From Candidatus Poseidoniaceae archaeon (GTDB taxonomy: Archaea; Thermoplasmatota; Poseidoniia; Poseidoniales; Poseidoniaceae), in assembly GCA_943789275.1 (NCBI GenBank), contig CALSTM010000003.1, positions 600,001 to 632,000 of the forward strand: a stretch of 32,000 bases of DNA. The letters run 5' to 3'. Shown piece by piece: positions 1-32,000 of this stretch. Below the pieces are notes generated by a model that was not told the origin of the DNA, ran no database searches, and saw nothing but the letters and a program-made list of their open reading frames with translations. Every line of letters starts with the position of its first letter. Positions within the stretch are counted from its first letter, which is position 1. The translations under genes and the position numbers were made by a program.

Positions 1-1101
1 TCCAACAAACAGGTTGCTGCAGGATACCAACACACCTGCGCCATTCTTGACAATGGTTCTGTGATGTGCTGGGGAGAGAATGGCCACGGACAGTTAGGCA
101 ATGGTGGAACAGGCGACGAACACATACCCGTTTGGGTTGATCTTGGCACGGATAGGACCGCCGTTGCGATCACTGCTGGATACAGACACACCTGCGCCAT
201 TCTTGACAACGGTTCAGTTTCCTGTTGGGGACAGGGAATTTTTGGGCAATTAGGTAATGGAGGAACATCACAACAAACCTCACCAACGCTCACCAGCAGC
301 CTTGGAACCGGCCGTACGGCCGTAGCGATCACTGCTGGATACAGTCACACCTGCGTCATTCTTGACAACGGTTCAGTTTCCTGTTGGGGAATCGGAAATA
401 AAGGACACTTGGGTAACGGAGGTACATCACAACAAAACTCACCAACGCTCACCAGCAGCCTTGGTACCGGCCGTACGGCCGTAGCGATTTCTGCTGGACA
501 ATATCACTCCTGCGCCATTCTTGACAGCGGTTCAGTTTCCTGTTGGGGGTATGGAATTGAGGGACAATTGGGTAACGGAGGTACATCACAACAAAACTCA
601 CCAACACTCACCAGCAGCCTTGGAACCGGTCGTACGGCCGTAGCGATTTCTGCTGGAGGCATCCACACCTGTGCCATACTTGACAACGGTTCAGTCTCAT
701 GTTGGGGGGAGGGAAGTAAAGGACGATTGGGTAACGGAGGTACATCACAACAAAACTCACCAACGCTCACCAACAGCCTTGGAACCGGTCGTACGGCCGT
801 AGCGATTTCTGGTGGAGCCAAACACACCTGCGCCATTCTTGACAGCGGTTCAGTCTCATGTTGGGGAGATGGAGCCATTGGCATACTGGGTGACGGGGGG
901 ACATCAGATCAACACTCACCAACGCTCACCAGCAGCCTTGGAACTGGCCGAACGGCAGTTGCGCTTGAGAATGGACACGCCCACACCTGTGCCATTCTTG
1001 ACGACGCTTCCATGAAGTGTTGGGGAAATGACAACAACAAGCAGTTAGGCAATGGAGCCACAGGCAGCACCGGCGACCCACCCGTTTTGGTATCAGGCAG
1101 C
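1..1101 (+). repeat. RCC1-type beta-propeller blades, at least 6.5 copies of ~159 bp (53 aa)
   Basis: CWGxGxxGQLGNGGTSQQxSPTLTSSLGTGRTAVAIxAGxxHTCAILDNGSVS recurs with a 159-bp period. This matches the RCC1 blade signature (G.LG ... HTCA.L ... G.V.CWG). The first blade(s) lie upstream of the window. Confidence 0.9.
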
Positions 1102-4100
1102 CATACGTGGGACTCCACGATGATTTCAGGTTCATCAAGTACAGTTTACCTTGTACAGAATGCGCTTATGAGTTCACTTTCTCCAACGTTAGACGCTGGC
1201 TTCGGTGCACCCACTTCATGCAACCAAACAGGGCTACCTTCTGGCCTTTTACTTAGCACCACATGCGTGCTCTCAGGAACACCGACAACGTTGGGCAGTA
1301 CAACGCTGACAATTACCCCCTCGAATGCAGAAGGTAATGGTTCTGCAGCCATTTTTATCGTCAATGTGAATGCTTCAGGTGGTTCAATCACCATCAACAC
1401 AACCTCCACCGAAGGTGGCGTAGGCAGTGCCATCTCAGACATCACCATGTCGTATACACACACCGCCAGCATTCCAAATTGGGTCTCAGGTGTGACCAAC
1501 AGCACAATTAATCCAGCCCCCTCAATTCCAGCCGGCGGGGGTTCAAAACTTTCAATCGATTCTGGTCTAAACGGAGACATCGCAGCTGTGTATTCAGTGG
1601 AGCGAACCGGCGCGACCTCAGCCAATCTCTCCTTGCTCTACAAGTGGAACGGGGCATGGACAGAGAGTACCATTGACAGCAGTGTCGATACGGAGGTTCC
1701 ATCGGTTGCTATCGACCGACAGGGAGCACTTCACATCGGGTATGTCGATAAGGACAATGCCAAGTTGAAGTACGCCACCAATGCATCTGGGTCTTGGGTC
1801 GTTGAAACGTTGGGTGATGCAGCGACTCACCAATTTGCACAAACGGCAATTTCAGTGCATCCGGTCACAAATGCAATTCATATCATGGCCGTGAACGGAT
1901 CGACCATCCCAACCGCAGGATTGAATCATCACACAAACGAAACAGGTACCTGGCTCTACTCAACCATTTCTGACCCATCAGAGGAAGAGGGATTCGGGGT
2001 TAATTTCGATATTGACTCAGATGGTAACCTGCATGTTGTTTTCCGAAGAGAAGCCAACAGTGTCACGACCCCTCACTATGACCACTTGATAATGGCCAGT
2101 CGAATAAACGGTGTTTGGCAAAACCAGACCATTGCAATCAATCTGATTAACGGTGCGTATGGACATCACTTTGACATGGCCATTGATTCACAAGATCAAA
2201 TACACGTAACATATCAAGGTAACCTCAATCAAGGAAAATGGATTTGGCATGGCGTATTATCAAGTGTTAACCCAAGCAGTAGCTGGGTTTTAACTCAATT
2301 ATCTACCTCAGGATTTTACCCAGCTTTGGCCGTCGATTCAAACGACAATGTGCACCTTTCTTATCACGGTGGTGCGGGCTGTCCAAGGATCAGTGGTACC
2401 AAACATACACCTCTGGAACGTGGAGTTCGACGAATCGAAACAAGCGCCACCGCCGGCAACATTCATGGGGGTTACTTCAATGAAATGACCACAGATTCCA
2501 ATGATGATGTCTTTATATTTGCTTATGGGCAAGTGGTTTCCACTTGCAAAAGTTGTGACATTCGAATAACCAGAATTCAAGGTTTAGGACCAAGTCTTGC
2601 GACGAATCCGATTTTCGAGGTATCACCACCACTCCCAGACGGACTGAACATGAACTGGCACAACGGTACCATTTCTGGAACACCGACTGAAACCCACGCG
2701 AACACTACACACACCGTCACAGTGACTGCCTTTGGCGCAACCACAACTGAAACATTCACACTTATGGTCATTGAAGCAGCCGATATTTCCTACGCAGGTT
2801 CACCGTTTACGTTCACCAAGAACACCGAAGTCGTTGGAGAAACACCAACCAACGCTGGTGGAGCAGTCATCACATGGGCAATTCACCCGCCAGCATCTTC
2901 GCTACCAAACGGTCTCTTGTTTGGCCCATCCAACGGAACCATCTACGGTACACCGACCACTGTGGTCTCTTCCGCCGTTACGTTCACCGTTTGGGCGAAC
3001 AATTCGGCTGACAGCAATTCGACAACCATTTCGATCACCGTTCAAGACGAAGCTCCTGACATTTCGTATGCAGGTTCACCGTTTACGTTCACCAAGAACA
3101 CGGAAGTTGTTGGAGAAACACCAACCAACGCTGGTGGTGCGGTAAGCACATGGGCAATTCACCCGCCAGCATCTTCGCTACCAAACGGTCTCTTGTTTGG
3201 CACATCCAACGGAACCATCTACGGAACACCGACCACTGTGGTCTCTTCAGCCGTTACGTTCACGGTTTGGGCGAACAATTCTGCCGATGATATTTCGACA
3301 ACCATTTCGATTACTGTTCAAGATGAAGATGCTGACATTTCGTACGCAGGTTCACCGTTCACATTCACCAAGAACAGTCTTGTGAGCGGTGCAACGCCAA
3401 CTAACGTTGGTGGCGCACCAGATGCATGGGCTATTGATCCAGAAATCTCTACCACGATTCCAGGACTCTCGTTCAACACCGCAACGGGTGCTATCACCGG
3501 TACGCCAACAGGAGTACATTCGGCCACTATGTTCACCGTTTGGGCCAACAATTCCGCAGGTGATATTTCGACAACCATTTCGATCACCGTTCAAGATGAA
3601 GATGCTGACATTTCGTACGCAGGTTCACCGTTCACGTTCACCAAGAACAGTCTTGTGAGCGGTGCAACGCCAACTAACGTTGGTGGCGCACCAGATGCAT
3701 GGGCTATTGATCCAGAAATCTCTACCACGATTCCAGGACTCTCGTTCAACACCGCAACGGGTGCTATCACCGGTACGCCAACAGGAGTACATTCGGCCAC
3801 TATGTTCACCGTTTGGGCCAACAATTCCGCAGGTGATATTTCGACAACCATTTCGATCACCGTTCAAGATGAAGATGCTGACATTTCGTACGCAGGTTCA
3901 CCGTTCACATTCACCAAGAACAGTCTTGTGAGCGGTGCAACGCCAACTAACGTTGGTGGCGCACCAGATGCATGGGCTATTGATCCAGAAATCTCTACCA
4001 CGATTCCAGGACTCTCGTTCAACACCGCAACGGGTGCTATCACCGGTACGCCAACAGGAGTACATTCGGCCACTATGTTCACCGTTTGGGCCAACAATTC

Positions 4101-7100
4101 CGCAGGTGATATTTCGACAACCATTTCGATCACCGTTCAAGATGAAGATGCTGACATTTCGTACGCAGGTTCACCGTTCACATTCACCAAGAACAGTCTT
4201 GTGAGCGGTGCAACGCCAACTAACGTTGGTGGCGCACCAGATGCATGGGCTATTGATCCAGAAATCTCTACCACGATTCCAGGACTCTCGTTCAACACTG
4301 CAACGGGTGCTATCACCGGTACGCCAACAGGAGTACATTCGGCCACTATGTTCACCGTTTGGGCCAACAATTCCGCAGGTGATATTTCGACAACCATTTC
4401 GATCACCGTTCAAGATGAAGATGCTGACATTTCGTACGCAGGTTCACCGTTCACATTCACCAAGAACAGTCTTGTGAGCGGTGCAACGCCAACTAACGTT
4501 GGTGGCGCACCAGATGCATGGGCTATTGATCCAGAAATCTCTACCACGATTCCAGGACTCTCGTTCAACACCGCAACGGGTGCTATCACCGGTACGCCAA
4601 CAGGAGTACATTCGGCCACTATGTTCACCGTTTGGGCCAACAATTCCGCAGGTGATATTTCGACAACCATTTCGATCACTGTGAACGACATTGCACCAGT
4701 TTTCACATATTCATCCCTCGAAGTGACATTAACCAATAATTCGGCGGTATCGCTCTTGCCAATCAGCACGGGCGGGGCGGTCACATCGTGGGAGTACGTA
4801 GGAACTGAACCACTCGGTTTGAACTTCGAAGGCGGAAATGGAACCATTTGGGGCACACCAACCGTTGTTCAATCGAAAACTCAATACTTGATTTGGGGGA
4901 ACAATTCAGGTGGACAGCTTTTGGTTTACATGAACATCACCATTTCTGATGTGCCTGTTTCCTTGAGTTACACCTCTGACAATTACAACCTCACGCGTGC
5001 TGTCACAATGACAACGCCAATCAGTCCAGTTTACACTGGTATTGTTGATGCGTGGGGCATTGAACCTTCACCTACATTGGCGGGTCTCTCTTGGGATTCA
5101 TCCACAGGTGTGATTTCAGGTACGCCAAACATCAACATGACCCGAACAGAATACACCGTTTGGGCAAACAATACCGGTGGTAACGTGTCTCATAAGTTCA
5201 ACATCACCATCAACGAACCGATTGTGACCTTGGTCTACACTCCTGCGAGCGAAACCTTTGTTCGAGGTACGACAATCACCAACTGGCTCCCAACGGTGAC
5301 CGGTGGAAACGTCGAAACTTGGGGCATTGAACCTTCAATTACGGGAACTGGTCTTTCGTTTGTCAACGGAGTGATTTCGGGTACACCGACCATCAACATG
5401 ACCCAAGCCGATTACATCGTATGGGCCAACACGACCGGTGGCGAGACCAACTTTACCATCAGCATTACCATCAATGAACCGATTGTGACCTTGGTCTACA
5501 CTCCTGCGAGCGAAACCTTTGTTCGAGGTACGACAATCACCAACTGGCTCCCAACGGTGACCGGTGGAAACGTCGAAACTTGGGGCATTGAACCTTCAAT
5601 TACGGGAACTGGTCTTTCGTTTGTCAACGGAGTGATTTCGGGTACACCGACCATCAACATGACCCAAGCCGATTACATCGTATGGGCCAACACAACCGGT
5701 GGCGAGACCAACTTTACCATCACCATCACCATCAATGAACCGATTGTGACCTTGGTCTACACTCCTGCGAGCGAAACCTTTGTTCGAGGTACGACAATCA
5801 CCAACTGGCTCCCAACGGTGACCGGTGGAAACGTCGAAACTTGGGGCATTGAACCTTCAATTACGGGAACTGGTCTTTCGTTTGTCAACGGAGTGATTTC
5901 GGGTACACCGACCATCAACATGACCCAAGCCGATTACATCGTATGGGCCAACACAACCGGTGGCGAGACCAACTTTACCATCACCATCACCATCAACGAA
6001 CCTGGAGTCATCCTTGAGTACAATCCAGAAAATGTAATCGTCACAATTGGTGACCCAATGACTGCGTTGACCCCAATTGTCAGCAACGGGAGCGTTGAGA
6101 TATGGAGCATTTATCCCGAACTTGATAATGGATTGAACTTTGCAAACGGAATCATCTCAGGAACGCCAACAAGCATTCAATCAAAACAAACCTACAAGAT
6201 TTGGGCTAACAACACAGGCGGCAATACATATCACGATGTCAACATCACAATCCTTGACATCGTTCCTGAAATTTCCTACAGTCTCGTAAGCATTGACCTT
6301 ACTAATGATACGACAAGCAGTGAGTTGCCTCTCTCCCCGAGTAACCTCGGCGGTCCAGTGGTGTCATGGTCGATTACGCCAGACCTCAGCCTTGGCTTGT
6401 CGTTTGACCCTGCAACCGGCGTCATCAGTGGAACACCCACTGAAGTCACAGCACTTCGAGTCTACACCGTTACTGCAACAAATACAGGTGGAACGAGCAC
6501 GACAGAGATTGAAATCACCGTTCTTGACCAAGTTCCGATGATTGCATACGTGCCTTCGGATGAAGTTCTGCTCTTGAACGAGAGTGTCCTGAACATGGTA
6601 CCTGAATCCACGGGTGGAGCAATCACGGGCTGGTCAATCACACCTGAGCCATCTGCTGGTTTGTTCTTTGACGCATCGACCGGTGTTTTCAGCGGTACGC
6701 CTACGGAGACAATGATTCGAACCCTGTACGAGATTACAGCAACAAATGATGTGGGAAGCATGACCGTTTCGGTTAACATCACCGTTGAAGATTTGAATTA
6801 CAACCTCTCGCTTGGTCCGATTTATTTGCTCATTAATGAGGAAATGTTGAGTTTAGAACCGACATCAACCCTCTCTGATGCTGTCTATGAAGTCAGCCCA
6901 GATCTGCCTGATGGTCTCTTCCTTGGAGAAAGCAATGGAACCATTTGGGGCACACCAACGGTTGGAATGCCTCTGACAAATTTCACCATCTATGCCAACA
7001 GCAGTTTGTTCAATGATGTGCTTGAAATCCAAATCGGAGTCCTAGAAGATTCAGATTCGGATGGAATGCCGAACCAACTGCCGCTTGGTTACAATCCACT

Positions 7101-9144
7101 CGGCGGTCTTACCGAAGACTTGGACGATGACGGTGACGGCTTCACTGATGCCGAGGAAAGCGAATGCGTTTCAGACGCATTGGATGCAGATTCAGCGCCA
7201 ACCGACCTCGATGGCGATTCCATCTGCGACGCATTGGATGATGACGTCGACGGCGATGGCTTGTTGAATGATGTTGAAACAAACACCTCAACCTACGTGG
7301 ATGAGAACGATACTGGAACCGACTCAATGAACGCTGACACCGACGGTGACGGCGTTTGCGATGGACCTCAAGTGCCAGCTAACGGCGGCTGCACCGCAGG
7401 ACCAGATGTGTTCCCACTCGACCCTGCAGGCTCCGTTGACAGCGATGGTGACGGCATGCCGGACACTTTGAACGGTGAATCCACCAGTTCACCACCTCTG
7501 GTCGAAGACCTCGATGACGACAACGACGCTTGGTCTGACGAGATGGAAGCAGCATGTGGAACGGACAGCGTCGATTCGAACAGTGTTCCTAGCGATGAAG
7601 ACGCCGACGAAATCTGTGACAGCCTTGACACGAACCTGGACCTGCCGTTCAACCTCACATACCCAACCGATACATTGACTGTAACATTAGGTGAAGAGAT
7701 TTCAATCCTGCTTCCAAACCTCACCGGTTTGGGTGAAGTGTCTTCTTGGGAGATTGAAGGTGAATTGCCCGAGGGATTGACCTTTGGCTGGAGTCCAGCA
7801 AGGGATGCTGCTCTTGACGGAAGTATACGTGGTACACCAACTGCAGTAATGTCTGCGACCGTCTTTACCATCTGGGCGAACAACTCTGCATACAGTCAAT
7901 CGTTTGAACTTACGATTACTGTTCTCGAAGACCTCGTTCTTCCAAATGATGATGGTGATGCTGGTGTTGATGAGGATGATGAGGACACCCCGCTGCTCCT
8001 CACTTGGGGTTACATCTGTTGCCCGTTGCTTCTTCTGCTTCTGCTGTCCGTCTTTATGTTGTTCTTCATCGGTGAAAAACAAGTCGTTATCGATGCTGAA
8101 CCTTCAAACACTTTTGTAAAACCAGTTAGCAAAAGAGGCACAGGTACTCAAGAAGATCCTTTCGTATTGAAATCAATTGGAGGTCTCAAACCCGGTGGAA
8201 AAGCGAACAGCCATGAACGAATTACATTCGTCGGCTTGACAGTAGAGAGTATTGAAATAATCGATTTGGAGCAAAAGAACAATGGAAATAAATTTTCCAT
8301 GTTCATGCTCAAGCCAGCCTCCAGTGAAACGGGTGTTCGAATGCTTGGTATCGACGAGAATGTAGACACCACCATTGGCATGAGATTCGATGACAGTAAA
8401 GAAGAATCTTCCGTTAAGGGCGATGAATATTCAGCGTTGTTGAAAATTGGCAAATCCAGTGTTTACTTTTCTTGGACGGTGACGGTTAAACCGAGCAAGG
8501 TCAACAAAGTGAAGCCTAGAGAACCAATAGTGACGATTAAATCGACACAATCCATGTCCAAATCGGGTTCAATGAGTTCTTCTGAACCAAAGTCGTCCGT
8601 GGAGGAGAAGGCTGCAAAGGATGCTGAAGCTAAGGCTGCAAAGGATGCCAAAGCGCAAGCAGATGCGGATACTAAGGCGGCAAAGGAAGCCAAAGCGCAA
8701 GCAGATGCGGATGCTAAGGCGGCAAAGGAAGCCAAAGCGCAAGCAGATGCGGATGCTAAGGCGGCGAAGGAACTCAAAGCACAAGCGGATTCAGAAGCCA
8801 AAGCAGTTAAAGAAGCCAGAGCCAAAGTCGACGAAGATGCTGCAGCTGTTGCCAAAAAGGCAGAAGAATTGGAACGTATCGCAAAGCGGGCTAAAAGTAT
8901 TGATTTCGCTACGCTCGGTGTGGCTAACATCGGTGAAAAAGATGACCTGCAAGCCATCAAGGGCGTTGGTCCGTTCATCGGAGAAAAGTTGAATGCACTC
9001 GGCATCTTTACGTTTGAGCAAGTCGGAAACATGACGCCTGAAATTGAAGAACAGGTCAACAAAGCGATTGAATTTTTCCCTGGCCGCGTTAAGCGAGACC
9101 AGTGGGCGAAGCAAGCAAGGCAACTTCATCATGATAAAAAGTGA
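1..9144 (+). CDS. Giant C-terminally membrane-anchored cell-surface protein (RCC1 propeller / unnamed propeller / He_PIG Ig-like array / TSP3-like Ca-binding / TM / cytoplasmic tail); 5' end lies upstream of the window
   Basis: Frame 1 is open from nt 1. Nt 1-60 translate SNKQVAAGYQHTCAILDNGS, the middle of an RCC1 blade, so the GTG at 61 used by the ORF track is internal. Stop TGA is at 9142-9144. The domain grammar is uninterrupted and self-consistent over 9.1 kb. Confidence 0.93.
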   Translation, partial: SNKQVAAGYQHTCAILDNGSVMCWGENGHGQLGNGGTGDEHIPVWVDLGTDRTAVAITAGYRHTCAILDNGSVSCWGQGIFGQLGNGGTSQQTSPTLTSSLGTGRTAVAITAGYSHTCVILDNGSVSCWGIGNKGHLGNGGTSQQNSPTLTSSLGTGRTAVAISAGQYHSCAILDSGSVSCWGYGIEGQLGNGGTSQQNSPTLTSSLGTGRTAVAISAGGIHTCAILDNGSVSCWGEGSKGRLGNGGTSQQNSPTLTNSLGTGRTAVAISGGAKHTCAILDSGSVSCWGDGAIGILGDGGTSDQHSPTLTSSLGTGRTAVALENGHAHTCAILDDASMKCWGNDNNKQLGNGATGSTGDPPVLVSGSHTWDSTMISGSSSTVYLVQNALMSSLSPTLDAGFGAPTSCNQTGLPSGLLLSTTCVLSGTPTTLGSTTLTITPSNAEGNGSAAIFIVNVNASGGSITINTTSTEGGVGSAISDITMSYTHTASIPNWVSGVTNSTINPAPSIPAGGGSKLSIDSGLNGDIAAVYSVERTGATSANLSLLYKWNGAWTESTIDSSVDTEVPSVAIDRQGALHIGYVDKDNAKLKYATNASGSWVVETLGDAATHQFAQTAISVHPVTNAIHIMAVNGSTIPTAGLNHHTNETGTWLYSTISDPSEEEGFGVNFDIDSDGNLHVVFRREANSVTTPHYDHLIMASRINGVWQNQTIAINLINGAYGHHFDMAIDSQDQIHVTYQGNLNQGKWIWHGVLSSVNPSSSWVLTQLSTSGFYPALAVDSNDNVHLSYHGGAGCPRISGTKHTPLERGVRRIETSATAGNIHGGYFNEMTTDSNDDVFIFAYGQVVSTCKSCDIRITRIQGLGPSLATNPIFEVSPPLPDGLNMNWHNGTISGTPTETHANTTHTVTVTAFGATTTETFTLMVIEAADISYAGSPFTFTKNTEVVGETPTNAGGAVITWAIHPPASSLPNGLLFGPSNGTIYGTPTTVVSSAVTFTVWANNSADSNSTTISITVQDEAPDISYAGSPFTFTKNTEVVGETPTNAGGAVSTWAIHPPASSLPNGLLFGTSNGTIYGTPTTVVSSAVTFTVWANNSADDISTTISITVQDEDADISYAGSPFTFTKNSLVSGATPTNVGGAPDAWAIDPEISTTIPGLSFNTATGAITGTPTGVHSATMFTVWANNSAGDISTTISITVQDEDADISYAGSPFTFTKNSLVSGATPTNVGGAPDAWAIDPEISTTIPGLSFNTATGAITGTPTGVHSATMFTVWANNSAGDISTTISITVQDEDADISYAGSPFTFTKNSLVSGATPTNVGGAPDAWAIDPEISTTIPGLSFNTATGAITGTPTGVHSATMFTVWANNSAGDISTTISITVQDEDADISYAGSPFTFTKNSLVSGATPTNVGGAPDAWAIDPEISTTIPGLSFNTATGAITGTPTGVHSATMFTVWANNSAGDISTTISITVQDEDADISYAGSPFTFTKNSLVSGATPTNVGGAPDAWAIDPEISTTIPGLSFNTATGAITGTPTGVHSATMFTVWANNSAGDISTTISITVNDIAPVFTYSSLEVTLTNNSAVSLLPISTGGAVTSWEYVGTEPLGLNFEGGNGTIWGTPTVVQSKTQYLIWGNNSGGQLLVYMNITISDVPVSLSYTSDNYNLTRAVTMTTPISPVYTGIVDAWGIEPSPTLAGLSWDSSTGVISGTPNINMTRTEYTVWANNTGGNVSHKFNITINEPIVTLVYTPASETFVRGTTITNWLPTVTGGNVETWGIEPSITGTGLSFVNGVISGTPTINMTQADYIVWANTTGGETNFTISITINEPIVTLVYTPASETFVRGTTITNWLPTVTGGNVETWGIEPSITGTGLSFVNGVISGTPTINMTQADYIVWANTTGGETNFTITITINEPIVTLVYTPASETFVRGTTITNWLPTVTGGNVETWGIEPSITGTGLSFVNGVISGTPTINMTQADYIVWANTTGGETNFTITITINEPGVILEYNPENVIVTIGDPMTALTPIVSNGSVEIWSIYPELDNGLNFANGIISGTPTSIQSKQTYKIWANNTGGNTYHDVNITILDIVPEISYSLVSIDLTNDTTSSELPLSPSNLGGPVVSWSITPDLSLGLSFDPATGVISGTPTEVTALRVYTVTATNTGGTSTTEIEITVLDQVPMIAYVPSDEVLLLNESVLNMVPESTGGAITGWSITPEPSAGLFFDASTGVFSGTPTETMIRTLYEITATNDVGSMTVSVNITVEDLNYNLSLGPIYLLINEEMLSLEPTSTLSDAVYEVSPDLPDGLFLGESNGTIWGTPTVGMPLTNFTIYANSSLFNDVLEIQIGVLEDSDSDGMPNQLPLGYNPLGGLTEDLDDDGDGFTDAEESECVSDALDADSAPTDLDGDSICDALDDDVDGDGLLNDVETNTSTYVDENDTGTDSMNADTDGDGVCDGPQVPANGGCTAGPDVFPLDPAGSVDSDGDGMPDTLNGESTSSPPLVEDLDDDNDAWSDEMEAACGTDSVDSNSVPSDEDADEICDSLDTNLDLPFNLTYPTDTLTVTLGEEISILLPNLTGLGEVSSWEIEGELPEGLTFGWSPARDAALDGSIRGTPTAVMSATVFTIWANNSAYSQSFELTITVLEDLVLPNDDGDAGVDEDDEDTPLLLTWGYICCPLLLLLLLSVFMLFFIGEKQVVIDAEPSNTFVKPVSKRGTGTQEDPFVLKSIGGLKPGGKANSHERITFVGLTVESIEIIDLEQKNNGNKFSMFMLKPASSETGVRMLGIDENVDTTIGMRFDDSKEESSVKGDEYSALLKIGKSSVYFSWTVTVKPSKVNKVKPREPIVTIKSTQSMSKSGSMSSSEPKSSVEEKAAKDAEAKAAKDAKAQADADTKAAKEAKAQADADAKAAKEAKAQADADAKAAKELKAQADSEAKAVKEARAKVDEDAAAVAKKAEELERIAKRAKSIDFATLGVANIGEKDDLQAIKGVGPFIGEKLNALGIFTFEQVGNMTPEIEEQVNKAIEFFPGRVKRDQWAKQARQLHHDKK
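1380..2595 (+). other. Seven-blade beta-propeller-like region of an unnamed repeat family (propeller A1)
   Basis: Seven divergent 45-55 aa units share a core, e.g. PSVAIDRQGALHIGYVDKDNAKLKYATNASGSWVVETLG, FGVNFDIDSDGNLHVVF, HFDMAIDSQDQIHVTYQ, YPALAVDSNDNVHLSYH. The fold assignment is inferred from the 7-fold periodicity and strand-like pattern. I do not recognise the family. Confidence 0.55.
2773..3324 (+). repeat. 2 x 276-bp tandem He_PIG units (older relatives of the 273-bp array)
   Basis: EA(A/P)DISYAGSPFTFTKNTEVVGETPTNAGGAV(I/S)TWAIHPPASSLPNGLLFG(P/T)SNGTIYGTPTTVVSSAVTFTVWANNSAD... occurs twice in tandem. Confidence 0.9.
3325..4689 (+). repeat. 5 x 273-bp near-identical in-frame tandem repeat (one 91-aa He_PIG domain per unit)
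   Basis: Direct reading gives units at 3325, 3598, 3871, 4144 and 4417. Shadow ORFs in other frames recur every 273 bp (3318/3591/3864/4137/4410). The only internal differences I see are 3636 (G vs A) and 4299 (T vs C), both synonymous. Confidence 0.97.
5212..5994 (+). repeat. 3 x 261-bp near-identical in-frame tandem repeat (87-aa He_PIG unit)
   Basis: NEPIVTLVYTPASETFVRGTTITNWLPTVTGGNVETWGIEPSITGTGLSFVNGVISGTPTINMTQADYIVWANTTGGETNFTI(S/T)ITI occurs 3 times, with units starting at 5212, 5473 and 5734. Units 2 and 3 look identical by eye. Confidence 0.95.
7040..7640 (+). other. Thrombospondin type-3-like acidic Ca-binding repeats
   Basis: Repeated DxDxDGxxDxxD motifs, several with Cys: DSDSDGMPN, DLDDDGDGFTD, DLDGDSICDALDDDVDGDGLLND, DTDGDGVCD, DSDGDGMPD, DEDADEICD. 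Confidence 0.75.
7993..8072 (+). other. Single transmembrane helix (anchor)
   Basis: The hydrophobic stretch LLLTWGYICCPLLLLLLLSVFMLFFIG follows an acidic stretch (DDGDAGVDEDDEDTP) and precedes Lys-containing sequence. This suggests an N-out/C-in orientation. Confidence 0.8.
8073..8490 (+). other. Conserved post-TM (predicted cytoplasmic) module shared with gene 2
   Basis: KRGTGTQEDPFVLKS...SVYFSWTVTVKPSK is collinear with KSGAGTREDPFIIQT...SVYFQWTVKMKPKK at 28694-29170. Function unknown. Confidence 0.5.
8635..8802 (+). repeat. ~4 x 42-bp Lys/Ala-rich repeat (AAKEAKAQADADAK) inside a longer K/A/E/D-rich, probably helical segment (about 8608-8895)
   Basis: 8677-8718 and 8719-8760 are identical 42-mers, flanked by diverged copies at 8635 and 8761. 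Confidence 0.9.
8941..9125 (+). other. C-terminal helix-hairpin-helix / H3TH-like domain (COG3743-like)
   Basis: DDLQAIKGVGPFIGEKLNALGIFTFEQVGNMTPEIEEQVNKAIEFFPGRVKRDQWAKQARQL. From memory, the pattern DDL..I.G(I/V)GP....L...GI.TF.Q(I/V)......F.GR(I/V).RD.W..QA..L typifies the COG3743 module appended to assorted proteins such as alphaproteobacterial NuoE. Confidence 0.6.
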
Positions 9145-9150
9145 TTTGAG

Positions 9151-9159
9151 TTCTTTTTC
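9151..9159 (+). terminator. T-rich tract just after the gene 1 stop (possible oligo-T terminator)
   Basis: ttctttttc starts 7 nt after TGA 9142-9144. Oligo-T tracts act as archaeal terminators. This is weak evidence on its own. Confidence 0.25.
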
Positions 9160-9196
9160 AAGGGTTCCAATCGATTCATCCGTTGATGTAAGGCAT

Positions 9197-9217
9197 AACT
9201 CATTTAAGTGAGTTTTT
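9197..9217 (+). promoter_or_regulatory. TATA-like TTTAAG framed by a 6-bp inverted repeat (AACTCA-TTTAAG-TGAGTT) followed by a T-run. Candidate leaderless promoter or operator for gene 2, or alternatively a weak hairpin terminator for gene 1
   Basis: TTTAAG at 9203-9208 lies at -27..-22 from ATG 9230. The perfect inverted repeat is 9197-9202 / 9209-9214, and TTTTT is at 9213-9217. No Shine-Dalgarno-like GGAGG precedes the ATG. Confidence 0.3.
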
Positions 9218-9229
9218 CGACCTGCACTC

Positions 9230-9553
9230 ATGAGAGGGGACGCCGTAGGTATGCCTCTCTTTCAATCGGGCCACTCTGCTGTGTTGAACAGAAAGTCCAT
9301 CAAGTCAATTTGGCTTGCAGTTTTGATGGTTTCAATGTCGCTTTCTGTTGGCATCGTTGAATTGAACCGGACACCGTTGGTAGATGCCATTGGTGTAGCA
9401 AGTGTTGGAGCAGGCTGTGCGTTTATCACTCGGGCCAGCGGCGAGGCAATCTATGTCGATCCGGTCAACGGTTCGGATGCTTGGGACGGCACCTGGTCGT
9501 GTCCAAAAGCAACACTTTCCGATGCTCTGAACGACTCCATTTCAGAACGATGA
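9230..9553 (+). CDS. Gene 2 fragment 1: signal peptide plus start of the beta-helix lead-in
   Basis: ATG at 9230. The N-terminus has a basic region followed by a hydrophobic region (NRKSIKSIWLAVLMVSMSLSVGIV, h-region about 9308-9358). It ends ...AIYVDPVNGSDAWDGTWSCPKATLSDALNDSISER*, and the sense continues in frame 3 as NDEIVLYSGRYHENVTVDG. Confidence 0.8.
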   Translation: MRGDAVGMPLFQSGHSAVLNRKSIKSIWLAVLMVSMSLSVGIVELNRTPLVDAIGVASVGAGCAFITRASGEAIYVDPVNGSDAWDGTWSCPKATLSDALNDSISER

Positions 9554-11200
9554 AATCGTACTGTACAGCGGGCGGTATCACGAAAACGTCACTGTTGATG
9601 GCAAGGACAACCTTCTGATTCGTGCAGCCGATGGAGCCCGTGTTGTCTTTGACGGTACTCGAAGCATTACTGAAGATTTAGGTGGTGTTTGGGGTGCAGC
9701 CGACAGCGATGGAATCCAAGAAGTCACTTTGCCTGTTGATGGCTGGCAACTGTTCCTTGCCTACGAAGAACAAGTTCCTGCTCGATGGCCAAATGCCCAA
9801 TTCTCTGATGAAACGGTCTTCAATCGTTCGTACTGGGCTGAAGGCACATTGACCGGTTCAAACAATGCCTACACGCAAGGCTGGTTGACAGATGCTGGTC
9901 CTGAAACAGGTGTTCACACAGGCCTCAATGAAACAATTAACGCCACAGGCCTCGACCCTGAAGGGGCTATTGCGGTGATGAACCTCGGTTCGTTCCGCTC
10001 CAACAGCCGTGTCATCACCGATTGGAATTCGGCCAACGGGACGTTTGCATACGATGGCACTGGCGTAGGTTGGAAAACCAAGCATCACGCTTACTTCCTT
10101 GAGGGCAAGCGAGAACTCATCGATGTCGATGGTGAATGGTGGTTCAACAATGCAATCAACCGCCTGCATTACAAAACGCCAAGCGGGCAGAATGCAAACA
10201 ATTTGGATTTGCGTGTCAAGGTACAACCGTTTGCGATGAGCGTTGAAAACTCCGACGGCGTGACCATCCAAGGCCTCGATTTCTTTGGAACGACGGTCAA
10301 CTTCAACGAATGCGATGGATGCAGTTTCACCAATTCGACCCTCGAATATCCAAGCACCTCAAAGCGTGGATTGGGTATTGCCGGCGAATCAGAAGATGAC
10401 CGTTGGATGACACGTTTCTATCGTTCAACCAACTCGTTTGTCGACAACATTTCCATCACCAACACCGACGGTGGCGCTCTTGAATTCCAAGGGTCTGCGG
10501 GTCAGTCGCACAACAACACGGTGAACAATTCCTACTTCCACGCCATCGACTGGTCAGCTGCCGACCAGAAAGGACTGATGGTCACAATTTACGAGGGAGG
10601 CCGAGACATGTACTTCACCAACAACACCGTTCACTTGACCGGGGCTTCATCCGTACTCTCCATTGGTGATGCGCCCAAGGTGTTCTACAACGAAGTCTGG
10701 GATGTTGGGCATTTGCAAACTGATGGCGCTGTTGTTCAGATCATGCAAGGTGAGGCCCCAGGTGCTGAAGTTGCTCACAACTGGATTCATGACATCATCA
10801 AGTACGGTGCCCGGTTTGATGCACCCATTGGAGAAGCGGGAGAAGGCCGGAATGGAACCATGCATCACAATGTCATTTGGAATGTAACGGGCGGTTTGAT
10901 GGTTAAGGGGGACTATCACGACGTCCACAACAACACGGTGTTCAATTCCTCAGATGGCAAAAATGACATCATTGCCCTCACCGATGGCGAGATCAACAAC
11001 AAAAATTCGACGTTTCACCGCAATGCGGTGGATAAGATGGCCGACCATCGCTCAGGCTCATGGTCGCTTTATCCACTTCCCGCTGGGACGTATTGGAACA
11101 ACTGGAACGGCTACGTCAACACCACGGATACGGTTTGGAATCAACTGGTTGACCCTGCCAATTACGATTTCAGACCGAAGACCAACTCCCATCTTGACAA
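9440..11200 (+). other. Right-handed parallel beta-helix (pectin-lyase-fold-like) region
   Basis: PbH1-like turns recur: ISITNTDGGALEF, HNNTVNNSYFHAIDW, FTNNTVHLTG, AHNWIHDIIKYGARF, HHNVIWNVTGGLMVKG, VHNNTVFNSS. The lead-in is the typical ...DEIVLYSGRYHENVTVDGKDNLLIRA. Confidence 0.7.
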
Positions 11201-14200
11201 CATGAGTGCGGGTGCATACGATGCTGGTGTGAGCAATCCGTGGACGGCCGGTATTTCTTGGACATACACGACGCCCGATGCACCGGTCGAAGGGTGTATG
11301 CTCGATTATGCTGACAACTACGATGCAGACGCCACGCTATCAGACGGCTCGTGCTCCTTCGCATCGTATACGCCACCGGCCACGCTCGACCTCCGTCTCC
11401 ATCTTGACCCAACCAACAGCAGTTCCTACAGCGGCAGCGGCACCAACGTCGCTGACCTTTCTGGGTTCAACAACTACGGAACCGTCGCCGCCGCTGGACC
11501 GACATGGGACGGCGATTTCACACGCTTCTCCTACGATGGGGCGTGCACTGGCTCGACCCCGAACCTGGTTTGCGATGAGATCGAAGTTTCTGACTCAACG
11601 AGCTTGCGCCCGGGCGGAAACGACTGGTCGGTATCAGTTTGGTTCAACGCCTCAACGCACCAACACAGCGTGATACTCGGCGCCTTCGACGACGGAGGGG
11701 CAGCAGTGGATGTTGGATGGGCCATCCGAATGAGAGCATCAGGTGGCATCTATGCAAATGTGGGAACCACTTCCAACAATTCGGCCGCATGGACGTCAGA
11801 AGCATCCATCGATACGGACCGCTGGTATCACGTGGTCTTGGTTGCAGACCCGGGAAATACCCTCAGACTCTATGTTGATGGGCAAAACGTCGGAAGCGGT
11901 TCCTTGTCTGGAAGTGGAGCCCTGCGCAATGTAAGCAACAGCCTCTTCATCGCCTCCTACAACGGCGGTGAATATTCTCAGACCTTTGATGGACAAGTTG
12001 GTTCCGTCATGGCCTTTGCCGATGCACTCAACGCCACCACCATCAATCAAATCTACAATGCAAGCAAGGGTGTGTACAGCAACACGACCACCCTGTCCTT
12101 CCCTCAATCTTCACCGACCTTGCTCCTCGGTCAAACATACAGTTTCCCCATGACTGTCGCCAACGGTGAGATCACGACGTCCTATTCGCTCACGGGAACC
12201 TTGCCAAGCGGCATGAATTTCGAATCGAGCAACGGTACGATTTGGGGAACGCCAACGGCGGCTATGTCAACCACGAGCTACACCGTGACGGCCAACAACT
12301 CAGCCGGCACCTACTCGACCTCGTTCTCGTTGACATCGCAACATGCGGCACCGTACGATTTGGCCTACGCGCCAGAGAACATGACCCTTGAGAAGGGTAC
12401 GGCCATGACGACCAACACGCCGAGTGTGAGCGGGGGCGCCATCACATCTTGGGAAATCAACCCCTCCGTGCCAACTGGACTTTCCTTTAGCACCTCAACC
12501 GGTGCCATCAGTGGTACGCCTTACGTGTTGCAAACAACAGCAACCACGTACACGATATGGGCCAACAATTCAGGCGGAAATGCTTCAGCACAGGTCAACA
12601 TCACCATCAACGATGAAGTGCCGATTATTTCCTATTCGTATGATGACATTACCGGTACCAAGAGCGTGGCCATCAGCCCCCATTCTGGTCCAACTACGAG
12701 CGGTGGGACCATCACCTCATGGGAGATTTCACCATCACCAGGTTCTGCGTTCCACTTTAATTCCGCAAATGGCTACATCAGCGGAACTCCGGGGATTCTT
12801 CTGGCTAGAACCCAATACACCATTTGGGCCAACAATTCAGGTGGTTCGTCCGTTGCCTATGTCAACGTGACCATCAACGATGCAGCGCCGAACGCGTTGG
12901 GTTATTCTCCAGAAAATATGACACTCGAGAAGGATACAGCGATGACGCCGAACCTTCCTTCGGTCAGTGGTGGAACCATCACGTCATGGGAAATCAGTCC
13001 TTCTCTGCCGAGCGGTCTGACATGGGGGGCCTCGGATGGGAAAATCAGTGGAACACCCGCCGTTCTGCAAACGACGACGGTTACGTACACGATTTGGGCC
13101 AACAACTCAGGTGGTTCAGATTCCGCTCAAGTGAACATCACCATCAACGACCAACTCGCATCTGCAACCTATCCTTCAACCGTTGAAGTATCCAACGACC
13201 GAGCGATGACGACGGTCTCGCCGACCGTCACCGGTGGAGCGGTCATCTCGTGGGTCATCGTGCCTTCACTCTCCTCAGGCCTCAATTTCGGTAGTAGCAA
13301 CGGAAGCATCTGGGGCACGCCAACAGGATTGTTGGAGAACGCCACCTACACCGTCTATGCGAACAACAGCGGCGGTTCAACCAGCATTACCTTCACGCTC
13401 GGGCTCAACTGGACGCTGACGCCAAGTGCCGAGGGTGCCTTCATCACCCGCAACAGTTCCATTGCCAGCGACATCACGTGGGAATGGGATTACGATCCGC
13501 TTGAAGCTCAGAACCTTTCATTGGTGACTGGAGAATGGAACACCTGTGCCCTTGATAGCAATCAAAACGTGTTTTGTTGGGGACGAAACGGCAACGGTCA
13601 AATCGGCAACGGACAAACTGGAACGTCTGGTTGCGGTACATCAGGCCACAAGTGCAAGGACATTCCAACAGCAACGAACGATTTGGGCTCGGACGTGATC
13701 TCCCTTGCCTTTGGCCACCAGCATGCATGTGGCTTGCTTGACACTGGTGCCGTGAAGTGTTGGGGCCGAAACAATGCAGGGCAACTTGGAACCAGCGGTG
13801 GAGACAAGGATACGCCTCAAACCATCAATCTCGGGTCAGGGCGAACCGCTACGAGCATCTACGCCGGTGGCCACTACACCTGCGCCATCCTCGATGACGC
13901 CTCCGTCAAGTGCTGGGGGGAGAATGGGAACGGTCAACTCGGTATTGGTTCAAACTCGAACGCCAACACACCGACCACCATTAACACCCTCGGGTCAGGT
14001 CGCACGGCTATTTCTTTAGCAACCGCCATGAGTGCAGTCTGTGCCCTCCTCGATGACGGTTCAGTCAAGTGTTGGGGAGCCTCCGCAAATGGCCAGTTAG
14101 GCAATGGGGGTACCAGTTCAAATCTGAAGAGTCCACCTGCATCTGCAATTAACCTCGGAACCGGCCGTACTGCAAAAGCCATCACAGGTGGCGAATCCCA

Positions 14201-17200
14201 TTTCTGCGCCATCCTCGATGACGATTCCATCAAGTGTTGGGGCAATGGATTCAATGGGAAACTAGGAACCGGGACAACTTCCCACAGATCAACACCAACC
14301 TCAACCAGCGGAAGTTTCGCTACAGGTCGCTATGCGGTCGCCATTGACGCTGGCTACGATCACACCTGTGCCATTCTCGATAACGGCCAACTCACATGCT
14401 GGGGTTCTGATTCTGATGGCCAACTGGGTAACGGCGCTACCACGGGTACGAAATCATCGATTCAATCCACAACCGTCACTCTTGGGTCGGGACGAACGGC
14501 CATTTCGCTTTCTGCAGGTGGAGAGCACACCTGTGCGCAACTGGACAATGGACAACTCAAGTGCTGGGGGAATCGAGCAGACGGTCAAGTTGGCGACAAC
14601 GGGAATTTCAACAATCCGTCCGATCGCACGAGCCCTTCCTCCGTATCCAACAACAACCACGGCGGATATACCTATCTCAATACGGGCGTCATGCCTTCTT
14701 CCGCTGTTACTGGCGCTACCTGCGAGATCTCGCCTTCCCTCCCAACCGGCCTCAGTTTGACCGCCGGCACCTGCACCATCACCGGCACACCGACCGCTAC
14801 AGCCAGCAACGCCACCTACACCATTTGGGCCAACGTTTCCGGCACATCGTACAGCGGTCAAATCTGGCTTGAAGTCGGTTTGAATGCACCGGACATTTCC
14901 TATTCGTCTTCGACCTATACCTACACCAAGGACATAGAAATTTTCACGCTCAACCCAACCAACGTCGGTGGCGAAGTGACAACTTGGGCCATCAACGCAA
15001 CGTTGCCATCAGGCCTTACATTCGAGACCAGTAACGGTACAATTTGGGGCACACCGGACACGATTACGGCATCAACCACCTACACGGTATGGGCGAACAA
15101 TTCCGCTGATTCAGATTCCTTCACCATCACGTTCACCGTAAACGATGCTACTCCGAATTTCTATTACGGCAGCGCAAGCGGTGGAGGCGCACACACACTT
15201 GTCCTCTATCTGGATCAGACCATGAATCCACTCACGCCGACCCAGGCATCCGGGGGTGGAGCGATCACTTCGTGCAGCAGTTCACCATCACTGCCTTCTG
15301 GGCTGTCGTTGAGTTCAACATGTGTCCTTTCAGGAACACCTGATGCAACCGCTACCGGGGCCTTCTACACCATCACAGGAACCAACACAGGCGGTAGCGA
15401 TACAGCATCGTTGTACATCGAAATCCGCTCCTATGGTGGAACATTGAGCGTGACACCAAGCAACACTGAAGGCAGCGTGAACAGTTCCATCTCAGACATC
15501 ACGATGTCCTATGCGCATCAAATCAGCAACTACGGTTGGACATCTGGTGTAAGCAACACGACCACGACCCTCAGCAATAATTTCCTAACCGCAGGTGGAA
15601 CGCACCTGCTCGGCATTGATTCGGGCGATCAAGGCGAGATGGTCGTTGTCTATGCACATAACGATACGAGTTCCGCCAGTGGCACCTACAGCTTGGCCAT
15701 GATGTACCGCTGGGGCGGAACATGGACTGAAACCATTCTCGACACCGGCACAGATACGGGGTATCATCCATCGGTTGCCATCGATCGTCAGGGCGCAATC
15801 CACATCGCCTACATCGATGATCACAACGACGAACTTCGTTATGCTACCAATGCTTCAGGGTCGTGGGTCTTCACAACCTTGGGAAGTTCAACCTACGACA
15901 ACGATGACGGACGTGGAACGGCGATTGTCGTTCACCCAATTACAGATGCCGTTCACATTGTGACAACGATCAACGATAACACCTATCGTGATTTACAATA
16001 TCACACCAATGAAAGTGGTTCTTGGGTGAATGAGACCATCACCAATACGCTCTCGGATGAAGGTCATGACCCTGCTATGGCGATGGATGGCGACGGAAAT
16101 CTCCACGTCGCTTACTATTGCGACGATGGTTGTAGCGATTTGCGTATGTCCAGCCGAATCAATGGCGTTTGGCAAAACGAAACGGTTGCGAGCACCCTTA
16201 ACATTGGAAACGATCCTGACATTGCCATCGATTCACAGGGTACGATTCACATCGTGTCACAGTACCTCAATACCAAACGTATCTATCTCCATTCCGGTAC
16301 GCCAGGAAGTTGGACTGAACAAACAGGGCTCTCAGGAGGAAACGCTCACTGGCCTGTGGTATCGGTTGATTCAAATGATGCTGTCCACATCTCCTATCAT
16401 TTTGGAAACACACAAAAAGATGTGATGTACATGACCAACGCTTCTGGCTCTTGGTCAACAGCGTCCATGATTGAAGGATACGGTGGCTGGGGCAGTGAAA
16501 TGGTCATCGATGCCAACGATGACATCTTCATTCCGAACGTCGCTCCAGGAATAACAGAGATCCAATTGACCACAGTCAAGGGTTCAGGACAAGGTTTGAC
16601 AGCCCGTCCAACCTATGACATTGCACCGATGCTTCCTGACGGTTTGATCATGAACTGGCGTAATGGAACCATTTCGGGCACACCAACAGAAGCCCTTGCC
16701 AACACAACCTTCACCGTCACAGTCACCGCCCTCGGAACCACCACCACATCGGCCTTCACGCTCTTCATCACCGGCGCTCCCGGTGCTATCGCTTACAGCG
16801 ACATCTCAGGGACAAAGGGTACGGCCATCACCCCCGTCACACCGTCCATCACCACCAACGGCACGACCGGTAGCGTGACCTCGTGGACCATCAGTCCAAC
16901 TTTGCCAAGCGGGCTTTCATTCGGTACGAGCAATGGAACGATTTGGGGTACGCCAACAGTGGTTGTTTCCGGAGCGGTGTTCACGATTTGGGCGAACAAC
17001 TCGGTCGGGTCCAAGTCAACAACGGTCAACATCACTGTCAATGATGAAGCACCTGACATCTCTTACAATCCAGACTGGTTTGTTTTGACCAAGGGCACTG
17101 TCATGTCACCAACAGCGACACCAACCAATACAGGTGGTGCGATTCCATCGGGCATTGTCGACTCTGGAAGCAGTCTTGGTAGTCACACCTCAATCGCCCT

Positions 17201-19361
17201 TGATTCGAATGGATACAAGCATATTTCCTACTATCATGCCACCAATAAGGACCTCATGTATGCAACCGATAAGAGCGGTTCTTGGGTCACCACTTCGATT
17301 GATACATCTGGAATTGTTGGCCATTACACCTCCATCGCCATTGATTCCAATGATGATGTTCACATTTCCTACTATGATTCCACCAATGGCGACCTCAAGT
17401 ATGCAACCGATAAGAGCGGTTCATGGGTCACTACTTCGATTGACACCTCTGGAATTGTTGGCCATTACACTTCCATCGCCATTGATTCCAATGACGACGT
17501 GCACATTTCCTACTATGACACCACCAATGGCGACCTCAAGTATGCAACCAATAAGAGCGGTTCTTGGGTCACCACTTCGATCGATACATCTGGGACTTCG
17601 ATTTTTAGCTCTTACACCTCCATTGGCATTGATTCCAATGATGATGTTCACATTTCCTACTATGATTACACCAATGGCGACCTCAAGTATGCGACCGATA
17701 AGAGCGGTTCTTGGGTCACCACTTCGATTGATACATCTGGAATTGTTGGCCATGACACCTCCATCGCCATTGATTCCAATGATGATGTTCACATTTCCTA
17801 CTATGATTACACCAATGGCGACCTCAAGTATGCAACCGATAAGAGCGGTTCTTGGGTCACCACTTCGATCGATACATCTGGAAATGTTGGCGCTTACACC
17901 TCCATCGCCATTGATTCCAATGATGATGTGCACATTTCCCACCAAGATTTCGGGAATGGCGACCTCAAGTATGCAACCGATAAGAGCGGTTCTTGGGTCA
18001 CCACTTCGATCGATACCTCTGGAAATGTTGGCGCTTACACCTCCATCGCCATTGATTCCAACGATGATGTGCACATTTCTTACTATCACATCACCAATAC
18101 CGAACTCAAGTATATCGGTCTTGATTCTTCTTCGAATGTGCTTGGCTATTCGGTCAGTCCAGCCCTACCTGCAGGATTGAGTTTGGATTTGGGTACGGGT
18201 GAAATTTCAGGCACACCAACTGCGCTTTCAACCAACACGACATACACGATAACGGTACGCAACTCTGGCGGTACTAACACAACGACGATCACAATCGAGG
18301 TTCTCGACCAGTTGCCGACCATTGCTTACTCGCCAGAGAACTTGACGCTGACCAACAACACGGCCAGCACCGATTTGCCGCTGACTGCAACGGTCACGGG
18401 TTCGGGGACGATCACCTCTTGGGCGATCAACGCAACCTTGCCTGCTGGCCTCAACTTCGGAACCAGCAACGGTACGATTTGGGGCATTCCGACCGTGCTC
18501 CAAACAACGGCAACAACCTACACGGTTTGGGCCAACAACAGCGGTGGTTCCTCCTCAGCTACGGTGACCATCACGATCAACGACGAGGCACCAGGTCCAT
18601 TCGAGTACAACCCAGAGAACAACACGCTGACGAACAACACCTACGTGCATCTTGAGCCTGACTTCATCAACATGACAACGGGCAACGGCAGTTCTTGGTC
18701 CACCGCACCAGCGGGTTATCAATTGACGAGAACTGATTGGCCGAATGAACCGTGCCTCAATCATACCTACAATGGCACAACTTATGTCTCATATAATTCC
18801 AAATTGCACGGTTACGGTATTGCCAACAACACGTTATGGCTCATCAACAATACCATCCAAGGTGTCGGTTGTTACACGTACTCTAAATGGCCCTCAGGCA
18901 CTGGTTACTCGGAAGGTCTTAGCCAAATGTACGGGACATCGCTGTATTTCATTGGTAAAGATGGTTCGGATCGAAAGTTGTACGGCTACGGTATGGAAAA
19001 TGAAACCGTTTGGGTGGAGAGTACTGCGGAACCCCATGTATGGAGCATGCTGGTTGACGATGTCATGTACTTTTATGGCGAAACGGGTAACAGCGGGTAT
19101 GAACTCCACGGTCACAACCTGAGCAACGGCACCACTTGGATGCTGGACGATATTTACTCTGGCTCAGGAAGTATCACTGGGCCGGCTCTAGGACAGAATT
19201 GGCCGGTCTTGGTGGGATCGACATTTGTGTTTGTGGCAGTCTTCAGTAACGGTAGTACCTACAGTCGTGAGACATGGGCGCACAACATCAGCAACGGGAC
19301 ATCTTGGCGCCTCTCAATCGTATATGATGCATACCACAGCTGGCGCTCAGGTGATTGGTGA
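9531..19361 (+). CDS. Gene 2 fragment 2: beta-helix, LamG, He_PIG units, RCC1 propeller, propellers A2 and B, first kelch-like blades
   Basis: Frame 3 is open from 9531 (stop at 9528-9530) to TGA 19359-19361. The track ORF starts at TTG 9729, but the 66 codons upstream (FQNDEIVLYSGRYHENVTVDGKDNLLIRAADGARVVFDG...) are clearly coding. Confidence 0.9.
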   Translation, partial: TTPFQNDEIVLYSGRYHENVTVDGKDNLLIRAADGARVVFDGTRSITEDLGGVWGAADSDGIQEVTLPVDGWQLFLAYEEQVPARWPNAQFSDETVFNRSYWAEGTLTGSNNAYTQGWLTDAGPETGVHTGLNETINATGLDPEGAIAVMNLGSFRSNSRVITDWNSANGTFAYDGTGVGWKTKHHAYFLEGKRELIDVDGEWWFNNAINRLHYKTPSGQNANNLDLRVKVQPFAMSVENSDGVTIQGLDFFGTTVNFNECDGCSFTNSTLEYPSTSKRGLGIAGESEDDRWMTRFYRSTNSFVDNISITNTDGGALEFQGSAGQSHNNTVNNSYFHAIDWSAADQKGLMVTIYEGGRDMYFTNNTVHLTGASSVLSIGDAPKVFYNEVWDVGHLQTDGAVVQIMQGEAPGAEVAHNWIHDIIKYGARFDAPIGEAGEGRNGTMHHNVIWNVTGGLMVKGDYHDVHNNTVFNSSDGKNDIIALTDGEINNKNSTFHRNAVDKMADHRSGSWSLYPLPAGTYWNNWNGYVNTTDTVWNQLVDPANYDFRPKTNSHLDNMSAGAYDAGVSNPWTAGISWTYTTPDAPVEGCMLDYADNYDADATLSDGSCSFASYTPPATLDLRLHLDPTNSSSYSGSGTNVADLSGFNNYGTVAAAGPTWDGDFTRFSYDGACTGSTPNLVCDEIEVSDSTSLRPGGNDWSVSVWFNASTHQHSVILGAFDDGGAAVDVGWAIRMRASGGIYANVGTTSNNSAAWTSEASIDTDRWYHVVLVADPGNTLRLYVDGQNVGSGSLSGSGALRNVSNSLFIASYNGGEYSQTFDGQVGSVMAFADALNATTINQIYNASKGVYSNTTTLSFPQSSPTLLLGQTYSFPMTVANGEITTSYSLTGTLPSGMNFESSNGTIWGTPTAAMSTTSYTVTANNSAGTYSTSFSLTSQHAAPYDLAYAPENMTLEKGTAMTTNTPSVSGGAITSWEINPSVPTGLSFSTSTGAISGTPYVLQTTATTYTIWANNSGGNASAQVNITINDEVPIISYSYDDITGTKSVAISPHSGPTTSGGTITSWEISPSPGSAFHFNSANGYISGTPGILLARTQYTIWANNSGGSSVAYVNVTINDAAPNALGYSPENMTLEKDTAMTPNLPSVSGGTITSWEISPSLPSGLTWGASDGKISGTPAVLQTTTVTYTIWANNSGGSDSAQVNITINDQLASATYPSTVEVSNDRAMTTVSPTVTGGAVISWVIVPSLSSGLNFGSSNGSIWGTPTGLLENATYTVYANNSGGSTSITFTLGLNWTLTPSAEGAFITRNSSIASDITWEWDYDPLEAQNLSLVTGEWNTCALDSNQNVFCWGRNGNGQIGNGQTGTSGCGTSGHKCKDIPTATNDLGSDVISLAFGHQHACGLLDTGAVKCWGRNNAGQLGTSGGDKDTPQTINLGSGRTATSIYAGGHYTCAILDDASVKCWGENGNGQLGIGSNSNANTPTTINTLGSGRTAISLATAMSAVCALLDDGSVKCWGASANGQLGNGGTSSNLKSPPASAINLGTGRTAKAITGGESHFCAILDDDSIKCWGNGFNGKLGTGTTSHRSTPTSTSGSFATGRYAVAIDAGYDHTCAILDNGQLTCWGSDSDGQLGNGATTGTKSSIQSTTVTLGSGRTAISLSAGGEHTCAQLDNGQLKCWGNRADGQVGDNGNFNNPSDRTSPSSVSNNNHGGYTYLNTGVMPSSAVTGATCEISPSLPTGLSLTAGTCTITGTPTATASNATYTIWANVSGTSYSGQIWLEVGLNAPDISYSSSTYTYTKDIEIFTLNPTNVGGEVTTWAINATLPSGLTFETSNGTIWGTPDTITASTTYTVWANNSADSDSFTITFTVNDATPNFYYGSASGGGAHTLVLYLDQTMNPLTPTQASGGGAITSCSSSPSLPSGLSLSSTCVLSGTPDATATGAFYTITGTNTGGSDTASLYIEIRSYGGTLSVTPSNTEGSVNSSISDITMSYAHQISNYGWTSGVSNTTTTLSNNFLTAGGTHLLGIDSGDQGEMVVVYAHNDTSSASGTYSLAMMYRWGGTWTETILDTGTDTGYHPSVAIDRQGAIHIAYIDDHNDELRYATNASGSWVFTTLGSSTYDNDDGRGTAIVVHPITDAVHIVTTINDNTYRDLQYHTNESGSWVNETITNTLSDEGHDPAMAMDGDGNLHVAYYCDDGCSDLRMSSRINGVWQNETVASTLNIGNDPDIAIDSQGTIHIVSQYLNTKRIYLHSGTPGSWTEQTGLSGGNAHWPVVSVDSNDAVHISYHFGNTQKDVMYMTNASGSWSTASMIEGYGGWGSEMVIDANDDIFIPNVAPGITEIQLTTVKGSGQGLTARPTYDIAPMLPDGLIMNWRNGTISGTPTEALANTTFTVTVTALGTTTTSAFTLFITGAPGAIAYSDISGTKGTAITPVTPSITTNGTTGSVTSWTISPTLPSGLSFGTSNGTIWGTPTVVVSGAVFTIWANNSVGSKSTTVNITVNDEAPDISYNPDWFVLTKGTVMSPTATPTNTGGAIPSGIVDSGSSLGSHTSIALDSNGYKHISYYHATNKDLMYATDKSGSWVTTSIDTSGIVGHYTSIAIDSNDDVHISYYDSTNGDLKYATDKSGSWVTTSIDTSGIVGHYTSIAIDSNDDVHISYYDTTNGDLKYATNKSGSWVTTSIDTSGTSIFSSYTSIGIDSNDDVHISYYDYTNGDLKYATDKSGSWVTTSIDTSGIVGHDTSIAIDSNDDVHISYYDYTNGDLKYATDKSGSWVTTSIDTSGNVGAYTSIAIDSNDDVHISHQDFGNGDLKYATDKSGSWVTTSIDTSGNVGAYTSIAIDSNDDVHISYYHITNTELKYIGLDSSSNVLGYSVSPALPAGLSLDLGTGEISGTPTALSTNTTYTITVRNSGGTNTTTITIEVLDQLPTIAYSPENLTLTNNTASTDLPLTATVTGSGTITSWAINATLPAGLNFGTSNGTIWGIPTVLQTTATTYTVWANNSGGSSSATVTITINDEAPGPFEYNPENNTLTNNTYVHLEPDFINMTTGNGSSWSTAPAGYQLTRTDWPNEPCLNHTYNGTTYVSYNSKLHGYGIANNTLWLINNTIQGVGCYTYSKWPSGTGYSEGLSQMYGTSLYFIGKDGSDRKLYGYGMENETVWVESTAEPHVWSMLVDDVMYFYGETGNSGYELHGHNLSNGTTWMLDDIYSGSGSITGPALGQNWPVLVGSTFVFVAVFSNGSTYSRETWAHNISNGTSWRLSIVYDAYHSWRSGDW
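11292..11360 (+). other. Short Cys-bracketed motif GCMLDYADNYDADATLSDGSCSF
   Basis: The pattern is C-x(4)-A-x-N-Y-x(3)-A-x(3)-D-G-S-C. I recall similar short modules in marine surface proteins but cannot name a family. Confidence 0.3.
11380..12065 (+). other. LamG / concanavalin-A-like lectin domain (Laminin_G_3-like)
   Basis: LRLHLDP...DLSGFNNYGTV...FDG...IEVSDSTSLRPGGNDWSVSVWFNAS...RWYHVVLVADPGNTLRLYVDGQNVGS...FDGQVGSVMAFADAL matches the Laminin_G_3 pattern (W.HVA...L.LYVDG). Confidence 0.75.
13530..14650 (+). repeat. RCC1-type beta-propeller, 7 blades
   Basis: (V/I)KCWG.N..GQLG...repeats with H.CA.LDDGS: VFCWGRNGNGQIGNG, VKCWGRNNAGQLGTS, VKCWGENGNGQLGIG, VKCWGASANGQLGNG, IKCWGNGFNGKLGTG, LTCWGSDSDGQLGNG, LKCWGNRADGQVGDN. 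Confidence 0.9.
15430..16600 (+). other. Seven-blade propeller A2 (paralogue of gene 1 nt 1380-2595)
   Basis: HPSVAIDRQGAIHIAYIDDHNDELRYATNASGSWVFTTLG, GTAIVVHPITDAVHIV, DPAMAMDGDGNLHVAYY, DPDIAIDSQGTIHIVSQ, PVVSVDSNDAVHISYH, EMVIDANDDIFIP. It is collinear with gene 1. Confidence 0.6.
17155..18125 (+). repeat. Propeller B: 7 near-identical blades (~141 bp / 47 aa)
   Basis: (G)HYTSIAIDSNDDVHISYYD(S/T/Y)TNGDLKYATDKSGSWVTTSIDTSG(I/N)VG occurs 7 times. A 141-bp period was verified between 17322 and 17463. Confidence 0.88.
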
Positions 19362-19940
19362 TGTGGCTTACTTTGGTCAACAAACATCTTCTGGAATTTT
19401 CTCGCTCTATGCTTACAATGCTTCAAATGCGACGCTATGGATGGTTTCAGGGAGTAATGCTAATCGTGGTGTTGCTGTAACTATTGACGGTGTATTGTAT
19501 GGTAGTCGTGGTCTACAGTTCTCTTCCAGGTGGCTCTACACTCTGGGCGCACAACCCTAACAACGGAACCTCGTGGGTAATTGCTCCAAACATTGCTCCA
19601 GGAATTAATCAGGCTTTTGAGATAGCCGGAACGCTGTATTACAGGGGCGGTTTATCTTCCAGCCAAGAAGTATGGGCGTATGAGCCGACCAATACGACGG
19701 CATGGAAGGTCACGGACATCACGCTCCCTCAATCCGGCCTCTTCTTTGCCCTTGGTGACCTCATTTACTTTACAGGCAGCAACGCCACGACCAGTGGTGT
19801 TTGGGCGCACAGCACTTCCAACCATTCGACCTGGTTTGTGAGCAATCCATTCTCAAGCAACGCCGCCACCGCGGTTGCTGTTGTGAACGGTACGCTTTAC
19901 TTGGGTAATTCTGGAATGGCTGCTCATCAGCCAACCTCCA
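18640..19940 (+). other. Kelch-like ~9-blade propeller region spanning three reading frames
   Basis: Each blade has ...(Y/F)F.G...(L/V)(W/H/Y)(A/G)(H/Y)N.SN.T.W: LHGYGIANNTLW, LYGYGMENETVW, LHGHNLSNGTTW, TWAHNISNGTSW, LYAYNASNATLW, LWAHNPNNGTSW, VWAYEPTNTTAW, VWAHSTSNHSTW. Confidence 0.6.
19225..19560 (+). CDS. Gene 2 fragment 3 (frame 1): two kelch-like blades. Only about 19330-19515 is judged genuinely coding
   Basis: AGAQVIGDVAYFGQQTSSGIFSLYAYNASNATLWMVSGSNANRGVAVTIDGVLYGSRG fits the blade pattern of the flanking frames. Confidence 0.7.
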   Translation: MCLWQSSVTVVPTVVRHGRTTSATGHLGASQSYMMHTTAGAQVIGDVAYFGQQTSSGIFSLYAYNASNATLWMVSGSNANRGVAVTIDGVLYGSRGLQFSSRWLYTLGAQP

Positions 19941-21943
19941 TCAACTACCGGACGAACACGGGTGGACCCGTCACCTCGTGGGCGATCAACGCCAGCCTGC
20001 CGAGTGGCCTTTCCTTCAGCACGACCAACGGCAGCATCTACGGCACGCCGACCGAGCTGTGGACACAAACGTCTTACATGGTCTGGGCCAACAACAGCGG
20101 TGGCTCAACCGTGGCCTACCTCAACATCACCGTGGTTGACGAGTTACCAACGCTTTCGTATTCTCCAGAGAACTTGACACTGACCAAGAATCAGACAAGC
20201 ACCGATTTGCCACTGACTGCAACGGTCACGGGTTCGGGGACGATCACGTCCTGGGCCATCAGCCCAGTACTGCCTAGCGGTTTGTCCTTTGGAACGAGCA
20301 ACGGAACGATTTGGGGCACTCCGACGGTCTTGCAGACCAGTCCAGTGACCTACACCGTTTGGGCGAACAACAGCGGAGGTTCATCCTCAGCCACGGTCAA
20401 CATCACTGTCAACGACGAAGCGCCTGACATCTCTTACAATCCAGACTGGTTTGTTCTTACCAACAATACGGCCATGTCTCCGATTGCAACACCGACGAAT
20501 TCTGGTGGTGCGATTCCGTCAACCGTCATCGATTCAACTGGCAATGTTGGAGAAGATACTTCCATCGCCATTGATTCAAATGGAAACAGGCACATTTCCT
20601 ACTACGACGAAACTGGTTCCGACCTCAAGTATGCGACGGATAAAACTGGTTCTTGGGTCACCGTTTCCGTTGACACAACAGGGTTTGTGGGAACTGACTC
20701 TTCTATCGCCATCGATTCCAACGATGCAGTCCACATTTCCTACTATGATTACACCAATAGCGACCTCAAGTACGCCACTTGTTCAAGCGGTTGCACAATC
20801 GCAAGCAATTGGGACGATGTCTCCGTTGACACAACAGGGTTTGTGGGAACTGACTCTTCTATCGCCATCGATTCCAACGATGCAGTCCACATTTCCTACT
20901 ATGATTACACCAATAGCGACCTCAAGTACGCCACCTGTTCAAGTGGTTGCACAACCGCAAGCAACTGGGACGATGTTTCCGTTGAAACAACAGGTGTCGT
21001 GGGATCTTTCACTTCTATCGCCATCGATTCCAATGATGCAGTCCACATTTCCTACTATGATTCCACCAATAGGGATCTCGAGTACGCCACCTGTTCAAGT
21101 GGTTGCACAACCGCAAGCAATTGGATCACTACTTCGGTTGAAACGACAGGTGTTGTGGGATATTACACTTCAATCGCCATCGATTCAACCGATGCAGTCC
21201 ACATTTCCTACTTCGATAATACCAATGATGACCTCAAGTACGCCACATGTTCAAGCGGTTGCACAACAGCAAGCAATTGGGTCGATGTCTCCGTTGACAT
21301 AACAGGTCATGTGGGACGTTACACTTCCATCTCCATCGATTCTAACGATAATGCCCACATTTCCTACTATGATACCACCAATAGCGATCTCAAGTACGCC
21401 ACCTGTTCAAGCGGTTGTACAACCGCAAGCAATTGGGACAAGGTCTCCGTTGACACATCAGGTAGTGTGGGATATTACACTTCAATCGCCATCGATTCCA
21501 GCGATACTATCCACATTTCCTACTTCGATAATACCAATGACGACCTCAAGTACGTCGTTCTCGATTCTTCTTCGAATATGTATGGCTATTCCATCAGTCC
21601 AGACCTGCCTGCTGGATTGAGTTTGAACTTTACAAGTGGCGAAATCTCAGGAACGCCAACTGCACTATCAACCAACACGACCTATACTATTACAGTGAGA
21701 AACAGTGGTGGTGTGAACACGACCACGATCACAATCGAGGTTCTCGACCAGTTGCCGACCATTGCTTACTCGCCAGAGAACTTGACACTGACCAAGAATC
21801 AGACCAGCACCGATTTGCCGCTGACTGCAACGCGTCATGGGTTCGGGGACAATCACGTCCTGGGCCATCAGCCCAGCTTTGCCAAGCGGTCTTATCCTTT
21901 GGAACGAGCAACGGAACGATTTGGGGAACGCCGACATCATTGA
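19484..21943 (+). CDS. Gene 2 fragment 4 (frame 2): remaining kelch-like blades, He_PIG units, propeller C
   Basis: Sense runs from about 19515 to 21832. The last ~37 codons of the track ORF (RHGFGDNHVLGHQPSF...) are out-of-frame read-through after a C insertion at 21833, judged against the paralogous units at 18381 and 20221. Confidence 0.9.
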   Translation: MTVYCMVVVVYSSLPGGSTLWAHNPNNGTSWVIAPNIAPGINQAFEIAGTLYYRGGLSSSQEVWAYEPTNTTAWKVTDITLPQSGLFFALGDLIYFTGSNATTSGVWAHSTSNHSTWFVSNPFSSNAATAVAVVNGTLYLGNSGMAAHQPTSINYRTNTGGPVTSWAINASLPSGLSFSTTNGSIYGTPTELWTQTSYMVWANNSGGSTVAYLNITVVDELPTLSYSPENLTLTKNQTSTDLPLTATVTGSGTITSWAISPVLPSGLSFGTSNGTIWGTPTVLQTSPVTYTVWANNSGGSSSATVNITVNDEAPDISYNPDWFVLTNNTAMSPIATPTNSGGAIPSTVIDSTGNVGEDTSIAIDSNGNRHISYYDETGSDLKYATDKTGSWVTVSVDTTGFVGTDSSIAIDSNDAVHISYYDYTNSDLKYATCSSGCTIASNWDDVSVDTTGFVGTDSSIAIDSNDAVHISYYDYTNSDLKYATCSSGCTTASNWDDVSVETTGVVGSFTSIAIDSNDAVHISYYDSTNRDLEYATCSSGCTTASNWITTSVETTGVVGYYTSIAIDSTDAVHISYFDNTNDDLKYATCSSGCTTASNWVDVSVDITGHVGRYTSISIDSNDNAHISYYDTTNSDLKYATCSSGCTTASNWDKVSVDTSGSVGYYTSIAIDSSDTIHISYFDNTNDDLKYVVLDSSSNMYGYSISPDLPAGLSLNFTSGEISGTPTALSTNTTYTITVRNSGGVNTTTITIEVLDQLPTIAYSPENLTLTKNQTSTDLPLTATRHGFGDNHVLGHQPSFAKRSYPLERATERFGERRHH
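20525..21570 (+). repeat. Propeller C: 7 blades (~156 bp / 52 aa) with a CSSGC insertion
   Basis: G(T/S/Y)(D/F/Y)(S/T)SIAIDSNDAVHISYYDYTNSDLKYATCSSGCT(I/T)ASNWDDVSVDTTGFV. A 156-bp period was verified between 20687 and 20843. Confidence 0.85.
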
Positions 21944-22036
21944 TGACGCTCAAGACGTTCACAATTTCGGCGAGCAATAGCGGCGGTTCAGTCAATGCAA
22001 CCGTTAACATCACTGTCAATGATGAAGCCCCTGATA
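21834..22036 (+). CDS. Gene 2 fragment 5: one He_PIG unit split over frame 3 (21834-21893) and frame 1 (21895-22036)
   Basis: VMGSGTITSWAISPALPSGL, then an extra A at 21894, then SFGTSNGTIWGTPTSLMTLKTFTISASNSGGSVNATVNITVNDEAPDI. It overlaps track ORF 21940..22140, whose tail is out of frame. Confidence 0.7.
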
Positions 22037-23383
22037 TCGTATTCTCCAGACTGGTTTGTTCTCACCAACAATACGGCCATGTCGCCAACGGCTACACCAA
22101 CCAATTCAGGTGGTGCAATCCCGTCTGGAATTATTGCTGAACCGTCGCAAGTTGGCTCTCAGTATTCCGAGGGGAGATACAATTCTATTGCCGTTGATTC
22201 GAATGGCGTCGCACATGTTGTTTATTTTGGCAACTATAATTCACAAACGTTGTATTACGCAACCAATGCCAACGGTTCATGGGTTACGACTGTGCTCAAG
22301 AATCAGAATGGTATAACCAACGGAGCATCAATTGTCATTGACTCTAACGATACCATCCACATCAGTTATTCACACAGGTTTAGCCAATACAGTATGGGGA
22401 ATAACCTCTATTACTCGACTTGTTCTTCATCTTGTTCATCTGCATCATCATGGAGTGGTGGTTTGGTCGTCGGAGGTGGGTATTACAACGATATTGCGAT
22501 CGATACCAACGGTACATTGCACATCTCTCACTGGACAGGTTCCTCGCTCCAGCATTCGACCTGTTCCTCTTCTTGTTCAACAGCATCGTCTTGGACCACA
22601 ACCTCGGTTACTTCGGTGACCCAACAGATGAGGATTTCAATGACAACCGATTCCAACAACAGTATACACATCCTTTACTCAGAGGGCTACCCAACAAGAG
22701 ACCTCAACTATGCGACCTGCTCTTCTGGATGCACATCGTCATCATCGTGGTCTACAGTTGAGCTCAATGCTTCCAGCACTTCCACTTTTATAGGGGATCA
22801 ATCCATTGCTGTTGATTCAAACAACGGTATTCACATAACATATCAATTCAATACTAACCTGACCTATGCGACCTGTTCTTCTTCATGTACATCAGCATCA
22901 TCATGGACCAATACCACGGTTCCCCCTGTCAAGGCTTTATACGGCCTCGGGGAAATCGCCATTGATTCCAACGACCATCTCTACATCTCGTATGCAAAGG
23001 GTTCTTCCAATGCAGCATCTAAACTAACCTATGCGACCTGTTCTTCTTCATGTACATCAGCATCGTCGTGGACCAACACCACGTTTGACACAAATGGCGG
23101 TAATCAACGGTCAATGGCTCTTGATTCCAACGACCGTGTGCACATCTCCTATCACTCAGGTAGTACGGATAAATCCCTTAGGTACCTCGCAGTTGAACCA
23201 TCATCGATTGTTTATGCTTACTCCATCAGTCCAGCCTTGCCTGCAGGGTTAAGTTTGGAAATCAGCACAGGTGAGATCTCAGGAACGCCGACTGAGTTGT
23301 CGACCAATACAACATACACGATTACGGTACGCAATGCGGGGTGGCACAAATACGACGACCATCACCATCGAAGTCAACGATGA
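21995..23383 (+). CDS. Gene 2 fragment 6 (frame 2): split He_PIG unit with nested propeller D
   Basis: Sense runs from about 22037 (SYSPDWFVLTNNTAMSPTATPTNSGGAIPSG...) to about 23340 (...TYTITVRNAG). The track-ORF tail WHKYDDHHHRSQR is out of frame after an extra G in a G-run. Confidence 0.9.
   Translation: MQPLTSLSMMKPLISYSPDWFVLTNNTAMSPTATPTNSGGAIPSGIIAEPSQVGSQYSEGRYNSIAVDSNGVAHVVYFGNYNSQTLYYATNANGSWVTTVLKNQNGITNGASIVIDSNDTIHISYSHRFSQYSMGNNLYYSTCSSSCSSASSWSGGLVVGGGYYNDIAIDTNGTLHISHWTGSSLQHSTCSSSCSTASSWTTTSVTSVTQQMRISMTTDSNNSIHILYSEGYPTRDLNYATCSSGCTSSSSWSTVELNASSTSTFIGDQSIAVDSNNGIHITYQFNTNLTYATCSSSCTSASSWTNTTVPPVKALYGLGEIAIDSNDHLYISYAKGSSNAASKLTYATCSSSCTSASSWTNTTFDTNGGNQRSMALDSNDRVHISYHSGSTDKSLRYLAVEPSSIVYAYSISPALPAGLSLEISTGEISGTPTELSTNTTYTITVRNAGWHKYDDHHHRSQR
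22130..23200 (+). other. Propeller D: 7 diverged blades with a C-S-S-(S/G)-C insertion
   Basis: NSIAVDSNGVAHVVYF, GASIVIDSNDTIHISYS...YYSTCSSSCSSASSW, NDIAIDTNGTLHISHW...HSTCSSSCSTASSW, ISMTTDSNNSIHILYS...YATCSSGCTSSSSW, QSIAVDSNNGIHITYQ...YATCSSSCTSASSW, IAIDSNDHLYISYA...YATCSSSCTSASSW, SMALDSNDRVHISYH. Confidence 0.75.
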
Positions 23384-23478
23384 GGTCCCGACAATAGCGT
23401 ACTCGCCGAACGATTTGGACCATGACCAATAACACGGCAAGCAGCGACCTTCCGCTCTCGCCGACCATCACAGGTTCG
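23343..23478 (+). CDS. Gene 2 fragment 7: short frame-3 (23343-23420) and frame-1 (23422-23478) pieces of He_PIG units
   Basis: GTNTTTITIEVNDEVPTIAYSPNDLD, then an extra C at 23421, then MTNNTASSDLPLSPTITGS (the start of track ORF 23422..23649, the rest of which is out of frame). Confidence 0.65.
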
Positions 23479-24470
23479 GTGAAATCACGTCGTGGGCCAT
23501 CAACGCCATCTTGCCAGCGGTCTGTACCTTCGAGACCAGCAACGGTACCATTTGGGGAACACCGACCGAACTGTGGACGCAAACGGCCTACATGGTCTGG
23601 GCCAACAACAGCGGTGGGTCCGCCGTCGCCTACCTCAACATCACCGTAGTTGACGAACTACCAACGATTGCTTACTCGCCGAACGATTTGGATTTGACCA
23701 ACAACACGGCAAGCAGTGACCTTCCGCTCTCGCCGACCGTGACAGGTTCTGGTGAATTTACGTCGTGGGCCATTAACGCAAGTCTTCCGAGCGGACTTAC
23801 CTTCGAGACCAGCAACGGAACCATTTGGGGAACACCGACCGAACTGTGGACGCAAACGGCCTACATGGTCTGGGCCAACAACAGCGGTGGGTCCGCCGTC
23901 GCCTACCTCAACATCACCGTAGTTGACGAACTACCAACGATTGCTTACTCGCCGAACGATTTGGATTTGACCAACAACACTGCTTCGAGCGATCTTCCAC
24001 TTTCGCCGACCGTGACAGGTTCTGGTGAATTTACGTCGTGGGCCATTAACGCAAGTCTTCCGAGCGGACTTACCTTCGAGACCAGCAACGGAACCATTTG
24101 GGGCACACCGACCGAACTGTGGACGCAAACGGCCTACATGGTCTGGGCCAACAACAGCGGTGGCTCAAGCGAGGCCTACCTCAACATCACCGTAGTTGAC
24201 GAACTACCAACGATTGCTTACTCGCCAAACGACTTGGATTTGACCAACAACACGGCAAGCAGTGACCTTCCACTCTCGCCGACCGTGACTGGTTCTGGTG
24301 AATTTACGTCGTGGGCCATTAACGCAAGTCTTCCGAGCGGTTTGACTTTCGGTACGAGCAACGGAACAATTTGGGGCACACCGACCGAACTGTGGACGCA
24401 AACGGCCTACATGGTCTGGGCCAACAACAGCGGTGGCTCAAGCGAGGCCTACCTCAACATCACGGTCAAC
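23379..24470 (+). repeat. 4 x 273-bp tandem He_PIG units (the first unit carries four indels)
   Basis: ELPTIAYSPNDLDLTNNTASSDLPLSPTVTGSGEFTSWAINASLPSGLTFETSNGTIWGTPTELWTQTAYMVWANNSGGS(A/S)(V/E)AYLNITVVD. Units start at 23379, 23652, 23925 and 24198. Antisense shadow ORFs recur at 23658/23931/24204. Confidence 0.9.
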
Positions 24471-26573
24471 GATCAAATGCCAACGCTTTCGTATTCACCT
24501 GCCAACCTCACGCTCTACAAGAACACCGCCAGCAGTGATTTGCCGTTGAACGCCACGCTGACCGGTCCTGGAGAGATCACTTCGTGGACCATCGCACCCG
24601 GTTTGCCGAACGGTTTGACCTTTGAGACAAGCAACGGAACGATATGGGGCATTCCAACACAGCGTATGACCACCACACAGTTCACGGTCTGGGCCAACAA
24701 CAGCGGTGGGTCCGCCGTCGCTTACCTCAACATCACGGTGCTCCACGAAGCACCGATGTTCAGCTATTCATCCTACAACTTGACGCTGGTCAACAACACG
24801 GCCATGACTGCAATGGGTGCGCCGATTACGGGTGGCGACGTCACATCGTGGGAAGTTGAACCGGCTTGGCCAACAGGTCTCTATTTAGGGTCCTTATATG
24901 GAACAATTTGGGGAACGCCAACCGTGGTTCAAAACATGACCATGTACCAGATTTGGGGCAACAATTCAGGTGGCTCTCACTCTGTCTTCATCAACATCAC
25001 CGTCGATGACCGAGCACCTTCGTTCACCTACAACCCAGAAAACCTCACCCTGACCAACAACACGGTCAGCACTGACCTACCGCTTGTACCAACGGTTTCG
25101 AATACTGGAGATGCTCCAACAGGTTGGGTCTTGATGGGCACCTTGCCTGCAGGTCTCAACTTTGGCACCAACAACGGAACCATTTGGGGTACGCCAACCG
25201 AGCTATGGACGACCACAAATTACACCGTATACGGGAACAACACCGGCGGTTCGTTCAATGTGAGCATCAACATTACGGTCAACGATCAGATGCCAACGCT
25301 TTCGTATTCTCCAGAGAATTTGACATTCTACAATGATACTGCCAGCAGCGACCTTCCACTTTCGCCGACCATCACCGGTTCAGGCGAGTTTGTATCATGG
25401 GCCATCAGTCCATCAGAGCCAAGCGGTCTTTCCTTTGATACTTCGAACGGAACGCTCAGTGGAACGCCAACTGAACTGCTGACACGTACAATGTTCACGA
25501 TTACGGCGACCAACACCGGTGGAACAGCAACAGCGTACATCAACATCACAATTGTTGACCAAGTGCCGACGATTGCGTACTCGCCAAACGACTTGAGCAT
25601 GACCAACAATACGGCGAGCAGTGACCTACCGCTTTCGCCAACCATCACTGGTTCAGGTGAGGTTGTGTCTTGGAGCATCAGTCCATCAGTGCCAAGTGGT
25701 TTGGCCTTTGATACTTCAAACGGAACGCTCAGCGGCACGCCGACTGAATTGCAGACACGGACAATGTACACCATCACAGCAACAAACACCGGTGGGACAG
25801 CAACAGCGTACATCAACATCACAATTGTTGACGAAGTGCCGACGATTGCGTACTCGCCAAACGACTTGAACATGACCAACAACACGGCAAGCATTGACCT
25901 TCCACTTTTGCCGACCATCACCGGTTCAGGCGAGTTCGTATCGTGGGCCATCAGCCCATCAGAGCCAAGCGGTCTTTCCTTTGATACTTCGAACGGAACG
26001 CTCAGCGGAACGCCGACTGAATTGCTGACACGGACAATGTACACCATCACAGCAACAAACACCGGTGGAACGGCAACAGCCTACATCAACATCACAATCG
26101 TTGACGAAGTTCCGACGATTGTCTACTCACCAAACGATTTGAACATGACCAACAACACTGCCTCGCTCGATCTTCCGCTCTCGCCAACAGTGACCGGTTC
26201 TGGCGAGTTCGTGTCCTGGGCCATCAGCCCTTCAGTGCCAAGCGGTTTGGCCTTCAGCACCTCAACAGGTGTGCTCAGTGGAACGCCGACAGAATTGCTG
26301 ACACGTAGTATGTTCACGATTACGGCGACCAACACTGGTGGCTCAAGTATCGCCTACATCAACATCACCATTGTTGACGAGGTGCCGACCATTGCTTACT
26401 CGCCAAACGACTTGAGCATGACCAACAATACGGGGAGCAGTGACCTTCCACTTTTGCCGACCATCACCGGTTCAGGTGAGTTGTGTCTTGGGCCATCAGT
26501 CCAGCAGTGCCAAGCGGTCTTGCGTTTGACACCTCGACAGGTGTGCTCAGTGGAACGCCGACTGAATTGCTGA
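23481..26573 (+). CDS. Gene 2 fragment 8 (frame 3): ~11 He_PIG units (track ORF 23511..26573)
   Basis: Sense runs from GEITSWAINA... (23481) to ...PTITGSGE (26480). The track-ORF tail LCLGPSVQQCQAV... is out of frame after loss of one G: ggtgagGttgtg at 25657 versus ggtgagttgtg at 26475. Confidence 0.9.
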   Translation, partial: EITSWAINAILPAVCTFETSNGTIWGTPTELWTQTAYMVWANNSGGSAVAYLNITVVDELPTIAYSPNDLDLTNNTASSDLPLSPTVTGSGEFTSWAINASLPSGLTFETSNGTIWGTPTELWTQTAYMVWANNSGGSAVAYLNITVVDELPTIAYSPNDLDLTNNTASSDLPLSPTVTGSGEFTSWAINASLPSGLTFETSNGTIWGTPTELWTQTAYMVWANNSGGSSEAYLNITVVDELPTIAYSPNDLDLTNNTASSDLPLSPTVTGSGEFTSWAINASLPSGLTFGTSNGTIWGTPTELWTQTAYMVWANNSGGSSEAYLNITVNDQMPTLSYSPANLTLYKNTASSDLPLNATLTGPGEITSWTIAPGLPNGLTFETSNGTIWGIPTQRMTTTQFTVWANNSGGSAVAYLNITVLHEAPMFSYSSYNLTLVNNTAMTAMGAPITGGDVTSWEVEPAWPTGLYLGSLYGTIWGTPTVVQNMTMYQIWGNNSGGSHSVFINITVDDRAPSFTYNPENLTLTNNTVSTDLPLVPTVSNTGDAPTGWVLMGTLPAGLNFGTNNGTIWGTPTELWTTTNYTVYGNNTGGSFNVSINITVNDQMPTLSYSPENLTFYNDTASSDLPLSPTITGSGEFVSWAISPSEPSGLSFDTSNGTLSGTPTELLTRTMFTITATNTGGTATAYINITIVDQVPTIAYSPNDLSMTNNTASSDLPLSPTITGSGEVVSWSISPSVPSGLAFDTSNGTLSGTPTELQTRTMYTITATNTGGTATAYINITIVDEVPTIAYSPNDLNMTNNTASIDLPLLPTITGSGEFVSWAISPSEPSGLSFDTSNGTLSGTPTELLTRTMYTITATNTGGTATAYINITIVDEVPTIVYSPNDLNMTNNTASLDLPLSPTVTGSGEFVSWAISPSVPSGLAFSTSTGVLSGTPTELLTRSMFTITATNTGGSSIAYINITIVDEVPTIAYSPNDLSMTNNTGSSDLPLLPTITGSGELCLGPSVQQCQAVLRLTPRQVCSVERRLNC

Positions 26574-26923
26574 CACGTAGCATGTTCACGATTACCGCAA
26601 CCAACACCGGTGGAACGGCAACAGCGTACATCAACATCACAATCGTTGACGAACTTCCAACGATTGCATACTCGCCGAACGATTTGATTATGACCAACAA
26701 TACTGTTTCGAGTGATCTTCCGCTTTCGCCGACCATCACCGGCTCTGGCGAGATTGTATCGTGGGCCATCAGCCCATCAGAGCCAAGCGGTCTTTCCTTT
26801 GATACTTCGAACGGAACGCTCAGCGGAACGCCGACTGAATTGCTGACACGTACAATGTACACCATCACAGCAACAAACACAGGTGGGACAGCAACAGCGT
26901 ACATCAACATCACCGTTCTTGAC
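25287..26923 (+). repeat. 6 x 273-bp tandem He_PIG units (roughly 80-90% identical by eye)
   Basis: (Q/E)(V/L/M)PT(I/L)(A/V/S)YSPNDL(S/N/I)MTNNTAS(S/I/L)DLPL(S/L)PT(I/V)TGSGE(F/V/I)VSW(A/S)ISPS(E/V)PSGL(S/A)FDTSNGTLSGTPTEL(L/Q)TRTM(F/Y)TITATNTGGTATAYINITIVD. Units start at 25287, 25560, 25833, 26106, 26379 and 26651. Confidence 0.85.
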
Positions 26924-29173
26924 ATCATCCCAGAAATCTCCTATTCTCCGCCAGAAATGGTCCTTACAAACAACACTTCGATGGCCTATTGGTCTCCACT
27001 CAATGTCGGTGGGCCCGCTCTTTCATGGAGTATTTCTCCAGAACTTTCTCCAGGACTGTTGTTCGATTCCTCCAACGGTACAATTTCGGGACTACCAACC
27101 GAGGTTGCCCCACTGCTCAACTATACAGTCTCAGCGACCAACAGTGGAGGCACTTCCGAGTTTAGCATCAACATCACCGTCGTTGGAAACGTTCCTCTCA
27201 TTGAATATGTGCCGAGTGACATTGTTTTACTCAACAATTCGAGCATACTTGATTTGTTACCGCTTTCTACCGGTGGAGCTGTGTTGGAATGGTCAATTAC
27301 TCCGGAACTGCCGCTCGGCCTTACGTTTGACAACACATCTGGTCGCATGAACGGTACGCCTGTTGAAGTGAGCAGCCAAACTCAGTATTCAGTGACGGTC
27401 ATCAACGATGACGGATTTTTGACTGTTATGGTCAACATCACCGTTGAAGACCTTGTTTATGAGACCGCTCAAGGCGTTTTCAATGCCCTCAATAAATCGA
27501 TGATTGAATCAATCGAGCCGCTTTCTTTCATCAGCGATTCAGTGTACGAGATTCACCCTGCTCTTCCAACGGGTCTTTCGATTGGACCGTTGAACGGTAC
27601 CATTTGGGGAGTTCCGAGTGAAGTCATGGAACTGAAGAGTTACACTGTGTATTCGAATTCAAGTTTGTTCAATGACACCTTCATCATAATGCTGCGAGTT
27701 CTTGAAGACTCAGACAACGATTCCTTACCAGACGCTCTGCCTGTTGGATATGATTTGATCGGAGAACTCATTGAAGATTTAGATGATGATGACGACGGTT
27801 ATTCTGATTTGCTTGAAGACGAGTGTTTGAGCGATTCGCTTGACGATAATTCGATGCCCGGCGACCTTGACGGTGATTCCATTTGTGACCCGCTGGACAA
27901 CGACGTTGACGGTGACGGACTGTTCAACCTCTTGGAAGATAGCAGTGGGAACTACACATCAATCATTGATACGGGGACGAACCCACTGCTTGCAGATACT
28001 GATGGTGACGGCGTTTGTGATGGCCCACTCATCCCTGCGAACGGAGGCTGCACAATGGGACCTGATGCCTTCCCGAATGACCCTTCAGCATTTGCCGATA
28101 CCGATGGAGATGGTATGCCCGACGAAATGTTTGGAAATTCAACCAGTGAACCACCGTTGATACTTGATTTGGATGATGATAATGATTTGTGGACCGACCT
28201 CCAGGAAGAGGAGTGCGGAACTGACCATCTTGACCAATACAGTGTACCTGAAGATGCAGACGGTGACGGAATCTGTAACAACCTCGATGAGCGAATGGAT
28301 CTTTCTTTCAATCTCACCTATCCGATTACCAACCGAACACTCCTCTTGGATGAAGAGATGGAGCCTTTGCTTCCGAACATCACTGGAATTGGGGAAATTG
28401 AGACTTGGGAAATTGTTGGGGAATTACCTGATGGTTTGACCTTTGGATGGAGTCCAGCTCGAGACGCCCTTCTGGACGGAAGCATCCGAGGTACACCTAC
28501 TGAACTGATGAACGCCACTGATTTCGTCATTTGGGCGAACAATTCGGGGTACAGTCGATCGTTCATGATTACACTTGAAGTTTCATATGAATACTATCCA
28601 GAGGATAACAATGCGACACCGCAGGTATTGGGCTACATCTTGTGCCCGCTCTTTTTGTTGGTTTTGGTTGCCGTGGCTATGCTACTTGTTCCAAAGAAAA
28701 AAGTTGTCTTCAGAGATGCTCAGCCACAAAACACGTCCTCTCGTCCGAAGTTCAAGAGCGGTGCTGGAACTCGGGAGGACCCGTTCATTATCCAGACGCT
28801 TACCGGCGTTGAAGCCAGAACGTTTGTGCTTAGCAAGGAATCAATCACGACAAATGAAGTCTCACCTTCGAGCGTGTTTGACATTCGGGATGAAAACGAG
28901 GTCGAGAACGATGGCCGATTTAAAATCCTCAATCACCACAATGAATCTTCTTCTGTGGAAGAGGAATGGTCACCGGTTTCAAGACTCAACTCTGACCAAG
29001 AAGGTGTTCTCATCTACCAATTGGCTTTTGATGACCGTGACTCTGCTACGGTTCGTGAAAGTTCTTACACGACTTTGTTCAAGGTAGGGAACGAATCCGT
29101 GTATTTCCAATGGACGGTCAAGATGAAACCGAAGAAGAACCCGAGGAAGAAGTCGGGCAAGAAATCAAAGTGA
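26483..29173 (+). CDS. Gene 2 fragment 9 (frame 2): He_PIG units, TSP3-like module, TM anchor, cytoplasmic tail; true C-terminus
   Basis: It begins mid-domain (VSWAISPAVPSGLAFDTSTGVLSGTPT) and ends at TGA 29171-29173. It is collinear with gene 1 nt ~6240-8490. Confidence 0.92.
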   Translation: MSWAISPAVPSGLAFDTSTGVLSGTPTELLTRSMFTITATNTGGTATAYINITIVDELPTIAYSPNDLIMTNNTVSSDLPLSPTITGSGEIVSWAISPSEPSGLSFDTSNGTLSGTPTELLTRTMYTITATNTGGTATAYINITVLDIIPEISYSPPEMVLTNNTSMAYWSPLNVGGPALSWSISPELSPGLLFDSSNGTISGLPTEVAPLLNYTVSATNSGGTSEFSINITVVGNVPLIEYVPSDIVLLNNSSILDLLPLSTGGAVLEWSITPELPLGLTFDNTSGRMNGTPVEVSSQTQYSVTVINDDGFLTVMVNITVEDLVYETAQGVFNALNKSMIESIEPLSFISDSVYEIHPALPTGLSIGPLNGTIWGVPSEVMELKSYTVYSNSSLFNDTFIIMLRVLEDSDNDSLPDALPVGYDLIGELIEDLDDDDDGYSDLLEDECLSDSLDDNSMPGDLDGDSICDPLDNDVDGDGLFNLLEDSSGNYTSIIDTGTNPLLADTDGDGVCDGPLIPANGGCTMGPDAFPNDPSAFADTDGDGMPDEMFGNSTSEPPLILDLDDDNDLWTDLQEEECGTDHLDQYSVPEDADGDGICNNLDERMDLSFNLTYPITNRTLLLDEEMEPLLPNITGIGEIETWEIVGELPDGLTFGWSPARDALLDGSIRGTPTELMNATDFVIWANNSGYSRSFMITLEVSYEYYPEDNNATPQVLGYILCPLFLLVLVAVAMLLVPKKKVVFRDAQPQNTSSRPKFKSGAGTREDPFIIQTLTGVEARTFVLSKESITTNEVSPSSVFDIRDENEVENDGRFKILNHHNESSSVEEEWSPVSRLNSDQEGVLIYQLAFDDRDSATVRESSYTTLFKVGNESVYFQWTVKMKPKKNPRKKSGKKSK
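27700..28300 (+). other. Thrombospondin type-3-like acidic Ca-binding repeats (paralogue of 7040-7640)
   Basis: DSDNDSLPD, DLDDDDDGYSD, DLDGDSICDPLDNDVDGDGLFN, DTDGDGVCD, DTDGDGMPD, DADGDGICN. Confidence 0.75.
28625..28693 (+). other. Single transmembrane helix (anchor) of gene 2
   Basis: VLGYILCPLFLLVLVAVAMLLVP is followed by KKK. Confidence 0.8.
28694..29170 (+). other. Post-TM (predicted cytoplasmic) module of gene 2, ending in a Lys-rich tail
   Basis: KSGAGTREDPFIIQT...SVYFQWTVKMKPKKNPRKKSGKKSK is homologous to gene 1 nt 8073-8490. It lacks the K/A repeat and the HhH domain. Confidence 0.5.
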
Positions 29174-29185
29174 GGGGTCCCCTCA
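29171..29185. repeat. 15-bp perfect palindrome TGAGGGGTCCCCTCA containing both convergent stop codons
   Basis: TGA (29171-29173) ends gene 2, and TCA (29183-29185, i.e. TGA on the minus strand) ends the DUF3592-like gene. The inverted repeat is certain; a terminator role is speculative. Confidence 0.9.
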
Positions 29186-30322
29186 GTATTCGTGGTAACC
29201 ATCCAATTCTTCATTGGCGAACTCAACCAGCATCTCACCAAGTCCTTGGTCGGCAAATTTCTTCATTTCAGTGACGATCTTAGCCAAAGCAATACAGATT
29301 CCAATCGAGCTGAGTGATCCTAGGGACAGCGCCCATCCGTACCAAGGAAGCGCTCCATATGTCCTGAACAGTGGGACGACGATAATGAGCGACAAGACCA
29401 GCAAAACCACACCTATTCCAGCGACAACGATTCCACCCTTCTTCAGGTGACCAGCCAAATCTTGACTCGCTTCCGAATCATGATTTTCGACTATTTCTTC
29501 TATTTCGACCAACCAATCTCTGTCAAGAGGAGTCGGGTTGTTCTTATCCTGATTCTGTTTTTTACAGATGGTAAAGAACTCGTCGATTTGAGCGTCTGTA
29601 CACGAATACAGTTTCATTTTTCTTGCTAATGCCTCAACAGATGGATGTGCAAAATGCAACTCACCCCAGACGTTTTTTGCCGATTCAAAATGTACCGGTT
29701 CATCCGAATAAGGGATGTCGGATTTTTCATCTGGATTCACTGGCTGGGTGGGATTCAATATTTCTTTCACACCACCAATGACAAACAGTCCGGCAATCAA
29801 AGTGCTGAACAGAGCAACGAATACAGGTGGTATGAACGGGGCAAAGTTTCCTTGATCAGTATCGATATTGTTCGGATCTTCGGAATCATATGCAATTTCT
29901 CTGGTAGAGTTCTTTGGATAATCGACTTCCCATACTCGGGATTCAAAATGAGAAACTTTTTCATATCCCGATGCGGAATACGTCTGCTCATCGACGACAT
30001 AACGTAGAAGGTAGTTGACGTAATAATCGGTACAAGTGGAACTGCTCTCGGCATCGCCACATTCGTATTCTTGCGTCTCAATTTCAAGTTGTACAACTCT
30101 GGCATCGACGGTCTCCCACGATTGAGCTTCCAATTCATCGGTAAAATCACCGAGAACAATGAACGGCCAAATACATCCAAGAAGAAATACGACGATTCCG
30201 GCGACAAGAAGAGCACCTGGTGAGGACTGATTGGGGCCGCTGAGTTGTACTTCCATGAACATCAATCCTTGCCGTACTACTTTACCGTAGTCCCGATATC
30301 CTTCAAAGGACGCATCTTCCAT
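29183..30322 (-). CDS. DUF3592-like integral membrane protein (4 predicted TM helices)
   Basis: 379-aa ORF. TM1 is ALLVAGIVVFLLGCIWPFIVLG. A beta-rich segment follows with a DUF3592-like pattern (WETVDARVV...YYVNYLLRYVVDEQTYS...REIAYDSEDPNNI). TM2 is FIPPVFVALFSTLIAGLFVIGGV, and there are two more C-terminal TM helices. The ATG at 30322 abuts the tpm stop. Confidence 0.65.
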   Translation of the reverse strand: MEDASFEGYRDYGKVVRQGLMFMEVQLSGPNQSSPGALLVAGIVVFLLGCIWPFIVLGDFTDELEAQSWETVDARVVQLEIETQEYECGDAESSSTCTDYYVNYLLRYVVDEQTYSASGYEKVSHFESRVWEVDYPKNSTREIAYDSEDPNNIDTDQGNFAPFIPPVFVALFSTLIAGLFVIGGVKEILNPTQPVNPDEKSDIPYSDEPVHFESAKNVWGELHFAHPSVEALARKMKLYSCTDAQIDEFFTICKKQNQDKNNPTPLDRDWLVEIEEIVENHDSEASQDLAGHLKKGGIVVAGIGVVLLVLSLIIVVPLFRTYGALPWYGWALSLGSLSSIGICIALAKIVTEMKKFADQGLGEMLVEFANEELDGYHEY

Positions 30323-30958
30323 CTACCGCCGGGTGAGGACAAACACCGAAAGGCTGCAACGGCTAAGGTCACGTTGTTCTTCTTCTAAGAGGTCGCTCCA
30401 TTGAACCCGCTGTACGTGAAAATGTTCTGAAAACAAAGTTTCGACTTCTGAATCAGGCAACGCAAAGGGTGGGCCTTGCATCTCTGATTGTGGATAATCA
30501 AACGTCACCATGAGGCCCTTACTGCCTTTGGAAGTGAGGTTACACAGTTGTTCAACATAGGCTTGACGCATGGACGAGGGGAGGGCAACGAGTGCTGCTC
30601 GGTCGTACCAAGCATCAAACGGTGCTTCATCCGGTTGGACTTCAAAGAAGTCAGCATGGTAAAGGTGAATGTTTTCTGTTGAGTATTTTGTGCCGGTTGG
30701 CTTCTGGTCAACACTTGCAGTCGTTGAGGCATCTTCAAAAAAATGCTTGACCGCTTTCTCGACCAGTTCAATCCCGACAACGGCGTGACCTTGTTCATGC
30801 AACCAATGCATGTCAAGGGATTTACCGCATAATGGAACGAGCACTTTTGCGCCGTTGGCAAGATCAAGTGAAGACCAATGATCTTCTAAGGTCGGGTTCG
30901 CTTCAAGCCGATGAAAACCAATGCGGTTCTCATCCCATCGCTGGTGCCATATGGACAT
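30323..30958 (-). CDS. tpm: Thiopurine S-methyltransferase (TPMT) family SAM-dependent methyltransferase
   Basis: 211 aa. W.QRW......FH...NP.L..HW..L......VLVPLCGKSLDMHWLHEQGHAVVGIELVEKAV..FF.E is the classic TPMT-family N-terminal signature. Confidence 0.85.
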   Translation of the reverse strand: MSIWHQRWDENRIGFHRLEANPTLEDHWSSLDLANGAKVLVPLCGKSLDMHWLHEQGHAVVGIELVEKAVKHFFEDASTTASVDQKPTGTKYSTENIHLYHADFFEVQPDEAPFDAWYDRAALVALPSSMRQAYVEQLCNLTSKGSKGLMVTFDYPQSEMQGPPFALPDSEVETLFSEHFHVQRVQWSDLLEEEQRDLSRCSLSVFVLTRR

Positions 30959-30962
30959 TCAA

Positions 30963-31829
30963 TCACTGGCCAGTGAAGTTGGCAACACGCTTTTCGACGT
31001 AGGCAGCAATTCCTTCTTTGGCGTCAGTACTGTTGAACAAAGACGCTTGCAACTCACGCTCGAGAGCCAAGTGGTATTCGAATGGAATCTCTGGGCCGGT
31101 TTGGCATGAACGCTTGATGTTTCCAACAGCCTTGACTGCCTTGTTTGGTAGAGTGAATTGACTGCACCAGTCGAGAATGTCTCGACGGAAATCTTCTGCA
31201 GAGCCTTCCCAAATGTGGTTGATGAGGTTGCAGCCGTGTGCGTCCTCAAACGACATGAGTTCGCCGGTGACCATCATTTCAAGAGCCATTGCCTTACCGA
31301 TGAGGCGAGTCAAACGAGCAGTTCCACCGGTTCCAGCAAGAACACCAAGGTTAATTTCTGGAAGTCCGACTTTGCCTGCGTTCTTTCGAGCGATTCGAAT
31401 GTCTGCAGCCATAGCGATTTCAAGACCGCCACCTACAGCGTGACCGTTGATAGCACAAACGACGAGCTTCGAAGTTTGCTCAAGTCGAGAAAGAGTTTCA
31501 TTGGCGTGAAGACAGAAGTTGTACTTGAAACCTGGAGTGACGCTGTTCAACATTTGAATGGATGCGCCGGCAGAAAAGAAGGATGCGCCGTTGCCGGTCA
31601 AGACAATGCAAGTGACATCGTCATCGAACCGAGCCTTGACAATTGCCGTGTCAATATCGCACATCATGGCGTGGGTGTAGGTGTTTGGAGAGCGGTCGTT
31701 TGCTCCTTCTAAAGGAGCACCTGCTGAGTCCGAGGTGAGTTCAATTACCGCAATTCCGTTGGTGGTAACACCGTAGTTGACAAGACGGTTAGGCATAGGT
31801 TCGAGTTTGAGTCCATAGAGGTCGCTCAT
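30963..31829 (-). CDS. Enoyl-CoA hydratase/isomerase (crotonase) family protein
   Basis: VIELT...VLTGNGASFFSAGASI...AINGHAVGGGLEIAMAADIRIA...GLPEINLGVLAGTGGTARLTRLIGKAMALEMMVTGE is the crotonase-fold signature. I prefer ATG 31829 (MSDLYGLK...) over the track start at 31862. Confidence 0.85.
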   Translation of the reverse strand: MSDLYGLKLEPMPNRLVNYGVTTNGIAVIELTSDSAGAPLEGANDRSPNTYTHAMMCDIDTAIVKARFDDDVTCIVLTGNGASFFSAGASIQMLNSVTPGFKYNFCLHANETLSRLEQTSKLVVCAINGHAVGGGLEIAMAADIRIARKNAGKVGLPEINLGVLAGTGGTARLTRLIGKAMALEMMVTGELMSFEDAHGCNLINHIWEGSAEDFRRDILDWCSQFTLPNKAVKAVGNIKRSCQTGPEIPFEYHLALERELQASLFNSTDAKEGIAAYVEKRVANFTGQ

Positions 31830-31850
31830 ACATCGACCCACAAGGATTCG

Positions 31851-31856
31851 CATTAA
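31851..31856 (-). promoter_or_regulatory. TATA-like TTAATG at -27..-22 of the enoyl-CoA hydratase ATG (candidate leaderless promoter)
   Basis: The minus strand reads gttcTTAATGcgaatccttgtgggtcgatgtATG. The spacing is the same as TTTAAG upstream of gene 2, and there is no SD motif. Confidence 0.25.
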
Positions 31857-31873
31857 GAACAAATCGCTTTGAA

Positions 31874-32000
31874 TTACTGCGCATCGGTATCGGTTTCAGT
31901 ATCTTTGGAAAACGAGAGTTTCGCCCCTTGTTTACGAACTTCAGTCCACTGCTCACCAATGGCAAGTGCTTCAGGTGATTGCTCCCAGACATCTCGTTTG
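31874..32000 (-). CDS. 3' end of an unidentified gene (partial; start lies beyond the window)
   Basis: The minus-strand frame is open from the window edge and reads ...KRDVWEQSPEALAIGEQWTEVRKQGAKLSFSKDTETDTDAQ*, with stop TAA at 31874-31876. It is not in the ORF track because it has no in-window start. I do not recognise the product. Confidence 0.4.
   Translation of the reverse strand, partial: KRDVWEQSPEALAIGEQWTEVRKQGAKLSFSKDTETDTDAQ

What the first reader, a model, noticed from the sequence alone, without database searches (positions are those of the whole stretch)
8073..9144. Cytoplasmic tail of a giant surface protein carries a Lys/Ala-rich 42-bp repeat and a helix-hairpin-helix (COG3743-like) domain
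After the TM helix, gene 1 has four parts. First is a ~140-aa module shared with gene 2. Second is a Ser-rich linker. Third is a K/A/E/D-rich, probably helical segment built on AAKEAKAQADADAK (two perfect 42-bp copies at 8677-8760). Fourth is DDLQAIKGVGPFIGEKLNALGIFTFEQVGN...FPGRVKRDQWAKQARQL. The last part matches my memory of the H3TH/HhH module catalogued as COG3743 (a predicted flap-endonuclease-like DNA-binding fold), which is usually found appended to unrelated proteins. A nucleic-acid-binding-type fold on the inner end of an extracellular protein of more than 2,600 aa would be an unusual outside-to-inside coupling. Gene 2 lacks parts two to four, so they are an accessory addition.
Basis: partly seen in the sequence, partly recalled or inferred. 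Interest (0 to 1): 0.65.

Follow-up and report, generated by a model that had tools for sequence, protein, structure and literature searches.

The report
DNA-binding-type tail on archaeal giant surface protein
A giant cell-surface protein of the abundant ocean archaea Poseidoniales ends, on the inside of the cell, in a conserved tail that holds a helix-hairpin-helix domain related to one reported to tie storage granules to bacterial DNA, so these surface proteins may be physically linked to the chromosome.

Summary
After one transmembrane helix (7993-8073), gene 1 has four parts:
- a 141-aa beta-sandwich module (8074-8496);
- a Ser-rich linker;
- a Lys/Ala/Asp/Glu helical spacer built on a 42-bp repeat (two perfect copies at 8677-8760);
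- a C-terminal ~90-aa helix-hairpin-helix (HhH) domain (8872-9141).

The HhH domain matches the C-terminal extensions of alphaproteobacterial NuoE, S2, L21 and phasin PhaH (E 4.5e-18 to 1.4e-8), which is the COG3743-type domain. Pfam HhH families hit consistently but below threshold. No FEN-1-like nuclease part or fold match was found.

The tail is not a one-off. A scan of GTDB species genomes gave 470 relatives, and the best 80 are all Poseidoniales. They carry 1-3 HhH copies, always at the very C-terminus of giant ORFs. Charge, glycosylation-sequon and positive-inside statistics place the tail in the cytoplasm.

PhaH's HhH domain is reported to bind DNA non-specifically and tether granules to the nucleoid. 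The best reading is therefore a spacer-borne nucleoid tether on a surface protein. That function is inferred, not shown. I rate it a new variant of a known kind, of moderately high interest.

The parts
1..7992 (+). Extracellular part of gene 1, truncated at the window's left end. It holds RCC1 repeats, about 20 He_PIG Ig-like repeats and acidic Asp-rich (thrombospondin-3-like) repeats.
   Evidence: Pfam: WD40_RLD 2.7e-94, RCC1 3.2e-51, He_PIG 4.2e-70. There are 59 N-X-S/T sequons in 2662 aa and K+R is 2.0%. Near-identical 273-, 261- and 159-bp tandem arrays are present.
7993..8073 (+). Single transmembrane helix with a conserved Cys pair and Pro near its outer end (YICCP; WCFPC in relatives).
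   Evidence: It is a 27-residue hydrophobic run. Across 81 distinct homologous helices, the flank after the helix has 1.95 K+R and the flank before it 0.57; the C-side is more basic in 65 of 81. At least 2 Cys lie in the first 14 residues in 60 of 81.
8074..8496 (+). Juxtamembrane ~140-aa beta-sandwich module. It starts with the conserved motif DAEPSNT (8092-8112; GPEPENT in relatives) followed by G-x-G-T-x-x-D-P-F.
   Evidence: Alignment A1 of 25 sequences has invariant P8, T11, G20, G22, P27, S127-V128-Y129 and W132. AlphaFold2 gives pLDDT 82, all beta. Foldseek finds generic Ig-like/ASH/PapD-like sandwiches with TM 0.4-0.5. There is no Pfam or PHROG family. The module profile finds 385 proteins at E<=1e-3 among 1.84 billion representatives.
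8497..8601 (+). Ser-rich, probably flexible linker (KVNKVKPREPIVTIKSTQSMSKSGSMSSSEPKSSV).
   Evidence: Read directly from the translation.
8602..8871 (+). Ala/Lys/Asp/Glu helical spacer built on the 14-aa unit AAKEAKAQADADAK. The 42-bp tandem array lies at 8620-8790 and the two perfect copies at 8677-8760.
   Evidence: TRF: 4.1 copies, 91% matches. The two copies are identical. There are 20 i/i+4 opposite-charge pairs against 9.8 +/- 2.6 in shuffles (1 of 2000 reach it), and only 5% L/I/V/M/F. The closest orthologue, P0001, lacks exactly 42 aa, which is 3 units. The end of the segment is helical in the AF2 model.
8872..9141 (+). C-terminal helix-hairpin-helix domain of the COG3743 / NuoE-L21-S2-PhaH-Urf1 type. 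It has a lead (8872-8940), a core (8941-9126) with a canonical HhH at 8947-9000 (LQAIKGVGPFIGEKLNAL) and the signature FPGRVKRDQWAKQA, and a basic end HHDKK (9127-9141). The stop codon is at 9142-9144.
   Evidence: NCBIfam hits. PDB sequence hits to protein-O 8yy9_O (E 2.1e-12) and Urf1 9wqv_a (E 3.4e-12), rising to about 1e-17 with the profile. AF2 gives pLDDT 88.7 and a five-helix domain after a long helix. Invariant residues are K42, G43, G45, P46, G83, R84, D88, W90, Q93 and A94; R87 is nearly invariant.
28625..29170 (+). End of gene 2: transmembrane helix (28625-28690), a paralogous module (28694-29131) and a 13-aa basic tail. It has no spacer and no HhH domain.
   Evidence: tblastn 35% identity, E 1.7e-24. 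Coordinates. It aligns over the whole of A1.

Best explanation
What it is (high confidence). Bases 7993-9141 encode the membrane anchor and cytoplasmic tail of a giant glycosylated surface protein of a Poseidoniales (Marine Group II) archaeon. The tail is a conserved cassette. It consists of a transmembrane helix, an Ig-like beta-sandwich module against the inner face of the membrane, a flexible Ser-rich linker, and a length-variable charged single alpha-helix spacer of about 90 aa. That spacer would be roughly 13 nm long if fully helical, and it grows and shrinks in 14-aa units. The cassette ends in a COG3743-type (HhH)2-like domain at the very C-terminus. Relatives carry one, two or three such domains.

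How it most likely works (inferred). The HhH domain binds double-stranded DNA without sequence preference, through its two Gly-containing hairpins (KGVGP and PGRVKRD) and the basic residues around them. That is what is reported for the homologous C-terminal domain of the Caulobacter phasin PhaH, which ties PHB granules to the nucleoid. Held on a spacer, the domain would reach from the membrane to the nucleoid. It would tether the giant surface protein to the chromosome. This would limit the protein's lateral movement, spread copies over the cell surface and between daughter cells, and anchor a very long ectodomain in a cell without a rigid wall. Extra copies in relatives would raise avidity for a polymeric ligand.

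Shown versus inferred. Shown here: the anatomy, the homology, the conservation and the inferred topology. Inferred: DNA binding and its consequences.
For: Homology of the C-terminal domain.
- The last 83 aa match the C-terminal parts of NuoE PRK12373 (4.5e-18), S2 PRK12311 (1.9e-13), L21 PRK12278 (2.2e-10) and phasin PhaH NF045508 (positions 169-231 of 234, 1.4e-8).
- PhaH is described as using its C-terminal helix-hairpin-helix domain to bind DNA non-specifically and position PHB granules along the nucleoid (review PMC13052382; PMC12028471; the primary paper, Salinas et al. 2023, pmid 37487601, was not readable).
- The whole tail aligns with NuoE and PhaH models including their low-complexity spacers. 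'Spacer plus terminal domain' is therefore the recurring unit.

Fold and conserved residues.
- The AF2 model is confident (pLDDT 88.7) and has the five-helix HhH-connector-HhH order.
- Invariant residues sit in both hairpins.
- All weak Pfam and PDB profile hits are DNA-binding HhH modules: HHH_5, Cdd1, IMS_HHH, Pol lambda/beta fingers, Pol IV, RecG, ComEA.

Cytoplasmic location.
- K+R is 16.7% in the tail and 2.0% in the ectodomain. The tail has 1 sequon in 353 aa; the ectodomain has 59 in 2662 aa.
- Positive-inside holds in 65 of 81 homologous anchors.
- All named carriers of the domain are cytoplasmic or face the cytoplasm.
- A small paralogue anchored by a two-helix hairpin has the same module-spacer-HhH order.

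Conservation.
- 470 relatives were found in GTDB species genomes; the best 80 are all Poseidoniales.
- The domain ends 0-2 residues before the stop codon. The module lies upstream wherever a single uninterrupted ORF reaches back far enough; in a few loci the two parts fall in separate adjacent ORFs. There are 1, 2 or 3 copies.

Spacer behaviour. There is an i/i+4 salt-bridge excess and no hydrophobic seam. A close orthologue differs by exactly three units.
Against: - No DNA-binding assay exists for this protein or for any archaeal member.
- The domain core is net acidic: -2 here, and a mean of -1.4 over 257 copies. Only the flanks are basic.
- Pfam HhH models are all below their gathering scores.
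- Foldseek finds no significant solved structure. The best E is 0.43, with TM 0.43-0.49 to the RadA N-terminal domain and a mitoribosomal factor. A SAM domain, which is a protein-protein module, is also among the weak hits.
- In the two cryo-EM studies that contain the domain (protein-O and protein-3h/Urf1) it was invisible or cleaved off. The authors call its function obscure or unknown.
- The same domain on ribosomal proteins and NuoE has no known DNA-related role.
- The statement about PhaH comes from secondary sources. One says 'binds DNA nonspecifically'; the other says only 'proposed' to improve interaction with the nucleoid.
Confidence: 0.45

Rival explanations
1. Sub-membrane clustering. 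The HhH domain acts as a protein-protein module, as ERCC1-XPF HhH2 and SAM domains do. Tails with 1-3 copies, together with the small module-spacer-HhH paralogue, would cross-link giant surface proteins into a lattice under the membrane that organises the surface coat.
For: - A SAM domain (EphB2, which sits on the cytoplasmic tail of a large receptor) is among the weak fold matches.
- The copy number of 1-3 suits multivalent cross-linking.
- A small paralogue without an ectodomain sits next to the giant gene in several genomes.
- The domain core is acidic.
- Several giant genes with this tail cluster within 10-30 kb in one genome.
Against: - No oligomerisation evidence exists for any member.
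- The nearest member with a reported function (PhaH) is described as DNA-binding.
- The fold matches are all non-significant.
Confidence: 0.2
2. Binding to another cytoplasmic polyanion or large assembly, such as RNA or ribosomes, polyphosphate, or acidic lipid head groups. This would link the surface protein to translation or to membrane domains rather than to the chromosome.
For: - The same domain is fused to ribosomal proteins S2 and L21 and to membrane-associated complexes: NuoE, and Urf1/protein-O in RC-LH1.
- HhH motifs contact the phosphate backbone, so they could in principle bind RNA or other phosphates (established knowledge of HhH motifs).
Against: - A protein already anchored by a transmembrane helix does not need a lipid-binding domain held on a ~13-nm spacer.
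- There is no evidence of RNA binding for any member.
- PhaH data point to DNA.
Confidence: 0.12
3. Passive anchor. The tail is a bulky hydrophilic stopper and spacer that fixes the topology and stabilises the single-helix anchor, without a specific ligand. On this view the HhH domain is a mobile, easily acquired module carried along.
For: - Gene 2 and about a third of the module-bearing proteins end shortly after the module, so the HhH part is dispensable for anchoring.
- The spacer is low-complexity and variable in length.
Against: - The HhH domain is the most conserved part of the tail: 26 invariant columns, and 73-84% identity across Poseidoniales species.
- It is always terminal and often duplicated. 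That argues for selection on a specific function.
Confidence: 0.1
4. Signal release. On attachment, the anchor is cut within or near the membrane, and the freed tail goes to the nucleoid as an outside-in signal.
For: - A conserved motif ([GD][PA]EP[ES]NT) lies just inside the membrane, and a conserved Cys-Pro-Cys lies in the helix.
- Urf1 of Rhodovulum is found cleaved in its linker.
Against: - HhH domains are not sequence-specific, so they make poor transcription factors.
- No protease gene is seen in the window.
- The idea is pure speculation.
Confidence: 0.05
5. The tail is extracellular, and the HhH domain binds environmental DNA as ComEA does.
For: - Distant relatives of the module occur in tandem in phage tail-fibre-like proteins.
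- ComEA is a weak profile hit.
Against: - There is a single hydrophobic helix after a glycosylation-rich, Lys-poor ectodomain.
- The tail has no Cys, 1 sequon and 16.7% K+R.
- Positive-inside statistics agree with a cytoplasmic tail.
- All known carriers of the domain are cytoplasmic.
Confidence: 0.03

Closest known systems
PhaH, the helix-hairpin-helix phasin of Caulobacter crescentus (NCBIfam NF045508; Salinas et al. 2023)
   Same: It has a homologous C-terminal HhH domain (E 1.4e-8 to model positions 169-231 of 234), preceded by a low-complexity spacer. The domain is reported to bind DNA non-specifically and so tether a large cytoplasmic object to the nucleoid.
   Different: PhaH is a small soluble bacterial protein whose N-terminus binds PHB granules. 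Here the 'cargo' is a giant archaeal surface protein (more than 3,000 aa) joined through a membrane helix and an Ig-like module, and relatives carry up to three domain copies.
Urf1 / protein-O (Dinoroseobacter shibae RC-LH1, PDB 8YY9) and protein-3h (Rhodovulum sulfidophilum, PDB 9WQV)
   Same: The order is the same: membrane anchor, long flexible linker, then the same compact C-terminal domain on the cytoplasmic side (E about 1e-12 to 1e-17). This matches the window tail and, even more closely, the small two-helix paralogue.
   Different: These are alphaproteobacterial proteins of about 230 aa with no ectodomain and no beta-sandwich module. The domain was not resolved, or was cleaved off, and its function is stated to be unknown.
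C-terminal extensions of alphaproteobacterial NuoE, ribosomal proteins S2 and L21 (PRK12373, PRK12311, PRK12278; COG3743)
   Same: They have the same terminal domain and the same Ala/Lys/Glu-rich spacer before it. The whole-tail alignment to NuoE covers model positions 182-386 of 400.
   Different: The hosts are soluble, cytoplasm-facing subunits of bacterial complexes. No role is known for the extension.
ComEA, the membrane-anchored HhH DNA receptor of competent bacteria
   Same: It is a membrane-anchored protein that presents a non-specific DNA-binding HhH domain. It is a weak profile hit.
   Different: ComEA's HhH domain is outside the cell and binds incoming DNA. The protein is small, and the sequence relationship is marginal (E 0.93).
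Eukaryotic receptor tails with SAM domains (Eph receptors) and LINC-type envelope-to-chromatin tethers
   Same: The logic is the same: a large extracellular or lumenal protein whose inner end carries a small helical domain that clusters the receptor or ties it to chromatin. The SAM fold is a weak structural match.
   Different: This is analogy only; no homology has been shown.

Membership tests
COG3743-type C-terminal HhH domain (NuoE/S2/L21/PhaH/Urf1 extension) | Significant profile match to the C-terminal extension of curated members | tested here: met
   NCBIfam: NuoE 4.5e-18, S2 1.9e-13, L21 2.2e-10, PhaH 1.4e-8, all matching the models' C-terminal ends. PDB sequences of protein-O and Urf1 match at E 2e-12, and at about 1e-17 with the profile.
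COG3743-type C-terminal HhH domain (NuoE/S2/L21/PhaH/Urf1 extension) | Signature residues: a K-G-h-G-P hairpin and G-R-x-x-R-D-x-W-x-x-Q-A near the end | tested here: met
   KGVGP and GRVKRDQWAKQA are present. K42, G43, G45, P46, G83, R84, D88, W90, Q93 and A94 are invariant and R87 is nearly invariant in 18 diverse copies. The same residues align in protein-O and Urf1.
COG3743-type C-terminal HhH domain (NuoE/S2/L21/PhaH/Urf1 extension) | Position at the extreme C-terminus after a low-complexity Ala/Lys/Glu spacer | tested here: met
   The domain ends 0-2 residues before the stop codon, both in the 120 homologues listed and in the genome loci where the HhH-bearing ORF could be read. The spacer aligns with those of the NuoE and PhaH models.
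COG3743-type C-terminal HhH domain (NuoE/S2/L21/PhaH/Urf1 extension) | Direct hit to the COG3743 profile itself | not testable with these tools
   No COG/CDD library is available. Indirect evidence: JGI names the homologues 'predicted flap endonuclease-1-like 5' DNA nuclease', and metaclust tags P0080 as COG3743.
COG3743-type C-terminal HhH domain (NuoE/S2/L21/PhaH/Urf1 extension) | Non-specific DNA binding (reported for PhaH only) | not testable with these tools
   This needs biochemistry. The literature statement comes from secondary sources.
Pfam helix-hairpin-helix clan (HHH_5, Cdd1, HHH, IMS_HHH) | Score at or above a family's gathering cut-off | tested here: not met
   HHH_5 scores 17.3-17.7 bits against a cut-off of 27, and Cdd1 16.2-16.6 against 25.5. 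Cdd1 hits 17 of 18 family copies and HHH_5 hits 15 of 18, with best E-values of 4.8e-5 and 3e-4. For the window's own copy every HhH-clan hit is below its family cut-off.
Pfam helix-hairpin-helix clan (HHH_5, Cdd1, HHH, IMS_HHH) | Two helices joined by a Gly-h-Gly hairpin, in a five-helix (HhH)2 arrangement | tested here: met
   In the AF2 model a short helical turn (DSSP 38-40) and helix 46-55 flank KGVG. A connector helix at 60-64 follows, and helices 68-77 and 87-101 flank FFPGRVKRD. This rests on a predicted model, not a solved structure.
Pfam helix-hairpin-helix clan (HHH_5, Cdd1, HHH, IMS_HHH) | Significant structural similarity to a solved HhH domain | tested here: inconclusive
   Foldseek against the PDB gives no hit at E<=0.001. 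The weak hits are the RadA N-terminal HhH domain (TM 0.43-0.45, rmsd 2.6-3.7), NusA AR2 and the Pol iota/DinB thumb, but also SAM and lambda repressor. The long leading helix in the model may lower the scores.
FEN-1 / 5' nuclease H3TH proteins | A PIN-like 5' nuclease catalytic domain next to the H3TH motif | tested here: not met
   No nuclease family is hit anywhere in the 391-aa tail in Pfam or NCBIfam. The rest of the tail is a beta-sandwich plus a spacer.
FEN-1 / 5' nuclease H3TH proteins | Fold match to the H3TH region of a solved flap endonuclease | tested here: not met
   No flap endonuclease or 5'-3' exonuclease appears among the 28 Foldseek matches or the 51 profile matches.
PhaH-type nucleoid tether | An N-terminal cargo-binding part plus a C-terminal DNA-binding HhH domain in one polypeptide | tested here: inconclusive
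   The C-terminal domain is homologous. The 'cargo' part is unrelated, being a membrane-anchored giant ectodomain rather than a PHB-binding region. DNA binding is untested.
Archaeosortase / exosortase C-terminal sorting signals (PGF-CTERM, PEP-CTERM) | A short motif before the helix, then the helix, then only a few basic residues | tested here: not met
   The PEP-like motif (DAEPSNT/GPEPENT) lies after the helix, and the tail is 356 aa in gene 1. Gene 2's tail is also about 160 aa.
Coiled coil versus single alpha-helix (SAH) spacer | Coiled coil: a hydrophobic a/d seam. SAH: dense i/i+4 opposite charges with few hydrophobic residues. | tested here: met
   The result is met for SAH-like and not met for a classical coiled coil. 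L/I/V/M/F make up 5%. There are 20 i/i+4 opposite-charge pairs against 9.8 +/- 2.6 in shuffles. No dedicated coiled-coil predictor was available.

The most novel reading that the evidence does not exclude
The giant surface proteins of Poseidoniales, the most abundant planktonic archaea of the surface ocean, are physically tied to the chromosome through spacer-borne, multivalent, non-specific DNA-binding domains. This would be a prokaryotic surface-to-nucleoid tether. It would use the nucleoid as a scaffold to space, immobilise and partition a surface coat, and it could transmit pulling forces from attached particles to the cell interior.
Probability: 0.35. Interest if true: 0.8.

Novelty: new variant of a known kind. 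Interest (0 to 1): 0.6.

Why it matters
Marine Group II archaea are uncultured and very abundant. Their large adhesin-like proteins are mentioned in genome papers only as adhesion genes. I found no description of a conserved cytoplasmic cassette on them in the papers I searched.

If the tail binds DNA, nucleoid tethering would extend from storage granules to membrane-spanning surface proteins, and from bacteria to archaea.

It would also give the widespread but functionally 'obscure' COG3743 domain of NuoE, S2, L21 and Urf1 a testable common role: attaching large assemblies to the nucleoid.

The cassette is also a practical marker. Its conserved peptides pick out the 3' ends of giant genes that are often fragmented in metagenome assemblies.

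Tried and rejected
1. Pfam on the tail gave only sub-threshold HhH hits and a spurious UvrB_inter hit on the module. Nothing was found in PHROGs for the module.
2. Foldseek of the C-terminal model against the PDB gave no significant match, so neither an H3TH nor an (HhH)2 assignment could be confirmed by structure.
3. The two PDB entries that contain the domain by sequence do not resolve it, so there is no experimental structure to compare with.
4. The search for related loci with the module alignment failed for lack of a conserved 7-10-residue stretch. The HhH alignment was used instead. That biases the census towards loci that have the HhH domain.
5. Literature searches for COG3743, NuoE extensions and HhH gave nothing on function except the PhaH work. 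The primary PhaH paper is not held.
6. Two inserts seen in some relatives have no Pfam match. They are a ~60-aa beta-rich insert inside one HhH lead and an acidic 'DKAQIIADATGRSVE...' segment.
7. I considered and rejected a PGF-/PEP-CTERM sorting signal, a classical coiled coil, a nuclease, and an extracellular location. The reasons are in the membership table.
8. P0007 first looked like a stand-alone 561-aa protein. Its contig shows that it follows a 1459-aa RCC1/He_PIG gene with a 4-nt overlap, so it is most likely a frameshift fragment of a giant gene.

Full report
**Observation.** Gene 1 is a single + strand frame. It is open from base 1, so it is cut by the window edge, and it runs to the stop codon at 9142-9144, giving at least 3,047 codons. 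Its extracellular part carries RCC1 repeats, many He_PIG Ig-like repeats and acidic Asp-rich repeats.
- a 141-aa module (8074-8496);
- a Ser-rich linker (8497-8601);
- an Ala/Lys/Asp/Glu segment (8602-8871);
- a terminal domain (8872-9141).

The 42-bp copies 8677-8718 and 8719-8760 are identical. Tandem Repeats Finder reports a 42-bp array at 8620-8790 with 4.1 copies and 91% matches. The module recurs at the end of gene 2 (28601-29137, 35% identity, E 1.7e-24). Gene 2 then stops after 13 basic residues.

**Whose genome, and is the tail conserved?** A search with the 391-aa tail found 440 proteins at E<=1e-3. Those that carry an organism name are named as Poseidoniales or Poseidonia (Marine Group II archaea) or as Euryarchaeota/Thermoplasmatota. 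Ten or so cover the whole tail at 49-77% identity, and one at 35%.

Most of the others score higher than their ~30% coverage would suggest, because they hold several copies of the terminal domain. Domain mapping of the 120 best hits gives these counts:
- module plus one terminal domain: 12 proteins, plus the window's own gene 1, which was scanned with them;
- module plus two terminal domains: 67 proteins;
- module plus three terminal domains: 24 proteins;
- N-terminally truncated fragments: 18 proteins.

A scan of one genome per GTDB species, using two conserved peptides of the domain, found 470 relatives. The best 80 are all Poseidoniales (mostly Poseidoniaceae). Several genomes hold two loci 10-30 kb apart, including the original MG-II assembly CM001443.1.

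In these loci the domain always ends 0-2 residues before the stop codon. The module lies upstream wherever a single ORF reaches back far enough; in a few loci the two parts sit in separate adjacent ORFs. In most loci the ORF runs on to the locus edge, in many for more than 1,400 aa.

A 561-aa hit that looked free-standing follows a 1459-aa RCC1/He_PIG gene with a 4-nt overlap on a 2.02-Mb contig. That locus has the same gene order as the window, so the hit is most likely a frameshift fragment.

**Topology.** Composition differs sharply between the two sides of the helix:

| | Ectodomain | Tail |
|---|---|---|
| K+R | 2.0% | 16.7% |
| N-X-S/T sequons | 59 in 2,662 aa | 1 in 353 aa |
| Cys | 0.9% | none |

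Over 81 distinct homologous anchors, the 15 residues after the helix hold 1.95 K+R, against 0.57 before it. The C-side is the more basic in 65 cases and the less basic in 4.

Every named carrier of the terminal domain is cytoplasmic or faces the cytoplasm. A small Poseidoniales paralogue of about 530 aa sits next to the giant gene in five loci. It has a two-helix membrane hairpin, the same module, a charged and acidic spacer, and a terminal HhH domain that scores near the Pfam HHH_5 threshold (25.5 against 27 bits). I conclude that the tail is cytoplasmic. This is an inference from sequence.

**The terminal domain.** Pfam gives only sub-threshold hits for the window copy (HHH_5 17.3-17.7 bits, Cdd1 16.2-16.6). 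Across 18 diverse copies the hits are consistent and all belong to HhH families: Cdd1 in 17, HHH_5 in 15, IMS_HHH in 8, Pol lambda fingers in 6, DUF4332 in 6.

NCBIfam is decisive for family membership. The last 83 aa match the C-terminal ends of NuoE PRK12373 (4.5e-18), S2 PRK12311 (1.9e-13), L21 PRK12278 (2.2e-10) and phasin PhaH (1.4e-8). The whole tail aligns with NuoE and PhaH through their low-complexity spacers as well. JGI labels the homologues with the COG3743 name, and metaclust tags one as COG3743.

Among PDB sequences the only significant hits are two small membrane proteins of alphaproteobacterial photosynthetic complexes: protein-O (8YY9) and Urf1/protein-3h (9WQV). In both studies the domain is not seen in the map, or is cleaved off, and its function is called obscure or unknown.

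The AlphaFold2 model is confident (pLDDT 88.7). It shows a long helix followed by a five-helix unit with the order helix-KGVG hairpin-helix, connector, helix-FFPGRVKRD loop-helix. The invariant residues fall in both hairpins and in the last helix.

Foldseek finds no significant solved structure. The weak matches include the RadA N-terminal HhH domain, NusA AR2 and Y-family polymerase thumbs, but also a SAM domain. No nuclease domain or flap-endonuclease match appears anywhere.

So the domain is a member of the COG3743-type family and is HhH-like. The 'flap-endonuclease H3TH' part of that family's name is not supported here.

**The module.** The 25-sequence alignment has 14 invariant positions. 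They include a [GD][PA]EP[ES]NT motif right after the helix, G-x-G-T-x-x-D-P-F, and S-V-Y-x-x-W near the end. AlphaFold2 predicts a beta-sandwich (pLDDT 82). Foldseek finds only generic Ig-like, ASH and PapD-like sandwiches at TM 0.4-0.5.

A profile search of 1.84 billion representative proteins finds just 385 hits at E<=1e-3. The strong hits sit near the C-termini of long proteins, and roughly a third of them end shortly after the module, as gene 2 does.

Weaker hits are N-terminal and often tandem copies in long proteins, among them P0152. P0152 also matches phage tail-fibre and virion-protein families.

**The spacer.** The K/A segment has 41% Ala and 5% L/I/V/M/F. It has 20 i/i+4 opposite-charge pairs, against 9.8 +/- 2.6 in shuffles, and only 1 of 2000 shuffles reaches that number. 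This fits a single alpha-helix spacer better than a coiled coil. Ninety helical residues would span about 13 nm.

Its length changes in whole units. The closest orthologue (77% identity) lacks exactly 42 aa, or three units. Spacers in relatives range from about 20 aa (for example L070; P0074 about 50) to more than 250 aa.

**Mechanism.** For only one member of this domain family did I find a reported function: Caulobacter PhaH. A 2025 review states that its N-terminus binds PHB granules. It also states that its C-terminal helix-hairpin-helix domain binds DNA non-specifically, and that this places granules along the nucleoid. A second paper words this as a proposal, and notes a similar disordered region plus HhH domain at the end of haloarchaeal PhaC. 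I could not read the primary paper.

By homology and architecture, I think the window's tail most likely presents a non-specific DNA-binding domain, on a spacer, to the nucleoid. Several features fit that reading:
- the domain is always terminal;
- it always follows a spacer;
- it is often multiplied;
- both hairpins hold invariant Gly and Arg/Lys residues.

Evidence against it:
- the domain core is net acidic (-2 here, mean -1.4), and only the flanks are basic;
- structural support is weak;
- there is no direct evidence.

The main rival is protein-protein clustering under the membrane. Other rivals are binding to other polyanions, a passive anchor, proteolytic release, and an extracellular location, which the evidence disfavours.

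**Comparison and novelty.** The domain family, the giant adhesin-like proteins of MGII and nucleoid tethering by PhaH are each known. What I did not find described is their combination: a conserved cytoplasmic cassette of Ig-like module, charged helical spacer and 1-3 COG3743-type domains on the inner end of giant archaeal surface proteins. I rate it a new variant of a known kind. The function is not shown, so the interest score (0.6) reflects a well-documented, lineage-wide architecture with a plausible and easily testable mechanism.

Noticed in passing
window 9230-29173 (+): Gene 2 is split into at least six same-strand ORFs: 9230-9553 (with a signal-peptide-like start), 9729-19361, 19484-21943, 21995-23383, 23511-26573 and 26483-29173. 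All continue the same repeat types (Laminin_G_3, RCC1, He_PIG and 'DSNDxVHISYY' beta-propeller-like repeats). This means either frameshift errors in very repetitive DNA or a decaying gene. The orthologous locus L001 is fragmented in the same way.
   Followed up: partly
window 8092-8112, and alignment A1 columns 6-12: A conserved motif, [GD][PA]EP[ES]NT (DAEPSNT here, GPEPENT in most relatives), lies immediately after the membrane helix on the cytoplasmic side. It resembles a PEP-type sorting motif but sits on the wrong side of the helix. Its role is unexplained.
   Followed up: partly
window 7993-8035 (start of the transmembrane helix): There is a conserved Cys pair with Pro at the outer end of the helix (YICCP here; WCFPC or WCCW in relatives). 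At least 2 Cys occur in the first 14 residues in 60 of 81 distinct anchors, and a Pro in 71 of 81. It could be a lipidation, disulfide or metal site. It was not investigated further.
   Followed up: partly
L001 11712-13160, L057 1103-2674, L059 309-2030, L060 and L061 4239-5897: A small paralogue of about 530 aa (P0187-like) lies directly downstream of the giant gene in other Poseidoniales. It has a two-helix membrane hairpin, the same beta-sandwich module, a charged helix, a very acidic Glu/Ala/Pro linker and a different C-terminal HhH domain (HHH_5 E 1.9e-5). It is not present in this window.
   Followed up: partly
P0152 (1949 aa), P0206, P0212, P0225, P0241 (from the representative-library search): Distant relatives of the juxtamembrane module occur near the N-terminus, up to five in tandem, in long proteins. 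P0152 also matches PHROG tail-fibre and virion structural families. The Ig-like module may therefore be shared between archaeal tails and marine phage fibres.
   Followed up: partly
relatives P0018, P0019, P0028, P0056 and others (not in the window): In many two- and three-copy tails, one HhH copy has a ~60-aa beta-rich insert between its IDF..LG lead and the DDLQ core (LKTEVKKGA.TLEV..A..F...G.A.I.D..G...I.WTGK.GN.LTGV.GV.R.F). Some tails also hold an acidic segment, 'DKAQIIADATGRSVESIVEDLEDDGIVNLSNE'. Neither has a Pfam match.
   Followed up: partly
window 160-1010, 2785-4679, 5198-6002: There are long, nearly perfect tandem arrays inside the ectodomain of gene 1: 159-bp RCC1 units (5.4 copies, 85% matches), 273-bp He_PIG units (5.2 copies, 99%) and 261-bp units (3.1 copies, 98%). 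These point to recent repeat expansion and are a likely source of assembly problems.
   Followed up: no
window 29183-31862 (-): The genes downstream on the opposite strand are ordinary. They encode a 379-aa membrane protein with a weak DUF3592 hit, a thiopurine S-methyltransferase (1.9e-66) and an enoyl-CoA hydratase (6.4e-44). No protease, sortase or DNA-related gene lies next to the giant genes in this window.
   Followed up: no

Follow-up and report, generated by a model that had tools for sequence, protein, structure and literature searches.

A 6,646-codon surface-protein gene of a Poseidoniales archaeon, split into abutting frames by small indels that are probably assembly errors

The window, the whole stretch of DNA analysed here, comprises 32,000 nt of a Candidatus Poseidoniaceae archaeon assembly (GCA_943789275.1 CALSTM010000003.1:600001-632000). 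Its positions 9230-29173 are one gene for a single cell-surface protein of this Poseidoniales (Marine Group II) archaeon. All features given below lie on the plus strand. A three-frame ORF listing divides the gene into stop-free segments at 9212-9550 (frame 2), 9531-19358 (frame 0), 19192-19557 (frame 1), 19481-21940 (frame 2), 21825-21977 (frame 0), 21541-22137 (frame 1), 21947-23380 (frame 2), 23253-23429 (frame 0), 23398-23646 (frame 1), 23433-26570 (frame 0) and 26480-29170 (frame 2). Corrections of 1-2 nt at ten sites (J1-J10) restore a frame of 19,941 nt and 6,646 codons, in which the terminal stop is the sole stop and nonsense codons number zero. The two off-frames carry stops at 2.4% and 4.5% of codons, and from these rates the chance of a stop-free path as long as the restored frame is ~10^-88.

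Scanned for hydropathy (19-residue window, threshold 1.6), the restored protein shows TM-like segments at two places only, residues 27-45 (9308-9364) and 6468-6486 (28634-28690), and scanning of the fragments revealed no signal-like start on the internal ORFs. The one-gene reading follows from the restored frame without an internal stop, from TM-like segments at the ends only and from relatives that bridge the junctions. It follows also from the related locus L009, a single 5,073-aa frame with the same modules, and from an upstream paralogue with the same anchor and tail. The original prediction of a single ~19.9-kb gene with at least 10 frame disruptions is therefore borne out, ten corrections being needed for an open frame and ~13 events being resolved against near-identical relatives. 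Its placement of the signal on the 9230 ORF only and the anchor on the 26483 ORF only agrees with the scan, and three-frame read-outs show every join that it quoted, the domain in progress continuing at each ORF boundary.

Segment 1 (9230-9544, frame 2) starts with the ATG at 9230 and encodes the hydrophobic signal-like stretch, the beta-helix lead-in and a capping helix. Segment 2 (9546-19335, frame 0) runs from the beta-helix head (to ~11330, by profile and fold matches to GH138 and GH120) to the start of a blade region, through a Laminin_G_3 domain (~11580-12044) and an RCC1-like propeller (~13605-14648), both identified by Pfam, and tandem 141-nt units (17185-18113) identified by repeat analysis. 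This segment also carries He_PIG domains and propeller-like 'DSNDxVHISYYD' repeats. Segment 3 (19337-19512, frame 1) has 58 codons within the blade region and corresponds to a tblastn HSP over residues 81-138 of a 283-aa test segment. Segment 4 (19514-21832, frame 2) holds the remaining blade region, He_PIG domains and propeller-like repeats, the latter in units of 156 nt at 20666-21554.

Further downstream, 22042-23341 (frame 2) encodes a fourth propeller-like block and one He_PIG domain, 23526-26480 (frame 0) a He_PIG tandem array, and 26483-29173 (frame 2, including the stop codon) He_PIG domains, anchor and tail. Pfam and repeat analysis place 273-nt He_PIG tandem units at 23400-24463 and 25336-26913. 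Asp-rich repeats at ~27680-28282, judged by eye, look Ca-binding-like and precede the TM anchor (28634-28690) and a cytoplasmic tail of ~160 residues (28691-29170).

The restored protein is thus ordered as signal, beta-helix head, LamG, RCC1, propeller-like repeats, He_PIG array, TM anchor and cytoplasmic tail. It has ~40 He_PIG (PF05345) Ig-like domains, and the five large fragments score 274, 75, 34, 234 and 130 bits against this family (gathering cut-off 24). It is rich in sequons, and the 6,646-residue membrane-anchored surface protein is probably heavily N-glycosylated. The upstream paralogue (1-9144), which runs off the window start, is intact over at least 3,047 aa with an ectodomain, a TM segment and a homologous tail, and served as an in-window control for architecture.

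The head is predicted to be a right-handed beta-helix resembling polysaccharide hydrolases and lyases. No Pfam family matched it at E<=0.1, and a profile of 55 homologues matches BT_1002 (5mqp) and, in an alignment that spans the J1 position, the GH120 enzyme XylC (3vst, 4e-21). For the homologue P0004, which shares 84% identity with the head of the window protein, an AF2 model has a pLDDT of 83.5, exceeding 90 over ~residues 55-690, and a Foldseek search with it returned 5mqp as the best match (1.7e-17) and 3vst at 1.6e-10. At the J1 equivalent, the model forms a helix (82-88) and then strands (94-97 and 100-102) with pLDDT above 90. The head fold appears shared with GH138 BT_1002, GH120 XylC and phage capsule depolymerases, the profile match covering the N-terminal cap and first coils. 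Sequence identity is only ~13%, and unlike in those proteins the head sits at the tip of a membrane-anchored protein of >6,000 residues.

The closest counterparts are the Poseidoniales giant He_PIG/RCC1 proteins, namely L009, L008 and the upstream paralogue (1-9141), which have the same modules, an N-terminal signal and a C-terminal TM anchor, and share long collinear blocks of 57-83% protein identity with the window protein. Their module order is mosaic relative to it, and L009 has no beta-helix head and ends in a different tail. The window copy is the longer one and bears the indels. The 5,073-aa frame of L009 is stop-free, and the L008 products reach at least 4,466 and at least 4,378 aa, limited by the locus ends. 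Proteins of 4,000-5,000+ aa are common in the clade, so the claim that the restored protein would be among the very largest of prokaryotes was overstated; prokaryotic proteins well above 10,000 aa have been described.

Giant surface proteins of Ig-like repeats include halomucin of Haloquadratum, the SPEARE protein of Nanohaloarchaeum and the bacterial RTX adhesins. By description, their long Ig-like arrays present a terminal binding or enzymatic module, as in the window protein. In contrast to the adhesins, the window protein is anchored through a C-terminal TM helix and its cytoplasmic tail instead of type I secretion with retention in the outer membrane.

The first three sites are an extra G at 9545 (J1, TCA-G-AAC, frame 2 to 0), an extra A at 19336 (J2, CATACC-A-CAGC, frame 0 to 1) and a complex indel at 19510-19515 (J3, frame 1 to 2), where relative to L009 GG is extra and one base is missing, net +1. 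The J1 base is lacking in L083 (with a short-read-style k141_ contig name) and L010 (CM001443), both in frame, and the J2 base in L009, which is 98.9% identical across 181 nt at the site. Three indels then fall in 21833-22041, as judged against L062, L009, L079, L082 and an in-window paralogue (20138-20313): an extra C at 21833 (J4), an extra T at 21890 (J5) and a 2-nt deletion, TTT to T, at ~22039 (J6). They sum to zero, which leaves the long ORFs on both sides in frame 2.

A patch of five indels occupies 23339-23525 relative to L003, L009, L062 and L082. It comprises an extra G in the G-run 23339-23342 (J7), an extra base at 23420/23421 (J8), a missing base at 23477/23478 (J9) and a compensated pair (-1 at 23508, +1 at 23525) that garbles six codons, giving AINAILPAVCTF for ..SLPSGLTF. 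The pair was absent from the original prediction. At 26481-26482, one base is missing (J10, GAGTT-GTG, frame 0 to 2). Relatives and in-window paralogues mostly have a C there (GAGTTCGTG), although one copy aligns with a G at an earlier place. In the L003 protein the stretch reads ..GSGEFVSWAISP.. (GEFVSW), so that the missing base is better taken as C or T than as G.

The events vary in both direction and length (+1, +2, -1, -2), the local sequence varies between sites, and their total of +3 bases gives the first and last segments their common frame 2. The positions proposed earlier for single-base events were partly right. The extra C at 21833 and the extra G at 23339-23342 stand, whereas several others were off by a few bases or named the wrong base. 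The 'extra A at 21894' is the right shift with the same protein, placed by relatives as the T at 21890; the 'extra C at 23421' and 'missing G at 23478' become the J8 and J9 events given above; and a base is indeed missing at 26481, though more likely C or T than G.

In relatives, both flanks of all ten junctions lie in one frame. J1 is bridged by a dozen proteins at 80-91% identity as well as by L083 and L010; in most of the 150 representatives listed, the start of the frame-0 segment maps ~50-100 residues into the protein. Across J2 and J3, tblastn gives one HSP each in L009, L010, L084, L085 and L086, whereas the window gives three, each in a different frame. P0126 (covering J4, J5 and J6 in one frame), L062 and L009 bridge J4-J6, L003 also bridging J6; L003 (as reverse complement), L009 and L062 bridge J7-J9; and P0119, P0131, L009, L062 and L003 bridge J10. 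In the related loci, the ORF boundaries of the window do not recur, nor does any fragment begin with a start and signal of its own.

Which relative is closest varies along the gene: L062 (99.6%, 17085-18208), then L009 (98.5%, 18600-20299), L082 (94%, 20226-23830) and L003 (99.87%, from 26685). From 26685 onward, the gene is 99.87-100% identical to the independent metagenome contigs L001-L004, and the final 5.2 kb of the window matches independent contigs gap-free at 99.98-100%. Independent contigs of the same strain end at 26685-27374, and the closest relative over any junction is 98.9% identical. A scan of metagenomes for the J2 pattern and of viral contigs for J1 gave no match.

What made the breaks? 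Most probably, at roughly 70%, the ~13 indels are errors of assembly consensus or polishing. Every event is private to the window sequence, none of the 13 recurring in any relative even at 97-99% identity; the damage is indel-only, with no nonsense codon; and the events cluster in ~200-nt patches. As to the clustering, 8 of the 12 neighbour distances are <=200 nt, which none of 200,000 random placements reached. Against L009, 18600-20299 (98.5% identical) has 25 substitutions and three indel events, the latter all in the window. The other 12 kb of the window is free of frameshifts. No protein ending at the J1-induced stop occurred among 118 N-terminal matches, and neither of two fragment ORFs looked up in protein records was found.

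At 95-98.5% identity, comparison with L009 codon by codon along the restored frame gives 12 synonymous and 8 non-synonymous differences at 18600-20299, and 81 and 26, respectively, at 23388-26111. This synonymous excess implies evolution as coding DNA downstream of the apparent breaks.

The sequencing technology of the window and the comparison assemblies was judged from contig names and repeat content. Tandem 273-nt repeats of 99% identity extend over 1.4 kb of the window, which suggests a long-read or clone-based assembly. Homologues in L007 and L008 (both '_pilon'), L082 and L062, whose names are of long-read style, have breaks at other, non-homologous positions, while the short-read-style-named contigs L003 and L083-L086 and most others examined read through unbroken. 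The breaks resemble patches that polishing skipped or got wrong in a long-read or mixed-strain assembly.

Indel errors that fragment genes in (meta)genomes assembled from long reads are the subject of proovframe (bioRxiv 10.1101/2021.08.23.457338) and Kastor (PMC12007338). As these sources outline the problem, small indels confined to one assembly break up an otherwise conserved ORF across adjoining frames, and reference-guided correction yields the full-length protein, both as here. The window differs from that outline in having ~200-nt patches within one gene and not contig-wide errors, its source technology being deduced.

All events lie in one gene, with none in the upstream gene although it is just as repetitive, and a simple uniform error model therefore fails, with (19.9/32)^13 ~0.002. 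Multi-mapping of polishing reads is no explanation at J1-J3 at least, as these lack a close in-window paralogue. The longest run at any indel site is the GGGG of J7, followed by the TTT of J6, and most sites are not homopolymers, which also speaks against sequencing error.

Alternatively, the indels are real and mark a very recent strain-specific pseudogene, for example of a dispensable or counter-selected surface protein in a hypervariable island, where a first frameshift was followed by further indels. This is unlikely, though it would account for the disruptions being confined to one gene with no frameshift in the neighbouring 12 kb of the window, for the scarcity of homopolymers at the sites and for the location in a strain-variable mosaic region, L003 being 99.87% identical downstream of 26685 and only ~85% upstream of it. 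Substitutions normally far outnumber indels, so several stops would be expected in a decaying gene, but the thirteen indels come with 0 nonsense codons in 6,646. Moreover, neutral decay does not predict the ~200-nt patches, the differences from L009 are mostly synonymous, and no event is present in any relative. Of the marks of a decaying pseudogene, nonsense codons are absent, and the synonymous excess does not suggest relaxed constraint with a dN/dS near 1; a pseudogene younger than the divergence from L009 could still look like this.

It is doubtful that this strain has just switched off its surface protein via a burst of clustered indels within a globally distributed Poseidoniales population. 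If it has, the driver could possibly be selection by viruses or grazers that use the protein as receptor. Even less likely, the shifts are genuine and the cell decodes the gene in spite of them.

As a variant of the error reading, the window may be a chimeric consensus of co-occurring strains with indels at haplotype merges. The switching of the best relative along the gene (L062, L009, L082, L003) fits it, but natural recombination among strains explains the mosaic equally and the J2/J3 patch lies within a block of near-identical sequence, not at its edge, which makes the chimera very improbable. More improbable still are separate, independently expressed genes. The ORF listing offers each fragment a possible ATG, GTG or TTG start, but the fragments begin within folded domains and lack a signal sequence, J1 separates the capping helix from the first strand of a beta-helix that is modelled with confidence, the signal and anchor are on the first and last fragments only, and relatives have a single frame at every boundary.

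Programmed ribosomal frameshifting, transcriptional slippage or phase-variation switches are scarcely credible: the +3 total that returns the gene to frame 2 has a one-in-three chance, whereas the events differ in sign, size and context, share no slippery motif seen by eye, include no long homopolymer or short tandem repeat as at a phase-variable locus (GGGG at most) and are conserved at 0 sites in any relative.

In summary, 9230-29173 encodes one giant surface protein whose breaks look like assembly errors, so the locus appears ordinary for the Poseidoniales lineage. Were the indels genuine, they would offer a natural snapshot of the first moments of giant-gene decay. If they are assembly errors, the organism would make the full-length protein. 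Judging from domain content, its long stalk would keep a predicted carbohydrate-binding or -cleaving head far from the cell, putatively to let the cell attach to or process polysaccharide of algae or particles.

The plus-strand stretch 9230–29173 reads as one surface-protein gene broken at ten frame-switching junctions (J1–J10). The ORF map of its three reading frames (f0–f2) holds stop-free plus-strand stretches at 9212–9550 (f2), 9531–19358 (f0), 19192–19557 (f1), 19481–21940 (f2), 21947–23380 (f2), 23433–26570 (f0) and 26480–29170 (f2), with short f0 and f1 pieces around 21825–22137 and 23253–23646. Ten small corrections join these into a single frame of 19,941 nt, or 6,646 codons, with the terminal stop only. 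The two non-coding frames carry stops at 2.4% and 4.5% of their codons, so a stop-free path by chance (~10^-88) is effectively impossible.

The original prediction placed a signal at the start and a membrane anchor at the end of a single gene. This is borne out, as the restored frame has no internal stop and the hydropathy scan of the restored protein finds just two TM-like segments, at residues 27–45 and 6468–6486. All the ORF joins quoted with that prediction were reproduced in three-frame read-outs. Restored junctions read, for example, ..ALNDSISNDEIVLY.., ..YDAYPAGAQVIG.. and ..GSGEFVSWAISPAV...

The event positions, all on the plus strand, were refined by alignment to relatives. J1 is an extra G at 9545, J2 an extra A at 19336 and J3 a +2 and −1 combination at 19510–19515. 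J4 is an extra C at 21833, J5 an extra T at 21890 and J6 a loss of two bases at about 22039 (TTT to T). J7 is an extra G within the G-run at 23339–23342, J8 a gain of one base at 23420/21, and J9 and J10 are losses of one base at 23477/78 and 26481.

Another two events are hidden, −1 at 23508 and +1 at 23525. This compensated pair creates no stop and garbles six codons, changing ..SLPSGLTF.. into AINAILPAVCTF, and is invisible in the ORF map alone. The disruptions, predicted to be at least 10, are thereby resolved against relatives into about 13 events with a net gain of 3 bases over 9230–29173. The single-base sites proposed at 21833, 23339–23342, 23421, 23478 and 26481 hold to within a base, but at 26481 a missing C or T fits better than the proposed G, and the extra A at 21894 is better placed as an extra T at 21890.

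Relatives pass through the junctions in frame. The G at 9545 is absent in the related loci L083 and L010, both in frame there, and J1 is spanned by twelve proteins of 80–91% identity. Among the 150 library representatives listed, most align the start of the window's f0 segment ~50–100 residues inside the protein. Across J2 and J3, tblastn aligns a restored segment of 283 aa as one HSP, in one frame, to L009 (97%), L084, L085, L010 and L086, whereas in the window the query is split into three HSPs that abut and lie in three frames.

J4–J6 are read through in a related protein (P0126), L062 and L009, and J6–J10 in the reverse complement of L003, a single 1,435-aa frame including a 100-N scaffold gap. 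J10 is read through also in two more proteins (P0119 and P0131), L009 and L062. A chimeric junction query found bridging proteins of 82–87% identity in the protein collection, where repeats of the Ig-like He_PIG domain dominated the matches. A protein-guided metagenome scan added three frame-continuous relatives of 64–73% identity, too distant for judging indels.

Exact look-ups of the fragment ORFs 9230–9553 and 21995–23383 found no record elsewhere. The exact J2 DNA pattern, with or without the extra base, had no match in JGI metagenome contigs, nor did the J1 pattern in viral contigs.

We favour an assembly artefact as the source of the indels, with a probability of roughly 0.7. None of the indels recurs in a relative, even at 97–99% local identity. 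The events are strongly clustered, with patches at 19336–19515, 21833–22041 and 23339–23525 and with 8 of the 12 neighbour distances at 200 nt or less, a pattern reached in 0 of 200,000 random placements. Over 18600–20299, 25 substitutions separate the window from L009, and there are three indel events, all in the window. Moreover, the other 12 kb of the window is frameshift-free and its last 5.2 kb is gapless against independent contigs.

The homologous gene is broken in L007, L008, L082 and L062 as well, at non-homologous sites, which also favours an artefact. L062 shifts frame near its positions 9876 and 10241–10267, where the window is in frame. L007 and L008 are '_pilon' contigs of about 2 Mb, and the affected large contigs have 'pilon' or 'contig_' in their names; contigs with short-read-style names read through, the technologies being judged from names alone. 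The frame-switch count per locus is crude, as it undercounts (4 for the window) and may include true gene boundaries, and serves as a trend only.

The window runs through 1.4 kb of 273-nt repeats with 99% identity, which suggests long reads or clones. Private indels splitting a conserved ORF are a known failure mode, the one frameshift-correction tools target (bioRxiv 10.1101/2021.08.23.457338; PMC12007338), and this is the pattern at 9230–29173.

Against an artefact, other assemblies of the same strain reach none of the junctions, the errors are limited to one gene (~0.002 under a uniform error model), J1–J3 lie in sequence unique within the window, and homopolymers are absent at most sites. 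The strongest competitor is a real, very recent pseudogene, which we regard as unlikely. The damage consists of indels only, with zero nonsense codons, and this again speaks for an artefact. In the restored frame, 12 synonymous and 8 non-synonymous codon differences separate the window from L009 over 18600–20299, and 81 and 26 over 23388–26111. Hence, evolution downstream of the breaks has been that of coding DNA.

The nearest relative shifts along the gene, from L062 (99.6% over 17085–18208) to L009 (98.5% over 18600–20299) and L082 (94% over 20226–23830), so the gene is a mosaic. Either natural recombination or a mixed-strain consensus could have produced it. L003 is 99.87% identical over 26685–31221 and only about 80–87% upstream of 26685; its scaffold has seemingly fewer repeats than the window and an N gap. 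This breakpoint suggests strain-level recombination or repeat collapse within the He_PIG array. That the indels themselves come from a chimeric consensus, a variant of the artefact explanation, is very improbable.

The ORFs are even less probably separate genes. No internal ORF has a signal-like start in the hydropathy scan, and the relatives, rather than sharing the boundaries with a start and signal for each fragment, have a single frame. Recoding or phase variation is the least credible of all, with the same junctions read through in relatives.

The gene is of the giant surface-protein kind common in the Poseidoniales lineage. A second giant gene with RCC1 and He_PIG domains lies upstream on the plus strand (1–9144; at least 3,047 aa), uninterrupted and extending past the window start. 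This paralogue matches the restored protein at 42% identity along 2,170 residues, a span that takes in the anchor and the tail module with the shared motif ..SVYF.WTV... It ends in a KA-rich repeat (42-nt units, 8620–8822) and HhH-like sequence. Its tandem repeats (3258–4679, 273 nt, 5.2 copies, 99% matches; 5198–6002, 261 nt, 3.1 copies, 98%) exceed the broken gene in repetitiveness, yet are frameshift-free.

Downstream genes encode a DUF3592-like protein, a TPMT methyltransferase and an enoyl-CoA hydratase, and match metagenome contigs of several marine samples at 99.98–100% identity. Flanks 100% identical to those of the gene occur in samples ERR4352467, ERZ27295558, ERZ27295470, ERZ807184 and ERZ23491120. 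In L083 and L082 the beta-helix-headed gene directly follows the ribosomal protein L11-L1-L10 cluster, and in the window, L007 and L008 it comes after another giant gene. The gene content of this island therefore varies.

N-terminus homologues with a source name come from Poseidoniales, Poseidoniaceae, Poseidonia or Thermoplasmatota MAGs, and the best genome matches are Poseidoniaceae MAG B_MB87 (L009) and MG-II genome CM001443 (L010). One stop-free frame in L009, 5,073 aa long, consists of the same modules and has collinear blocks of 57–83% protein identity to the restored protein. This length and the L008 products of >4,300 aa are lower bounds, both cut by the fetched locus ends. The restored size of 6,646 codons, close to the predicted ~6,640, is not exceptional within the lineage.

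The longest protein-library matches are ~1,400 and 1,958 aa, while the gene-position index holds products >4,000 aa, so missing giant matches in those libraries are uninformative. Adhesion-related genes have been discussed as widespread in Poseidoniales (Rinke et al., PMC6461757). As the design recurs in relatives and the neighbouring paralogue, it is no new kind of system.

Pfam finds many He_PIG domains, one RCC1-like propeller and one Laminin_G_3 in the restored gene, and assigns no family to the head, the tail or the blade region around J2 and J3. A head profile of 55 homologues picks up the GH120 xylosidase 3vst (4e-21), in an alignment that runs across J1, as well as BT_1002 and a 'parallel beta-helix repeat protein'. 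The AF2 model of P0004, a protein 84% identical to the window's head, is a right-handed beta-helix (mean pLDDT 83.5, >90 over roughly residues 55–690) with 5mqp (1.7e-17) and 3vst as top PDB matches. J1 falls between its capping helix and first strands.

Propeller-like repeats of 47–52 residues each are present, and the remainder comprises the blade region, tandem He_PIG arrays, one TM helix and a ~160-residue tail. N-x-S/T sequons number 202 in the restored protein. The stretch 27680–28282 is Asp-rich with repeated DxDxDG-like motifs, such as DTDGDGVCD and DADGDGICNNLD, and by eye resembles calcium-binding thrombospondin type-3-like repeats, a family without a Pfam match there at E≤0.1.

In annotation, one ~6,650-codon gene, flagged as frameshifted or low-quality, should replace the five large and several small 'hypothetical proteins'. 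Marine Group II giant surface-protein genes shatter easily in assemblies, which skews gene counts, pseudogene estimates and protein-size statistics. Judged from its modules, the surface-anchored stalk would present a carbohydrate-binding or carbohydrate-cleaving head. For these uncultured archaea, the restored protein may be a tidy case of a glycosidase/lyase-like beta-helix head held thousands of residues from the membrane.

Follow-up and report, generated by a model that had tools for sequence, protein, structure and literature searches.

In integrin beta subunits, the hybrid domain carries an inserted beta-I (vWA-like) domain, and the pilus adhesin RrgA is nested in a similar way; the insert is the ligand-binding domain, with adjacent ends, and the host domain remains in the stalk. 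Here we describe a comparable arrangement in an archaeal gene from the order Poseidoniales, lying in the stretch of 32,000 nucleotides that was analysed as a whole (the window). Like those two systems, it would consist of a complete domain inserted into a loop of an Ig-like beta-sandwich in an extracellular adhesion protein. Unlike in them, a seven-bladed propeller takes the place of the vWA/I domain, a He_PIG (cadherin-like) unit acts as host, the protein is archaeal, the nested unit is itself repeated in one chain, and there is no sequence relationship.

Each component has a described counterpart. The cadherin-like modules of SraP, an S. aureus adhesin (4m00, 4m03), match the second half of the split unit by sequence (E 3.8e-5), and both they and the He_PIG units of the cassettes are stalk modules of giant adhesins; however, the SraP modules and the Pfam model run contiguously over ~90 residues, whereas the cassette unit comprises two segments 327–359 residues apart. 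The Photorhabdus PLL/PHL lectins (8q82, 5mxg, 6rgg) resemble the propeller in having seven four-stranded blades, ~340 residues, and repetitive blades that suit multivalent binding, but they are free soluble proteins, and the likeness to the inserted propeller, at 11–16% identity, rests on fold. The literature searched held nothing relevant on He_PIG domains with propellers or on propeller insertion in Ig-like domains, and a full seven-bladed propeller within a cadherin-like Ig unit, repeated along the chain, was not found described there. Domain libraries now name these proteins only 'putative Ig domain-containing'.

Three split cassettes

The preliminary description placed a seven-bladed propeller inside a He_PIG Ig-like domain three times, in cassettes nested alike. 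All the cassette peptides that it quoted are present in the translations of the window, and seven blade anchors are counted in every cassette. The cassettes lie on the plus strand at 17046–18308, 20417–21748, and 22031–23381 (Table 1), and each is composed of a ~33-residue He_PIG first half, a propeller of 327–359 residues, and a ~57-residue second half. The location proposed for cassette 1 holds, with its start (EAPDISY) one codon past the claimed 17043 and its end (TITIEVLD) at 18308. Cassette 1 is translated in frame 0 and cassette 2 in frame 2; cassette 3 starts in frame 2 at 22031, but its last 14 residues, GGTNTTTITIEVND, fall in frame 0 because of one extra base near 23338.

Table 1. 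Positions of the features in the window
Feature	Position	Strand	Basis
Giant surface-protein gene hosting the cassettes	9293..29173 (approx.)	+	ORF list, frame walk, terminal peptides
Uninterrupted He_PIG unit 5' of cassette 1 (internal control)	16776..17045	+	unit list; pLDDT 74–90, full strand set
Cassette 1 He_PIG first half, EAPDISYNPDWFVLTKGTVMSPTATPTNTGGAI, strands A, B, B'	17046..17144	+	hhalign columns 1–35; AF2
Cassette 1 seven-bladed propeller, 47-aa blades	17145..18125	+	seven anchors; 28 strands; Foldseek; TRF period 141
Cassette 1 He_PIG second half, VLGYSVSPALPAGL...TTITIEVLD, strands C to G	18138..18308	+	Pfam, hhalign, AF2
62-bp perfect repeat	18285–18346 = 21725–21786	+	exact-match scan
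Uninterrupted He_PIG unit 3' of cassette 1 (internal control)	18309..18584	+	unit list; pLDDT 79–95
Probable fourth nested unit, ELWxxDGT-repeat propeller (first half 18585–18698, propeller ~18699–19951, second half 19952–20143)	18585..20143	+	hhalign; 15-sequence profile
Cassette 2 He_PIG first half	20417..20515	+	85% identity to cassette 1 first half; translation
Cassette 2 seven-bladed propeller; blades 2–6 of 52 aa with CSSGCTxASNW hairpin	20516..21565	+	anchors, TRF
Cassette 2 He_PIG second half	21578..21748	+	Pfam profile 34–95; 84% identity to cassette 1 second half
Cassette 3 He_PIG first half	22031..22120	+	translation; 76–85% identity to other first halves
Cassette 3 seven-bladed propeller, diverged blades	22121..23197	+	mean blade identity 0.42 (aa)
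Cassette 3 He_PIG second half, one extra base near 23338	23210..23381	+	Pfam He_PIG profile 34–82 ahead of shift
C-terminal membrane helix, ILCPLFLLVLVAVAMLLV	28637..28690	+	translation

The flanking pieces match one He_PIG domain

A canonical He_PIG profile was built from 14 uninterrupted units of the window. The piece before the propeller aligns by hhalign to canonical columns 1–35 (prob 96.8, E 2.7e-10) and the piece after it to columns ~31–90 (prob 99.5, E 4.5e-22). The placement of the propeller inside a He_PIG domain is confirmed by these two matches, which are complementary and essentially free of overlap; the N-terminal piece, being ~33 residues long and confined to the first columns, is not a complete domain of another kind. 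The two halves sum to 90 residues, against 91 in the canonical unit (273-nt period). When the propeller is deleted, the resulting constructs match Pfam He_PIG (PF05345, gathering score 24 bits) contiguously, over profile positions 4–96, 11–95, or 12–95, with 40.1–44.4 bits. In situ, the Pfam matches span positions 32–95 or 34–95, and the second half of cassette 1 alone scores 42.1 bits over positions 35–95, above the gathering score. The He_PIG unit of the cassettes is not contiguous (33 + 57 residues, with the propeller between them), and the guest propeller is also an autonomous domain elsewhere. As read from sequence, this is a nested domain, the host He_PIG sequence resuming beyond a complete guest propeller, and we consider it likely that every cassette holds a seven-bladed propeller inside one He_PIG domain.

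Predicted structure of cassette 1

An AlphaFold2 (AF2) model of 606 aa was made for cassette 1 together with both neighbouring intact units, from a 36-sequence alignment in which every entry was a natural nested cassette with its native flanks. The mean pLDDT is 90.5, with no residue below 50, and the propeller has 28 strands (pLDDT 83–98). In the split unit (pLDDT 77–91 in the N half and 85–94 in the C half, compared with 74–95 in the intact neighbours), three strands come from the N half (residues 95–97, 101–105, and 116–118; pLDDT 88–91) and five from the C half (455–461, 468–470, 477–479, 485–496, and 499–510; pLDDT 85–94). Their order is that of the intact downstream unit, and the eight-strand pattern is that of both intact units. 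A first run with a nearly invariant 17-sequence alignment gave pLDDT values of 28–69 for the halves and is superseded by the 36-sequence run, which includes the control units. Reassembly of the two Ig halves around the propeller, as initially proposed, agrees with the intact units in strand pattern and pLDDT; the sandwich pairing itself is read from those two properties, from which we infer that the N half packs on the C half as one Ig-like sandwich.

It is very improbable that the 33-residue upstream piece is instead a linker or propeller cap, and the downstream piece a truncated five-stranded Ig-like module, with no single sandwich re-formed. Both pieces were of low confidence in the first AF2 run, addition of the cassette 1 N piece gains no Pfam score (40.1 against 42.1 bits), and half-to-half packing is read from pLDDT and strand pattern and not from model contacts. 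However, the N piece is specific to canonical columns 1–35, its conservation across cassettes and species equals that of the C half, it reaches pLDDT ~90 with canonical A/B/B' strands when the alignment is deeper, and the lengths of both pieces add to exactly one unit.

In the re-formed sandwich, the He_PIG chain would contribute strands A, B, and B', exit at the ...TNxGG turn, complete a seven-bladed propeller, and re-enter to form strands C to G. The entry strand (AIPSG-IVDS), whose sequence corresponds to the fourth strand of a blade repeat, would serve as the outermost blade strand (SW-VTTSIDTS) and complete blade 7 with the last three strands in a 3+1 velcro closure, because of which the ends of the propeller would be adjacent. 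The Ig domain would then stand where blade 7 would otherwise have its Asp-box-like hairpin (ATDKSGSW). The Ig domains may line up as a continuous stalk from which each propeller projects sideways, whereas in-line insertion of a propeller whose ends lie together would bend the stalk back on itself. This geometry suggests a design rule: when its two ends lie side by side, a domain can be attached to a linear stalk that itself runs on uninterrupted.

Blades and relatives of the propeller

The blades repeat with periods of 47 aa in cassette 1, 52 aa in cassette 2, and 48–55 aa in cassette 3, and arrays of 141 nt and 156 nt are detected by TRF. Their divergence is graded, as first described, with mean pairwise identities (aa/nt) of 0.74/0.82, 0.67/0.76, and 0.42/0.63 in cassettes 1, 2, and 3, respectively; blades 2–6 of cassette 1 share 84–97% of their nucleotides. 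The ATDKSGSW hairpin has one residue more between D and G than the Asp-box S-x-D-x-G-x-T-W, and its place is taken by CSSGCTxASNW in cassettes 2 and 3.

The best solved matches found by Foldseek are the Photorhabdus PLL/PHL lectins (TMt 0.74–0.79, E 8e-17 to 1e-14, 11–16% identity), followed by weaker matches to GH145 BT3686, PL25 ulvan lyase, and sialidases (enzyme propellers, TMt 0.32–0.64). A profile search of all PDB sequences returned no PLL/PHL chain at E<=1 and no sequence-level relative of the propeller with a solved structure. No Pfam or NCBIfam model is over threshold on the propeller (SBBP in Pfam is sub-threshold), NCBIfam has nothing for the cassettes, and BNR_4 (PF15892) is absent at E<=0.1 from the three window ORFs, its matches in homologs being faint. 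The repeat family is nevertheless very large: 10,659 cluster representatives are related to the cassette 3 propeller at E<=1e-3, and 4506 homologs of the cassette 2 propeller were found at E<=1e-5 among 8000 candidates scored.

Bacterial relatives of the propeller occur in Brocadiaceae and other Planctomycetota, Nitrospirota, Chlamydiae, and Firestonebacteria. They belong to the same repeat family (SIAxDSxxxxHISYYD...LKYAT..SGSW), with seven blades and, in their best segments, 50–63% identity. Examination of two of them, L043 and L071, shows the propeller directly behind the signal peptide and followed in turn by complete, uninterrupted Ig-like domains, in an un-nested order. The free-standing bacterial homologs start at the equivalent of the entry strand, right behind the signal peptide.

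Distribution and duplication of the cassettes

Among 257 proteins fetched by two homolog searches, 46 carry full cassettes, 52 in number. In species-representative genomes, ~30 loci cover query residues 1–425, all of them in Poseidoniales or in MAGs labelled only euryarchaeote, Methanobacteriota, or Thermoplasmatota. The nested cassette is a real, natural variant, specific to the Poseidoniales lineage, of domain insertion, a known design principle. The chance that the split arose in assembly, by mis-joining of repeats, is negligible: the region is rich in repeats, and those between the cassettes hold clusters of single-base indels, but identical junctions occur three times in the window and recur both in the 52 cassettes and in ~30 independent species-level MAGs from different studies (49–96% identity), and the indels lie outside the junctions, save the one base near 23338.

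The halves of the split units are 76–85% identical among the three cassettes and 30–55% identical to any uninterrupted unit. They group together, apart from the intact units, which supports the original proposal that the cassette was duplicated as a unit. The perfect identity noted at the 3' ends of cassettes 1 and 2 is present, at a length of 62 bp where ~65 bp had been estimated. The cassette probably duplicates whole, recombines inside its Ig halves, and homogenises its internal blades.

Host gene and protein

The host protein, of ~6,600 residues, has a hydrophobic signal/anchor, KSIKSIWLAVLMV, at its N terminus (from 9293) and ends with a charged tail of ~160 residues after the C-terminal membrane helix. 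It contains 2.5 N-x-S/T sequons per 100 aa, and Pfam identifies He_PIG arrays, Laminin_G_3, and RCC1. From these features it is a predicted surface protein of Poseidoniales (Marine Group II).

As assembled, the gene is divided into ORFs 9729–19361, 19484–21943, 21995–23383, 23511–26573, and 26483–29173, and the breaks, which are probably errors of the consensus, come from single-base indels grouped in repeats. An indel at ~22030–22037 severs the first half of cassette 3 from the unit before it. The single 'gene 2' of the preliminary description is a stitched reading, since frameshifts separate the first three of these ORFs, over which the cassettes are distributed. Genuine frameshifts would leave the gene interrupted, in which case cassettes 2 and 3 might not belong to a single expressed protein. 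A related assembly (L001) reads through two of the breaks, with ORFs of 4154 aa and 1860 aa. An exact-sequence look-up of ORF 21995–23383 gave no match; near-identical contigs were reached via the proteins P0072 and P0066. The frameshifted N-terminus recurs in P0072, which was considered as evidence of a real split and rejected: the assemblies concerned are 99.6% identical to the window and hence not independent, and their ORF breaks differ.

Candidate functions of the propellers

Poseidoniales are uncultured, and their attachment to particles or algae is debated (PMC6461757, PMC6864105). On the strength of fold similarity at 11–16% identity, the propellers may, with a chance just short of even, be multivalent glycan-binding (lectin-like) heads for attachment to particles, algal surfaces, or polysaccharides, and they are candidates for such heads on giant surface proteins of Poseidoniales. 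An enzymatic role at the cell surface, in which sialidase-, GH145-, or polysaccharide-lyase-like propellers degrade algal polysaccharides, is unlikely. It draws on the Foldseek matches to BT3686, ulvan lyase, and sialidases and on the faint BNR_4 matches in some homologs, whereas the TMt of enzyme propellers falls below that of the lectins, the high identity of blades 2–6 in cassette 1 fits repeated equivalent sites over one asymmetric active site, the propeller is small (327–359 aa), and Pfam and NCBIfam enzyme families have no match. Somewhat less doubtful is a role as protein–protein interaction or purely structural modules that bind no sugar, such as lateral contacts in a cell-envelope lattice or cell–cell contacts: propellers serve widely as interaction platforms, RCC1-type and ELWxxDGT-type propellers are present in this protein too, and no binding residues could be placed on the cassette propellers. 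Against this, every one of the closest solved folds binds or acts on carbohydrates, and the host protein has a ConA-like lectin domain (Laminin_G_3). A recombinant cassette, of ~425 residues, is small enough for direct testing.

Other propellers of the same protein

A propeller of ELWxxDGT repeats, named after database annotations of homologs, lies between cassettes 1 and 2 and is probably nested in a He_PIG domain as in the cassettes. Its C half has an hhalign prob of 99.6 and its N half a P of 2.4e-4 with the 15-sequence profile; the propeller contains single-base frameshifts at 19333 and 19513. Two further propellers, A1 and A2, had been suggested to be nested alike. The A2 region spans 15435–16775 and that of the RCC1 propeller 13404–14879. 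A He_PIG second half clearly follows A1 and A2 (prob 95.7), but hhalign recognises no He_PIG first half in the pieces upstream of A1, A2, or the RCC1 propeller, and in spliced A2 constructs the upstream piece adds no Pfam score.

More tentatively, the turn before He_PIG strand C could be a general 'port', by which Poseidoniales mounted unrelated propellers on one giant surface fibre, the resulting cassettes then evolving by whole-cassette duplication, Ig-half recombination, and concerted blade evolution. If true, Poseidoniales, which outnumber all other planktonic archaea in the surface ocean, would possess a modular, lineage-specific means of varying ligand recognition. We note as candidates for the port the PLL-like propeller, present three times, and the ELWxxDGT propeller, and possibly the RCC1-type propeller and A1/A2.

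A He_PIG unit interrupted by a complete propeller

Sequence comparison and structure prediction describe a He_PIG unit (Ig-like, cadherin-like domain; Pfam PF05345) into which a complete seven-bladed, lectin-like propeller is inserted at the turn preceding strand C, three times within a membrane-anchored giant surface protein. A canonical profile built from 14 uninterrupted units of the window aligns in two separate local stretches with a profile that combines 44 full cassettes: canonical columns 1–35 correspond to cassette residues 5–40 (probability 96.8, E = 2.7e-10), and columns ~31–90 to residues 369–425 (probability 99.5, E = 4.5e-22). The two alignments overlap by only ~4 residues, where canonical xVxSW pairs with both AIPS and VLGY, and the pieces add up to 90 residues (33 + 57), against 91 in the canonical unit (273-nt period). 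The Pfam He_PIG match after the propeller begins at profile position 32–35 of 96, and propeller-deleted constructs give a single Pfam He_PIG stretch (positions 4–96 or 11–95). The N-terminal piece brings little or no gain in Pfam score because that region of the model is weakly conserved, so the profile built within the family tests the split more strongly. Complementary alignments, summed lengths and Pfam thus agree with the split proposed in the preliminary description. In the searchable literature, we found no description of this propeller-in-He_PIG architecture.

The peptides quoted in the preliminary description for the three cassettes are all present in the translations, and every cassette has seven blade anchors. 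Cassette 1 begins slightly later than first placed, with EAPDISY at 17046, and one extra base near 23338 shifts the C-terminal 14 residues of cassette 3 into another frame. The graded divergence of the blades is real, with mean pairwise identities in cassettes 1, 2 and 3 of 0.74, 0.67 and 0.42 (protein) and 0.82, 0.76 and 0.63 (nucleotide), and the perfect 3' identity between cassettes 1 and 2 measures 62 bp (18285–18346 and 21725–21786). In blades 2–6 of cassettes 2 (20516–21565) and 3 (22121–23197), a CSSGCTxASNW or CSSSCxSASSW loop, five residues longer and containing two cysteines, replaces the Asp-box-like hairpin ATDKSGSW; these two cassettes have 10 cysteines each and cassette 1 has none, and their blade 1 keeps the short hairpin form.

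Features of the window (very large ORFs are those of the ORF list)
Feature	Position	Strand	Remark
ORF, first giant protein	61–9144	+	runs off the window start within an RCC1 propeller
C-terminus of that ORF	8540–9144		Lys/Ala/Asp-rich repeat (KAAKDAEAKAAKDAKAQADAD...), then a short conserved-looking tail
N-terminal hydrophobic signal, second giant protein	from 9293	+	KSIKSIWLAVLMV
ORF	9729–19361	+	
ORF	19484–21943	+	
ORF	21995–23383	+	
ORF	23511–26573	+	
ORF	26483–29173	+	
C-terminal membrane helix	28637–28690	+	followed by a charged tail
Propeller A1	1378–2775		
RCC1 propeller	13404–14879		
Propeller A2	15435–16775		
Cassette 1	17046–18308		
Apparent fourth nested unit	18585–20143		different guest, same insertion point
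Cassette 2	20417–21748		
Cassette 3	22031–23381		
He_PIG tandem units	23400–23980		period 273 nt, 94% identity, 2.1 copies (TRF)
Three ordinary downstream genes	29183–31862	-	DUF3592-like membrane protein, thiopurine S-methyltransferase family protein, enoyl-CoA hydratase

Predicted structure of the cassette

A model of cassette 1 alone, from 17 near-identical alignment rows, gave a confident propeller (pLDDT 85–97) and poor Ig halves (28–69). A second model, spanning cassette 1 and an intact unit on either side (16776–18593) and drawing on 36 natural sequences of 40–82% identity, has a mean pLDDT of 90.5, a pTM of 0.75 and no residue below 50. Per ten residues, the N half scores 88, 89, 91, 89 and 77 and the C half 85, 88, 87, 91, 85 and 94, with the intact control units at 74–90 and 79–95. 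The strands of the split unit (95–97, 101–105 and 116–118, then 455–461, 468–470, 477–479, 485–496 and 499–510) follow the same pattern as those of the intact unit downstream (515–517, 522–526, 539–541, 548–551, 559–561, 568–570, 576–588 and 591–602), as reassembly around the propeller predicts. From these strands and confidence values, we infer that the two halves pair and form one Ig-like domain.

Between the halves, the second model has 28 strands, and the blade repeat reads ...W-VTTSID / YTSIAID / VHISYYD / DLKYAT-DKSGS.... The chain enters at AIPSG-IVDS, equivalent to SW-VTTSIDTS, and leaves after ...LKYIGLD. In sialidases, the Asp-box links a blade's third and fourth strands; if the DKSGSW hairpin does likewise, the N-terminal strand would close blade 7 (a 3+1 velcro) and the Ig domain would take the place of the DKSGSW hairpin of that blade. 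The two free-standing bacterial relatives examined start at exactly this entry strand after the signal peptide (ADWTTNIIDSTG, ASWTVETVDSN).

Candidate function

Foldseek ranks the seven-bladed Photorhabdus lectins (PLL/PHL) first (E down to 8e-17, TMt 0.74–0.79, 11–16% identity), followed by GH145, CV39L, PL25 lyases and sialidases. No model in Pfam or NCBIfam covers the propeller repeat, abundant as it is, with 10,659 cluster representatives matching at E ≤ 1e-3. Blades that are nearly identical would suit a set of several equivalent binding sites, so the propellers are putatively multivalent glycan binders that serve attachment; they may instead act as enzymes or bind proteins. The adjacent ends of the propeller would ease insertion geometrically, and nesting would leave the Ig stalk unbroken with the propeller displayed sideways. 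Architecturally, the cassette works like two other domain-insertion arrangements, the hybrid/beta-I arrangement of integrin beta and the nested pilus adhesins, but shares no sequence with them and differs in host domain, guest domain and organism; unlike in those systems, the nested unit is itself repeated in the window protein.

The host gene

A single gene can be read through the ORFs between 9729 and 29173; single-base indels divide it, as assembled, into five or more ORFs, and a further frame shift lies between 9293 and 9729. Judging by the names of its close homologs, the window comes from Poseidoniales (Marine Group II archaea), and two contigs of >700 kb from ENA assemblies are 99.6% identical to it over 20 kb. 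Relative to these, the window has 16–17 indels, with clusters at 19333–19513, 21699–22037, 23264–23549 and 26481–26583, all within repeated He_PIG units between cassettes. The breaks vary by assembly (4154+478+1860 aa; 3223+951+496+1017+896 aa; 3210+819+462+1020+896 aa in the window), and one of the three 99.6%-identical assemblies reads through two of them. Since the indels cluster in repeats and the pattern of breaks differs between assemblies, the breaks are most likely consensus errors, with real pseudogenisation the less probable reading. With the presumed consensus errors removed, the protein would have ~6,600 residues, 2.5 N-x-S/T sequons per 100 residues, many He_PIG units, RCC1-type propellers and Laminin_G_3. 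The He_PIG units at 23658, 23931 and 24204 are nearly identical.

Distribution and evolution

Among 257 proteins fetched by two homolog searches, 46 contain full cassettes (52 in all); in some (P0180, P0098 and P0199), the cassette lies between a signal peptide, which it follows directly, and an RCC1 propeller. With one genome per species, matches over residues 1–425 come exclusively from Poseidoniales or from MAGs with no finer label than euryarchaeote, Methanobacteriota or Thermoplasmatota, and matches limited to about 30–360 are mostly bacterial (Brocadiaceae, Nitrospirota, Chlamydiae and others). The two bacterial loci that were translated (L043, L071) encode a terminal propeller with whole Ig-like domains after it. 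From this distribution, nesting appears to have arisen within Poseidoniales from a propeller of wide occurrence.

Across the three split units, each of the two halves shows 76–85% identity from unit to unit, against 30–55% with intact units, which argues that the cassette was duplicated as a whole, as the preliminary description had it. Two further species-representative genomes (L003, L004; 1351–3450 compared with window 17034–18308) have a cassette 1 propeller and adjoining Ig residues that are essentially identical in translation, but a different upstream neighbour and different distal portions of the two Ig halves; such a mosaic suggests that recombination has taken place within these halves. 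When the blades of window 17145–18125 are compared with three further loci (L005, L007, L008), blades 1 and 7 show positional orthology between species (0.82–0.96 nucleotide identity), and blades 2–6 are interchangeable within and between species (0.82–0.97), with window blades 2 and 5 97% identical. Judged by these identities, the internal blades 2–6 are under concerted evolution, of which interchangeability is the signature.

Other propellers and neighbouring genes

In the apparent fourth nested unit, the N half (EAPGPFEYNPENNTLTNNTYVHLEPDFINMTTGNG) matches canonical columns 1–37 (P = 2.4e-4), the guest is an ELWxxDGT-repeat propeller of ~415 aa (named from database annotations of homologs), and the C half starts at TNTGGPVTSWAI (probability 99.6). 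A clear He_PIG second half also follows each of the A1, A2 and RCC1 propellers (probability 95.7–96.6); profile methods do not recognise the pieces upstream of these three as He_PIG first halves. A motif, TLTPSAEGAFITRNSSIASDITWEW / LSVTPSNTEGSVNSSISDITMSY, is shared upstream of the three propellers. Beyond the giant gene, the thiopurine S-methyltransferase family and enoyl-CoA hydratase genes are syntenic in two related contigs.
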